From assembly GCA_963714975.1 (NCBI GenBank), contig CAVQQD010000002.1:192001-256000 (forward strand): a stretch of DNA of 64,000 nt. Reading direction: 5' to 3'. Below the pieces are notes generated by a model. It did no database searches. It worked only from the letters and a program-made list of their open reading frames with translations, and was not told where the DNA came from. Positions 1 through 64,000 of this stretch are shown piece by piece. A program made the translations under genes and the position numbers. The stretch comes from an uncultured Gammaproteobacteria bacterium. GTDB lineage: Bacteria > Pseudomonadota > Gammaproteobacteria > JAURND01. Numbering within the stretch: position 1 is the first letter of the stretch; the number at the start of each line of letters is the position of its first letter.

Positions 1-64
1 ATAGTCATTAAAAAAACTATATTTATATTTCAAGGTAAAATCTCATGATTGATTAATCAAAATC

Positions 65-267
65 GTAACTATTCACCACGATTTTTCCTCTACCCTTGTG
101 GGAGAGGCCGCCGCGCCGTAAGGCGCGCGGGTGAGGGGTAAGAGCAGTTAGCATTTAGCTAATAAAATGCTTCTTGCTGGTTTCAAGCTTACCCCTCATC
201 CGCCCTTTCGGGCACCTTCTCCCACAAGGGGAGAAGGATTTTTACGCACAAACAGGTGAATGGTTAC
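65..267. repeat. MITE-like palindromic element: 13-bp outer inverted repeat enclosing a REP-like doublet
   Basis: GTAACTATTCACC (65-77) and GGTGAATGGTTAC (255-267), 1 mismatch; inner CCCTTGTGGGAGAGG...CCTTCTCCCACAAGGGGAGAAGG repeats also seen elsewhere in the window. Confidence 0.75.
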
Positions 268-294
268 TCAAAATCTTAAGTGTGTCTTTAGAGC

Positions 295-327
295 AAAGTA
301 ACATAGTAAAATTAATGAATTCTTAAG
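295..327 (-). promoter_or_regulatory. PmrA-like tandem box plus -10 element, pointing to a gene at or off the left edge
   Basis: Minus strand CTTAAGAAT-TC-ATTAATTTT-N7-TACTTT resembles the Legionella/Coxiella cTTAATatT-N2-cTTAATatT-N7-(-10) layout. Confidence 0.45.
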
Positions 328-373
328 ATAGTCCGCTGACTTTTAAATTATTTCGGTAGGGGGCAAAAATAAT

Positions 374-396
374 CCCTCCCTTTGGAAAAGGGAGGG
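374..396. terminator. Hairpin/REP-like palindrome downstream of the response regulator
   Basis: CCCTCCCTTT-GGA-AAAGGGAGGG perfect stem just after the stop of 419..820(-). Confidence 0.5.
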
Positions 397-418
397 TAAA
401 ATTTAGGGATTTGGCAGG

Positions 419-820
419 CTATTCCCAAAAATCCGTCTCGCCCTTGTGAACTCCTGCTAATAACCTTGCGCACAACTCATCGGTAAAAGGCTTGTCAAAT
501 AGCCCATTAAGTTTTAAGGCTTTTCCTCGCGTATAACAACTTTCCTCATGTACGGCATGGACTGACAAAATCACAATCGGCACATTGGCATTGCCATCCA
601 AATGCTTGCGCATGAGTTGGGCCAAATCGAGGCCATAATAATCCGGAAGTCCAAGATCAAGTAAGACTAGGTCATAACGATTGCACAATAATTGAATGGC
701 TTGAGTGCCATTGACTGCTAAATCCATTTGGCAGTTTGCTGCAGTAAGGATAGATTCAGCAGCTTTGCTAGCCATTTTATTATCCTCAACGACGAGGACT
801 CTTAATTGTGTGGTATTCAT
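419..820 (-). CDS. Single-domain response regulator (CheY-like receiver)
   Basis: VLVVEDN, LVLLDLGLPD phosphoacceptor, PIVILS and KPF motifs. Confidence 0.9.
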   Translation of the reverse strand: MNTTQLRVLVVEDNKMASKAAESILTAANCQMDLAVNGTQAIQLLCNRYDLVLLDLGLPDYYGLDLAQLMRKHLDGNANVPIVILSVHAVHEESCYTRGKALKLNGLFDKPFTDELCARLLAGVHKGETDFWE

Positions 821-972
821 GGGTTGCTCCTATTATTGTTATAAAGCATATCGCCCTTACAGGGACGACGACATGAGTAACCAAGAAATCTTCAGGAGTA
901 ATAGTGGCAGAGATTAAAGAGATGGCAGAGCAGGAATTACATCGCTACCCCGCCACCGCTACCCCTGCCACT

Positions 973-1176
973 TTATCGACCCAACCTCACTATCTCCCTC
1001 CCACACCCCAAATCGCCACAAAATGCTACCCTACCACCCCACAATGGCTGCGAGGATTTAAAGCAGATAACATTCTGATTTGACAATGGAAATACCACGA
1101 ACGATTGACACGTGAAAGAAAAATAATTGAAGCTGTTTTGCACGGACGCAAGATGCGCTAAACTGACAACAGCCAT
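973..1176 (-). CDS. Small hypothetical protein with a structured, RBS-sequestering leader
   Basis: AGGAG RBS before ATGGCT; two leader hairpins at 1181-1244; the protein itself is not recognised. Confidence 0.35.
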   Translation of the reverse strand: MAVVSLAHLASVQNSFNYFSFTCQSFVVFPLSNQNVICFKSSQPLWGGRVAFCGDLGCGREIVRLGR

Positions 1177-1362
1177 TGTTGAATCTCCTGTGTTAGATTC
1201 CAGTGGTTAGCGTGCGACTAGGTGTTTGAGCACCTACCGCACGCGCCTATTATCCTCAGATTATTTTAATCTAGCAACTGTTTTTTTAGAAACGCGGTGG
1301 GCGCTAAAGTGACAGTATGAAATATCACGCAGCCGGCTTTTTAATGTGTGCAAGGTGCTTTT

Positions 1363-3052
1363 ATGCAATTACCCTTAGGTCATGAGAATTTTAAAGAACT
1401 TATCGATTATCGCCTTGATTTCGTTGATAAGACCCTGTTTATCAAAGAAGTCCTCGATGATAGGGCGACGAAGGTTGCTGTGATCACTCGTCCGCGCCGT
1501 TTTGGCAAAACCCTCAATTTATCAATGCTGCATTATTTTTTAGCAGCTGAAGCCTATGGTCAATCTACCCAAGGATTATTCGATGGCTTGAAAATTGCTG
1601 CTTTGGGCAATGAATATATGCAGCACCAAGGCCGCTATCCAGTGATTTTTATTACCTTAAAAGAGGTTAAAGATCATGTCTTTGCAAGTGGCTACTGAGA
1701 ATTTACAGCAATTACTTCGTGCTACTTATGCTAAGAGCATCCTATGTTCTGCAGGGTTCAGTATCAGTGCCGAAGAGCGAGTCATTTATCACAAAATTTT
1801 AGCCAAGCAAGCCGATGGGGCAGATTTACGTCGATCACTACGTAAATTTAACCTATTATTTGTTTCATCACTCTGGTCGAAAAACCTTGGGTTTTGATCG
1901 ACGAATACGACAGTCCCATTCAAGCGGCTTATGTCCACGATTATTACGATCCGATGGTGGATTTGTTACGAGGGCTTTTAAGTCCGGTGCTAAAAACCAA
2001 TCCCTATCTCGAAAAGGCAGTGATTACCGGTATTTTACGGGTCGCAAAGGAAAGCTTATTCTCGGGTTTAAATAATTTAGAAGTCTATACCCTGATGAAT
2101 TCTAAATACGGGCAGTATTTTGGTTTTACTGAAGAAGAAGTAGAAAATTTACTACTACAGGCAGGCTTACAAGCACCTGCGATTCGTGATTGGTACAATG
2201 GTTATAAGGCAGGAACTTATACTGTCTACAATCCTTGGTCGATTGTCAATTGCATTTGCGAAAAAGGAGAATTAGCGCCTTATTGGGTCAATACCAGTGA
2301 TAATCAACTGATTAAAACCTGTTACTGGGATCGAGTGAAGATTTTAGAGCGCAATTTGAGGATTTATTACAAGGGAAGACGATTGAAAAAGTGCATTGAT
2401 GAAACTATGGTATTTGCTGCTTTGAAAAACAGCGAAAAGGCCACTTGGAGTTTATTGGTTGCAGCGGGTTATTTGAAAGTGGTTTCTTCACAACGGGTTG
2501 AAGAGGAGTTGCAGTGTCAATTGGATATTCCCAACCGCGAAGTACGTGGCTTGTATCGAAGAATCATTCGAGAATGGTTAGTCCGATGGTCATGGCACAA
2601 AATGGCTTGATGCTTTTTTAAATCATTTGCTCACGGGTGATTTAGTCGCCTTTGAACACGATTTAAAACACCTGGTCGAACAAACATTTAGTGTCCACGA
2701 CATTTCTAAAGATCCTGAAGCGTTTTATCATGGGTTTATGATTGGCGCGACGGCAAGTCTATACCACAATGCAAATTATGAAATTAAATCGAATCGGGAG
2801 AGTGGCTATGGGCGCTATGATTATATGATTTTTTCTCATGATGAAAACAAACCGACAATTTTAATTGAGCTCAAGCGAGTACCTAAAGATACCCCTCATT
2901 TAGATCAGGCATTAGAGCAAGCGGCACAACACGCTTTGGAGCAAATGGAATTACAAAATTATGCGGCTGAAGCCACGCAGCGTGGCAGAACTAAGATACT
3001 GCAGATTGGTCTAGCGTTTTCTGGAAAACGGTTTAAATTATTGTGGCGTTAA
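1363..3052 (+). CDS. AAA-ATPase-like + PD-(D/E)XK nuclease protein, copy 1 (several apparent frameshifts)
   Basis: RPRRFGKT Walker A, LIDEYD Walker B, SNRESGYGRYD...IELK nuclease motif; close paralogue of 3797..5500 split over five ORFs. Confidence 0.85.
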
Positions 3053-3138
3053 AGGGCCGCTAGTTTGGGGAGCCATCCAAATCCCTTCTCCCGCAGCGTT
3101 TTTTTGTGAGAGAAGGTGCCCGAAGGGAGAAGGTTTAA

Positions 3139-3627
3139 ATGCGGACAAGTAATTTAATTGATAATGAAAATTTTAAAAAAATTATAGTGATTTTTTGGAC
3201 CATATGGTGGTTAATCGCTTTATGGACCGATATTGTGGGTGGAGTAGCTCATTTAGGTTGGCTTAGTGCTAGTTGGGCTCCTGACACGAATTATCCCTTT
3301 TTAATCAGTTCTTTAAAGATGTATCCGCTACCGGCTTGGTTGCCACCTATTTTTTTTCTGGGGATTATCACTTGGTCTTTAATAGCTTCTCTTGCCTTTG
3401 TTTATGCCAGCTTTAAAATGTTTTCAGTGGGTTTGAAAAGAGCCATGAAATATATTGAAGTTGCATTTATTCTGTCATTAACTTATTGGTTAGCTTTTTT
3501 TATTGCAGATCAATTAGTCATGAAATTTGATTTAGAAGAAAACCATATGGTACAGGGAGGGTTTCAACTGTTAACTTTCATTGCTTTGTATTGCTTGCCT
3601 GGAAATCGTGAAGTGAATACAAAATGA
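3139..3627 (+). CDS. Hypothetical integral membrane protein (~4 TM)
   Basis: 162-aa ORF with four hydrophobic, Trp-rich stretches. Confidence 0.75.
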   Translation: MRTSNLIDNENFKKIIVIFWTIWWLIALWTDIVGGVAHLGWLSASWAPDTNYPFLISSLKMYPLPAWLPPIFFLGIITWSLIASLAFVYASFKMFSVGLKRAMKYIEVAFILSLTYWLAFFIADQLVMKFDLEENHMVQGGFQLLTFIALYCLPGNREVNTK

Positions 3628-3796
3628 AGCTTTGATTAAAGCTACTTCAATGTCTGCTTTTACAGAAAATCCATATTAAGCCATAATGGTTTCTCCAGGC
3701 GCATTGGATTAAGATTAGTATCTATTACTAGAGAGTGCTAAAGTGAAATTATGAAATATCACGCAGCCGGCTTTTTAATGTGTGCAAGGTGCTTTT

Positions 3797-5500
3797 ATGC
3801 AACTACCCTTAGGTCATGAGAATTTTAAAGAACTTATCGATTATCGCCTAGATTTCGTTGATAAGACCCTGTTTATCAAAGAAGTCCTCGATGATAGAGG
3901 GACGAAGGTTGCTGTGATCACTCGTCCGCGCCGTTTTGGCAAAACCCTCAATTTGTCAATGCTGCATTATTTTTTAGCGGCTGAAGCCTATGGTCAATCC
4001 ACTCAGGGATTATTCGCTGGCTTGAAAATTGCCGCTTTGGGCGATGAATATATGCAGCACCAAGGCCGCTATCCAGTAATTTTTATTACCTTAAAAGAGA
4101 TTAAAGACCATTCTCTGCAAGTGGCTACTGAGAATTTACAGGAATTGCTCCGCGCCACTTACGAGGAACATTCCTATGTTCTGCAGGGTTCAGTACTCAG
4201 TGCCGAAGAGCGAGTCATTTATCACAAAATTTTAGCCAAGCAAGCCGATGGGGCAGATTTGCGCCGATCGCTGCGTAATTTAACCGAATATTTGTTTCGT
4301 CACACGGGTCAAAAACCCTGGGTGTTGATCGATGAATACGACAGTCCTATTCAAGCGGCTTATGTCCACGATTATTATGAACCCATGGTGGATTTGCTGC
4401 GAGGGTTGTTGAGTCCGGTGCTAAAAACCAATCCCTATCTCGAAAGAGCTGTGATTACTGGTATTTTACGGGTTGCAAAAGAAAGCTTATTTTCGGGATT
4501 AAATAATTTAGAAGTCTATACCCTGATGAATTCTAAATACGGGCAGTATTTTGGTTTTACTGAAGATGAGATAGAAAATTTATTGCAGCAAGCAGGTTTA
4601 CAAGCACAAGCCCCTGCGATTCGGGATTGGTACAATGGCTATATGGCGGGAACTTACACCGTCTACAATCCCTGGTCGATCGTCAAATGCATTCGCGAAA
4701 AAGGAGAATTAGCGCCTTATTGGGTCAATACCAGCGATAATAAATTGATTAAAATCCTGTTACTGGGGTCGAGTGAAGATTTTAGAGCGCAATTTGAGGA
4801 TTTATTACAAGGGAAGACGATTGAAAAAGTGATTGATGAAACTTTGGCTTTTGCTGACTTAAATCCTCAGGGAGGTGGTGGAGGGTCAGCAAGTTGGAGT
4901 TTATTGTTTGCAGCAGGTTATTTGAAGGTGGTTGCTTCACAGCGTATTGGGGCAAAATTACATTGTCAGTTAGATATTCCTAATGAAGAGGTGCGCAGTT
5001 TATATCAACAAATTATCGAGCAATGGTTAGCTGATGGTCGTGACGAAGTATGGCTTGATGCTTTTTTAAATCATTTACTCACGGGTGATTTAGTAGCCTT
5101 CGAGCACGATTTAAAACATCTGGTCGAACAAACATTCAGTGTCCACGACATTTCTAAAGATCCTGAAGTGTTTTATCATGGTTTTATGATTGGCGCGACA
5201 GCGAGTTTGTACCACAATCCAAATTATGAAATTAAATCGAATCGGGAGGCTGGTTATGGTCGCTATGATTATATGATTTTTTCTCATGATGAAAACAAAC
5301 CGACAATTTTAATTGAGCTTAAGCGAGTACCTAAAGATACCCCCCATTTAGATCAGGCATTAGAGCAAGCGGCACAACACGCTTTGGAGCAAATGGAATT
5401 ACAAAATTATGCGGCTGAAGCCACGCAGCGTGGCAGAACTAAGATACTGCAGATTGGTCTAGCGTTTTCTGGTAAGCGGTTTAAATTATTGTGGCGTTAA
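3797..5500 (+). CDS. AAA-ATPase-like + PD-(D/E)XK nuclease protein, copy 2 (intact)
   Basis: LPLGHENF...FVDKT, RPRRFGKT, LIDEYD, SLFSGLNN, YNPWS, YW.NT, EVFYHG, GRYD...IELK motifs of the PF09820+PF08011-type architecture. Confidence 0.9.
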   Translation: MQLPLGHENFKELIDYRLDFVDKTLFIKEVLDDRGTKVAVITRPRRFGKTLNLSMLHYFLAAEAYGQSTQGLFAGLKIAALGDEYMQHQGRYPVIFITLKEIKDHSLQVATENLQELLRATYEEHSYVLQGSVLSAEERVIYHKILAKQADGADLRRSLRNLTEYLFRHTGQKPWVLIDEYDSPIQAAYVHDYYEPMVDLLRGLLSPVLKTNPYLERAVITGILRVAKESLFSGLNNLEVYTLMNSKYGQYFGFTEDEIENLLQQAGLQAQAPAIRDWYNGYMAGTYTVYNPWSIVKCIREKGELAPYWVNTSDNKLIKILLLGSSEDFRAQFEDLLQGKTIEKVIDETLAFADLNPQGGGGGSASWSLLFAAGYLKVVASQRIGAKLHCQLDIPNEEVRSLYQQIIEQWLADGRDEVWLDAFLNHLLTGDLVAFEHDLKHLVEQTFSVHDISKDPEVFYHGFMIGATASLYHNPNYEIKSNREAGYGRYDYMIFSHDENKPTILIELKRVPKDTPHLDQALEQAAQHALEQMELQNYAAEATQRGRTKILQIGLAFSGKRFKLLWR

Positions 5501-5545
5501 AAGGCCGCTTTGTTCCTCGCAATGATGGTCACATCGACTAATAAT

Positions 5546-6895
5546 ATGAAATTTATTAAATCTCTCTATTTTTGGATAGTAGTAGCCTTTCTTAGCGGCT
5601 GCGCCTTAGGCGTATTTAATCCTAAATTGGCAGTTTTAATGGAGCCGTTAGGCACCAGCTTTATTAAGCTTATTAAAATCTTTATAGGTCCTATTGTTTT
5701 TTTTACTGTAGCAACTGGTATTGCACAAACAGGTTCCTTAAAAAAACTTGGTAAAATTGGAATCAAAGCTTTCCTATATTTTGAGATCGTTTCATCCATT
5801 GCTCTTTTAATTGGATGGGCTGCTGCATCAATGATCAAGCCAGGATCGCTAATTCAGGCAAACCTGAACCTGTTAGATGAAAAACCCGTAATGCATTTTT
5901 TGGAAAGTGCGGACAAGCTTTCTTTGGTAGATTTTTTCCAAAATCTTATTCCAACTAGTATTATCGAACCTTTTGCTAAAGGTGATATGTTGCAAATATT
6001 GCTAGTTGCCATTCTTTTTGGTGTTTCATTGCTTGCTATAGGTGAAGGTCGCTCAAAAAAACTTATTAAAGCGATGGATAAAATGACGCAATGTTTATTT
6101 CAAATAATCCGCATCATAATGTACACCGCTCCTCTTGGCGTATTCGGTGCAATGTCATTTACTATAGCTAAATTTGGTGGTAATTTTCTAGCACCTTTAC
6201 TTGGATTAATCGGAACATTTTATTTGACAGGTTTCATATTTGTATTTGTAATCTTAGGAATAATTGCAAGGCTGTCAGGTTTTTCAATACTAAAATTCCT
6301 CAAATACATCTCGTCCGAGTTATTCCTTGTTTTGGGAACATCGTCAAGCGAATCTGCTTTGCCACAATTGTTACGAAAATTAGAAAAACTTGGCTGTCAA
6401 AAGGAAACTGTCGGTGTTGTTGTTCCTATGGGGTATTCGTTTAACTTAGATGGAACAAATATTTATATAACTTTAGCTGCGTTATTCATTGCTCAAGCAT
6501 TAGGAATTCAATTAACAGTAACTCAACAACTTGCTCTTTTTGCTACAGCCATGTTATCGAGCAAAGGAGCGGCTGGAGTAACTGGTGCAGGTTTTATTAC
6601 ACTTGCGGCTACATTATCCGTTGTTCCATCAATTCCTGCTGTAGGCATCGTGTTAATTCTGGGGATAGATCGATTTATGAGCGAAGCGAGATCTCTCATA
6701 AATTACATTGGAAATGGGGTGGCTTCCTTGGTAATAAGCCGATGGGAAAAAGAAATTTCAGTGCAGAGCTTAAGTCAGGCATTAGGAGAGCCATCTAAGT
6801 CCCCTCTCCCACAGCGCTTTGCTGTCGGAGAGGGTGCCGAAGGACCTCATCCGGCCTTCGGCCACCTTCTCCCCAAGGGGAGAAGGGATTTCTAG
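5546..6895 (+). CDS. dctA: C4-dicarboxylate/amino acid:cation symporter (DAACS family)
   Basis: GTSSSESALP, GYSFNLDGT, SKGAAGVTGAGF and GIDRFMSEAR motifs. Confidence 0.88.
   Translation: MKFIKSLYFWIVVAFLSGCALGVFNPKLAVLMEPLGTSFIKLIKIFIGPIVFFTVATGIAQTGSLKKLGKIGIKAFLYFEIVSSIALLIGWAAASMIKPGSLIQANLNLLDEKPVMHFLESADKLSLVDFFQNLIPTSIIEPFAKGDMLQILLVAILFGVSLLAIGEGRSKKLIKAMDKMTQCLFQIIRIIMYTAPLGVFGAMSFTIAKFGGNFLAPLLGLIGTFYLTGFIFVFVILGIIARLSGFSILKFLKYISSELFLVLGTSSSESALPQLLRKLEKLGCQKETVGVVVPMGYSFNLDGTNIYITLAALFIAQALGIQLTVTQQLALFATAMLSSKGAAGVTGAGFITLAATLSVVPSIPAVGIVLILGIDRFMSEARSLINYIGNGVASLVISRWEKEISVQSLSQALGEPSKSPLPQRFAVGEGAEGPHPAFGHLLPKGRRDF
6801..6888. repeat. REP-like palindromic element inside the dctA 3' end
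   Basis: CCCCTCTCCC...GGAGAGGG and CCTTCTCCCCAAGGGGAGAAGG hairpins lie before the dctA stop. Confidence 0.8.
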
Positions 6896-6918
6896 CTCAA
6901 ATTTTTGCAATTCATTCC

Positions 6919-6948
6919 TTGACAGGGGGTGGAAAATTCTTTTAGAAT
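6919..6948 (+). promoter_or_regulatory. Sigma70 promoter of the str operon
   Basis: TTGACA (6919-6924), 18-bp spacer, TAGAAT (6943-6948), about 100 bp upstream of rpsL. Confidence 0.7.
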
Positions 6949-7045
6949 CTCGCCTCCATTTTGGTAGGATCCCTGTAATATCGAATTGTGGTTCTCGTTA
7001 CAAAATCCTTATGATGTGTTTTTATAGTTTGGAGTTATATAAAAG

Positions 7046-7420
7046 ATGCCAAGAATTAGCCAGCTAGTGCGTAAACCTAGAGTACAAAGAAGGCGCAAAA
7101 CCACAGTTCCTGCATTAGCTCGTTGCCCACAAAAACGAGGTGTTTGCACGCGTGTTTATACCACGACCCCTAAGAAGCCCAATTCGGCGCTACGTAAGGT
7201 GGCTCGGGTTCGTTTAACCAACGGTAATGAAGTCAGTGCTTACATTGGGGGCGAGGGTCATAACCTACAGGAACACTCAGTGGTATTGATTCGAGGGGGT
7301 CGTGTCAAAGATTTGCCAGGGGTACGATATCATATTGTACGTGGTAGTTTAGATACGGCGGGTGTTTCCGCTCGCAAACAAGGCCGATCAAAGTACGGCG
7401 CGAAAAGATCAAAGAAGTAA
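7046..7420 (+). CDS. rpsL: 30S ribosomal protein S12
   Basis: [21 protein letters not shown]. Confidence 0.99.
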
Positions 7421-7425
7421 GTGGT

Positions 7426-7455
7426 CGTCGTCCTGGCATGGATGCAGGGACGACG
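7426..7455. repeat. Family-B palindrome (short form)
   Basis: CGTCGTCCTGGCATGGATGCAGGGACGACG hairpin in the rpsL-rpsG spacer. Confidence 0.6.
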
Positions 7456-7482
7456 GGCTTTGTAAAACAAGAGGATTAATTT

Positions 7483-8022
7483 GTGGCAAGAAGAAAAGCA
7501 GCTCCAAAAAGAGAAATAATACCCGATCCATTATTTGGCAATGAGACAATTTCCAGATTCGTCAACAGTGTGATGCGAAGTGGCAAGAAGTCGGTTGCTG
7601 AGAAGATTGTTTATGGCGCTTTAATTCGAGTACAACAAAAAGAAGCAGGGAAGGACTCCGGGGAAGAAGGTGGTACAGGTGGCACGGGCGGTATCCATTT
7701 TTCCGCGCAGGCGAAGCAAGCAGCGATCAAGGCTTTTGAGAAAGCATTAGAAAATGTAAGTCCTACGGTTGAGGTCAAATCTCGACGGGTGGGAGGCTCA
7801 ACCTATCAAGTTCCTGTAGAAGTTCGTCCTGGTCGTCGTGTTGCTTTAGCTATGCGGTGGCTGGTAGATTTCGCCAAGCAACGGAATGAGAAAACAATGG
7901 TTTTGCGTCTGGCTAATGAAATTCTAGATGCAATTCACGGTCGTGGGGGAGCCGTCAAGAAACGTGAAGATGTTCACCGTATGGCTAAAGCTAATCAAGC
8001 ATTTGCACATTATCGTTGGTAA
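7483..8022 (+). CDS. rpsG: 30S ribosomal protein S7 with a Gly-rich insertion
   Basis: [28 protein letters not shown]; GTG start. Confidence 0.98.
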
Positions 8023-8027
8023 TTACC

Positions 8028-10130
8028 ATGTCAGTACGCACAACACCTATAGAGCATTATCGAAATATTGGTATCATGGCTCATATTGATGCCGGTAAAA
8101 CTACTACCACAGAACGAGTTCTGTTCTATACGGGTGTTTCTTATAAAATAGGAGAGGTCCATGAAGGTACAGCAGTCATGGACTGGATGGCTCAAGAACA
8201 AGAACGAGGTATTACCATTACTTCCGCCGCAACGACTTGTTTTTGGCGTGGTATGGATGGACAATTTCCCCAGCATCGAATCAATATCATTGATACCCCG
8301 GGGCATGTGGACTTTACCATTGAAGTTGAGCGCTCTCTCCGCGTATTAGACAGCGCTGTCGCGGTGTTTTGCTCTGTCGGGGGTGTCGAACCGCAAACAG
8401 AAACCGTTTGGAGGCAGGCTAATAAATATGGCGTTCCGCGTATGGGTTTCGTCAACAAAATGGACCGGCCGGGCGCAAATTTTTTCCGAGTGATCGACCA
8501 AGTTAAAACCCGTTTAGGCGCCAATCCTGTACCGATTCAAATTCCGATCGGTGCTGAGGAACATTTTAAGGGTGTGGTTGATCTGATTCGTATGCAAGCT
8601 ATTTATTGGAATGAAGCAGATCGTGGGCAAACTTATGAAGCTCATGAGATTCCGAGTGAATTGCAAGCAGAAGCGGCTAAGTGGCGCGAAAATATGGTGG
8701 AAGCGGCTGCTGAAGCCTCAGAAGAAATGACCGAAAAATATTTGGAAACAGGAGAGCTCTCGGAAGAAGAAATTAAGCGTGGTTTACGTATTCGCACCAT
8801 TAAGTGCGAAGTGATCCCAATGCTATGTGGCAGTGCTTTTAAAAATAAGGGTGTGCAGGCATTGCTGGATGCGGTCATTGAATTTATGCCTGCGCCGAAT
8901 GACATGCCGCCAATTAAGGGCGTTTTAGATGATGCTGAAGGCACTGAGGCACATCGGGAACCTTCTGACGATGTTCCTTTTTCCGGTTTAGCTTTCAAAA
9001 TTGCGACAGATCCTTTTGTAGGAACTTTAACGTATTTTCGTGTGTATTCAGGGATCTTACAAACTGGGGATTCTGTGTATAACCCCTTGAAGCACAAAAA
9101 GGAAAGAATTGGTCGTTTGGTACAAATGCATGCCAATGCTCGGCAGGAAATTAAAGCTGTGTGCGCAGGAGATATTGCTGCTGCAGTCGGTCTTAAAACT
9201 GCAATCACGGGTGATACTCTATGTGATATAGATAATATCATTACCTTGGAGCGGATGGAATTTCCAGAGCCGGTCATTTCTGTTGCCGTTGAGCCAAAAA
9301 GTAAGGCTGATCAAGAGAAGATGGGTGTTGCTTTAGGCAAGTTAGCTCAAGAGGATCCTTCTTTTCGTGTGCATACTGATGAAGAATCTGGTCAGACGAT
9401 TATTGAGGGCATGGGTGAGTTACATTTAGAAATTATCGTCGATCGTATGAAGCGAGAGTTTAGTGTTGCGGCTAATGTTGGGAAGCCACGAGTTGCTTAT
9501 CGTGAGACGATTCGTAAGACTGTGGAGCAGGAAGGAAAGTACATTCGACAGACCGGTGGTCGTGGTCAATACGGTCACGTCTGGGTTCGTATCGAGCCCA
9601 AAGATCCTGGTACAGGTTATGAATTTGAAAATGGTATTGTCGGTGGGGTTATTCCTAGAGAGTATATACCTGCAGTAGATAAGGGTATCCAAGAGCAATT
9701 AAATGCTGGTGGCCTCGCCGGATATCCAGTGGTTGATGTTAAAGTCACCTTATTTGATGGTTCCTATCATGATGTAGACTCCAGTGAAATGGCTTTTAAA
9801 ATTGCGGGATCCTTGGCGTTTAAAGAAGGTACAGCCAAAGCCAAGCCAGTTTTACTTGAACCCATCATGAAGGTTGAAGTAGTAACCCCTGAAGAGTATA
9901 TGGGAGATGTGGTTGGGGATCTAAACCGTCGCCGTGGGCTAATCTTGGGTATGGATGAAAATCCTACTGGCAAGATTATTGATGCTGAAGTGCCATTAGA
10001 AGGCATGTTTGGTTATGCTACCGACCTCCGCTCTTTAACCCAGGGTCGCGCTACTTATACCATGGAATTTAAGAAATATTTAGAAGCACCCGCGAGTGTG
10101 GCGGAAGTCATTATTAAAAGGGAAGAATAG
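8028..10130 (+). CDS. fusA: Elongation factor G
   Basis: [31 protein letters not shown]. Confidence 0.99.
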
Positions 10131-10138
10131 AGATGCCA

Positions 10139-10259
10139 TTTCTTCTCCCCCTTGGGGGAGAAGGTGCCGAAGGCGGCGGCGGATGAGGGATATTCTGAAG
10201 GCCCTCTTGCTCCCCCTCATCCGGCCTGCGGCCACCTTCTCCCCCAAGGGGAGAAGGAA
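10139..10259. repeat. REP-like doublet (family A) between fusA and tuf
   Basis: CTTCTCCCCCTTGGGGGAGAAGG...GGATGAGGG followed by its inverted copy. Confidence 0.85.
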
Positions 10260-10316
10260 TAATGCCAAAGGTTTATTGGGGGAGAGGGGATTTATTAATA
10301 TTAAAAGAGGTTAATT

Positions 10317-11504
10317 ATGGGCAAAATGAAATTTGAGCGTACGCTCCCGCATGTCAATGTAGGAACCATAGGACACGTAGACCATGGTAAGACGACTCTG
10401 ACTGCCGCAATCACTAAAGTCATGCAAAAGTATGGGTTGCCGGCCTATGCCTTTGATCAAATTGATAAAGCGCCCGAAGAAAAAGCGCGCGGGATCACGA
10501 TTGCCACAGCACATGTGGAATACCAATCGCCCAATCGCCATTATGCTCACGTGGACTGCCCAGGCCATGCGGATTATGTGAAGAACATGATTACCGGTGC
10601 GGCGCAAATGGATGGAGCCATCTTGGTCGTCTCTGCTGCAGATGGTCCGATGCCACAAACCCGAGAACACATCTTATTAGCCCGTCAGGTGGGTGTGCCC
10701 AAGATTGTAGTATTTTTGAACAAAGTGGATATGGTTGACGATCCTGAATTATTAGAGCTAGTCGAGATGGAAGTCAGAGATTTATTGAATAAATATGATT
10801 TCCCAGGAGACGATACCCCCATCATCCGAGGATCCGCATTAAAGGCCTTGGAAGGAGATAGCAGTGACATTGGCACCGTGGCGATTGAGAAATTAGTCCA
10901 GGCCATGGACGATTACATCCCAATTCCTGATCGTCCCGTAGACCAACCCTTCTTGTTGCCGATTGAAGATGTGTTTTCGATTTCAGGTCGCGGCACTGTA
11001 GTCACGGGTCGCATCGAGCGCGGAGTTGTCAAGGTTGGGGAAGAAGTGGAGATTATTGGCTTAAGAGCGACGCAGAAAACGATTTGCACCGGAGTGGAGA
11101 TGTTCCGCAAGCTGTTGGATCAAGGTCAAGCCGGAGACAATGTCGGGGCATTACTCAGAGGGATCAGTCGAGAAGATGTAGAGCGAGGCCAAGTATTGGC
11201 CAAGCCTGGAAGCATTAAGCCGCATACGAAGTTTGAAGCCGAGGTATACGTGTTATCGAAAGATGAGGGAGGCAGACACACCCCATTTTTCAAAGGATAT
11301 CGTCCGCAATTTTACTTCCGTACCACGGACGTCACCGGGGAAGTCCATTTACCGGCAGATGTGGAGATGGTGATGCCGGGGGATAATATCACTGTGACAA
11401 TTGTATTAATATCGCCGATTGCGATGGAGAAGGGCTTGAAATTCGCCATTCGAGAAGGTGGTCGCACGGTGGGTGCAGGTATTGTTTCGAAGGTAATTGA
11501 ATAA
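10317..11504 (+). CDS. tuf: Elongation factor Tu
   Basis: [21 protein letters not shown] motifs. Confidence 0.99.
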
Positions 11505-11821
11505 TGGCGAAGAAAAATCAAAGAATATTGATACGTTTGAGAGCTTTTGATCATTGTTTGATCGATACCGCAATGCGAGAGATTGTGGATACTGCCAAGC
11601 GTACCGGGGCGCAAATTCGAGGCCCCATACCGTTACCAACACGTCTTGAGAGCTTTTCAGTTTTGATTTCACCTAATGCTGATAAGATCGCGCAAGATCA
11701 GTATGAAATGCGCACGCACAAGCGATTGGTAATTATTGTTCAGCCTACGGATAAAACAGTAGACGCTTTAATGAAGCTTGATTTAGCTGCTGGGGTAGAC
11801 GTACAAATAAGTGTGGATTAA
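11504..11821 (+). CDS. rpsJ: 30S ribosomal protein S10
   Basis: [26 protein letters not shown]. Confidence 0.98.
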
Positions 11822-11828
11822 TGCTAAT

Positions 11829-11912
11829 GCCTTTTTCCTTAAGGAGAAGGGATCGAAGCGAACGCTAACCCCTTCTCCCCTTGGGGAGAAGGTGCCGAAG
11901 GCGGATGAGGGG
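11829..11912. repeat. REP-like element (family A) between rpsJ and rplC
   Basis: CCCTTCTCCCCTTGGGGAGAAGGTGCCGAAGGCGGATGAGGG. Confidence 0.85.
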
Positions 11913-11937
11913 GGGAAATACTAGTGGAGTTAATAAT

Positions 11938-12594
11938 ATGTCCATAGGGTTAGTTGGCCGTAAGTACGGCATGACGCGAGTTTTTACCGGAGAGGGTGTC
12001 TCAATTCCAGTGACGGCACTTTTAGTGGATCAAAACTATATCGTCCAAATTAAGACAAATGAAAAAGATGGCTACAGGGCACTGCAGGTTTCGGCGGGCT
12101 CGCAGTTAGCATCGCGTATTAACAAGCCATTAGCCGGGCATTATGCGAAAGCGGGTGTGGCAGCGGGCCGTGGCTTGTGGGAATTCCCTTTAGCTGAGGG
12201 TGAAGCAGAGGAGCTTTCTGTAGGATCTTCATTAACTATGGATTTGTTCCAAATCGGGCAAAAAGTAGATATTACTGGGGTTACGAAGGGTAAAGGTTTT
12301 GCTGGAACCATCAAGCGGCATCACTTCCATTCACAGGATGCTACCCATGGAAATTCTTTGGCGCATCGGGTTCCTGGATTTGTGGGTATGAATCAAAGTC
12401 CTGGTCGTGTCTTTAAAGGTAAAAAGATGGCGGGGCAGTTAGGGAATGTACAACGTACTCTGCAGAATCAAGAAATTGTTCTTATTGATACCGCTCGTAA
12501 TTTATTGTTTGTAAAAGGAGTGGCGCCAGGTGCAGTAGGTGGATATGTATTAATTAAGCCTTCGGTCAAACATTCAAAGAAAGAAGAGAGATAG
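11938..12594 (+). CDS. rplC: 50S ribosomal protein L3
   Basis: [32 protein letters not shown]; start moved past the REP-derived extension. Confidence 0.98.
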
Positions 12595-12598
12595 TCAC

Positions 12599-13216
12599 AT
12601 GCACATTAGTATTATCACTCCGGGGCAATCCGAGAAAACGACCATAGAAGTCTCTGATAGAGCTTTTAGTTGTGTATATAACGAAGCTTTAGTGCATCAG
12701 GTTGTGACTGCCTACCAGGCAGGTGCACGTGCGGGTACTAAAGCCCAGAAAACCCGCGCTGAGGTGAGTGGCGGTGGTGCTAAACCTTGGCGACAAAAAG
12801 GTACAGGCCGTGCTCGGGCTGGCTCTATTCGTAGTCCTTTGTGGCGAAAAGGCGGTAAGATTTTTGCAGCAGTGCCACGAAGTTATGCGCAAAAAGTCAA
12901 TCGAAAGATGTACCAAGGGGCTATGCGTTCAATTTTATCTGAATTATCGCGTCAAGATCGTTTAGTTGTAGTTAATGATTTCTTGTTAGACCAGCCAAAG
13001 ACTAAGGCCTTATTAATTAAATTAAACGAATTAAATCTGCAAAATACCTTAATTGTCAGTGATAGCATTGATCGCAACTTAATTTTGGCTGCAAGAAATT
13101 TACATAAAGTGCTACTGTGCACACCTGAACAGGTCACTCCCGTTAATTTGATTGCTTTTGATAAGGTGTTGTTCACAGTTAATGCAGTAAAACAAGTGGA
13201 GGCTGTATTACAATGA
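12599..13216 (+). CDS. rplD: 50S ribosomal protein L4
   Basis: [15 protein letters not shown]. Confidence 0.98.
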
Positions 13217-13515
13217 GCTATACATTTCCTGAAGAAAAACTCATGAAAATTTTGTTAGAGCCACGAATTACTGAAAAAAGCTCTTTGGTAAGTCAGTATC
13301 GACAATATGTATTTAAGGTCCACAAGGATGCCACTAAGCCAGACATCAAACGGGCTGTGGAGTTTTTATTTGAAGTCGAAGTAGAGGCGGTACAAGTAAG
13401 TTTAGTGAAAAGCAAGGCAAAACGTTTTGGCGGCATTCAAGGTCGGCGTAAAGGTTGGAAAAAGGCCTATGTTAAATTGGCAGAAGGTTACAAAATAGAA
13501 TTTGCTACTGCGTAG
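13213..13515 (+). CDS. rplW: 50S ribosomal protein L23
   Basis: [15 protein letters not shown]. Confidence 0.97.
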
Positions 13516-13531
13516 GGATTATTTAGACTGC

Positions 13532-13630
13532 GCCCGTGGCGTGAATCCACAGGCTTGCCCAAGAGGGAGAGTTGCACTTCTCCCTCTTGGTAATCCCCCC
13601 TGGCTTTGTTCATGGGCTTACGTCCATGGC
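13532..13630. repeat. Degenerate palindromic element (family C) between rplW and rplB
   Basis: GCCCGTGG-CGTGAAT-CCACAGGC and AAGAGGGAGA...TCTCCCTCTT hairpins in an expanded spacer. Confidence 0.5.
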
Positions 13631-13652
13631 TTATTTTAGGAGCTATAAAAGT

Positions 13653-14479
13653 ATGTTAGTGAAAAGCAAACCCACGTCTCCAGGGCGTCGGTTTTTAATC
13701 AAAGTGGTCAATCCAGAATTGCATAAAGGCCCTCCGTGCAAGGCATTATTGAAGAAGAAAATCCGCAGCGGTGGGCGTAACAATCAAGGTCGGATTACCG
13801 TTCGTCAACATGGGGGCGGCCATAAAAAACATTATCGTGTTATTGATTTTAAACGTGATAAAGAAGGTATCGTGGGTGTTGTTGAGCGGTTGGAATATGA
13901 TCCCAATCGGACTGCTTATATTGCTCTAGTTTTATATAAAGATGGTGAGCGTCGTTACGTGATTGCTGCGAAGGGAATGGCTTAGTGGCGCAGAAATAGT
14001 TTCTGGGGTGAGGGCTCCGATCAAACCAGGCAATACGATGCCTTTACAAAACGTACCGATTGGCGCTACTATTCATTGCATTGAGCTAAAGCCTGGTAAA
14101 GGGGCGCAAATTGCGCGTAGTGCAGGTGCCTCAGCCCAATTAGTAGCACGTGATGGAGCTCATGCCTCAATTCGCTTGCGTTCGGGTGAAATACGTCGAG
14201 TGTTAGCTGCTTGCAAAGCGACCATTGGTGAAGTTTCTAATGCTGAAAATAATTTGCGTTCCTTGGGCAAGGCGGGTGCTTCGCGTTGGCGAGGCATTAG
14301 ACCCACCGTCCGAGGAGTTGCAATGAATCCTGTAGATCATCCTCATGGTGGTGGTGAAGGTAAAACTTCAGGGGGTCGTCACCCGGTTACTCCTTGGGGG
14401 CAGCCAACTAAAGGGCTATAAAACACGTAAAAATAAGCGTACTGCGAATCAAATTATTAAGGACCGCCGTGCTAAATAA
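13653..14479 (+). CDS. rplB: 50S ribosomal protein L2 (apparent frameshifts near 13980 and 14413)
   Basis: [34 protein letters not shown]; C-terminal YKTRKNKRT...RRAK in a shifted frame. Confidence 0.95.
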
Positions 14480-14481
14480 AA

Positions 14482-14524
14482 TCCTTTTCCCCTTGTGGGA
14501 GAAGGTGCTGAAGGCGGATAAGGG
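14482..14524. repeat. REP-like element (family A) between rplB and rpsS
   Basis: CCTTTTCCCCTTGTGGGAGAAGGTGCTGAAGGCGGATAAGGG. Confidence 0.8.
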
Positions 14525-14550
14525 TAATATTTAAGAGGCAGGTAGAAAAT

Positions 14551-14835
14551 ATGTCGCGATCAATAAAAAAAGGTTATTTTGTCGATCATCATTTATTAAA
14601 CAAAATTCGAGAGGCATCCTCGAAGGATAGTAAGCGCCCCATAAAAACTTGGTCGCGTCGATCAATGGTTATTCCTGAAATGTTGGGCCTAACCATTGCT
14701 GTGCATAATGGTAAGCAGCACATCCCCGTTTATATTAATGAGAACATGGTAGGGCATAAGTTAGGAGAGTTTGCATTTACTCGTACTTTCTGAGCCCATT
14801 CTGGGGATAAAAAAGTCAAGAAAGAAGGTGAATAG
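14551..14835 (+). CDS. rpsS: 30S ribosomal protein S19 (in-frame TGA at 14791)
   Basis: [15 protein letters not shown]; the frame continues after the TGA as [13 protein letters not shown]. Confidence 0.95.
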
Positions 14836-14836
14836 T

Positions 14837-15175
14837 ATGGAAGTTGTAGCTAGAGCTAAAAATGCACGAATTTCCGCACAAAAAGCTCGATTAGTGGCGG
14901 ATTTAATTCGGGGTTACCTGTTGATAATGCATTAGATACTTTACGGTTTAGTCGAAAAAAAGCGGCAGCCCTGGTTAAAAAAGTTTTGGATTCTGCGATT
15001 GCAAATGCAGAACATAATGAGGGAGCTGATGTTGATCGAATTAAAAGTATCTACGGTTTATGTAGATGAAGGCCCGACTTTAAAACGGATGCATGCTCGT
15101 GCTAAAGGGCGAGGGGCACGCATTTTGAAACGCACCTGTCATATCACAGTCAAAGTTTCAGAAAATACTGAATAA
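14837..15175 (+). CDS. rplV: 50S ribosomal protein L22 (two apparent frameshifts; missing from the ORF track)
   Basis: Read by hand: [50 protein letters not shown]. Confidence 0.93.
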
Positions 15176-15188
15176 GAGAGAGAGCTTC

Positions 15189-15872
15189 ATGGGACAAAAA
15201 GTAAATCCAGTAGGAATTCGCTTAGGTATTATTAAAGATTGGACCTCCACATGGTATGCAGGCAATCAATATGCTGATTACCTTAATACTGATATGAGAG
15301 TCAGAGCCTATTTGCAAAAAAAATTAGTGGGCGCTGGAGTAAGCCGCATTCAAATTCGCACGACCTGCACGCAATGCGCAAATTACTATTTACAGCGCTC
15401 GACCTGGCGTTATTATTGGAAAAAAAGGCGGAGATGTTGATGACTTAAGGCAGGCTGTTGCTCGACTGATGCGTGTTCCGGTGCACATTAATATCGAAGA
15501 AATTCGAAAACCTGAACTAGATGCTAAATTAGTAGCACAAAGTATTGCTCAGCAAATTGAGCGCCGCGTGATGTTTCGACGTGCTATGAAGCGTGCGGTA
15601 CAAAATGCCATGCGGCATGGCGCCTTAGGGATTAAAGTGACAGTCAGCGGCCGTTTAGGGGGGTCTGAAATTGCGCGTACTGAATGGTATCGTGAAGGTC
15701 GAGTGCCTTTACATACTTTTCGAGCTGATATTGATTATGCAACCGCTGAATTTCACAAACTACTTATGGTGTGATTGGTGTCAAGGTTTGGATTTTTAAA
15801 GGTGAAGTGTTTGGTCGAATAAACCAACAAGAAAAGCCGGTAGAACCATCTAATAAAGAGCAAAGTAGCTAA
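15189..15872 (+). CDS. rpsC: 30S ribosomal protein S3 (two apparent frameshifts)
   Basis: [39 protein letters not shown] in successive frames. Confidence 0.95.
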
Positions 15873-15885
15873 AGAGGACTGAAGG

Positions 15886-16299
15886 ATGTTACAGCCAAAA
15901 CGAACGAAGTTCCGTAAACAATTTAAAGATCGAAATCGTGGTCTAGCGATTAGAGGATCGAAGATCAGCTTTGGTGAATTTGGTCTTAAAGCAACAGGTC
16001 GTGGTCGTCTGACAGCTCGACAACTTGAAGCAGCAAGACGAGCCATCACTCGTCATATTAAACGTGGTGGTAAAATTTGGATTCGGGTTTTTCCAGATAA
16101 GCCAATTACTAAAAAACCTTTAGAAGTGCGACAAGGCAAGGGTAAAGGTCCGGTTGAATATTGGGTCTTTCAAGTACAGCCAGGTCGTGTATTGTTTGAA
16201 ATTGAAGGTGTCCCTGAAGAATTAGCACGTGAGGCCTTTGCCTTAGCGGCAGCTAAATTGCCAATGGCTACCTCATTTGTTGAAAGGACGGTAATGTAA
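15886..16299 (+). CDS. rplP: 50S ribosomal protein L16
   Basis: [21 protein letters not shown]. Confidence 0.99.
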
Positions 16300-16493
16300 T
16301 GAAAGCAAATGAATTAAGACAGAAAGAACCGGTTGGGCTTAAAGAAGAGTTGCGTGAGTTATATCGTGAACAATTTAACTTGCGAATGCAGGCTCAAGAA
16401 ACAGCTGGAAAGGGCCAACCGCAGGGGTTAAAGCGGGTTCGTCGTGATATAGCGCGAGTTAAAACCATACTGCGCGAAAAAGAGGAAAAATAA
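16299..16493 (+). CDS. rpmC: 50S ribosomal protein L29
   Basis: [24 protein letters not shown]. Confidence 0.97.
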
Positions 16494-16756
16494 TGACAGA
16501 GCCAGAGAAAAAAAATCTTCGCACCCTGGTGGGTAGGGTCATCAGTAATAAAATGCGTAAATCAGCAGTAGTTGCTGTTGAGCGGCGGGTTATCCACCCA
16601 ATCATAGGCAAGCATGTGCTTCGGTCGACTAACCTCACAATCGATGATCCAGGAAATGCCTGTCAAGACGGTGATGTGGTTAAAATCCGTGAACGCCGAC
16701 CTTTATCCAAAAATAAAAATTGGGAATTGGTTGAAGTCTTGGAAAAAAACCAATAG
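16493..16756 (+). CDS. rpsQ: 30S ribosomal protein S17
   Basis: [17 protein letters not shown]. Confidence 0.97.
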
Positions 16757-16786
16757 AATCACCCACCTTTGTGAGTGGAGAATATT

Positions 16787-17155
16787 ATGATACAAATGCA
16801 GTCCCTTCTCGATGTAGCTGATAATAGCGGCGCACGCAAGGTAATGTGTATTAAGGTGTTAGGGGGTTCAAAACGAAGATATGCTGGAATTGGCGATGTC
16901 ATTAAAGTGACGGTTAAAGAGGCAATTCCGCGTGGGAAAGTAAAGAAGGGTGATGTATACGATGCCGTGGTAGTTCGTACCAGAAATGGGGTTCGACGAC
17001 CTGATGGTTCAGTGATTAATTTTGATGGTAACGCTGTGGTTTTATTAAATCAGCAATTACAACCAATTGGCACGCGTATTTTTGGACCGGTGACCCGAGA
17101 GCTACGTACAGAGAAATTTATGAAAATTATTTCTTTAGCTCCGGAAGTTATTTAG
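16787..17155 (+). CDS. rplN: 50S ribosomal protein L14
   Basis: [24 protein letters not shown]. Confidence 0.99.
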
Positions 17156-17165
17156 TAGCGCGCAT

Positions 17166-17258
17166 GTCGTTCCTGCAGGAAGCAGGGATCCAGTCTGCAG
17201 GATGCAATGAGTTTCACATCCTTGTGGTCTGGATCCTGGCATCCTGCCGGGATGAAGA
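17166..17258. repeat. Family-B palindromic doublet between rplN and rplX
   Basis: GTCGTTCCTGCAGGAAGCAGGGATCCAG...CTGGATCCTGGCATCCTGCCGGGATG; similar copy at 23447-23517. Confidence 0.8.
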
Positions 17259-17275
17259 ACGGGAGGAGTCATTTA

Positions 17276-17605
17276 ATGGCAGCTAAAATTAAAAAAGGTG
17301 ATGAAGTAATTGTCATCAGAGGTAAATATAAAGGTCGTCGTGGCTCGGTGATTCGGAAAATGACTACTGGACGCATTTTAGTTGAGGGCGTTAACATCAT
17401 TTCCAAGCATGTGCGTCCTAATCCAAACTTAGGGATTCAAGGCGGAATTGACAAAAAAGAGGCGCCAATTGATGCTTCTAATGTAGCGATATTCAATCCG
17501 GTCACTCAAAAAGCCGACCGTGTTGGGTTTAAAATTCTAGAGAATGGCAACAAGGTTCGTTACTATAAATCCAATAACGAAATTATAGATATTGAGAAGG
17601 TCTGA
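17276..17605 (+). CDS. rplX: 50S ribosomal protein L24
   Basis: [23 protein letters not shown]. Confidence 0.97.
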
Positions 17606-17612
17606 AAAAACC

Positions 17613-18161
17613 ATGGTAGCTCGATTGAAACAACAATATCATCAAGAAATAGTCCCAAGTTTGATGAAAAAATTTAATTATAGAAGTGTCATGCAAGTGC
17701 CACGACTAATGAAAATTACTTTAAATATGGGAGTGGGTGAGGCAACTTCTGATAAGAAAATCATTGATCATGCTACGTCAGATTTGGCGCGTATTTCAGG
17801 GCAAAAAGCGGTGGTTACGAATGCACGTCAATCTATTGCTGGCTTTAAAATTCGGGAGGGGTATCCTATTGGCTGTAAGGTGACTTTGCGCGGGGAACGG
17901 ATGTTTGAATTTTTGGATCGTTTAGTTAATATTGCGATTCCACGCATCCGAGATTTTAGAGGCATGAGTGCCAGGTCATTTGATGGTACAGGCAACTATA
18001 CCCTGGGCATTCGGGAGCAGATTGTTTTTCCTGAAATTGAATATGATAAAATTGACAAGCTTCGTGGGCTCAATATTACTATTACCATGACAGCTCAAAC
18101 TGATGCTGAAGGCCGTGCTTTATTAGCTGCTTTTAAGTTTCCATTTAAGGAGGGAGGTTAA
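17613..18161 (+). CDS. rplE: 50S ribosomal protein L5
   Basis: [17 protein letters not shown]. Confidence 0.98.
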
Positions 18162-18168
18162 AAAATAA

Positions 18169-18474
18169 ATGGCAAAAAAATCGATGATTGCTCGTGAAAA
18201 ACGTCGAGTGGTGTTAAGTGAGCGAAATAAAACAAAACGTATTGCTTTGTCTATAACAATTGCCGATCCGAATTCTTCTTACGAAGAAAAGTTAGCTGCT
18301 GTTGTTAAATTGAATAAGAGGTCGCGCGATGAAAGCCCTTGTCGGGTAAAAAGACGATGTCAGCAATGTGGTCGACCAAGGGCTGTTTACCGAAGATTTG
18401 GTTTGTGTCGAATATGTTTAAGAGAAGCCGCTATGCGGGGTGATGTACCTGGACTAACTAAATCCAGTTGGTAA
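18169..18474 (+). CDS. rpsN: 30S ribosomal protein S14 (long form, four Cys retained)
   Basis: MAKKSMI...RCQQCGRPR...LCRICLRE...PGLTKSSW. Confidence 0.98.
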
Positions 18475-18493
18475 TTTCAAAAGAGGTTAATTC

Positions 18494-18888
18494 ATGAGCT
18501 TGCAAGATCCAATAGCCGATATGTTAACTAGGCTACGCAATGCCCAAGCAGTGGAAAAAAAGAAGTTAGTTTAATTTATTCACGAATAAATTTTGCTATC
18601 GCACAGCTTTTAAAAGAAGAAGGGTATATTCTCGACTGTCAGAAGTCGGAAGTGCTTGGTAAAGCGTCATTACGAGTAGAGTTAAAATATTTTCAAAATA
18701 AACCAGTAATCAGTTATATTAAACGGGTCAGCCGACCGGGACTACGCCGGTATTTAGGTACACGAGAGTTGCCTAAAATTTTAAATGGGCTTGGTATAGC
18801 CATTGTATCTACTCCTAAAGGTTTAATGACCGACAAAAAAGCTCGAGCAGTAGGTCATGGTGGTGAAGTATTGTGTTATGTCTACTAG
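18494..18888 (+). CDS. rpsH: 30S ribosomal protein S8 (apparent frameshift in an A-run near 18560)
   Basis: MSLQDPIADMLTRLRNAQ, then KEEGYI...RVSRPGLR...STPKGLMTD. Confidence 0.95.
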
Positions 18889-18903
18889 GGGTTAGGGGAG
18901 AGG

Positions 18904-19449
18904 ATGTCAAGAGTCGCAAAAAAATTAATTGAACTTCCTAAGGGAGTGGATGTTGCTGTTGAAGGACAACTCGTTACCATTAAAGGTGCGAAAGGAAATT
19001 TGCAAAAAACTGTCCACTTTGCGGTACGGGTAGTCAAAGAAGATAATGTGATTAAGTTACTACCACGCACAGATGCGGGGGTCGATTTTAAAATTGCCGA
19101 TGCCAATGCTGGGACAGCCCGGGCAAATTTACAGAACATGGTGATTGGAGTTAGCCAAGGATTTGAACGTAAGCTTGTTTTGATAGGGGTTGGTTACCGT
19201 GCTCAGGCTCAAGGTAATGAATTGTCTTTATCGTTAGGGTTTTCTCACCCAGTTAAGTATAGTGTTCCTAATGGAATTAGTATTGAAACTCCCAGTGCTA
19301 CGGAGGTTGTGGTTAAAGGGAGCGACATTGAAATGGTCGGCCAGGTGGCAGCCAATATTCGGTCTTTTAGGCCGCCTGAGCCTTATAAAGGTAAAGGAAT
19401 TCGCTATTTGAATGAGCAAATTGCTCTGAAAGAAGGTAAGAAGAAATAA
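18904..19449 (+). CDS. rplF: 50S ribosomal protein L6
   Basis: [20 protein letters not shown]. Confidence 0.98.
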
Positions 19450-19796
19450 TGGATAAGAAGCTAGCTCGAATAAGAAGATCTATGCGTGGTCGATCTAGAA
19501 TGAAAACACTGGCCGCTATTCGCTTGTGTGTTCACAGAACACCTCAGCATATTTATGCCCAAGTCATTGATGGTTCCAATGTTTTGGTTTCTGCATCAAC
19601 CTTGGATGGGGAGTTTAAGAGTCAAACCGCCTCGTTGGGGAATGCCAAAGCTGCTAAAGAAGTGGGTAAATTGGTGGCTAAGCGTGCCTTGGAATTGGGA
19701 ATAAAAAAAGTTGCCTTTGATCGTAGCGGGTTTAAGTACCATGGTCGAGTCATGGCCTTAGCCGAAGGTGCTCGTGAAGGTGGGTTAGAATTTTAG
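19449..19796 (+). CDS. rplR: 50S ribosomal protein L18
   Basis: [12 protein letters not shown]. Confidence 0.98.
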
Positions 19797-19811
19797 CAAA
19801 AGGGTAATTTA

Positions 19812-20318
19812 ATGCGCAGCTATGATACTGCAACAACAAGTGATGGTAATCAAGAAAAGCTTGTTCATGTTCGACGCACAGCCAAAGTGGTAAAAGGAGG
19901 ACGCAAGTTTCGTTTTTCTGCTTTAGTTGTGGTGGGAAATGGTAAGGGAAGATTAGGTGTCGGGCGCGGTAAGGCGAACGAAGTGTCTGGCGCCATTGAG
20001 AAAGCGAATCAAAATGCCAGACGTAACATGATCCAAGTTGAGTTGTGTGGAACTACCTTGCAACATGCCGTTGTGGCTCGACATGGTGCCTCTAAAGTTT
20101 TAATTAAGCCTGCTTCAGAAGGAACCGGGGTCATCGCTGGAAATGCAATGCGAGCTGTGTTTGAAGTGATGGGTGTCAGCAATGTATTGGCAAAATGTAT
20201 TGGTTCTTCTAATCCTGTTAATGTAGTGAGAGCTACTATTAAAGGATTGCAATCAATAGTTTCTCCTTCCTATATTGCTGAGAAAAGGGGTAAATCTGTA
20301 GAAGAAATTTTGGAATAG
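19812..20318 (+). CDS. rpsE: 30S ribosomal protein S5
   Basis: [22 protein letters not shown]. Confidence 0.98.
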
Positions 20319-20323
20319 GCATT

Positions 20324-20518
20324 ATGACTCCGCAAGTTAAGCAAGTTAAAATTACGCTAGTGCGCAGCTTATGTAAATGTCTTCCTAAACACATTGCTTG
20401 TGCACATGGTTTAGGCTTACGTAAGATCAATCAAACAGTAGAATTACCTTACACCGATTGTAATCGTGGGATGATAAATAAAATATCTTATCTTCTTAAA
20501 ATAGAAAATATAACTTGA
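20324..20518 (+). CDS. rpmD: 50S ribosomal protein L30
   Basis: [25 protein letters not shown]; operon position. Confidence 0.95.
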
Positions 20519-20554
20519 CGTCATTCCTGCGTCGATTTGAAATAGGAAAGTATT

Positions 20555-20989
20555 ATGCGTTTCAATACATTAAAACCAGCATTCGGATCAAAGAAAACGC
20601 CTAAGCGTGTGGGTAGAGGCATTGGTTCAGGATTAGGCAAAACTTGTGGTAGAGGCCATAAAGGACAGCGTGCAAGAGCCGGGGGATACCATAAAGTAGG
20701 TTTTGAAGGCGGGCAAATGCCTTTGCAACGTCGTCTGCCTAAATTTGGTTTCACTTCCTTGTCGGCAATTTATACCGCTGAAGTTCGCTTACATGAATTA
20801 AATAAAATTTCAGAAAATCAGGTATCTTTGGAGTTATTGAAGAAATTTAATATCATATCCAGTTGTATTTGCCGAGTAAAAATAATTGCTTCGGGTAAAA
20901 TTGATCGAGCTTTCACGTTCTCGGGGGTAAAGGTTACGGCAGGTGCAAAAGCAGCCATTGAAGCGGCAGGCGGGAAGGTTGTGGAATAA
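20555..20989 (+). CDS. rplO: 50S ribosomal protein L15
   Basis: [20 protein letters not shown]. Confidence 0.98.
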
Positions 20990-22317
20990 TGGCAAATCCA
21001 AGTTTGGGTCTGGGATTATCTCAAGGTGGGCTGGGTGAGCTGAAGCGTAGGCTCCTCTTTGTCCTCATTGGTATCATTATTTATCGGATTGGAGCGCATA
21101 TCCCCGTCCCCGGTATAGACCCGGTACGATTAGCCAATTTATTCAATCAAGAAGGACAGGGAGGGATACTTGGTTTATTTAATATGTTTTCTGGCGGTGC
21201 TTTGCAACGCTTTACGGTGTTTGCTTTAAATGTAATGCCGTATATTTCTGCTTCCATTATAATGCAGCTGTTTACGGTGGTTTCTCCACGGCTGGAACAG
21301 CTCAAAAAAGAAGGTGAGGCAGGTAGACGAAAAATTAATCAGTATACGCGCTATGGGACATTGTTATTAGGTGCTTTTCAAGGATTGGGGATTTCTAAAT
21401 GGTTGGCGAGTCAAGGTACAGTATTAGCTCCTGGTTTTGGCTTTTATTTTGTGTCAACGCTTACCTTAGTGACTGGAACTATGTTTTTGGTTTGGTTAGG
21501 AGAACAAATAACTGAACGTGGTGTTGGGAATGGGATATCCCTCATTATATTTGCTGGAATTGTTTCTCGTTTCCCTTCTGCTATTGCCGAAGTCATGACG
21601 CAAGTGCGGCAGGGGCAAATGCAAGTGATTTCCATGCTTTTACTGTTAGCTGTAGTGGTTGGCGTTACTGCATTTGTGGTTTTTATGGAGCGAGCCCAGC
21701 GGAAAATTACGGTAAATTATGCGCGGCGACAGCAAGGAAGAAAGTTATATGCGGCTCAAAGTAGTCATTTGCCTTTAAAAATTAATATGGCAGGAGTTAT
21801 CCCGCCGATTTTTGCATCAAGTATTATTTTATTTCCAGGAACTATAGCTCAGTGGTTTGCTAATGTGCCAGGAATGGGTTGGTTAACCCAAGTGAGCGTT
21901 ATGCTATCGCCTGGTCAGCCTTTGTATTTATTGTTTGACGCGATTGCTATTATATTCTTTTGTTTCTTTTATACTGCGTTAGTATTTAATCCAAAAGAAA
22001 CTGCAGATAATTTAAAAAAATCAGGTGCATTTATCTCAGGTATGCGACCTGGAGATCAAACTGCGAATTATATTGATTTGGTGATGACGCGATTGACATT
22101 GGTGGGTGCTGCTTATTTGACGTTAGTATCATTGATGCCTGAATTTTTTATTATTACTTGGCATGTGCCATTTTATTTTGGCGGTACTTCATTATTGATT
22201 GTGGTTGTGGTGTTGATGGATTTCATGGCACAAATCCAAGCTCACCTGATGTCTCATCAATATGAATCAATTTTGAAAAAAGCGAATTTAAAAGGTCGCA
22301 GTGGTTTTGGTTTTTAA
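20989..22317 (+). CDS. secY: Preprotein translocase subunit SecY
   Basis: [26 protein letters not shown]. Confidence 0.99.
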
Positions 22318-22344
22318 TTTATCCTTCATATATTCTCGGCATTA

Positions 22345-22471
22345 ATCCTTCTCCCCTTGTGGGAGAAGGTGGCCGCAGGCCGGATGAGGGGGGAAGTTAG
22401 GTAGAGGGTGGTGCTGGATTCAGCTCACCCCTCATCCGCCTTCGGCACCTTCTCCCACAAGGGGAGAAGGA
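22345..22471. repeat. REP-like doublet (family A) between secY and rpmJ
   Basis: CCTTCTCCCCTTGTGGGAGAAGG...GGATGAGGG and inverted CCCTCATCC...CCTTCTCCCACAAGGGGAGAAGG. Confidence 0.87.
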
Positions 22472-22505
22472 ATAAGGTTGAAGGTATTAATTGGGGGATC
22501 CAATA

Positions 22506-22619
22506 ATGAAAGTGCGTGTTTCAGTGAAAAAATTGTGTCGTAATTGTATAGTCATTCGGCGCAACGGTGTATTACGGATTTTGTGTAAGGATGCACGGCA
22601 CAAACAAAGACAAGGTTAA
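22506..22619 (+). CDS. rpmJ: 50S ribosomal protein L36 (not in the ORF track)
   Basis: [37 protein letters not shown]. Confidence 0.97.
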
Positions 22620-22646
22620 CTTTTTGCTTTCGAGTAGGAGAATTAA

Positions 22647-23006
22647 ATGGTAGTTCGTATCGCTGGTGTGAATATTAAACCTGATAAGCACCTTTGGGCT
22701 GGCTTAACACAAATTTACGGAATTGGGCGTAGTCGTGCCATACAAATTTGTGAGTCATTGGGTCTTACTCCTGATGCAAAGGTCCATTCTTTAACTGAAG
22801 CTGAATTAGAAAGTTTACGGCGCAAAATCGCGGAATTTCCTGTAGAAGGAGACTTGCGGCGTGAAGTTTCTATGAATATAAAACGTTTGATGGATATGGG
22901 GGCCTATCGTGGTTTTCGTCACCGAAGAGGCTTACCTGTCCGTGGTCAACGTACTAAAACCAATGCTCGAACTCGTAAGGGCAAAGCAAAACCAATTCGT
23001 AAGTAA
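22647..23006 (+). CDS. rpsM: 30S ribosomal protein S13
   Basis: [23 protein letters not shown]. Confidence 0.98.
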
Positions 23007-23019
23007 TGGAAATTAAATT

Positions 23020-23415
23020 ATGGCAAAATCGACAACAACACGCATACGAAAGAAAGTTAGACGTGGCAAAATTCATAAGGGTATAGCGCATATAAAGGCT
23101 ACCTTTAATAATACCCTAATTCTGATTACCGATGCGCAGGGTAATGCCTTGGCATGGGCAACATCGGGTGGCAGTGGATTTCGCGGCTCTCGTAAAGGAA
23201 CCCCTTTTGCAGCGCAAGTCGCTGTAGAAAAAGTAAGCCAAGTAGTTAAGGAATTCGATATGAATACCTTAGAGGTTTTGGTGAAAGGACCAGGTCCGGG
23301 ACGCGAAGCAGCTATTCGTGCTTTTTATTCCAATGGGTTTACGATTAGTAGCATTTCCGATGTAACACCCTTGCCTCACAATGGGTGTCGTCCTCCCAAA
23401 AAACGTCGAGTGTGA
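23020..23415 (+). CDS. rpsK: 30S ribosomal protein S11
   Basis: [24 protein letters not shown]. Confidence 0.98.
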
Positions 23416-23446
23416 TGAGGCATGTGGGGGTCCCTGTAGGAAGCAG

Positions 23447-23517
23447 GGATCTAGTTTGTAGGATGCAAAAGTTTCATTTCCTTGTGCTTGGATCCTGGCA
23501 TCCAGGCCAGGATGACG
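23447..23517. repeat. Family-B palindromic doublet between rpsK and rpsD
   Basis: GTCCCTGTAGGAAGCAGGGATCTAG...TGGATCCTGGCATCCAGGCCAGGATGACG. Confidence 0.75.
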
Positions 23518-23535
23518 CAGATGTAGGAGTTTTAG

Positions 23536-24153
23536 ATGGCTAGAAATGTGGTAAAGTTAAAGTTTTCCCGACGAGAAGGCACCGATTTAATGAGTAAAAG
23601 CGGTGTTCGGGAGATTGGTACTAAGTGTAAATTAGACACCCTACCGGGTCAGCATGGCGCTAAACGTGGTCGACTATCCGATTATGGCAGTCAATTACGT
23701 ATGCAACAGCTCATTAAACGGTATTATGGCGTGTTACAAAGACAATTTAGAAACTATTATGAAAAGGCTGATCGACAAAAGGGTTCTACAGGTGATAACT
23801 TGATTCGCTTGTTAGAGGGGCGATTAGATAATGTGGTTTATCGCTCAGGTTTTGGCAGTACGAGGCAAGAAGCACGTCAATTGGTGAGTCATAAAGCTGT
23901 TTTAGTGAATGGAAAAATAGTTAATATTGCTTCCTACTCACTGCAGCCCAATGATGTCATTGAGGTGCGTGAAAAATCGAAGAAACAATTGAGAATACTT
24001 GCTGCTATGGAATTAGCACAACAACGTCCACAGCCTCAATGGATTGATGTTAATGCTAAGGAATTGCGTTCCGTGTTTAAATTTTATCCCGATCCATCGG
24101 ATTTTCCAGCGATATTTAAGGTTAGTCTGGTGGTCGAACTCTTCTCGAAATAG
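23536..24153 (+). CDS. rpsD: 30S ribosomal protein S4
   Basis: [18 protein letters not shown]. Confidence 0.98.
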
Positions 24154-24165
24154 AGGTATGATCTA

Positions 24166-25161
24166 ATGCAGTATGATGCAATGCAGGATATTTATAGTTT
24201 ACTTGTGCCACGCAATATTCAGGTGAATCCCATTACCCCAACCCACTCGATTATTGTGTTAGAACCATTTGAGCGCGGTTATGGTATTACCTTGGGGAAT
24301 GGAATACGTCGTATTTTACTTTCCTCTATGCCTGGTGCTGCGGTGGTTGAGGTGGAAATTGCCGATGTTTTGCATGAATACAGTTCTATTGAAGGTGTTC
24401 GAGAAGATGTAATTGATATTCTTCTGAATATCAAAGGTATCGCGATTAAATTACTCGGTCGAGACGAAGTGATACTAAACTTAGAAAAGAAAGGGCCAGG
24501 GCCAGTGTTGGCAAGTGATATTACGCCAGAACATGATGTGGAAATTATTAACCCCGATCATGTGATAGCTAACTTAACTAAGAACAGTAAGATTAAAATG
24601 TCTCTTAAGGTAATGAGAGGTCGTGGCTATGTTCCGGCAAGTATGCGATTAGAAGCAGGAGAGTCTGTCCCTGTCGGTAAGTTACAGTTAGATGCTTCTT
24701 TTAGCCCTATTCGTCGTGTTTCTTATCAAGTTGAAAATACACGCGTAGAAAAACGCACTGATTTAGATAAATTAATTTTAGATATTGAGACCAATGGCAC
24801 CATAGACCCTGAAGATGCTATTCGTTATTCTGCCACCATTTTGCAACATCAACTGGCTGCTTTCGTTGAATTAAAGCACGCCGCAATGCATCTGCCCAAG
24901 GAAAAATCGCGCAAAATCAATCCGATATTATTACGGCCGGTAGAAGACTTAGAATTAACCGTTCGAGCAGCTAATTGCCTGAAGGCAGAAAATATTAACA
25001 CCATCGCTGATCTCGTGCAGCGCAGTGAGTCTGATTTGTTAAAGACACCTAACTTAGGCAAGAAGTCTTTGACAGAAATTAAAAACGTGTTGGCAACCCG
25101 TGGATTGCATTTAGGCATGAAGCTAGATGAGTTGTCAGTTTCTGAATTAAATAAAGAATAA
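24166..25161 (+). CDS. rpoA: RNA polymerase alpha subunit
   Basis: [33 protein letters not shown]. Confidence 0.99.
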
Positions 25162-25172
25162 GGTATGCACCG

Positions 25173-25535
25173 ATGCGACATCGAAAAAGTGGTAGACATT
25201 TAAATCGAACCAGTAGTCATCGTCGGGCTATGTTCCGTAATATGGTAAGCTCTTTATTTGATCATGAGGTTATTAAGACTACTTTGCCTAAGGCAAAAGA
25301 GCTTCGTCGCTATGCTGAACCTCTTGTTACCTTGGCGAAGGTAGATGACGTTGCTCGTCGACGATTGGCATTTAATAATTTGCGCGATAAAGTAGCCGTT
25401 GGAAAATTATTTACTATCCTAGGGCCACGATTTAAAGAAAGACCCGGGGGTTATTTGCGGATACTCAAGTGTGGATTTAGAGCAGGTGATTCAGCCCCAA
25501 TGGCTTATGTTGAATTTGTGGAGCGGGGGGAATAA
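25173..25535 (+). CDS. rplQ: 50S ribosomal protein L17
   Basis: [25 protein letters not shown]. Confidence 0.99.
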
Positions 25536-25574
25536 CAATATCCCCTCTCCCGCTTGCGGGAGAAGGGATATTGT
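25535..25574. terminator. REP-derived hairpin between convergent rplQ and ssb (possible bidirectional terminator)
   Basis: ACAATATCCCCTCTCCCGC-TT-GCGGGAGAAGGGATATTGT long stem. Confidence 0.6.
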
Positions 25575-25578
25575 AGCT

Positions 25579-26034
25579 TCAAAACGGTATATCATCCTCC
25601 CCTATATCACCAGTCATTGCCGGCATAGGTTGAGGCTGAATCTTTAATTCGTCCATTTTGCCATTTTCTTGTTGCATGAACCCTTGATGGCTACCGCCTT
25701 TACTATCCAAAATATGCATTTCATTAGCAATAATTTCCGTAGTATGACGCTCCACACCGTTTTTATCTTGCCACTTGCGTGTTCTTAAACTTCCTTCCAC
25801 ATAAATTTTAGAACCTTTGCGTAAATATTCACCTACTATTTCTGCAAGCCGATTAAAAAAAACGATGCGATGCCATTCAGTTCGATCTTGTAATTCACCG
25901 CTTGTTTTATCCCGCCAGCTTTCACTGGTTGCTAAGTTTACATTTGCGACGGCGCTCCCGCTGGGAGTATAACGAACCTCAGGGTCGCTACCTAAGTTTC
26001 CAATGAGGATAACCTTATTCACACCTCTAGCCAT
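25579..26034 (-). CDS. ssb: Single-stranded DNA-binding protein
   Basis: [21 protein letters not shown]-terminal DDIPF. Confidence 0.99.
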
Positions 26035-26110
26035 GACGCTCTCCTTAAGTAAATGTTATAAAATAATTAATTCATACCTGTGCTTAAAGCTTCAAATACT
26101 TACATTATTT

Positions 26111-27487
26111 CTATAAATTGTCTAGGCTCTCTTGCAGTTTTGTTAAATTAATATTATTTAGAATGTTTTTATTTATCTTTAAATAAGCAATTTTCTCATT
26201 AATATCAATGGATGCTTCAATTACTCCAGGGGTTGCTTTTAGTAATTGATTTACTTTATCGATTTCCGCGGCGTTAAATCTTTTTAGAGGAAACATGACA
26301 GTCTTTAAAAAAACTGGGGGTTTCATGCGGATAGCAAAGCCCAGCCAAATACAAATTAAAACGAAGTTAAGGCAGATAATTCCTACTAATTGATAGTCGC
26401 TGTAGATCCAGCCGCCTAGACTACCGCCCACGAAAATACCTAAAAATTGCGCACTAGAATAAATTCCCATCGCGGTACCTTTATTGGTAACCGGGGCAAT
26501 TTTTGAAATTAACGAAGGCATGGTCGCTTCAAGAAAAGTAAACGCACTAAAAAACAATGCCAGAATCAGTCCTAATTCCCAGGCTGAAGAATGAAATTTC
26601 CACAACAACAGTTGCGTCAAACCCAGTAACATAATGGTGGTTACGAAAAGCAATTTCATTTTTTGAAATTTTTCAGCTGCAATGATGCAAGGAATTAGGG
26701 TAATCAATGCAAAACTTAAAGCAGGTAAATAGACCGCCCAAGCATGAGTTCTAATCCAAGCGCTTGATGAATGCGCCAGCAAAATGGGCACCACAATAAA
26801 AGTGGCTGTTAGTAAAGCATGTAAGACCAGGATTCCAAGATTCAATCGCACTAGCTCTGGATTGAACAGGGTTGCTTTCAGTAGGCTGGGCACTGTTTCA
26901 CTGTCACGGTGAAACAGACAATGCGGAGGTTGAGGCACTACTACCAGCAATAAACCGATGCCCGCCAAGCCAAGTAGGGCGGTTAATCCAAAAATCCCCG
27001 ATAAGCCGATCCATTTATTTAAGAGGGGTCCGAGCACAATCGCCAGCGCAAATGAAAAGCCAATACTCATGCCGATCATGGCCATTGCTTTGCTGCGATT
27101 TTCCACGGTGGTGAGATCGGCAACCAACGCAATCACTGTACTACCGATGGCGCCAGCGCCTTGTAAAGCCCGGCCAATAATCACTCCGTAAATTGAAGTA
27201 GAAACGGCAGCAATTAAACTACCTAATACAAAAATCAATAGTCCTGCGACAATAATGGGTTTCCGACCCCATTTATCAGACAACATGGCCAGTGGAATTT
27301 GGCAAATTGCTTGACTCAAGCCGTAAATTCCCAAGGCAATTCCGATTAAGCTGGGTGTACTGCCTGTCAGTTGCGGGGCATATAAACTAAAGATCGGCAA
27401 AATAATAAATAAGCCCAGCATACGTAAACTAAAAATAGCTGCCAAGGATAAAACGGATTTTGTTTCGGATGTGCTGGAAATAGCCAT
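26111..27487 (-). CDS. MFS transporter (YajR-like)
   Basis: SLRMLGLF, LSDKWGRKP, GRALQGAGA, small C-terminal soluble domain; ssb-MFS-uvrA context. Confidence 0.9.
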   Translation of the reverse strand: MAISSTSETKSVLSLAAIFSLRMLGLFIILPIFSLYAPQLTGSTPSLIGIALGIYGLSQAICQIPLAMLSDKWGRKPIIVAGLLIFVLGSLIAAVSTSIYGVIIGRALQGAGAIGSTVIALVADLTTVENRSKAMAMIGMSIGFSFALAIVLGPLLNKWIGLSGIFGLTALLGLAGIGLLLVVVPQPPHCLFHRDSETVPSLLKATLFNPELVRLNLGILVLHALLTATFIVVPILLAHSSSAWIRTHAWAVYLPALSFALITLIPCIIAAEKFQKMKLLFVTTIMLLGLTQLLLWKFHSSAWELGLILALFFSAFTFLEATMPSLISKIAPVTNKGTAMGIYSSAQFLGIFVGGSLGGWIYSDYQLVGIICLNFVLICIWLGFAIRMKPPVFLKTVMFPLKRFNAAEIDKVNQLLKATPGVIEASIDINEKIAYLKINKNILNNINLTKLQESLDNL

Positions 27488-27525
27488 AGGTTTTCTTTCA
27501 ATACTTCGGTAGAATCCATCATACC

Positions 27526-30348
27526 ATGGACATTATTCGAATTCGCGGTGCGCGCACGCATAACCTCAAGAATATCAATTTAGACCTGCCACGTGATAAG
27601 CTGATTGTCATTACTGGTCTTTCTGGTTCGGGAAAATCTTCCTTAGCCTTTGATACCCTATACGCCGAAGGACAACGGCGTTATGTGGAATCACTCTCAG
27701 CTTATGCTAGACAATTTTTGTCAGTGATGCAAAAACCCGATGTCGATCATATTGAAGGGTTATCTCCCGCCATTTCCATTGAGCAGAAAGCAACTTCCCA
27801 TAATCCCAGATCTACCGTCGGCACCATCACTGAAATCTATGATTACCTGCGCTTGCTTTATGCCAGGGTGGGTCAGCCCCAATGCCCTGATCATCACATT
27901 GTATTGGAGGCCCAGACGATCAGCCAAATGGTGGATATCACCCTGGCCTATCCTGAAGGCACTCGCCTGATGATCTTAGCGCCAGTAGTGCAGGCGCGTA
28001 AAGGGGAGCATGTCCAGTTATTGGATAATTTGCGTCGGCAGGGCTACATTCGTGGACGGATTGATGGCAAAGTCATGGAATTAGATGCCATCCCTCCCTT
28101 GAGTCTGCGCACGAAACATAGCATCGAGGTGGTAGTAGATCGGATTAAAGTGCAAGCGGATATTGCGCAAAGGTTGGCAGAATCCTTTGAAACCGCGCTC
28201 AGTTTGGCAGATGGCGTGGTGATGCTGGCTACCCTGGATAAAAGTGAAATTCCTGACCGGGTATTTTCAGCCAAATTTGCTTGTCCTCGTTGTGGTTACA
28301 GTTTATCCGAATTGGAGCCACGTCTCTTTTCTTTTAACAGTCCTTCAGGTGCCTGCCCTGAGTGTGATGGCTTGGGTGTCACCCAATTTTTTGATCCTGA
28401 GAAAATTCTGCAAAATCCTGAATTAAGTTTGGCAGGAGGTGCAGTGCGCGGGTGGGATAAGCGGAATGTACATTATTTCCAAATGCTCAAATCCTTAGCC
28501 AAGCATTATCATTTTGATGTGGAAAAACCGTTCTACCAATTGCCGACGAAAATTCAAAAAATTGTGTTGCGGGGGAGTGGTGAAGAGGAAGTTGAGTTTA
28601 CTTATGTCAATGATCGGGGTCGTCGCATAGTGCGTGTCCATCCCTTTGAGGGGATTATTACTAACATGGAGCGACGCTATCACGAAACCGAATCTTTAGC
28701 CGTGCGAGAAGATTTAGCACGTTTTTTGGCTACTAGCAAATGCCCAGTCTGTGAAGGCGCGCGGTTACGGCGTGAGGCACGCTATGTATTTGTGGCAGGG
28801 CAGAGCCTACCCCAGATCACCCAATTGCCGGTGGAAAAAGCCTATGCGTTTTTTCAGACCTTATCCTTACCTGGCTGGCGAGGCACGGTGGCCGCTCGCA
28901 TCGTCAAGGAGATCCAGGAGCGCCTTGGGTTTTTGGTCAGTGTGGGATTAAATTACCTGAGCTTAGCCCGCAGTGCTGATACTTTATCTGGTGGCGAAGC
29001 CCAGCGTATTCGCTTGGCGAGTCAAATTGGCTCCGGCTTAGTGGGCGTGATGTACATCTTAGATGAGCCTTCCATTGGCTTACATCAACGGGATAATGAT
29101 CGTTTACTGCATACCCTGCGACGCTTGCGGGATTTGGGTAATACGGTCATTGTGGTGGAGCATGATGAGGAGGCCATGCGACATGCCGATTATATCGTCG
29201 ATATTGGTCCGGGTGCTGGGCTGCATGGCGGAAAAATTATTGCGGAAGGCTCTCCGGCACAGATTTGTGCCACCCAAGAGTCTTTAACCGGGCAATATTT
29301 ATCTGGCAAATTAAAGATCGAAATTCCAAAGGTTAGAATTCAGCCTGACAGCAAGCGTATGCTGCGATTAATAGGAGCCAGTTGTAATAATTTAAAAAAT
29401 ATTGATGTTTCTTTTCCTGTCGGTCTCATGGTTTGTGTCACTGGGGTGTCGGGGTCGGGAAAATCGAGTTTAGTGAATGATACTTTATACCCGATCGTCG
29501 CGAAAAAATTACAAGGAGCAGATTCTTTAAGCCCGGGAGCTTATCGGCAAATAGCGGGTTTAGGCCATTTTGATAAAGTAGTGGCTATTGACCAAAGCCC
29601 TATTGGTCGCACGCCACGATCTAATCCCGCGACTTATACTGGGCTCTTTACGCCCATTCGTGAATTATTTGCTGGCACGCAAGAAGCCCGGAGTCGCGGT
29701 TACTCGCCCGGCCGCTTTAGTTTTAATGTCAAAGGAGGGCGCTGTGAAGCGTGTGAGGGTGATGGCTTAATCAAAGTAGAAATGCACTTTTTACCCGATG
29801 TGTATGTCGAGTGTGATGTCTGCAAGGGGCAGCGCTATAATCGTGAAACTCTGGAAGTACGTTACAAAGGAAAAAATGTGCATGAAGTATTAAGCATGAC
29901 CGTAGAAGAAGCGCGCACATTTTTTGATCCGGTTCCAGCCGTGGCCCATAAATTACAGACCTTGATTGAGGTTGGGTTGTCGTATATTAATTTAGGGCAA
30001 AGTGCGACTACTTTATCTGGGGGTGAAGCCCAGCGAGTGAAATTAGCTAAGGAATTATCGCGGCGTGATACCGGCAATACCTTGTACATTTTGGATGAGC
30101 CGACTACCGGGCTGCATTTTCATGACGTTAAGCAATTATTGGCGGTGCTAAGGCAATTGCGCGATCGCGGCAATACGGTTATTGTGATTGAACATAATTT
30201 GGATGTGATAAAAACCGCGGATTGGATTATTGATTTAGGTCCTGAAGGTGGGGAGCTAGGAGGGGAGGTGGTGGCCGTGGGAACACCTGAGACCATTGCC
30301 GCCACTACTAAATCCTATACCGGACAATTTTTAAAGCCATTACTATAA
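27526..30348 (+). CDS. uvrA: Excinuclease ABC subunit A
   Basis: GLSGSGKSS and GVSGSGKSS Walker A, two LSGGEAQR, Zn fingers. Confidence 0.99.
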
Positions 30349-30349
30349 A

Positions 30350-30503
30350 TCCCCTCTCCTAATAAACCTCGGCATTATTCCTTCTCCCCTGGTGGGAGAA
30401 GGTGGCCGCAGGCCGGATGAGGGGAGGGTAAGGGAGCCGGGGGTGCAAGATTCGGCCCACCCCTCATCCGCCTTTGGCACCTTCTCCCACCAGGGGAGAA
30501 GGA
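30350..30503. repeat. REP-like doublet (family A) between uvrA and hemE
   Basis: CCTTCTCCCCTGGTGGGAGAAGG...CCTTCTCCCACCAGGGGAGAAGG. Confidence 0.87.
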
Positions 30504-30534
30504 ATAATGTTGATGATTTATGAGAGGGGTATAT

Positions 30535-31563
30535 ATGACCACTGATCGTTTTTTGAGGGCCTTGCGCCGCGAATATGTCGATAGGACGCCTATTTGGTTG
30601 ATGCGCCAAGCCGGCCGTTATTTGCCTGAATATCGGCGTATCCGCGCTCAAGCAGGCAATTTTCTCAACTTGGTCAAAACGCCTGAGCTGGCCTGCGAAG
30701 TCACCTTACAGCCCCTAAAGCGTTTTCCTTTGGATGCCGCAATTATATTTTCCGATATTCTAACCATTCCCGATGCGATGGGCTTAGGCTTACATTTTGT
30801 GGAAAATGAAGGTCCGCGCTTTGAGCGGCCACTGCGTTTTCGGGAAGATATCCTGGCGTTAAAATTACCCGAGGTGGAAACGCAACTGCGCTATGTGATG
30901 GAAGCTATTCGTTTAACCCGACGAGAGCTCGCGGATAAAGTGCCATTAATTGGCTTTTCCGGCAGTCCCTGGACTTTAGCCACTTATATGATTGAAGGCG
31001 GCAGCAGTAAGCACTTTGGTTTAATTAAGCGCTGGCTGTATACTGATCCAGAAAGCATTCATCACTTATTGCGACTATTGACTCAAGCGGTAGCGGATTA
31101 TCTTGCCGCACAGATTAAGGCGGGAGCACAAGTGGTGATGTTATTTGATACCTGGGGGGGTATCTTAACCCAGCGCGATTATCGCGATTGTTCTTTAGAT
31201 TATATGACGCAGGTGATTCATCGACTGCGAAAGCAATTCTCAGCAGTGCCCATTATTTTGTTTACGAAAAATGGTGGGCAATGGCTCGAATTTATGGCCA
31301 TCAGTGGTTGCGATGCCATTGGTCTTGATTGGACGACCGATCTCAGAGCAGCACGAATTCGCGTGGATGGTAAAGTGGCCTTGCAAGGTAATATGGATCC
31401 AGCCTTGTTATACGCTTCACCACAGCGCATCCAACAAGAAGTGCGGGAAATTTTGGACCGTTTTGGCCCAGGACCAGGGCACATTTTTAATTTAGGGCAT
31501 GGCGTGTTACCGGATACACCACCAGAACATGTAGCCGCTTTGGTGGAGGCCGTGCAGAGCTAA
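30535..31563 (+). CDS. hemE: Uroporphyrinogen decarboxylase
   Basis: [29 protein letters not shown]. Confidence 0.98.
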
Positions 31564-31597
31564 TGTCGTCTCCGCAGCGCCATACCGGGACGACGCT

Positions 31598-31630
31598 CTT
31601 AATATTGCGGTAAGATTATTCCTGTAAAAT
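31598..31630 (+). promoter_or_regulatory. PmrA-like tandem box plus -10 upstream of the ankyrin-like gene
   Basis: CTTAATATT-GC-GGTAAGATT-N7-TAAAAT. Confidence 0.6.
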
Positions 31631-31654
31631 ACCTTTTAGAAATCACGTCATATA

Positions 31655-31836
31655 ATCCTAGATTCGGCAGTAGAAACCTACTGCGAGGGCTTAATACATT
31701 GAATCTCTCGCTTATTTTTATATTTTTTTCTTTCACCGTACGGGTGAGTACGCCTTCAAGAAAAAAATTTAAAAATAATCAAGATCTTCAACGCCTTAAT
31801 CCCTCTCGCTACAGTTTCTACTGCCGAATCTAGGAT
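31655..31836. mobile_element. 182-bp MITE/RPE-like palindromic element
   Basis: Perfect 23-bp terminal IR ATCCTAGATTCGGCAGTAGAAAC / GTTTCTACTGCCGAATCTAGGAT; central CGTAC-N6-GTACG hairpin. Confidence 0.75.
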
Positions 31837-31897
31837 AATAAAGCAATGCTAGGGGCGACGCCGTGAGTAATCAGTTCACAACTTAAAAGGTAAATTA

Positions 31898-33900
31898 ATG
31901 GAGCAATTAGACCCACTATTAGAGGTGAAACAAGCACAACTCGAAGAAAAAAAACTTCAACCTCCCTCGGCCATAGGCTTTTCCCTGGATTGGGATAGTA
32001 GCGGCGATGTACTTATCAAAGACCACAAAGACTACCTACTCAAAAGAGCGGCGTATTGCCGACTGATTGCCTTACTGGCAGGTCAGGATGTACCTGATAA
32101 TGTTAGTCACTTACTGCCCTCTGGAATTGACCCTAAGAATGTTTATGGCTACACAGGATCGGCACGTCAGAGCCTTAAACTTGAGGTAGAGAATTACAAG
32201 CAGAATCGGACACTTTCTTTCCAAGCTTTCATAAATTTTTTTAAAAGGGCAAGGTTTAACTTTAATAAATTGCTTTACAAGGATGTTGAAGAAATACAGA
32301 AACAAACCAAGGGATGGTATATCGGACAAGCAATGGACGAGGCGATTGAGTATTGTAATAAGAATTCCAATAGCCTCCTGCAGGTCAACCTTAAAGAGTT
32401 ATCTGATTGTAAGTCATATACCAAGGGTCCGATGCTAGCAGCCCAACTAAAAAACTTTGCTGAGCAGATAAAAAATAAAAATAGTACTAACACTCCATGC
32501 CCATTTTATTTTATTGATGATAAGTCTGAGGAGATTGAGGAAGTAACTAAGTACTTCAACACGCAGCCAGAAAAAATTCCGCCGGGAGTGGAATTACATA
32601 TCATCCGAGATGATCAGCAACGCTATTATTGCGGAAAGTTTGAATATCAGAATATTCTCACATCTCAAGGGCTTCGAATTCCCACTAAGGAAGAAATAAT
32701 ACTAAAAGAAAAGGTATTACGCTGTTTAAAAAAACCTGTGGCTGAATTAAAAGTTCCTAAACACGAAATCACTATCCAAAAACATCCTCTAACTTCTGCA
32801 ATCTTAAATCCCTCTACTTCTGTGGATTTTAATAAATTAATTGCTGACATGGATAAAGAAGAAGTTAATTTTACTTTCTACGATCCTCAATCTGGACCTG
32901 ATTTTAAATATAAGTATGGCACTCCTTTAATATTAGCAATCCGCGCAAAAAACCAAAAGGCCATAACGGCTTTATTGGAATCTGAAAAAATTGATGTTAA
33001 TACAGATATGGTAGATGACAACTATGCCAACAACGAGAAACAACATACACCACTTACCGAGGCATTAAGGTCTAAAGATGAGTCCCTGATAGATACTTTA
33101 TTATCCCCCATCCAGCAATAACAAACACTCATAAGCCTGAGCCTCTACTGGTTGTTTTCGAAGGAAAACCTAACTTAGCTTACTTTAAAAAATTACTGCG
33201 TTGTTATGAAAAGATGGATGTTCTTGATCTATTCATAAATCCGAAGCATCGCACCTCACCTATAGATTACCTCGTAGGGCAAATAGCAGAGGCTGGTAAG
33301 GATTTCTTGCTGGAACTTTTAAACGTACCAGGAATAAAATTAAATATTAACAATACGCCACTAAATAATAGCTCTAGCAGAAAGCCACTAAAAAATCTTC
33401 TTTTAAGCGTGCTGCAGGGGGATCCGGAGAATATTGAGCGCTTTAACCGGGCGTGTATAGATGTGGGTGAAGAAGTAGCTGAATCTAAACCACAGGATAC
33501 TACTACTACTACTACTGCTACTGAATCAAAGGATACTATTCCTACTGCTCCTGTTACTGCTAAATCAATTGTTGCATCAGAGCTTGGCACTCAGGAGTCT
33601 GAGCAGGGGAAGTCCAGTTGCTCATCTAAGATCGGAGCTGGTTTTGCCTGGTTGCTGGGATTGGGTGTAGTTAGTTTGGTGACATTGGAGATTTACCATA
33701 CCCAAAATTCTCTTGAATTCCTCGGCGAACTGAACAAGTCGTATCTTGAAAATATGTCTTTGGCAGGAAGTCTCAGTGTGGTATACGCTCTGCTGTTTGC
33801 GGTTGCGGTATACGCCTGGGGAAAGGGTAGAAATAATTCTGATGCGGAAAAGGATTCTTCTCAAACTTCATGGTTCTCCTGTTTCTCCGGACATGGGTAA
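31898..33900 (+). CDS. Ankyrin-repeat-like protein with C-terminal TM segments; candidate secreted effector (one apparent frameshift in the C5 run at 33105-33109)
   Basis: GTPLILAI..NQKAITALLE...IDVN and HTPLTEAL motifs; the downstream frame is open back to the C-run, joining ORFs 31898..33121 and 33214..33900. Confidence 0.65.
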
Positions 33901-33977
33901 CCCCATTTCCCTAACCTCTCGGTCCGGTCACCTGTTGATGAAAATTATGGCTCTATGAAGATTTGAGTGGGCAATAT

Positions 33978-34010
33978 ATCCTTCTCCCCTTGTGGGAGAA
34001 GGTGCCCCTC
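33978..34010. repeat. Truncated family-A REP
   Basis: CCTTCTCCCCTTGTGGGAGAAGGTGCC. Confidence 0.65.
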
Positions 34011-34112
34011 CGACAGGCCCTAGTAAGATTCAATTTGATTTCGATGCCTGTTTAGTTACGCATCTCAAAAATTACTCCTAAAGTTGCATTTGGCTCCTAG
34101 TCGACTATGCTT

Positions 34113-35660
34113 CAATGGCACTACCTTAAGCCACAGAATATTTTAAAATCCTTTTATTTATTTTACGTAGCAATTTTTCTTTTTCGATTGCTCTGTTTCT
34201 CTTCAAGGCTGGAAATGGTTTCGGTCTTTGCTTGACTAGCCTGGGCTCCACCCTATCTGGTCTATTTCCAACTTTGTTTTGCACAATTAATTTTAACATC
34301 TCAATATACATTTTATGGTTGCTCACCTGATTTGAGCTTATAAAATAAGGAATAAATTCATTTAGTAGCTGCACACTTCCCTTAAAGCTTATTTCCCATG
34401 GATTAACGCCATACTCATAACAAGCTTTTGCTATAATTATTCTGATAAAATTATATGCTAATAAATGAATTCCTATTTCTTTTCTAACCATTTCTGGTGT
34501 TTTGCACGATAACATATCCATATTCATGATACTTTTAATACTTCGCAAATTAAGCTCCACCTCCCACCTTCGCTTATATATTTGGGCAAGCTCTGCTTTG
34601 TGGTATTTTTTGTCTAAAAATGTTGTAACGTATATGTGGCCTGATACTTTAAATTCCCGTATGGAAATTTGATCGGGGTATGCCTCATATTGCTTTTGTG
34701 TCATCCATTCCGGTTTCTGTGGTTTCTCCCAGTTGACAATGTGATCATTTTTACCCAATTTTTGTCCCATTCTAAAATCATAATTCCTTTGACTTTGTCC
34801 GCGAAAAACACCATCAGCTCCTATTTTTTTTAAGTCCGCCATAAGAAAAAAATTGGGGTAATAACGGTCACCCAGCACAATATCGTCGGCTTTAATGCAG
34901 TTTATAATTTCTCTTAATAATGAGATTTCTCCTGTGCCCTTTCCTTTGTGAGCCCCTATTGCATAATCTATTACGGTTCCCCGCGTCAGTGACATAACGG
35001 CTACTATTCGCGCCATAGGAAATCCAGCCCCTTTTTTCTGATTACCATGCTGAGGAAATTTTTTTTGATTAGCTTTTGTATCCGACATTTTGACGGTAGA
35101 TCCATCAAATGCTTTTAATTCTCGGCCATAGACTTTCCATCTCATTGGAATAGATTTCAAAGGGAAAGCTCCAGATTCTTTAACTAATGCCTTCACAGTA
35201 TCTTCAGGCAATCGCTTTCTGGCCTTACAATAGGGGCCAGTATTTGAGCTTATTTTATTCTGCTTCTTTTTTTTACTATGCAGCTGCTCCACAACAACAC
35301 CAGCAACCGCTTTTTTGCAGGATTTATCTGGATTTAAAACTTGTTTAATAAACGTAAATAAGGTTTTGGTGGGGCTATATATCCGGTCACGATATTCCCG
35401 GCACTCTCTAAGTATCTTCTGACATTTTTCTGAATTCAATAGGTTTAACAGGAAAATGTGGTGCACCATCAGCCAATTCTTGTCTTTTATTTTTAACTTG
35501 CTTAATTTTATTTTTCTTTTTAAAATTCACAGATCAGTTTCCTTTTTTTATTATTGTGTGTTTGCTACAACAATAATATTAAATTTGGAAACTGATTTCA
35601 TCTTTTTTCATCTAAATCATAGGCTTATATTCATCTTTGCTCCTTAAGGTAGTGCCATTG
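34113..35660 (-). mobile_element. IS4-family insertion sequence, copy 1
   Basis: 18-bp TIR CAATGGCACTACCTTAAG / CTTAAGGTAGTGCCATTG; 10-bp target duplication GACTATGCTT (34103-34112, 35661-35670). Confidence 0.93.
34126..35530 (-). CDS. IS4-family DDE transposase (copy 1; likely GTG start at 35530, 2-bp indel near 35460)
   Basis: FDGS, GDRYY, YKRRWEVE...K (YREK-type) motifs; comparison with copy 2 restores the N-terminus. Confidence 0.9.
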
Positions 35661-35725
35661 GACTATGCTTAATAAACTGGAGAATCATATACCAGAATCG
35701 CAACGATTGACTGGCGGGCAGTGTT

Positions 35726-38700
35726 ATGGAGGATTACAATGTATTATTACCAATTTCAGAATATCAAAAACGATTCTTCTTGGAATGGGCTTTAGCCCCA
35801 AAGTCAAGCACCTATAATACATCCTTATGTTTCAAAATTACTGGAAAACTAAATAAACAAGCTTTAATTCAAGCATGTGATCTTTATATTAAAACAAATC
35901 CCATAGCAAGAGCCAAATTTAATGAAAGCGGAAATGAATGCTATCCCTCTAGCTATGAAATAAGTGATATTTATCATGAATTAGTCTTAGACTTCAACAA
36001 AAGTCTTAGATCAAAAATAAAACTCCTCTTAAAAAAATCATTTGATTTAACCAAGGGTAAATTATTACAATTTTACTTACTATCAGATGTACAGTTTCCT
36101 AATGAATATTATTTTATAATTCGAGCTCATCATATCATCTTTGATGGATCCATGAGCTTCATTATTCAAAAAGAATCTAGCATTATTGTATAACAATCTT
36201 ATTGAGAAAAACATAGACATTTCACATCTAGACTCATTAGGGAAAAATCATTTAATTCAACTCAATCAATTAATAGAGATTGAAAAAAACTATTTTAGTC
36301 AAGAATATTTTAAAGAAGCAAAAAAATTTTGGTTAGATTTTATATCTGACATCCCCTTGAATGTTCAACTACCTTATAAACCTGATTTTTTGATCAAAGA
36401 TTTAAATAATAAATTAGGAAATATTCATGGGAAAAACATTGATTGTAAATTAGATAGTGAGCAAACAGTCTTACTTAAACAGTATGCAAAGAACAACAAA
36501 GTTACTCTATTCTTATTGATCGCAGCTATATATGGTGTAATAGTTTCCAAGTATTCCAATCAGAATAAAATACTAATTAATTATCCTGTCAATATGCGAC
36601 CACCAGGCTACAAGGAAATTCCTGGATGTTTTATAAATAACACCCTATTAAAAACAGAACTAGATAACTTCGAAAGTTTTGAAGATTTAATCAAGAGCCT
36701 AGCAAGTCAACGAAAAAAAGTGATCAAACACCAAGGTTATTTATTAACCAATATTTTGTATGATCAACAATTAGCTAATGAAATTAATATAGATAATTAT
36801 TTCAATGTTAGTCTTGTCCGTACAAATTTGAGCGCAATTAATCTACTCAGCTTAAAAAACGTAGAAGTAGATGCTCTAGATATACCTTGGAGAACCAATG
36901 CAATTTACGAACTTGAATTGCTATATGATGATAGCGAACTGAAACAACTAAAATTTAGATTTAGTTATCGCTCAGCTTTATTTGACTCTAAAATCAATGG
37001 CACTACCTTAAGCCACAGAATATTTTAAAATCCTTTTATTTATTTTACGTAGCAATTTTTCTTTTTCGATTGCTCTGTTTCTCTTCAAGGCTGGAAATGG
37101 TTTCGGTCTTTGCTTGACTAGCCTGGGCTCCACCCTATCTGGTCTATTTCCAACTTTGTTTTGCACAATTAATTTTAACATCTCAATATACATTTTATGG
37201 TTGCTCACCTGATTTGAGCTTATAAAATAAGGAATAAATTCATTTAGTAGCTGCACACTTCCCTTAAAGCTTATTTCCCATGGATTAACGCCATACTCAT
37301 AACAAGCTTTTGCTATAATTATTCTGATAAAATTATATGCTAATAAATGAATTCCTATTTCTTTTCTAACCATTTCTGGTGTTTTGCACGATAACATATC
37401 CATATTCATGATACTTTTAATACTTCGCAAATTAAGCTCCACCTCCCACCTTCGCTTATATATTGGGCAAGCTCTGCTTTGTGGTATTTTTTGTCTAAAA
37501 ATGTTGTAACGTATATGTGGCCTGATACTTTAAATTCCCGTATGGAAATTTGATCGGGGTATGCCTCATATTGCTTTTGTGTCATCCATTCCGGTTTCTG
37601 TGGTTTCTCCCAGTTGACAATGTGATCATTTTTACCCAATTTTTGTCCCATTCTAAAATCATAATTCCTTTGACTTTGTCCGCGAAAAACACCATCAGCT
37701 CCTATTTTTTTTAAGTCCGCCATAAGAAAAAAATTGGGGTAATAACGGTCACCCAGCACAATATCGTCGGCTTTAATGCAGTTTATAATTTCTCTTAATA
37801 ATGAGATTTCTCCTGTGCCCTTTCCTTTGTGAGCCCCTATTGCATAATCTATTACGGTTCCCCGCGTCAGTGACATAACGGCTACTAATTCGCGCCATAG
37901 GAAATCCAGCCCCTTTTTTCTGATTACCATGCTGAGGAAATTTTTTTTGATTAGCTTTTGTATCCGACATTTTGACGGTAGATCCATCAAATGCTTTTAA
38001 TTCTCGGCCATAGACTTTCCATCTCATTGGAATAGATTTTCAAAGGGAAAGCTCCAGATTCTTTAACTAATGCCTTCACAGTATCTTCAGGCAATCGCTT
38101 TCTGGCCTTACAATAGGGGCCAGTATTTGAGCTTATTTTATTCTGCTTCTTTTTTTTACTATGCAGCTGCTCCACAACAACACCAGCAACCACTTTTTTG
38201 CAGGATTTATCTGGATTTAAAACTTGTTTAATAAACGTAAATAAGGTTTTGGTGGGGCTAATATATCCGGTCACGATATTCCCGGCACTCTCTAAGTATC
38301 TTCTGACATTTTTCTGAATTCAATAGGTTTAACAGGAAAATGTCTGGTGCACCATCAGCCAATTCTTGTCTTTTATTTTTAACTTGCTTAATTTTATTTT
38401 TCTTTTTAAAATTCACAGATCAGTTTCCTTTTTTTATTATTGTGTGTTTGCTACAACAATAATATTAAATTTGGAAACTGATTTCATCTTTTTTCATCTA
38501 AATCATAGGCTTATATTCATCTTTGCTCCTTAAGGTAGTGCCATTGGACTCTAAAATAATTAATTTTCTCATAGAATCATTCTTAGAATTTATTAAAAAA
38601 ATAACTATCAAAGTTAAAAATGAAGAAAACACAAGAATACTATTAGGAAACTTTTATCTTTTAAGCGATTTAACTTATAATCAAACTATAAAAAAATGGA

Positions 38701-41700
38701 ATAACACAGAAAATAATTATTCAACAAAAAAAAGTATTCTCCAACTATTTGAAGAACAAACTAAAAAAATTCCTACACAAATCGCTGTAGTAAGCCAAGG
38801 AATAAAACTTAGTTACCACGAGCTTAATGTACAGGCTAATCAGCTAGCACATTTTTTACAGCAGAAATATTCATTACAGGGAGATGACTTAATTGCCATA
38901 TGCCTAGACCGAAGCGAACAAATACTAATAGCAATATTGGCTGTTTTAAAAGCTGGAGCCGCATATGTACCATTGGATCCAAATAATCCAGACAAACGGA
39001 TCAGTTACATTTTACAGGATACCGAGGCCAAAGCTATATTGGCAAATAGCCCATACCAGAAGAAGTTAGTCGAAATAATAAATTATCATCAATTGAACAT
39101 TTCACTTGAAATTATTGACAGCACTGAATTAAAAAATAAGTTAAAAATTTACCCGCCAACTAATGTTCCATCTAATATTCTCAGTAACAATTTAGCGTAT
39201 ATAATTTATACCAGTGGCACAACAGGTACACCCAAAGGAGTAATGATTGAACATTCTAGCCTTATTAACTACACTTTAGATATCAGCCAAAGATTTAATG
39301 TTGAAAACAATGAATCTGCAATATTGATTTCCGAGTATATTTTCGATTTGGGAAATACCACTTTATTCCCTATTTTAATTAATGGTGGCACTATTCATAT
39401 TCCTAGTAAAGAACAGGCAACAAGCCATCAATTCATATTTAATTACATTAATTATAATGATATAAATTGGATTAAATGCACTCCTCTATATTTTGAGTTT
39501 GTCATATTGAACTTAGATTACACTCTCACTACTTCGTTTAAAAAAATAATTTTAGGAGGAGAAATTTGCAGCAATTCTTTAAAAGAATATTTAACAAATC
39601 AAACCAACGTGCAAGTTTTTAATCATTATGGGCCTACTGAGACCACAATCGGCTGCATCTGTAACACAGACTTCAAACATGGATATAATAATATTATTGG
39701 TAAACCGCTTGCAAACACCGTTGTATTTATTTTAGATAAATTTTTAAATATACTGCCGATTGGCGCAATGGGAGAACTCTATATTGGTGGCGCAGGCCTA
39801 GCACGTGGTTATTTAAATTTAACTGATTTAACTCTAGAAAAATTCATAAAAAATCCTTTTCAAACAGAAATAGAAAAACAAACAGGAAAAAATTCTCTCC
39901 TATACAAAACTGGGGATTTAGCCCGTTATTTACCTGATGGTTCTATTCAATATCTTGGTAGAAATGACCTCCAGGTCAAAGTCCGCGGCTTCCGCATTGA
40001 GCTAGGTGAGATTGAAAATCAACTTGTAAAATATCCAAGAATAAAGCAAGTAATTGTATTGGCTAGAGAACATCACGAGAATAAAACCCATTATCTAGTT
40101 GGTTATTATGTAGCGGATAATCGATTAAATGAAAACAAAATTCTTGAATACCTTTCTGCGCAATTACCAGACTACATGGTACCAAATATTCTAGTTTTCT
40201 TAGACAAACTACCTTTAACGATTAACGGTAAATTAGACAGAAAGGCATTGCCAGATCCAGAATTTAACAAAACAACTGAATATATACCGCCGCGTAATGA
40301 TTTAGAACGAAAAATTTGCGAAATGTACGCTGAAGTATTAGGTTTATCCGAAGAATCCATTGGGATCCATGACAACTTCTTTCGCCTAGGTGGTAACAGC
40401 ATTTTGGCTATAAAACTAGTTAGTCAAATGAATAAAATTATTTTCAGTGATCCTACATTTCATTTACCTCCCATTCAAGTAATAGAGATTTTTAAACATA
40501 AAAGAATTTTAGATTTATTGGACAGTATATTAAGTGAAGATGATAGAGAAACCATAATCATACCTAAAATTCAATATACCAAAAATCAAATAGAACAAGA
40601 AGAAAATAAAATTGCAAGCTTATCTTTTGCTCAAGAGCGCTTGTGGTTCATTGAAAATTATGAAGGTGGGACCAATGCTTATAATATACCTATACTAAGA
40701 AAATTATTACCCAATGTAAATATAAAATTATTGGAATTTGCGTTACATGAAGTTGTTGCTCGTCAAGAAATTTTACATAGTCTAATAAAAACAGATGATC
40801 AAGGGAATGGTTACCAGGAAGTAATGGATTTATCAATATTCCCATTCACCATAATCCATTATATTTTCTCACACGCTGAAGAACGAAAAATTTATATTGC
40901 TGGGGAAATAAATCATATCTTTAGTTTAGATAAGGAGTATCCCATTCGAATTCATCTTTTGAGGCAAAAAGATACAGAGGAAGAATATTTATTGATTGTA
41001 GCACACCATGTTTCATTTGATGGTTGGTCGATTCCTATATTTATTCACAATGTACAAGAATATTATAACTATAATTTAGCGCTAGAAACTGGTGATAACA
41101 ATCATGCTAATGCAATAAAATTAGCCATACCTGAGTTAACCATTCAATATAGAGATTTTGCCATTTGGCAAAAGAATTATTTAACTGGAGAGCGCCTGAC
41201 ACATCAACTAAAATACTGGAAAAATAAACTCATTGATTATGAAGGTTTACACTTACCTACGGATAAACCAAGACCACCGAAAATTAGCTATGTGGGACGC
41301 GATGTTCATTTTAGCATTGATCTCAACATCAGCAACCAATTAAGAGCGCTGGCAAAAGAAAAAGGGGTCAGTTTATATTGTGTATTATTAGCTGGATTTA
41401 ATTTGCTGTTACGGAGTTACAGCAATCAAGACGACATTGTCATCGGTACGCCCATTGCGAATCGACATCACCAGCAACTCGAAGATCTAATCGGTTTTTT
41501 TGTTAATAGCTTGGCTTTGCGAAGCCAAATAAATTCAGAACAACCCTTAAACGATTACATAACAGGAGTCGGACATGATGTGATTGAAGCACAACTGCAT
41601 CAAGATCTTCCATTTGAAAGGTTAGTCGAAGAATTGAAAATTCCCAAAGATCTTAGCCGTCACCCAGTATTTCAGGTAATGTTTGGTGTACAAAGTTTTT

Positions 41701-43814
41701 TTGCGACCACAACAGCCACATTGTTCGAAGCTGCTGCTTTAGAACTGGATTACTCCGTAGCAAAATTTGATTTAAGTGTTTTTGTCGATGACAGCCAAGA
41801 CGAATTATTTGGAGTATTTAATTATGCTGAAGGTTTATTTAAAAAAGAAACTATTACTCTGCTCCTTGCAACTTATCAGCGTATTTTATTCCAATTAGCA
41901 TACGAACCATTTATATTAATAAAAAATTTAAATTACCTTGATAAAACGAGTTACCAAAAAATTATTTATGCCTGGAATCAAACCGAGAAAGAGTACCCTG
42001 ACAATAAAACAATTCATCAATTATTCGAAGCACAAGTGGAAAGAACTCCTGAGCATATTGCTGTAGTATATAAAAATACCCAACTCAGCTATCGTGATCT
42101 TAATGCCAAAGCCAATCAATTGGCTCACTACCTAAGGCACAAATATCCAATTCAAGGCGATGACTTAATTGCTTTGTGTTTAGAGCGCAATGAACTGATA
42201 CTCACTAGCATCTTAGCTGTACTAAAAACTGGGGCTGCATATGTGCCAATTGATCCAGATTACCCTGACGAAAGAATCAACTATATTTTGGCAGATACAG
42301 CTACGCATTTGATCTTAACCAATGAAAATTCGCAAATGAAGCTAAGTGCCATTATAAACCATCATTCCTTACAAACACGAGTAGAGGCTATTGATAGCCA
42401 TGAGTTACAAAATAACCTAAATGCTTTTCAAGAAAACAATCTAGAACAACATATTAATAGTAATAATCTAGCTTATGTAATTTTCACTAGTGGCACTACT
42501 GGCAATCCTAAAGGAGTAATGATTGAACATAGGAGTGCTGTTAATACGATAACAGCTTTATCTGATATTTATTCTGTGTCAAGCTCAAATGAGACAACTG
42601 AGTTTACATCTTATGTATTTGACGTTTCGGTAGTTGAATCATTTGTTACTTTGATCAATGGTGCAAGGCTTCATTTATTATCAGAGGAAACTAAAAATGA
42701 TATTAAACAATTAAGTCAGTATCTTTTAGTTAACAAAATTAATGTTTGTTATCTACCACCTGCCTTATTATCACATCTCGACAAAATAGAGTATCCTAAT
42801 TTAAATAAAATATTTTATGCAGGGGAATCCTGTGATTTAACCACCGGCCGTTATTGGTCGAATGCCAAATTATTATTTAATTATTATGGACCAACTGAAA
42901 CAGCTATCTATGCGCTAGGTAAGCAAGTTATAAATAATGATGTCAATTTAATCGGACGCCCAATAACGAATACAACAACCTATATTCTTAACTCTAATCT
43001 TAATCCATTACCTCTAGGTGCAGTAGGTGAACTATATATTGGTGGTGCTGGTGTAGCACGTGGTTATTTGAATCTTCCCGATTTAACTACCACACGCTTT
43101 ATCATCAATCCGTTTCAAACGGAAGAAGAGAAAAAATTGGGGGGAAATGCTCGTCTTTACAAGACCGGTGATTTAGTGCGTTATTTACCCGATGGCAATC
43201 TTGAGTATATTGGTAGAAATGATTTTCAAGTTAAAATCCGCGGTTTTAGAATTGAGCTGGGTGAAATTGAAAATAAATTAATAGTCTATCCAGAAATAAA
43301 ACAAGCGGTGGTATTAGTTAAGGAGCATCAAACAAACAAAGAAAAATACCTCGTTGGCTACTATGTTTCAGAAAAATCCTTAGCACAGGATAGTATTCTA
43401 GATTACCTTCGCAGTCAATTACCGGACTATCTGGTTCCCAGCATTTTAGTTTGGTTAGAAAAATTTCCCTTAACCATCAATGGCAAATTAGATCGAAATG
43501 CATTACCTGATCCTGAATTCAGTCAAATCTCCAAATACGTTTCACCCCGCAATGATCTGGAACGTAAAGTTTGCGAACTGTATGCAGAAATACTAGGTAT
43601 TCCCACAATAGATGTGGGCATACAAGATAATTTTTTTCAATTAGGAGGGAATTCTATATTGGCAATTAAACTCGTAAATATAATAAAAAATGAATTAGGG
43701 ACAAAAATTCATTTGAAGGTAAGCGACATTTTTCAATACAAAACAATATCTAGTTTAGTCGAGAAATTATTCGAAGCTCCTTCAACCACTATTTACGATG
43801 AGGGAGAAATTTAG
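35726..43814 (+). pseudogene. NRPS 1 (Cstarter-A-T-C-A-T, ~2170 aa when reconstituted), interrupted by IS copy 2
   Basis: HHIIFDG starter C; removing the IS and one TSD rejoins FDSKI-INFLIES in frame; A domains with YTSGTTG.PKG, T GGNSI, C HHVSFDG; 1-nt indel near 36176. Confidence 0.88.
36995..38546 (-). mobile_element. IS4-family insertion sequence, copy 2 (transposase 37008..38416 with several indels)
   Basis: Same TIRs as copy 1; 11-bp target duplication GACTCTAAAAT (36984-36994, 38547-38557); near-identical to copy 1. Confidence 0.93.
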
Positions 43815-46800
43815 ATGAACGCATTGATCCTCCTATATAGATGTAACAACCAAGGTCTATATTTATACGTAGAAAATGAAAAACTAAAATATAAACAAGT
43901 GACGATTATAAATGAACCTATAAAATCCCAGCTAATGCAATTAATTAAACAACATAAACAAGAATTATTGTCCATATTATTAGATAATAACATTACTAGC
44001 TTTAATTTAGCAGACTATCCAATTATTTATCGAACAAAATCAAAGAAATCATCTTTGTCTTTCGCCCAAAAACGTTTATGGTTTATTGAACAATATGAAG
44101 GCGGAAGCAATGCATACAATATTCCATTACAAAAAAAATTACTAGCACAAACAAATACTCAATTATTGGAACACGCATTATTATCGGTTGTATCCCGTCA
44201 TGAAGTGTTGCACAGTTTAATCAAAAAAAATAGTAAGGGTAATGGCTATCAAAAAGTAATCGATTTAAATAGTTCACCACTCAAGATAGTCCATCATTCA
44301 CTTTCCGATTCTGTCGATCTCAAAAGTTATATTGATACTGCGATCAACCATATTTTTAATTTAAATAGCGAATATCCAATTAAAATTCATCTCTTGGAGC
44401 AACAAGATACCTCAGAAAAATATTTATTAGTTATCGTACATCACATCGCATTTGATGGTTGGTCAATCGATATACTGATGCGTGATTTACATGGTATTTT
44501 CGATCAGAAAATATTACCTGAATTAACCATACAGTATAAAGATTTTGCAGTATGGCAACGGAAATATCTCAGCGGCGAACGTTTAGAGCAGCAATTAAAT
44601 TATTGGAAAAATAAACTTAGTGATTATGCAGGATTATACCTACTCACTGATAAGCCAAGACCTCCAGAAATTAGTTATCTAGGCAACGATATTTATTTTA
44701 GTATTGATCCAAAGACCAGCATTCAATTAAGAGAAATTGCCAAAAAGCGAGGCATTAGTTTATACAGTGTATTATTGGCCGGATTTAATTTGCTATTAAG
44801 AAGCTACAGTAATCAAGATGATATTGTCATCGGCACCCCCATAGCTAATCGTAATTATCGACAACTTGAAAATCTCATCGGATTTTTTGTCAACAGTCTG
44901 GCTCTGCGAAGCCAAATAAATCCTGAGAAAACATTAAATAATTACCTAGAAGAAGTGGGTCGTGATGTCATTGAGGCACAACTGCATCAAGATTTGCCGT
45001 TTGAAAAATTGGTAGAAGAATTGGAAATCCCCAAGGATCCGAGCCGCCATCCCTTATTCCAGATAATGTTTGGGGTGCAAAACTTTGGCAGTACAGATCT
45101 GTCACCTGAATCGCTGTTTGCACCTAGTGTTCGCGAAGTTAATTATGGAATAGCAAAATTTGATTTAACCATCGTTATTGATGATAGCGAAACAGAATTA
45201 CAAGGAGTGTTTAATTATGCGGAGAGTTTATTTAATCAAGAAACGATAAAGGGATTAGTATCCACCTATCAACACATTCTACAACAAGTGGTTAATAAGC
45301 CATCTCTTCCTATAAAATCCTTGAGCTATCTCAGTGTAGCCAGTTATCAGAAAATTATTTATGAATGGAACCAAACTGCCAATGATTATCCTGCTGATAA
45401 AACTATTCAGCAACTATTCGAAGAGCAAGTGGCGCGAACCCCTGAAAATATTGCGGTAGTCTATGAAAATACTCAGCTTACCTATCACGAACTCAATGCT
45501 AAAGCCAACCAACTCGCGCATTATTTACAGCAGACCTATCAGCCGCAAGCAGATGATTTAATTGCGCTATGCTTGGATCGCAATGAACAAATGATTATCA
45601 CTATTTTAGCGGTATTAAAAGCTGGCGCTGCCTATGTTCCCATCGATCCTGGTTATCCGGAGGAACGCATCCATTATATTTTGAAAGATACTGCCACAAA
45701 ACTAGTGCTGGCTAACGCCAACAATTACGATAAATTAATTCATATAATTGAAGGGGTAAGTAATAACCAATTGCCAATCCATACCGAAGCCATCGATAGT
45801 ACGAAGTTTTCCAACAAATTAAATGCTTATCAAGAAACTAATCTCATACTACATATTCATAGTAATAACTTAGCTTATGTCATTTACACCAGTGGCACTA
45901 CTGGGACACCTAAGGGAGTCATGGTTGAGCATACTGCGGTAGCCAGTTTTGCTATTAATAATAATTATATTATTTTAAACAGTGAATCCAATGTTTTGGG
46001 TTATGCTAACTATGTATTTGATGGGAGTATTTTTGATATTTTTGTCACTTTATTAAATGGGGCTAAATTGCATTTAATTAAAACAGAAGATGCTCTTAAT
46101 GTTGATAAATTTTCTGCGAAAATTAATGCCTATAAAATAAATTATATTTTTACCACAACAGCATTATTTCAAAACTATATATTGCTACCAAATAACCCAT
46201 TTTTACTTATACAAAACATTTATTTTTGCGGTGAAAAAGCAAGTACTGATTTAATCTCTACCTTTATCGATCAAACTACGGTTAATCTTACCCATGTATA
46301 CGGTCCAACAGAAAATGTCGTATTTTCTACTTACTGCGTTTTAAATAAAGATAATATAACTATTTCTCCTATCGGCAAACATTTAAATGATAAAACTCTT
46401 TATATCCTTGATACCCAGCTACATCCTGCACCTATTGGCGCAATTGGCGAGTTATATATCGGTGGCGCTGGAGTCGCACGCGGTTATTTAAATCTTCCTG
46501 ATTTAACGGCCGAACGCTTTATCACCAATCCCTTTCAAACAGAGGATGAAAAGAAACTCGAGAAAAATGCTCGTCTATACAAGACCGGTGATTTGGTGCG
46601 TTATCTCCCTGATGGCAATCTTGAATATATCGGCAGAAATGATTTTCAAGTTAAAATCCGTGGCTTTCGAATTGAGCTGGGTGAAATTGAAAATAAATTA
46701 CTAGCCTATCCAGGAATCACACAAGCAGTGGTATTAGCGAGAGAACATGAAGAAACCCAGGGAAAATATTTAGTAGGTTATTATGTTGCGGAAAAATCCT

Positions 46801-49800
46801 TGGCGCAGGACTGCATCCTTGACTATCTAAGCGGTCAATTACCCGATTATATGCTCCCCAGCAGTTTAGTGTGGTTAGACACATTGCCCTTAACCATTAA
46901 TGGTAAATTAGATCGAAATGCATTACCTGATCCTGAGTTTACGACTCTATCCAATTATGTCGCCCCGCGCAATGATCTCGAAGCTAAAGTCTGTGCCATA
47001 TATGCTGAAGTTTTGCATGTACCTGTTGCCAATATTGGTATTCGAGATGATTTCTTTCGATTAGGTGGTGACAGTATTGTCAGTATTCAACTCGTCAGCC
47101 GTTTACGCCAACGCTTGGGATTAACGCTTAGCGTTAAAGATATTTTTACCTACAAGACCGTCGAAAAACTTTACGATAGGTTGTTGGCAGCACAGGAATT
47201 AATCAGCGGTGAAAGAGCTGATTTAGTGCTGCGTGAAAGCGGTTTACTCTCTGGTGATCTGGGGCTTTTACCGATCCAAGCCTGGTTTTTCAACCACGTG
47301 ACGAATGGTTTCTATCCACAACCCGGGCATTGGAATCAAGCCTTTTTAATCAAAACAGAGAAACTTGGCCCCGCATTATTAAAACATAGCTTGGTAAAAT
47401 TAATCGAGTATCACGATGCCTTCAGATTAAATTATCGCTTAACCGATGCAGGTGATTACCAACAATACTACAATCCAAGCATTAATGATAAAAACCTAGA
47501 TTTTGCTTATTTGGACATAACACCTTTCACCAATCCTGACAAATACCAACGTATTTTAACCGATTGGCAAAGTCATTTTGCATTATTCAGTGATTCGCCC
47601 TTGTATCAAATAGGATATCTGGAAAATTATCCTGATGGCAGTAGCCGTATTTTTGTCGCGCTCCATCATTTATTAATCGATGCCGTTAGTTGGCGCATCA
47701 TTACTCATGATTTACATGAACTGTATGAAAAATTAAGTGCTGCAGAAATAAATAATCAACTCGATCAAGTCATGCAACAAAGCAGTGAAACTTTACTCGG
47801 TAAAAAAGGCACTAGCTATCGTCAATGGGTAGAACAAGTGCACGCGTATGCGCATCACTCCGATGAGCAAGAATATTGGCTAACGCAATTATCCGATCTT
47901 GCCGCCATGGAACAGCAATTAACCAATTTAGTCGTAAGTGAGACTACGAGAAACTACGTGCAATGGAGTTTGGATCGAGAAAATACTCGACGATTACTCA
48001 CCGAAAGCAATCGTGCTTATCACACTGAAATCAACGATTTATTATTAACGAGTTTTGCTCGGGCATTGGTCGAATTAACCCAACAAGAAATTCATCATAT
48101 TATTACCTTAGAAGGCCATGGTCGCGAAGAAATTGCACCACACCTTGATATTACGCGGACGGTAGGTTGGTTTACTACTTTGTACCCCGTTAAATTGGCA
48201 ATACACCCAGAAAGTATGGCAAAATCTATTGTGCAGGTGAAAGAACATTTGCGCAAAATTCCACACAAGGGCATTGGTTATGGCGCCTTATTAGGCTATA
48301 TCAATCATCCCTTACCTCGCATCAGTTTTAATTATCTTGGCCAACTTAATGCCGGCATAGAGCAAGCTCATTGGCATATCACCGGTGAACCTTGCGGCAT
48401 CACCATCGTTCCGGAAAATCCAGACCCTAATATCATTAATGCCAATGGTATAGTCACTCAAGGTGAACTACGATTTATCATAGCAGCTAAAATCAGTCAG
48501 CAAAATTTAGCACGATTTGCTGAGGCTTTTAAACAACAATTACTCTCACTGATTCAGTATACCGTCGACTTGCCACGAACGTATTTAACTGCGAGTGATA
48601 TTGACGATATTATCAGTCAAGATTATTTAGATAAAATCCAGGATACGCGTGAAATCAGCCACGTCTATCTCGCCAATAGTTTACAGCAGGGATTTGTTTA
48701 TCATGCCTTAAGTCAAGAATTAGATACTGCTTATCGCGTGCAGATCGTATTTCATTACCACAATCCTTTAGAGCCCGAATTGTTACGCATGGCTTGGCAA
48801 GGAGCATTGCACAAATATCCTGCTTTAAGACTACGATTTTCCTGGGATGAAGCCTTAGTGCAAATCATCGATCAGCATCAAGAGTTACATTGGCAATATA
48901 GCGATATCAGTGCACAAACATCAGAGTTACAAGAACAATTTATTCATGACTTAGTCAGCCAAGATCGTCAACATCCGTATCATTTAGATCAAGGGCATTT
49001 GTTGCGGATTTTCCTAATCAAGCAAGGAGAGACACACTATACCTGTCTTTTCAGCTGCCATCATGCCATTCTTGATGGTTGGAGTAATCCTATCTTGCTG
49101 GGTTTTGTGCATGATTTGTATGAGCAACTGTATGCTAACCGCACTAACAGCACAGCACAAGCACGCATTTTATCCACAATTCAAGAAGAAACCGCCTACC
49201 CTTTAAGCCAGGCTTATTGGCAAAAAACTGATGTAGCTAGTCAAGCGTTTTGGCAACAGGAAATAGCGCGCATTACTGACCATGCGAATTTAAATGGCCT
49301 ACTTCGCCCTGAGAAACGAAGCGTGCGTTTAGCAGAATATCGGTTTATTGAACATAAATCAGAGGTAGCTAGCAAAATTCAAGGACCGTTGTATCAAGCC
49401 ATCAAAGCATATTGCTCTGAGCTTGGGGTAACGGTGAATACCGTACTGCAATATGGGTGGCATAAATTGCTGAGTGTGTATGGCAATAGCCCTATTACGG
49501 TGGTGGGCACCACAGTTTCAGGACGAAATTTACCCATTGATCATATTGAAAAATCAGTGGGTTTATATATTAATACCTTACCGTTAATCCTTGAACATGA
49601 GGATGATAAAACGATTGCCGCTCAAATAACCCTACTTCAAAACAAAATTAATGAGATCAATAGTCATAGTGCGATCAGCTTAGCGAAATTACAACACTCG
49701 GATAGCAGATTATTTGACAGTTTATTTGTTTTTGAAAACTATCCCGTTCCACAAAAAATTGCAGACCGTGTACTTAAAGTCAGTGGCTTTCGCGGTACCG

Positions 49801-52800
49801 AGGAGCTGGATTATCCTTTGGCAATCATCGCCTACGAACAAGCGGAAACTCTCCAGATTAATCTAAAATATGCAAGAGAGTTATTTAGTCAAGCAACCAT
49901 TACCACTTTATTACATAATTTAGAATTCGTGTTATACCAAATCACGGTCAGCAAAATAGCACAACCCAAAAGTCTTAACTATCTTGACTCAGACAATTAC
50001 CAAAAAATTATTTATGAGTGGAACCAAACGGAAAAAGATTACCCTGCTGATAAAACTATTCAGCAATTATTCGAAGCACAAGTCGAGAGAACGCCCGAAC
50101 ATATTGCTGTAGTCTTTGAAAATACTCAGCTTACCTACCACGAACTCAATGCTAAATCCAACCAACTCGCGCATTATTTACAGCAGACCTATCAGCCACA
50201 AGCCGATGATTTAATTGCGCTATGCTTGGATCGCAGCGCACAGATGATTATCACTATTTTAGCGGTGTTAAAAGCGGGTGCCGCCTATGTGCCAATTGAT
50301 CCTGGCTATCCAGAGGAACGTATCCAGTATATTTTGCAAGATACCGACACAAAATTAGTGCTGGCTAATGTTAACCATTACGATAAATTAATTCATATAA
50401 TTGAATGCGTGAGTAATAACCAATTGCCGATCCATACCGAAGCTATTGATAGTCCGGAGTTTTCCAACAAATTAAACGCGTATCAAGAAACCAATCTCAA
50501 GCAACATGTTCATAGTACTAATTTAGCTTATGTGATTTATACGAGTGGCACTACCGGAAAACCAAAGGGAGTATTACAGCAACATAATAACGTTCATCGA
50601 CTATTTTCAGCAACAGAGGAACTATACCATTTTCACAGCAATGATGTATGGACGCTATTTCATTCCTACATTTTCGATTTTAGTGTATGGGAAATTTGGG
50701 GCGCTTTATTTTATGGTGGCAAACTGTTCATCCCAAGCTACGAACAAACTAGGGATATAAGCTTATTTTATCAACTCTGTGATCAGTATGGCGTAACAGT
50801 GTTGAATCAAACTCCCACCGCCTTTTATCAATTGATCAATGCAGCTAGCGCTAACCCTCATCATCGCTTAGCTAGCCTACGATATGTTATTTTTGGTGGC
50901 GAAGCCCTGAATTTATCACAATTACTGCCTTGGTTTAATGTTTATGACTATGATAAACCCAGGTTAGTAAACATGTACGGCATAACCGAGACTACTGTCC
51001 ATGTAACTTATAAACTAATACAAGCAGAAGATCTAGGAAATAGTTCCTATATAGGAGAACGGCTACCTGATCAAAAAATATATATCGTCGATGCTGACCT
51101 TAAGCCAATACCTATTGGCGCAATTGGCGAGTTATATATCGGTGGCGCTGGAGTCGCACGCGGTTATTTAAATCTTCCTGATTTAACGGCCGAACGCTTT
51201 ATCACCAATCCCTTTCAAACAGAGGATGAAAAGAAACTCGAGAAAAATGCTCGTCTATACAAGACCGGTGATTTGGTGCGTTATCTCCCTGATGGCAATC
51301 TTGAATATATCGGCAGAAATGATTTTCAAGTTAAAATCCGTGGCTTTCGAATTGAGCTGGGTGAAATTGAAAATAAATTACTAGCCTATCCAGGAATCAC
51401 ACAAGCAGTGGTATTAGCGAGAGAACATGCAGAAACCCAGGGAAAATATTTAGTAGGTTATTATGTTGCGGAAAAATCCTTGGCGCAGGACTGCATCCTT
51501 GACTATCTAAGCGGTCAATTACCCGATTATATGCTCCCCAGCAGTTTAGTGTGGTTAGACACATTGCCCTTAACCATTAATGGTAAATTAGATCGAAATG
51601 CATTACCTGATCCTGAGTTTACGACTCTATCCAATTATGTCGCCCCGCGCAATGATCTCGAAGCTAAAGTCTGTGCCATATATGCTGAAGTTTTGCATGT
51701 ACCTGTTGCCAATATTGGTATTCGAGATGATTTCTTTCGATTAGGTGGTGACAGTATTGTCAGTATTCAACTCGTCAGCCGTTTACGCCAACGCTTGGGA
51801 TTAACGCTTAGCGTTAAAGATATTTTTACCTACAAGACCGTCGAAAAACTTTACGATAGGTTGTTGGCAGCACAGGAATTAATCAGCGGTGAAAGAGCTG
51901 ATTTAGTGCTGCGTGAAAGCGGTTTACTCTCTGGTGATCTGGGGCTTTTACCGATCCAAGCCTGGTTTTTCAACCACGTGACGAATGGTTTCTATCCACA
52001 ACCCGGGCATTGGAATCAAGCCTTTTTAATCAAAACAGAGAAACTTGACCCCGCATTATTAAAACATAGCTTGGTAAAATTAATCGAGTATCACGATGCC
52101 TTCAGATTAAATTATCGCTTAACCGATGCAGGTGATTACCAACAATACTACAATCCAAGCATTAATGATAAAAACCTAGATTTTTCTTATTTGGACATGA
52201 CACCTTTCACCAATCCTGACCAATACCAACGTATTTTAACCGATTGGCAAAGTCATTTTGCATTATTCAGTGATTCGCCCTTATATCAAATAGGATATCT
52301 GGAAAATTATCCTGATGGCAGTAGCCGTATTTTTGTCGCGCTCCACCATTTATTAATCGATGCCGTTAGTTGGCGCATCATTACTCATGATTTACATGAA
52401 CTGTATGAAAAATTAAGTGCTGCAGAAAAAAATAATCAACTCGATCAAGTCATGCAACAAAGCAGTGAAACTTTACTCGGTAAAAAAGGCACTAGCTATC
52501 GTCAATGGGTAGAACAAGTGCACGCGTATGCGCATCACTCCGATGAGCAAGAATATTGGCTAACGCAATTATCCGATCTTGCCGCCATGGAACAGCAATT
52601 AACCAATTTAGTCGTAAGTGAGACTACGAGAAACTACGTGCAATGGAGTTTGGATCGAGAAAATACTCGACGATTACTCACCGAAAGCAATCGTGCTTAT
52701 CACACTGAAATCAACGATTTATTATTAACGAGTTTTGCTCGGGCATTGGTCGAATTAACCCAACAAGAAATTCATCATATTATTACCTTAGAAGGCCATG

Positions 52801-55800
52801 GTCGCGAAGAAATTGCACCACACCTTGATATTACGCGGACGGTAGGTTGGTTTACTACTTTGTACCCCGTTAAATTGGCAATACACCCAGAAAGTATGGC
52901 AAAATCTATTGTGCAGGTGAAAGAACATTTGCGCAAAATTCCACACAAGGGCATTGGTTATGGCGCCTTATTAGGCTATATCAATCATCCCTTACCTCGC
53001 ATCAGTTTTAATTATCTTGGCCAACTTAATGCCGGCATAGAGCAAGCTCATTGGCATATCACCGGTGAACCTTGCGGCATCACCATCGTTCCGGAAAATC
53101 CAGACCCTAATATCATTAATGCCAATGGTATAGTCACTCAAGGTGAACTACGATTTACCATAGCAGCTAAAATCAGTCAGCAAAATTTAGCACGATTTGC
53201 TGAGGCTTTTAAACAACAATTACTCTCACTGATTCAGTATACCGTCGACTTGCCACGAACGTATTTAACTGCGAGTGATATTGACGATATTATCAGTCAA
53301 GATTATTTAGATAAAATCCAGGATACGCGTGAAATCAGCCACGTCTATCTCGCCAATAGTTTACAGCAGGGATTTATTTATCATGCCTTAAGTCAAGAAT
53401 TAGATACTGCTTATCGCGTGCAGATCGTATTTCATTACCACAATCCTTTAGAGCCCGAATTGTTACGCATGGCTTGGCAAGGAGCATTGCACAAATATCC
53501 TGCTTTAAGACTACGATTTTCCTGGGATGAAGCCTTAGTGCAAATCATCGATCAGCATCAAGAGTTACATTGGCAATATAGCGATATCAGTGCACAAACA
53601 TCAGAGTTACAAGAACAATTTATTCATGACTTAGTCAGCCAAGATCGTCAACATCCGTATCATTTAGATCAAGGGCATTTGTTGCGGATTTTCCTAATCA
53701 AGCAAGGAGAGACACACTATACCTGTCTTTTCAGCTGCCATCATGCCATTCTTGATGGTTGGAGTAATCCTATCTTACTGGGTTTTGTGCATGATTTGTA
53801 TGAGCAACTGTATGCTAACCGCACTAACAGCACAGCACAAGCACGCATTTTATCCACAATTCAAGAAGAAACCGCCTACCCTTTAAGCCAGGCTTATTGG
53901 CAAAAAACTGATGTAGCTAGTCAAGCGTTTTGGCAACAGGAAATAGCGCGCATTACTGACCATGCGAATTTAAATGGCCTACTTCGCCCTGAGAAACGAA
54001 GCGTGCGTTTAGCAGAATATCGGTTTATTGAACATAAATCAGAGGTAGCTAGCAAAATTCAAGGACCGTTGTATCAAGCCATCAAAGCATATTGCTCTGA
54101 GCTTGGGGTGACGGTGAATACCGTACTGCAATATGGGTGGCATAAATTGCTGAGTGTGTATGGCAATAGCCCTATTACGGTGGTGGGCACCACAGTTTCA
54201 GGACGAAATTTACCCATTGATCATATTGAAAAATCAGTGGGTTTATATATTAATACCTTACCGTTAATCCTTGAACATGAGGATGATAAAACGATTGCCG
54301 CTCAAATAACCCTACTTCAAAACAAAATTAATGAGATCAATAGTCATAGTGCGATCAGCTTAGCGAAATTACAACACTCGGATAGCAGATTATTTGACAG
54401 TTTATTTGTTTTTGAAAACTATCCCGTTCCACAAAAAATTGCAGACCGTGTACTTAAAGTCAGTGGCTTTCGCGGTACCGAGGAGCTGGATTATCCTTTG
54501 GCAATCATCGCCTACGAACAAGCGGAAACTCTCCAGATTAATCTAAAATATGCAAGAGAGTTATTTAGTCAAGCAACCATTACCACTTTATTACATAATT
54601 TAGAATTCGTGTTATACCAAATCACGGTCAGCAAAATAGCACAACCCAAAAGTCTTAACTATCTTGACTCAGACAATTACCAAAAAATTATTTATGAGTG
54701 GAACCAAACGGAAAAAGATTACCCTGCTGATAAAACTATTCAGCAACTATTTGAAGAGCAAGTCGAGAGAACGCCCGAACATATTGCTGTAGTCTTTGAA
54801 AATACCCAACTCAGCTATCGTGATCTTAATGCCAAAGCCAATCAATTAGCTCACTACCTAAGGCACAAATATCCAATTCAAGGCGATGACTTAATTGCTT
54901 TGTGTTTAGAACGCAATGAACAGATACTCACTAGCATCTTAGCTGTGCTAAAAACTGGGGCTGCCTATGTGCCAATTGATCCAGATTATCCTGACGAAAG
55001 AATCAACTATATTTTGGCAGATACAGCTACGCATTTGATCTTAACCAATGAAAATTCGCAAATGAAGCTAAGTGCCATTATAAACCATCATTCCTTACAA
55101 ACACGAGTAGAGGCTATTGATAGTCCTGAGTTATACAACAAATTAAATGCTTATCAAGCAACAAATCCCACGCCGCCTATTCATAGTACTAATTTAGCTT
55201 ATGTGATTTATACCTCAGGTTCTACCGGTCAACCTAAAGGGGTATTGATCAAACATGGAAGTTTGATCAATGCATTGCAGGCGGTAGATGCGATGATTCA
55301 AGTTTCCAGCCATGACCGCTTCTTGGCTTTAACGACATATACATTTGATATTTCTGGTTTGGAATTTTATTTACCTCTGCTTAAAGGAGCTACTTGCGTG
55401 ATTGCTCCAGACAAAGCCAGAATAGATATGACTGTTCTTAAACAAATTCTTCACACCAAAGCTATAACTATCATGCAAGCCACCCCAGCTACCTGGTTAA
55501 TGCTTCGTCATTCAAACTGGCAAAGCAAGAAACCATTAAAAATACTTTGTGGCGGCGAAACATTAACTATGCAACTCGCTGCCTCCTTGATTGAGAATCA
55601 TCATCAAATATGGAATATGTATGGTCCAACAGAAACTACCATTTGGTCATCCTGTTGCTTATTACAGGCTGGCAAAGTTAATCCTCCACCAATTGGAAAA
55701 CCACTAGCAAATACTCAATTTTACGTGCTAGATCCCCTTACAAATCCTGTACCTATTGGAGTTACCGGTGAGTTATACATCGGAGGAGATGGTCTAGCAC

Positions 55801-58800
55801 GAGGTTATTTAAATCTTCCTGATTTAACTGCCGAACGTTTTGTCATCAATCCATTTCAAACAGAAAATCAGAAAAAGCACGGGAAAAATGCTCGCCTATA
55901 CATGACCGGTGATTTAGTGCGTTATTTACCTGATGGCAATATTGAATACATTGGGAGAAATGATTTCCAAGTTAAAATCCGCGGCTTTAGAATTGAGTTG
56001 GGTGAAATTGAAAATAAATTAATAGCCTATCCAGAAATAAAACAAGCGGTAGTGTTAGTTAAGGAACATCAAACAAACAACGAAAAATACCTCGTGGGTT
56101 ATTATGTGGCAGACCAGCCACTCGATGAAAATGCTGTATTAGATTATCTGCATCATCAACTTCCTGAATACATGGTGCCTAGTGTCTTGGTTTATTTAAC
56201 CCAACTACCTTTAACCATCAGTGGGAAATTAGACCGTAGCGCATTACCTGATCCAGAATTGAGTAAAATCACTGAATATGTACCTCCTCGCAATGATTTA
56301 GAACGAAAAGTCTGTGAGATCTACGCAGCAGTTTTAGGTTTACCACCTACTTCTGTGGGCATTCGGGATAATTTCTTTCGCTTAGGGGGTAATAGTATTT
56401 TAGCTATTAAGCTTGTCAGCCAATTAAATAAGCAAATTTTTTCTGACCCCTCTTTTCAAGTAGAAAAATTAATTCAAGTCGCTGAAATTTTTCGGCATAA
56501 AACTATCTTAAGTTTATTAGACAGTCTTTTAAGCGAAGACGAAAGCGAGACCATCATTATTCCTAGCCAAGGACCTATCCAAAAAGCAGGTTTATCTTTT
56601 GCCCAAGAACGTTTATGGTTTATTGAACAGTATGAAGTTGGAAGCAATGCCTATAATATTCCATTGTTGAAAAAAATACCTGCACAAGTCGATGCTCGAT
56701 TGTTGGCACAAGCGTTACTCTCGGTTGTATCCCGCCATGAAGTATTACATAGTTTGATCAAGACTGATAGTCAGGGTAATGGTTATCAAGAAGTCATCGA
56801 CTTAAATAGTTCACCATGTAACATTGCTTATCACTCGTTCTCTGATTCTGCCGCACTTAAAAAATATATTGATACCGAAATCAATCATATTTTTAATTTA
56901 AATAGCGAATATCCCATTAGAATTCAGCTCCTAACCCAACAAGATACTGCAACAAACTATTTGTTGATCGTGGTACATCACATCGCGTTTGATGGTTGGT
57001 CAATTGAAGTATTTATGCGTGATCTGCAAGCGCTTTATCAGCACGAGCCCTTGCCAGAATTAACCATTCAATATAAAGATTTTTCCATTTGGCAAAGGAA
57101 TTATTTAACTGGAGAACGCCTAGCCCATCAATTAAATTATTGGAAAAATAAACTTAGTGATTATGCTGGATTACATCTACCCACCGATAAACCAAGACCT
57201 CCTGAAATTAGTTACCTAGGCAACGATGTTTATTTTAGTATTGATCCAAAGACTAGCACTCAATTAAGAGAAATTGCTAAAAAGCTAGGCATCAGTTTAT
57301 ACAGTGTATTACTGGCCGGATTTAATTTGCTACTAAGAAGCTACAGCAATCAAGATGATATAGTCATAGGCACTCCCATTGCCAACCGCCACCATCAACA
57401 ACTCGAAGATCTTATCGGATTTTTTGTCAATAGTCTGGCTCTGCGCAGCCAAATAAATCCCGAGCACGCATTGAATCATTACCTAGAAGAAGTGGGTCGT
57501 GATGTGATCGGGGCACAACTGCATCAAGATCTACCCTTTGAAAAATTGGTAGAAGAACTGGAAATTCCCAAGGATCGCAGCCGTCATCCCCTGTTCCAAG
57601 TCATGTTTGGAGTACAAAGTTTTGCAACTACAACAGCTGAATTATTGGAGCCTGCTTCTTTCACACTGAATTATCCTGTAGCGAAGTTCGATTTAAGTGT
57701 TTTTCTCGATGATAGCTACGCCGAATTAAGGGGAAATTTTAATTATGCGGAGAGTTTATTTACGAAAGAAACCATCAATATTCTCATTGCCATCTATCAA
57801 CGTATTTTGTCACAATTAGCATATGAGCCATTGCTACTAATAAAAAACTTAAGTTATCTCGATGCCACGAGTTATCAAAAAATTATTTATGAGTGGAACC
57901 AAACGGAAAAAGATTACCCTGCTGATAAAACTATTCAGCAACTATTTGAAGAGCAAGTGGCACGAACCCCTGAAAATATTGCCGTAGTTTATGAAAATAC
58001 TCAGCTTACCTACCACGAACTCAATAGCAAAGCCAATCAACTCGCGCATTATCTACAACAAACCTATCAGCCACAAGCCGATGATTTAATTGCGCTATGC
58101 TTGGATCGCAGTGAACAGATGATTATCACCATTTTAGCGGTATTAAAAACTGGCGCTGCCTATGTTCCCATCGATCTTGGTTATCCCGAGGAACGTATCC
58201 AGTATATTTTGCAAGATACTGCCACCAAGCTAGTGCTGACTAATGCCAGACATCAAGATAAATTAACTCATATAATCGACGGTGTGGGTAGTTATCAATT
58301 ACTGATCAACATCGAAGCCATTGATAGTCTTGAGTTATACAACAAATTAAATGCTTATCAAGCAACAAATCCCACGCCGCCTATTCATAGTACTAATTTA
58401 GCTTATGTGATTTATACCTCAGGTTCTACCGGTCAACCTAAAGGGGTATTGATCAAACATGGAAGTTTGATCAATGCATTGCAGGCGGTAGATGCGATGA
58501 TTCAAGTTTCCAGCCATGACCGCTTCTTGGCTTTAACGACATATACATTTGATATTTCTGGTTTGGAATTTTATTTACCTCTGCTTAAAGGAGCTACTTG
58601 CGTGATTGCTCCAGACAAAGCCAGAATAGATATGACTGTTCTTAAACAAATTCTTCACACCAAAGCTATAACTATCATGCAAGCCACCCCAGCTACCTGG
58701 TTAATGCTTCGTCATTCAAACTGGCGAAGCAAGAAACCATTAAAAATACTTTGTGGCGGCGAAACATTAACTATGCAACTCGCTGCCTCCTTGATTGAGA

Positions 58801-61800
58801 ATCATCATCAAATATGGAATATGTATGGTCCAACAGAAACTACCATTTGGTCATCCTGTTGCTTATTACAGGCTGGTAAAGTTAATCCTCCACCAATTGG
58901 AAAACCACTAGCAAATACTCAATTTTACGTGCTAGATCCCCTTACAAATCCTGTACCTATTGGAGTTACCGGTGAGTTATACATCGGAGGAGATGGTCTA
59001 GCACGAGGTTATTTAAATCTTCCTGATTTAACTGCCGAACGTTTTGTCATCAATCCATTTCAAACAGAAAATCAGAAAAAGCACGGGAAAAATGCTCGCC
59101 TATACATGACCGGTGATTTAGTGCGTTATTTACCTGATGGCAATATTGAATACATTGGGAGAAATGATTTCCAAGTTAAAATCCGCGGCTTTAGAATTGA
59201 GTTGGGTGAAATTGAAAATAAATTAATAGCCTATCCAAAAATAAAACAAGCGGTAGTGTTAGTTAAGGAACATCAAACAAACAACGGAAAATACCTCGTG
59301 GGTTATTATGTGGCAGACCAGCCACTCGATGAAAACGCTGTATTAGATTATCTGCATCATCAACTTCCTGAATACATGGTGCCTAGTGTCTTGGTTTATT
59401 TAACCCAACTACCTTTAACCATCAGTGGGAAATTAGACCGTAGCGCATTACCTGATCCAGAATTGAGTAAAATCACTGAATATGTACCTCCTCGCAATGA
59501 TTTAGAACGAAAAGTCTGTGAGATCTACGCAGCAGTTTTAGGTTTACCACCTACTTCTGTGGGCATTCGGGATAATTTCTTTCGCTTAGGGGGTAATAGT
59601 ATTTTAGCTATTAAGCTCGTCAGCCAATTAAATAAGCAAATTTTTTCTGACCCCTCTTTTCAAGTAGGAAAATTAATTCAAGTCGCTGAAATTTTTCGGC
59701 ATAAAACTATCTTAAGTTTATTAGACAGTCTTTTAAGCGAAGACGAAAGCGAGACCATCATTATTCCTAGCCAAGGACCTATCCAAAAAGCAGGTTTATC
59801 TTTTGCCCAAGAACGTTTATGGTTTATTGAACAGTATGAAGTTGGAAGCAATGCCTATAATATTCCATTGTTGAAAAAAATACCTGCACAAGTCGATGCT
59901 CGATTGTTGGCACAAGCGTTACTCTCGGTTGTATCCCGCCATGAAGTATTACATAGTTTGATCAAGACTGATAGTCAGGGTAATGGTTATCAAGAAGTTA
60001 TCGACTTAAATAGTTCACCATTTAACATCGCTTATCACTCGTTCTCTGATTCTGCCGCACTTAAAAAATATATTGATACCGAAATCAATCATATTTTTAA
60101 TTTAAATAGCGAATATCCCATTAGAATTCAGCTCCTAACCCAACAAGATACTGCAACAAACTATTTGTTGATCGTGGTACATCACATCGCGTTTGATGGT
60201 TGGTCAATTGAAGTATTTATGCGTGATCTGCAAGCGCTTTATCAGCACGAGCCCTTGCCAGAATTAACCATTCAATATAAAGATTTTTCCATTTGGCAAA
60301 GGAATTATTTAACTGGAGAACGCCTAGCCCATCAATTAAATTATTGGAAAAATAAACTTAGTGATTATGCTGGATTACATCTACCCACCGATAAACCAAG
60401 ACCTCCTGAAATTAGTTACCTAGGCAACGATGTTTATTTTAGTATTGATCCAAAGACTAGCACTCAATTAAGAGAAATTGCTAAAAAGCTAGGCATCAGT
60501 TTATACAGTGTATTACTGGCCGGATTTAATTTGCTACTAAGAAGCTACAGCAATCAAGATGATATAGTCATAGGCACTCCCATTGCCAACCGCCACCATC
60601 AACAACTCGAAGATCTTATCGGATTTTTTGTCAATAGTCTGGCTCTGCGCAGCCAAATAAATCCCGAGCACGCATTGAATCATTACCTAGAAGAAATGGG
60701 TCGTGATGTGATCGAGGCACAACTGCATCAAGATTTACCCTTTGAAAAATTGGTAGAAGAACTGGAAATTCCCAAGGATCGCAGCCGTCATCCCCTGTTC
60801 CAAGTCATGTTTGGAGTACAAAGTTTTGCAACTACAACAGCTGAATTATTGGAGCCTGCTTCTTTCACACTGAATTATCCTGTAGCGAAGTTCGATTTAA
60901 GTGTTTTTCTCGATGATAGCTACGCCGAATTAAGGGGAAAATTTAATTATGCGGAGAGTTTATTTACGAAAGAAACCATCAATATTCTCATTGCCACCTA
61001 TCAACGTATTTTGTCACAATTGGCATATGAGCCATTGCTACTAATAAAAAACTTAAGTTATCTCGATGCCACGAGTTATCAAAAAATTATTTATGAGTGG
61101 AACCAAACGGAAAAAGATTACCCTGCTGATAAAACTATTCAGCAACTATTTGAAGAGCAAGTGGCACGAACCCCTGAAAATATTGCCGTAGTTTATGAAA
61201 ATACTCAGCTTACCTACCACGAACTCAATAGCAAAGCCAACCAACTCGCGCATTATCTACAACAAACCTATCAGCCACAAGCCGATGATTTAATTGCGCT
61301 ATGCTTGGATCGCAGTGAACAGATGATCATTACCATTTTAGCTGTGTTAAAAGCTGGTGCTGCCTACGTACCCATCGATCCTGGTTATCCTGAAGAACGC
61401 ATCCATTATATTTTGCAAGATACTGCCACCAAGCTAGTGCTGACTAATGCCAGACATCAAGATAAATTAACTCATATAATCGACGGTGGGGGTGGTTATC
61501 AATTGCCGATCCATATCGAAGCCATCGACAGCCCTAATTTACAAAACCAATTAAATGCTTATCAAGAGACTAATCCCATACTACATATCCATAGTAATAA
61601 CTTAGCTTATGTCATTTACACCAGTGGCACTACTGGGAATCCAAAAGGAGTGATGATTGAACATAAGAACGTTGTGAACTTAGCTGTAATGCAAGCCAAG
61701 GAATTTAGTTTATCGACACAATCGATAGATAACGCAAAAATTCTAAATTGCTTAGAATATGCAAATTATGTGTTTGATGCGCATGTTTGGGAATTATTCA

Positions 61801-63682
61801 CAGTGATAAGTAATGGACATATCCTACATATAGCAAGTGATAGAATACGTCCAGACATAGAGCTATTATCAGAATATATTAATCTTCATAAAATTTACCT
61901 AGCAACCATACCACCCGCATTATTATCGGTAGATACTTTATTGCCACTGAGCATTTTAGTAGTTGCCGGAGAAAAAACAACAAAGATATATTGAAGTTTT
62001 ACCGAAATAATCAAATAGCTGTAGTCAATGGTTATGGACCTACAGAATCGACAGTCTGCGCCACATTAAATCACTATCATGAAAATGATTTAAGTACCGA
62101 CATTGGGAAACCAATCGCTAACATTACAATCTATATTTTAGATATCTATTTAAACCCAATACCGATTGGCGCGATAGGTGAACTGTACATCGGAGGAGCC
62201 GGGCTAGCCCGCGGCTATTTAAATCTTCCTGATTTAACTGCCGAACGTTTTATCCCCAATCTATTTCAAACAGAAGACGAAAAGAAATTTGGAAAAAATA
62301 CACGCCTCTATAAGACCGGTGATTTAGTGCGTTATCTTCCTGATGGCAATCTCGAATATATCGGCAGAAATGATTTTCAAGTTAAAATCCGTGGTTTTAG
62401 AATTGAGCTGGGTGAAATTGAAAATAAATTAATAGCCTACCCAGAAATAAAACAAGCGGTAGTGTTAGTTAAGGAACATCAAACAAACAACGAAAAATAC
62501 CTTGCGGGCTACTATGTTGCAGACCAACCACTCGATGAAAACGCTATGTTAGATTATCTACATCATCAACTTCCTGAATACATGGTGCCTAGTGTCTTGG
62601 TTTATTTAACCCAACTACCTTTAACCATCAATGGGAAATTAGATCGTAGCGCATTACCTGATCCAGAATTGAGTAAAATCACTGAATATGTACCTCCTCG
62701 CAATGATTTAGAACGAAAAGTCTGTGATATTTACGCAGCAGTTTTAGGTTTACCACCTACTTCTGTGGGCATTCGGGATAATTTCTTTCGCTTAGGGGGT
62801 AATAGTATTCTTGCAGTCAAATTAATCGCACTATTAAATAAAAAGTGTAATACTTATTTAAAAGTTGCAGAATTGTTTAGTTCTAAATCTATTCTAGATT
62901 TAATAAAACTAATAACAACAATGCGTATAAAATATAAGACCATTGTAAAGCTTAATAATGCTAAAAATAAACCATTAATGTTAATGATCCATCCAGGTAA
63001 TGGTGGGTGTGAAGTTTACGCAGATTTAGCAAAACGCTCGTCCAATTTTTATGCTTGTTATGGCATAGATAATTATAACTTATATCATAGAGATAAATTT
63101 CAAACGCTGCACAGTCTATCTAATTACTACTTAAGTCTTATAGAAAAACAATTTGACTTAAACAACAAACAAACTGAAATCATATTATTTGGGTGGTCAT
63201 TAGGGGGTTTAATTAGTCTTGAAATAGCCAATATCCTAGAGCAACGTAGTCATACTCGCATAAGAGTTTATTTATTAGATACTATTATCGACGACGAACA
63301 ATTGACACAACTAAAACAATTAAATGAAAAAATAATTAAAAAACAAATTTATGAATATTTTAAGAAAAATTATAATAAAAATTATGCACGAAAAATCATT
63401 GATAACTTTAGTATCGAAGAAAAAATAGGTCATGAAAAGATTTCTGATTTTTTGCGTTATACAAAAATAACTTTATTCAAAGCCATGCAGAAAGATACCA
63501 CAATTGAAGCAACTGCTTCAATTGGTGAATATATCGAAAATTTACCCTACAACAATGTAGACAAAATTGTACGCGATCTTTCTCAACTGACGGTTGTTAA
63601 TGTCGAGCAGGCTAATCACTCAAACATTCTGAAATTTCAGGAAATATTGTTACAGCACTTAGTTAGTCCAAAAATTCTCTAA
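43815..63682 (+). CDS. NRPS 2: docking-C-A-T-E-C-A-T-E-C-A-T-C-A-T-C-A-T-TE (~6600 aa; apparent 1-nt frameshift near 61980)
   Basis: HHIAFDG and HHAILDG C domains, HHLLIDAVSW E domains after GGDSI T domains, five A domains, TE with GWSLGG; ORFs 43815..61994 and 61991..63682 join within A7. Confidence 0.93.
46431..54800 (+). repeat. Intragenic ~3.7-kb direct repeat (offset 4680 bp): A C-terminus-T-E-C
   Basis: 46431-~50120 is near-identical to 51111-~54800, with only scattered substitutions. Confidence 0.9.
55118..61490 (+). repeat. Intragenic tandem duplication of a whole module (3204-bp period)
   Basis: ~55118-58290 is near-identical to ~58322-61490; duplicates Gly A core-T-C-A N-terminus. 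Confidence 0.9.
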
Positions 63683-63818
63683 TTCCTTGAGGAAGTTTGA
63701 TTTGGGTCTTAGCCTTATAACGCATCTCATATACCTATCCGATGCACATAAATCGGTCAGCAATTCTCGCTGAAACCCTATTCCCCGACGGGTCCTGCCG
63801 CGGCACCCCACCGTGCTC

Positions 63819-63924
63819 GTAGCATCATATCCCTTCTCCCACAATGCTTTTTTGTGGGAGAAAAGGTGGCCGCCAGGCCGAATGAGGGTGTTTGAAATGG
63901 CTATAAGAAGGGATATGATGCTAC
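63819..63924. repeat. REP-like element enclosed by a 19-bp perfect inverted repeat, downstream of the NRPS
   Basis: GTAGCATCATATCCCTTCT / AGAAGGGATATGATGCTAC around CTTCTCCCACAA...TTGTGGGAGAA. Confidence 0.75.
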
Positions 63925-64000
63925 TGCGCGCGATGGGGTCCCCGCCTCCACGTCACCCGCCGGTGTAATGACGGAGCAGGAGAATTGTTGCTTTTTTTTG

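Follow-up and report, generated by a model that had tools for sequence, protein, structure and literature searches.

A seven-module non-ribosomal peptide synthetase locus of an uncultured gammaproteobacterium, interrupted by an IS4-family element and by two probable assembly frameshifts

Surfactin synthetase and the lipopeptide synthetases of Pseudomonas and Bacteroidota have in common with the locus described here a first module of the C-A-T type and the colinear C-A-T logic that follows it. Lipopeptide-type lines also contain E domains that are each followed by a C domain of a distinct class, and they end in a type I thioesterase, with a phosphopantetheinyl transferase (PPTase) of Sfp size encoded elsewhere in the genome; these features are found here as well, the thioesterase as a putative one. 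Lipoinitiation of the surfactin type draws acyl-CoA from primary metabolism and does not need an adjacent gene. Passages of a study on Legionella (Tobias et al. 2016, PMC5126622) describe non-ribosomal peptide synthetase (NRPS) clusters as the most prevalent type of biosynthetic gene cluster in that genus, and only one Sfp-type PPTase as present.

The window, a stretch of 64,000 nucleotides from an uncultured gammaproteobacterium, had been predicted to encode a starter C domain, seven A-T modules, two pairs of an E and a DCL domain, and a terminal thioesterase (TE). In agreement with this, Pfam searches on the open reading frames (ORFs) and on 33 overlapping tiles revealed one N-terminal C domain, seven A-T pairs, six more C domains, two E-type C domains and one thioesterase, arranged as starter C-A-T-C-A-T / C-A-T-E-C-A-T-E-C-A-T-C-A-T-C-A-T-TE over positions 35,726-63,682 (Table 1). 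The core motifs of type I modular NRPSs (A3, A8, the A10 Lys, T GGxS and C HHxxxDG) are present in the seven A, seven T and seven C domains; a motif scan found GG(N/D)S in all seven T domains and HHxxxDG in all seven C domains. The thioesterase scored 33.5 bits with Pfam Thioesterase (cut-off 26.4) and contains the GWSLGG motif reported before, its downstream Asp and His being placed by eye only. The TAG/ATG junction between the genes was located at 43,812-43,817. In this assembly, however, the line is not the pair of abutting genes described before: the region falls into five reading-frame pieces, and because an insertion sequence (IS) and two one-base shifts interrupt the line three times, a continuous reading frame for each multi-module protein is not found.

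Table 1. Positions of the insertion sequences, NRPS genes, domains and repeats in the window.
Feature	Position	Strand	Evidence
IS4-family IS copy 1, transposase frame open over 466 codons	34,113-35,660	-	Pfam DDE_Tnp_1 1.3e-21
Starter-type C, first ~423 residues, HHIIFDG	35,726-36,994	+	two Pfam Condensation matches, over profile positions 5-149 and 179-418
IS4-family IS copy 2, 1,552 bases, inside first NRPS gene	36,995-38,546	-	
Rest of gene 1: last helix of starter C, A1, T1, C2, A2, T2; ends in stop TAG	38,547-43,814	+	Pfam tiles
A1	38,748-40,232	+	Pfam tiles
T1	40,308-40,517	+	Pfam tiles
C2 (LCL)	40,608-41,963	+	Pfam tiles
A2	42,024-43,487	+	Pfam tiles
T2	43,566-43,763	+	Pfam tiles
Gene 2, 6,059-codon open frame, C3 to N-terminal part of A7	43,815-61,994	+	
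C3	44,043-45,356	+	Pfam tiles
A3	45,417-46,907	+	Pfam tiles
T3	46,986-47,183	+	Pfam tiles
E1	47,262-48,527	+	Pfam tiles, TIGR01720
C4 (DCL)	48,657-50,009	+	Pfam tiles
A4	50,070-51,587	+	Pfam tiles
T4	51,666-51,863	+	Pfam tiles
E2	51,942-53,237	+	Pfam tiles, TIGR01720
C5 (DCL)	53,337-54,689	+	Pfam tiles
A5	54,750-56,228	+	Pfam tiles
T5	56,304-56,504	+	Pfam tiles
C6	56,583-57,884	+	Pfam tiles
A6	57,945-59,432	+	Pfam tiles
T6	59,508-59,723	+	Pfam tiles
C7	59,787-61,088	+	Pfam tiles
A7, N-terminal part	from 61,149	+	Pfam tiles
Run of six A, A7 frame shift -1, between AGEK and NNKDILKFY..NGYGPTES	61,972-61,977	+	three-frame reading
Third frame: C-terminal part of A7, T7, TE	61,991-63,682	+	Pfam, motifs
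A7, C-terminal part	to 62,638	+	Pfam
T7	62,717-62,914	+	Pfam
TE, GWSLGG at 63,191-63,208	62,981-63,679	+	Pfam
Direct repeat, modules 3/4: 46,500-50,100 recurs at +4,680, 99.6% identity	46,500-54,780	+	
Direct repeat, modules 5/6/7: 55,200-58,300 recurs at +3,204, ~99.4% identity	55,200-61,504	+	

The internal C domains fall into two classes. Domains C2, C3, C6 and C7 (LCL) are 63-99% identical to each other and all contain LSFAQ.RLWFIE; between C4 and C5 the identity is 100%, but with the LCL group they share only 29-31%. Both predicted E domains scored above the TIGR01720 cut-off (84.2 and 86.6 bits versus 74.2), and the motif scan found HHLLIDA, EGHGR and FNYLG in each. E1 and E2 align to positions 2,784-3,233 of PRK05691 (NF004282, "non-ribosomal peptide synthase/polyketide synthase"), which we take to be PvdL-like, and C4 and C5 align to its next segment, 3,250-3,720. 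Because these segments are successive, the E-then-C pairing is standard, and the DCL assignment after each E is upheld; with ~250 bits against a whole-protein cut-off of 4,090, PRK05691 serves as a domain yardstick and not as a family assignment.

The genome contains 12 near-identical copies of the IS, whose terminal inverted repeats match perfectly over at least 18 bases and whose target duplications are 10-11 bases long. The DDE transposase (Pfam DDE_Tnp_1), the terminal inverted repeats and the direct target duplication of IS4-family elements are all present; the family was assigned by Pfam. Copy 1, which lies 65 bases ahead of the start codon of the NRPS, is flanked by the 10-base duplication GACTATGCTT (34,103-34,112 and 35,661-35,670). 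Its flanks were therefore once contiguous, and the chimeric join near 34 kb that the original prediction had named as a refuting observation is not there. Copy 2 is flanked by the 11-base duplication GACTCTAAAAT (36,984-36,994 and 38,547-38,557), its insertion point falls in the final helix of the starter C, and the NRPS frame resumes across it (ALFDSK before, IINFLIES after). The inverted repeats, the 11-base duplication and the frame continuing across the element show that the insertion in the first gene is real. The transposase frame of copy 2 is broken into at least four pieces. Compared with the other 11 copies, among which a single one-base insertion and a single two-base deletion occur, copy 2 has four private one-base indels and one private substitution. 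Since it differs from the consensus by that one substitution when the error-like indels are set aside, the element has landed recently in the assembled molecule. There it separates the starter C from A1, and the assembled allele therefore cannot make a capped product.

Two other records bear on both the insertion and the first frameshift. In P0275 (from ENA, a single contig of 8,278 bases), the coding sequence for residues 1-1,075 is free of the IS and of the shift at 36,170. It is identical to the window pieces over residues 1-149, 151-423 and 420-1075, and it reads through the shift site in the first C as FIIQKDLALLY. A separate, near-identical record, P0440, from a contig of 8,283 bases, has as its first codon a GTG that lies within the end of the IS. 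Each of the two has a private shift of its own, near 40,512 and 41,357. Because P0275 lacks the IS and P0440 starts inside its end, IS-occupied and empty forms both exist, judged from these sequences, and the insertion is not fixed. "Polymorphic" could here mean differences between assemblies or samples, not within one population, since P0275 and P0440 may be other assemblies of the same data. Only one sequencing run was listed as containing any of this DNA (X1, Logan contigs, soil metagenome, share 0.05), and no RNA run; compared over 59,500-63,900, X1 gave two identical 151-base pieces (60,275-60,425 and 60,537-60,687), neither of which covers a frameshift. A scan of JGI metagenomes with P0275 gave 51 pattern matches and no relative among them.

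Three-frame reading places one extra base in the first C domain just after HHIIFDG (~36,168-36,175), and the second shift in A7, where the module spacing changes from 3,204 before the A-run to 3,206 behind it. As a control for frameshift errors, we used the ribosomal operon of the window itself. Within 1.8 kb (13,982-15,750), rplB, rplV and rpsC carry six frameshifts in all and rpsS an in-frame TGA; rplB is single-copy in the genome, and three relatives have it as an intact frame of 275-278 codons. A genome-wide frameshift screen by adjacent-ORF pairing returned 869 candidate pairs, mostly normal operon neighbours, and was dropped. Because ribosomal genes are hit alike, shifts in this assembly cannot be read as decay, and both one-base NRPS frameshifts are probably assembly errors. 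For the A7 shift this call is made by analogy, as neither another record nor a piece of the X1 run covers the site, the sole near-identical match of that ORF being the window's own protein. Taken together, the data make it fairly probable that the locus is a canonical type I NRPS, originally of two genes, with a recent IS that is not fixed and frameshifts that are most likely consensus errors and not decay.

A truly decaying pseudogene, in which the IS and both frameshifts are real lesions of a genome that sheds accessory genes, is an unlikely alternative in spite of three independent lesions in 28 kb, 12 copies of an active-looking IS in the genome, and the position of both frameshifts in or beside A-runs: the same kind of shift occurs six times in the essential ribosomal genes, the first-C shift is absent from P0275, the 6,059-codon frame is unbroken, and none of the catalytic motifs is damaged. 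Moreover, four real indels in the IS since its insertion would predict dozens in a neutral 26-kb NRPS, but two are seen. An explanation of the indels of IS copy 2 and the two NRPS shifts as old decay was dropped on account of the ribosomal-gene shifts and the shift-free P0275. In this assembly one-base indel errors occur in local patches that disrupt even essential ribosomal genes, and "dead gene" readings anywhere in the genome therefore need read support.

The Pfam match of the first C domain begins at ORF residue 8, with a stop codon 15 bases upstream and without an upstream carrier domain. The domain is 19-23% identical to every other C-type domain in the line (LCL, DCL and E); by identity it does not group with the four LCL domains, which are 63-99% identical to each other. 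Among the best 150 of 16,903 matches, all 36 relatives that are at least 30% identical match within the first ~440 target residues. The N-terminal piece of the domain also matches 31 of these 36, from target residues 3-20, and the other five are N-terminally cut; LPISEYQKRFFLEW-like residues open this N-terminal clade. By sequence, the first C is therefore a member of a clade that, among these 36 close matches, is confined to the N-termini of NRPSs, which bears out its predicted role as a starter with respect to position. Against PDB sequences its two pieces gave weak, mixed matches, including one to the "Surfactin synthetase" chain 8f7f (1.7e-5), and solved starter C domains were not singled out.

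The seven ten-letter specificity codes of the original prediction were all re-read identically, with code positions relative to core motifs A4, A5 and A10 that we presumed from GrsA numbering. The A1 code is DLTKIGHIGK (Asp-type), A3 is DGFFYCVVFK (only loosely Ile-like), A4 is DFWNIGMVHK (Thr), A5 and A6 are both DILQLGMIWK (Gly), and A7, read across both frames, is DAWTVAGVCK (Phe-like). The A2 code, DVVYFAYIYK, has no match that we can assign. The A7 pocket stretch matched LgrA and, next after it, the Phe-activating GrsA (1amu) and TycA chains. In excerpts of PMC12283262, Gly-activating domains are listed with the code DILQLGMIWK and Thr-type domains with DFWNIGMVHK; these are the only two of the six codes that occurred in a literature text search, in four papers, which returned no occurrence of the codes of A1, A2, A3 and A7. 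The substrates of the A domains are assigned as predicted from these codes.

Accordingly read, gene 1 would encode starter C, A(Asp-type), T, LCL, A(second residue X) and T, and gene 2 would encode LCL-A(Ile-like)-T-E, DCL-A(Thr)-T-E, DCL-A(Gly)-T, LCL-A(Gly)-T and LCL-A(Phe-like)-T-TE. The re-read codes thus yield the predicted backbone Asp-X-D-(Ile-like)-D-Thr-Gly-Gly-(Phe-like), and by colinearity the line is expected to make a heptapeptide, L-Asp-X-D-(Ile-like)-D-Thr-Gly-Gly-(Phe-like), with an N-terminal cap that is probably an acyl group; the thioesterase would perform the release step. The acylation, the mode of release and the possible Thr-Phe macrolactone of the original prediction are all putative. 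We know of no product with this residue order.

The predicted absence of a PPTase and an MbtH protein from the window agrees with our searches: the only PF01648 match in the genome, in a 242-codon frame, lies outside the window, and MbtH (PF03621) has no match in the whole genome, which is 93.75% complete. The carrier domains would then be primed by the genome's single Sfp-sized PPTase. The claim that the window lacks an exporter has to be amended, as an MFS transporter is encoded at 26,111-27,487, but this gene is 8 kb away, beside ssb and uvrA. Neither an acyl-activating gene nor an exporter nor an MbtH gene is present near the cluster.

It is improbable, in our view, that the starter C acts without lipoinitiation, taking a small or aromatic acid as cap or being a vestige, so that the product would not be a lipopeptide. 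The clade is uncharacterised, and of ten relatives looked up the only organism names were Chitinophaga and a Bacteroidales MAG, both Bacteroidota, with generic annotation; solved starter C domains are not the best PDB matches, and the locus is without an adjacent acyl ligase or ACP gene. On the other hand, surfactin-type lipoinitiation works without such a neighbour, the HHxxxDG of the domain is intact, and the clade is strictly N-terminal. We give similarly little credence to a bolder scenario in which the clade loads an unusual cap, the heptapeptide with its second residue X is a new capped compound, and occupied and empty alleles coexist, so that producers and non-producers segregate within one soil population. 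Least probable is that the IS-bearing allele is the normal state and translation restarts at a GTG or TTG just within or behind the end of the IS, so that the heptapeptide would begin at A1 and lack a cap: the frame is open from 38,502 through A1 to T2 with possible starts at TTG 38,523 and GTG 38,538 (the latter being the start of P0440), and all downstream of it except the A7 shift is intact, but the insertion is recent by its single substitution, an empty allele exists at 100% protein identity, and the starter C is still fully conserved.

The canonical two-gene NRPS that we favour also contains long internal repeats. The repeat of modules 3/4 spans the C-terminal part of A, T, E and the following C, with 455 of 461 residues shared between E1 and E2. 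The repeat of modules 5/6/7 begins at the A3 motif, includes T and C, and extends to the N-terminal part of the next A domain (56 mismatches in 3,201 positions). Module flanks 3.1-3.6 kb long with 99.4-99.6% identity, around pockets that differ in modules 3 and 4, are as in concerted evolution or duplication of NRPS modules; for modules 5/6, which have the pocket in common as well, a plain recent tandem duplication fits equally well. The locus offers a neat natural case of flanks that were kept or made identical although the pockets between them differ in specificity, and also one of an IS insertion caught both occupied and empty.

The host and its relatives are not poor in such systems. The original prediction regarded large NRPSs as uncommon in this kind of host, whereas the same genome contains a second NRPS with an open frame of 6,164 codons, and others, and in five of eight genomes of the same family, open frames of 1,327-5,288 codons contain NRPS matches (E <= 1e-96). 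Nor was the "Legionellales-like" label confirmed, the named SecY relatives all being labelled only "Gammaproteobacteria bacterium". The cluster is real but an ordinary seven-module NRPS of an uncultured soil bacterium. Its product, if it exists, would be another orphan peptide made non-ribosomally by an uncultured gammaproteobacterium, useful for genome mining and not surprising; the lesson on assembly indel errors has the larger practical value.

A close match to a characterised cluster was looked for and none was found, the best outside identities being 44-53%: 44-48% for gene 1, 52% for the TE end and ~47% for the starter C. When species genomes were scanned with the ORF of the TE end, 17 loci of 33-53% identity came up, but no cluster orthologous to this one. 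Compared with the NRPS clusters of Legionella as presented in passages of PMC5126622, the single PF01648 match found here parallels the single Sfp-type PPTase there. The examples discussed in those passages are mostly monomodular, whereas the line described here has seven modules, and its host belongs to a gammaproteobacterial lineage in place of Legionella.

The original prediction had the nonribosomal peptide synthetase (NRPS) at 35,726-63,682 as two abutting genes; the ORF map instead gives several plus-strand frames across this region (see table). The TAG/ATG junction is present at 43,812-43,817, as is the TE motif GWSLGG at 63,191-63,208. Pfam searches of the frames and of 33 overlapping 450-residue tiles gave the order C / IS / A-T-C-A-T at the start of the line, followed after the TAG/ATG by C-A-T-E-C-A-T-E-C-A-T-C-A-T-C-A(N part) / A(C part)-T-TE. 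In the DNA itself the module unit recurs clearly, its seven copies starting 3,255, 3,420, 4,680, 4,641, 3,204 and 3,206 bases apart, and all catalytic motifs were found intact in a motif scan. The NRPS had thus been described largely correctly, but three interruptions had been overlooked.

Features of the NRPS region, with the adenylation (A) domain codes
Feature	Position	Strand	Detail
IS copy 1	34,113-35,660	-	65 bases upstream of NRPS start codon
NRPS frame	35,726-36,193	+	ORF map
NRPS frame	36,186-37,028	+	ORF map
IS copy 2	36,995-38,546	-	inside first NRPS gene
Frame within NRPS region	37,406-37,990	-	ORF map
NRPS frame	38,523-43,814	+	1,763 codons; ORF map
NRPS frame	43,815-61,994	+	6,059 codons; ORF map
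Repeated module segments	46,500-54,780	+	3.6 kb pair
Repeated module segments	55,200-61,504	+	3.1 kb pair
A7 shift	A-run 61,972-61,977	+	window sequence only
NRPS frame	61,991-63,682	+	563 codons; ORF map
A1			DLTKIGHIGK, pocket positions
A2			DVVYFAYIYK, pocket positions
A3			DGFFYCVVFK, pocket positions
A4			DFWNIGMVHK, pocket positions
A5, A6			DILQLGMIWK, common to both, pocket positions
A7			DAWTVAGVCK, pocket positions, read across frame shift

The IS, 1,548-1,552 bases long and with a minus-strand DDE_Tnp_1 transposase gene (Pfam), is present in 12 copies in the genome that are at least 99.55% identical. Copy 1 has GACTATGCTT on both flanks and copy 2 has GACTCTAAAAT on both flanks. The frame around copy 2 reads ...RSALFDSK before the element and (DSK)IINFLIESFLEF... 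after it, running on into A1; since the frame continues across the element, the insertion lies in the last helix of the first condensation (C) domain. The target duplications imply that each element entered already contiguous sequence, and the one around copy 1 excludes a chimeric join near 34 kb, which had been considered a possible flaw. Just upstream of copy 1, at 33,944-34,006, lies a repeat of about 60 bases that recurs at 84-100% identity at 15 or more other sites spread over all three contigs and is probably a member of a palindromic element family.

The S10 operon of the window carries six shifts in rplB, rplV and rpsC (13,982-15,750): rplB is split over three frames, and rplV and rpsC each occupy two frames with a return. 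In addition, rpsS is interrupted by an in-frame TGA close to its end. The rplB gene has one match in the genome, and in three family relatives it is unbroken at 275-278 codons; fusA, tuf, secY, rpoA, uvrA and hemE are intact. Because essential single-copy genes (rplB, rplV, rpsC, rpsS) cannot be dead, the assembly must contain local patches of indel error, which cautions against calling other broken genes of this genome dead. The region 36,170-38,260 has five indels within 2.1 kb and resembles a further patch of this kind.

Two near-identical public protein records cover parts of gene 1, which runs from the first C to T2. P0275 (1,082 residues, from one 8,278-base contig, source ENA) is the uninterrupted version: over residues 1-149, 151-423 and 420-1075 it and the window's three pieces are identical; it reads FIIQKDLALLY at the window's first-C shift, runs unbroken through the IS site, and has a private shift near 40,512. 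P0440 (950 residues; its record has an 8,283-base contig) is the IS-occupied form, its start codon being a GTG within the right IS end; one substitution separates it from the window, and it has a private shift near 41,357. That substitution, an H/D change in T1 at 40,368 (IGIHDNFF in the window and P0275, IGIDDNFF in P0440), is the only one among the three sequences. Different shifts in each of three near-identical records look like random consensus error. As the IS junction is present in one record and the empty site in another, both alleles exist; the insertion of copy 2 is recent and not fixed.

Copy 2 carries four private one-base indels. It can be argued that, were these real and acquired since landing, dozens would be expected in a neutral 26-kb NRPS, in which two shifts are seen. 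This low number, together with the intact catalytic motifs, points to error for the A7 shift too; here we infer error by analogy, since the window is the sole sequence covering it. A reading of the NRPS shifts and the copy 2 indels as decay was dropped after the results for the S10 operon, P0275 and P0440. The frameshifts of this assembly are not trustworthy.

Pairwise identity divides the C-type domains into four classes. C2, C3, C6 and C7 share 63-99% identity and each contain LSFAQ.RLWFIE; C4 and C5 have the same sequence (100% identity), show 29-31% identity with that group, and align to the PRK05691 segment directly after its E segment (NCBIfam). E1 and E2 are 99% identical, score 84.2 and 86.6 bits with TIGR01720 (cut-off 74.2; NCBIfam), and both contain EGHGR, FNYLG and the His motif HHLLIDA. 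The first C shows 19-23% identity to every other C-type domain of the line, and its matches to PDB sequences are weak and mixed. From an exhaustive HMMER search with a 280-residue piece of it, the best 150 of 16,903 matches were examined. All those with at least 30% identity (n = 36) lie within the first ~440 residues of their targets, whereas those at 21-29% are giant synthetases summing several weak internal matches. In BLAST, 31 of the 36 close relatives also match the N-terminal piece of the first C, from target residues 3-20, and the other five are N-terminally cut; a LPISEYQKRFFLEW-like string opens the window's domain and most of the relatives matching this piece. Elongation domain C2 is only ~20-28% identical to the same stretch of the 36 relatives. 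Sequence comparison places the first C with these relatives in a strictly N-terminal clade, and for that reason it corresponds to a starter C as defined by position; transfer of a fatty acyl group by it is putative. Among ten relatives looked up, only those of Chitinophaga and a Bacteroidales MAG carry organism names, and both are generically annotated.

The ten pocket positions were placed relative to the FDxS, NxYGPTE and NGK.DR motifs, on what we take to be the GrsA numbering. This re-reading reproduced the codes given originally for all seven A domains. By comparison with canonical codes we take A1 to be Asp-type, A3 Ile-like and A7 Phe-like. The A7 pocket stretch matches chains of the Phe-activating GrsA (1amu) and TycA, ranked directly after LgrA. 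In the portion of PMC12283262 dealing with such codes, that of A5 and A6 appears among Gly-activating domains and that of A4 among Thr-type domains; a literature text search did not find the codes of A1, A2, A3 and A7. A capped heptapeptide synthetase is a reasonable but unproven prediction.

Within the line, 46,500-50,100 is repeated at +4,680 bases with 99.6% identity, and 55,200-58,300 at +3,204 bases with ~99.4% identity. The first pair surrounds differing pockets (A3 vs A4); the second includes the identical Gly pockets and breaks near adenylation core motif A3. The pattern is consistent with recent tandem duplication, with gene conversion acting on the module flanks, or with both.

Upstream of the NRPS lie ribosomal protein operons, ssb, an MFS transporter, uvrA, hemE, an ankyrin-repeat protein and an unassigned ORF; on its downstream side are genes for a short-chain dehydrogenase, a ferritin-like protein and a histidine acid phosphatase, as well as part of a different transposase. 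The synthetase has no tailoring, acyl-activating or export genes next to it. GC content is ~0.40-0.48 upstream versus 0.32-0.41 over the NRPS, which suggests a foreign origin. Elsewhere in the window, a full AAA-ATPase_like/PDDEXK_9 gene (3,782-5,500) is preceded by a fragment (1,894-2,610) matching just the last 57 positions of the AAA-ATPase_like profile. MbtH has no match in the genome. The sole match to PF01648 (phosphopantetheinyl transferase, PPTase) lies outside the window (C2:871,904-872,227) in an Sfp-sized frame of 242 codons, and presumably this enzyme serves fatty-acid and NRPS carrier proteins alike. According to the passages of PMC5126622 on this enzyme, Legionella has only one Sfp-type PPTase, serving both kinds of carrier. 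The Legionellales-like affiliation proposed for the host was unconfirmed at order level: the SecY relatives bearing an organism name are all labelled just 'Gammaproteobacteria bacterium', and non-self matches show 73-92% identity among the matches listed.

Searches of the protein collection, species genomes and related genomes found no close characterised cluster, in line with the original prediction. The best outside match of gene 1 is 44-48% identical over the A1-T1 region, and 42-43% in related genomes; the TE-end ORF has a best outside match of 52% in the protein collection and matches of 33-53% at 17 loci from many phyla in species genomes. Large NRPSs had been thought uncommon in such hosts, which does not hold here: the genome has a second one (C2:935,731-951,852, minus strand) with an open frame of 6,164 codons, and seven of eight same-family genomes match gene 1 at E <= 0.001, five of them at E <= 1e-96 with open frames that are 1,327 to 5,288 codons long. 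Further NRPS-like loci lie on contig C3 (740-750 kb, 804-811 kb and 187-189 kb); these and the second NRPS are 32-55% identical to gene 1. In Legionella, NRPS clusters are the most prevalent type of biosynthetic gene cluster, as stated in the part of PMC5126622 concerned with them. The NRPS of the window is a new orphan example of a well-known type of system.
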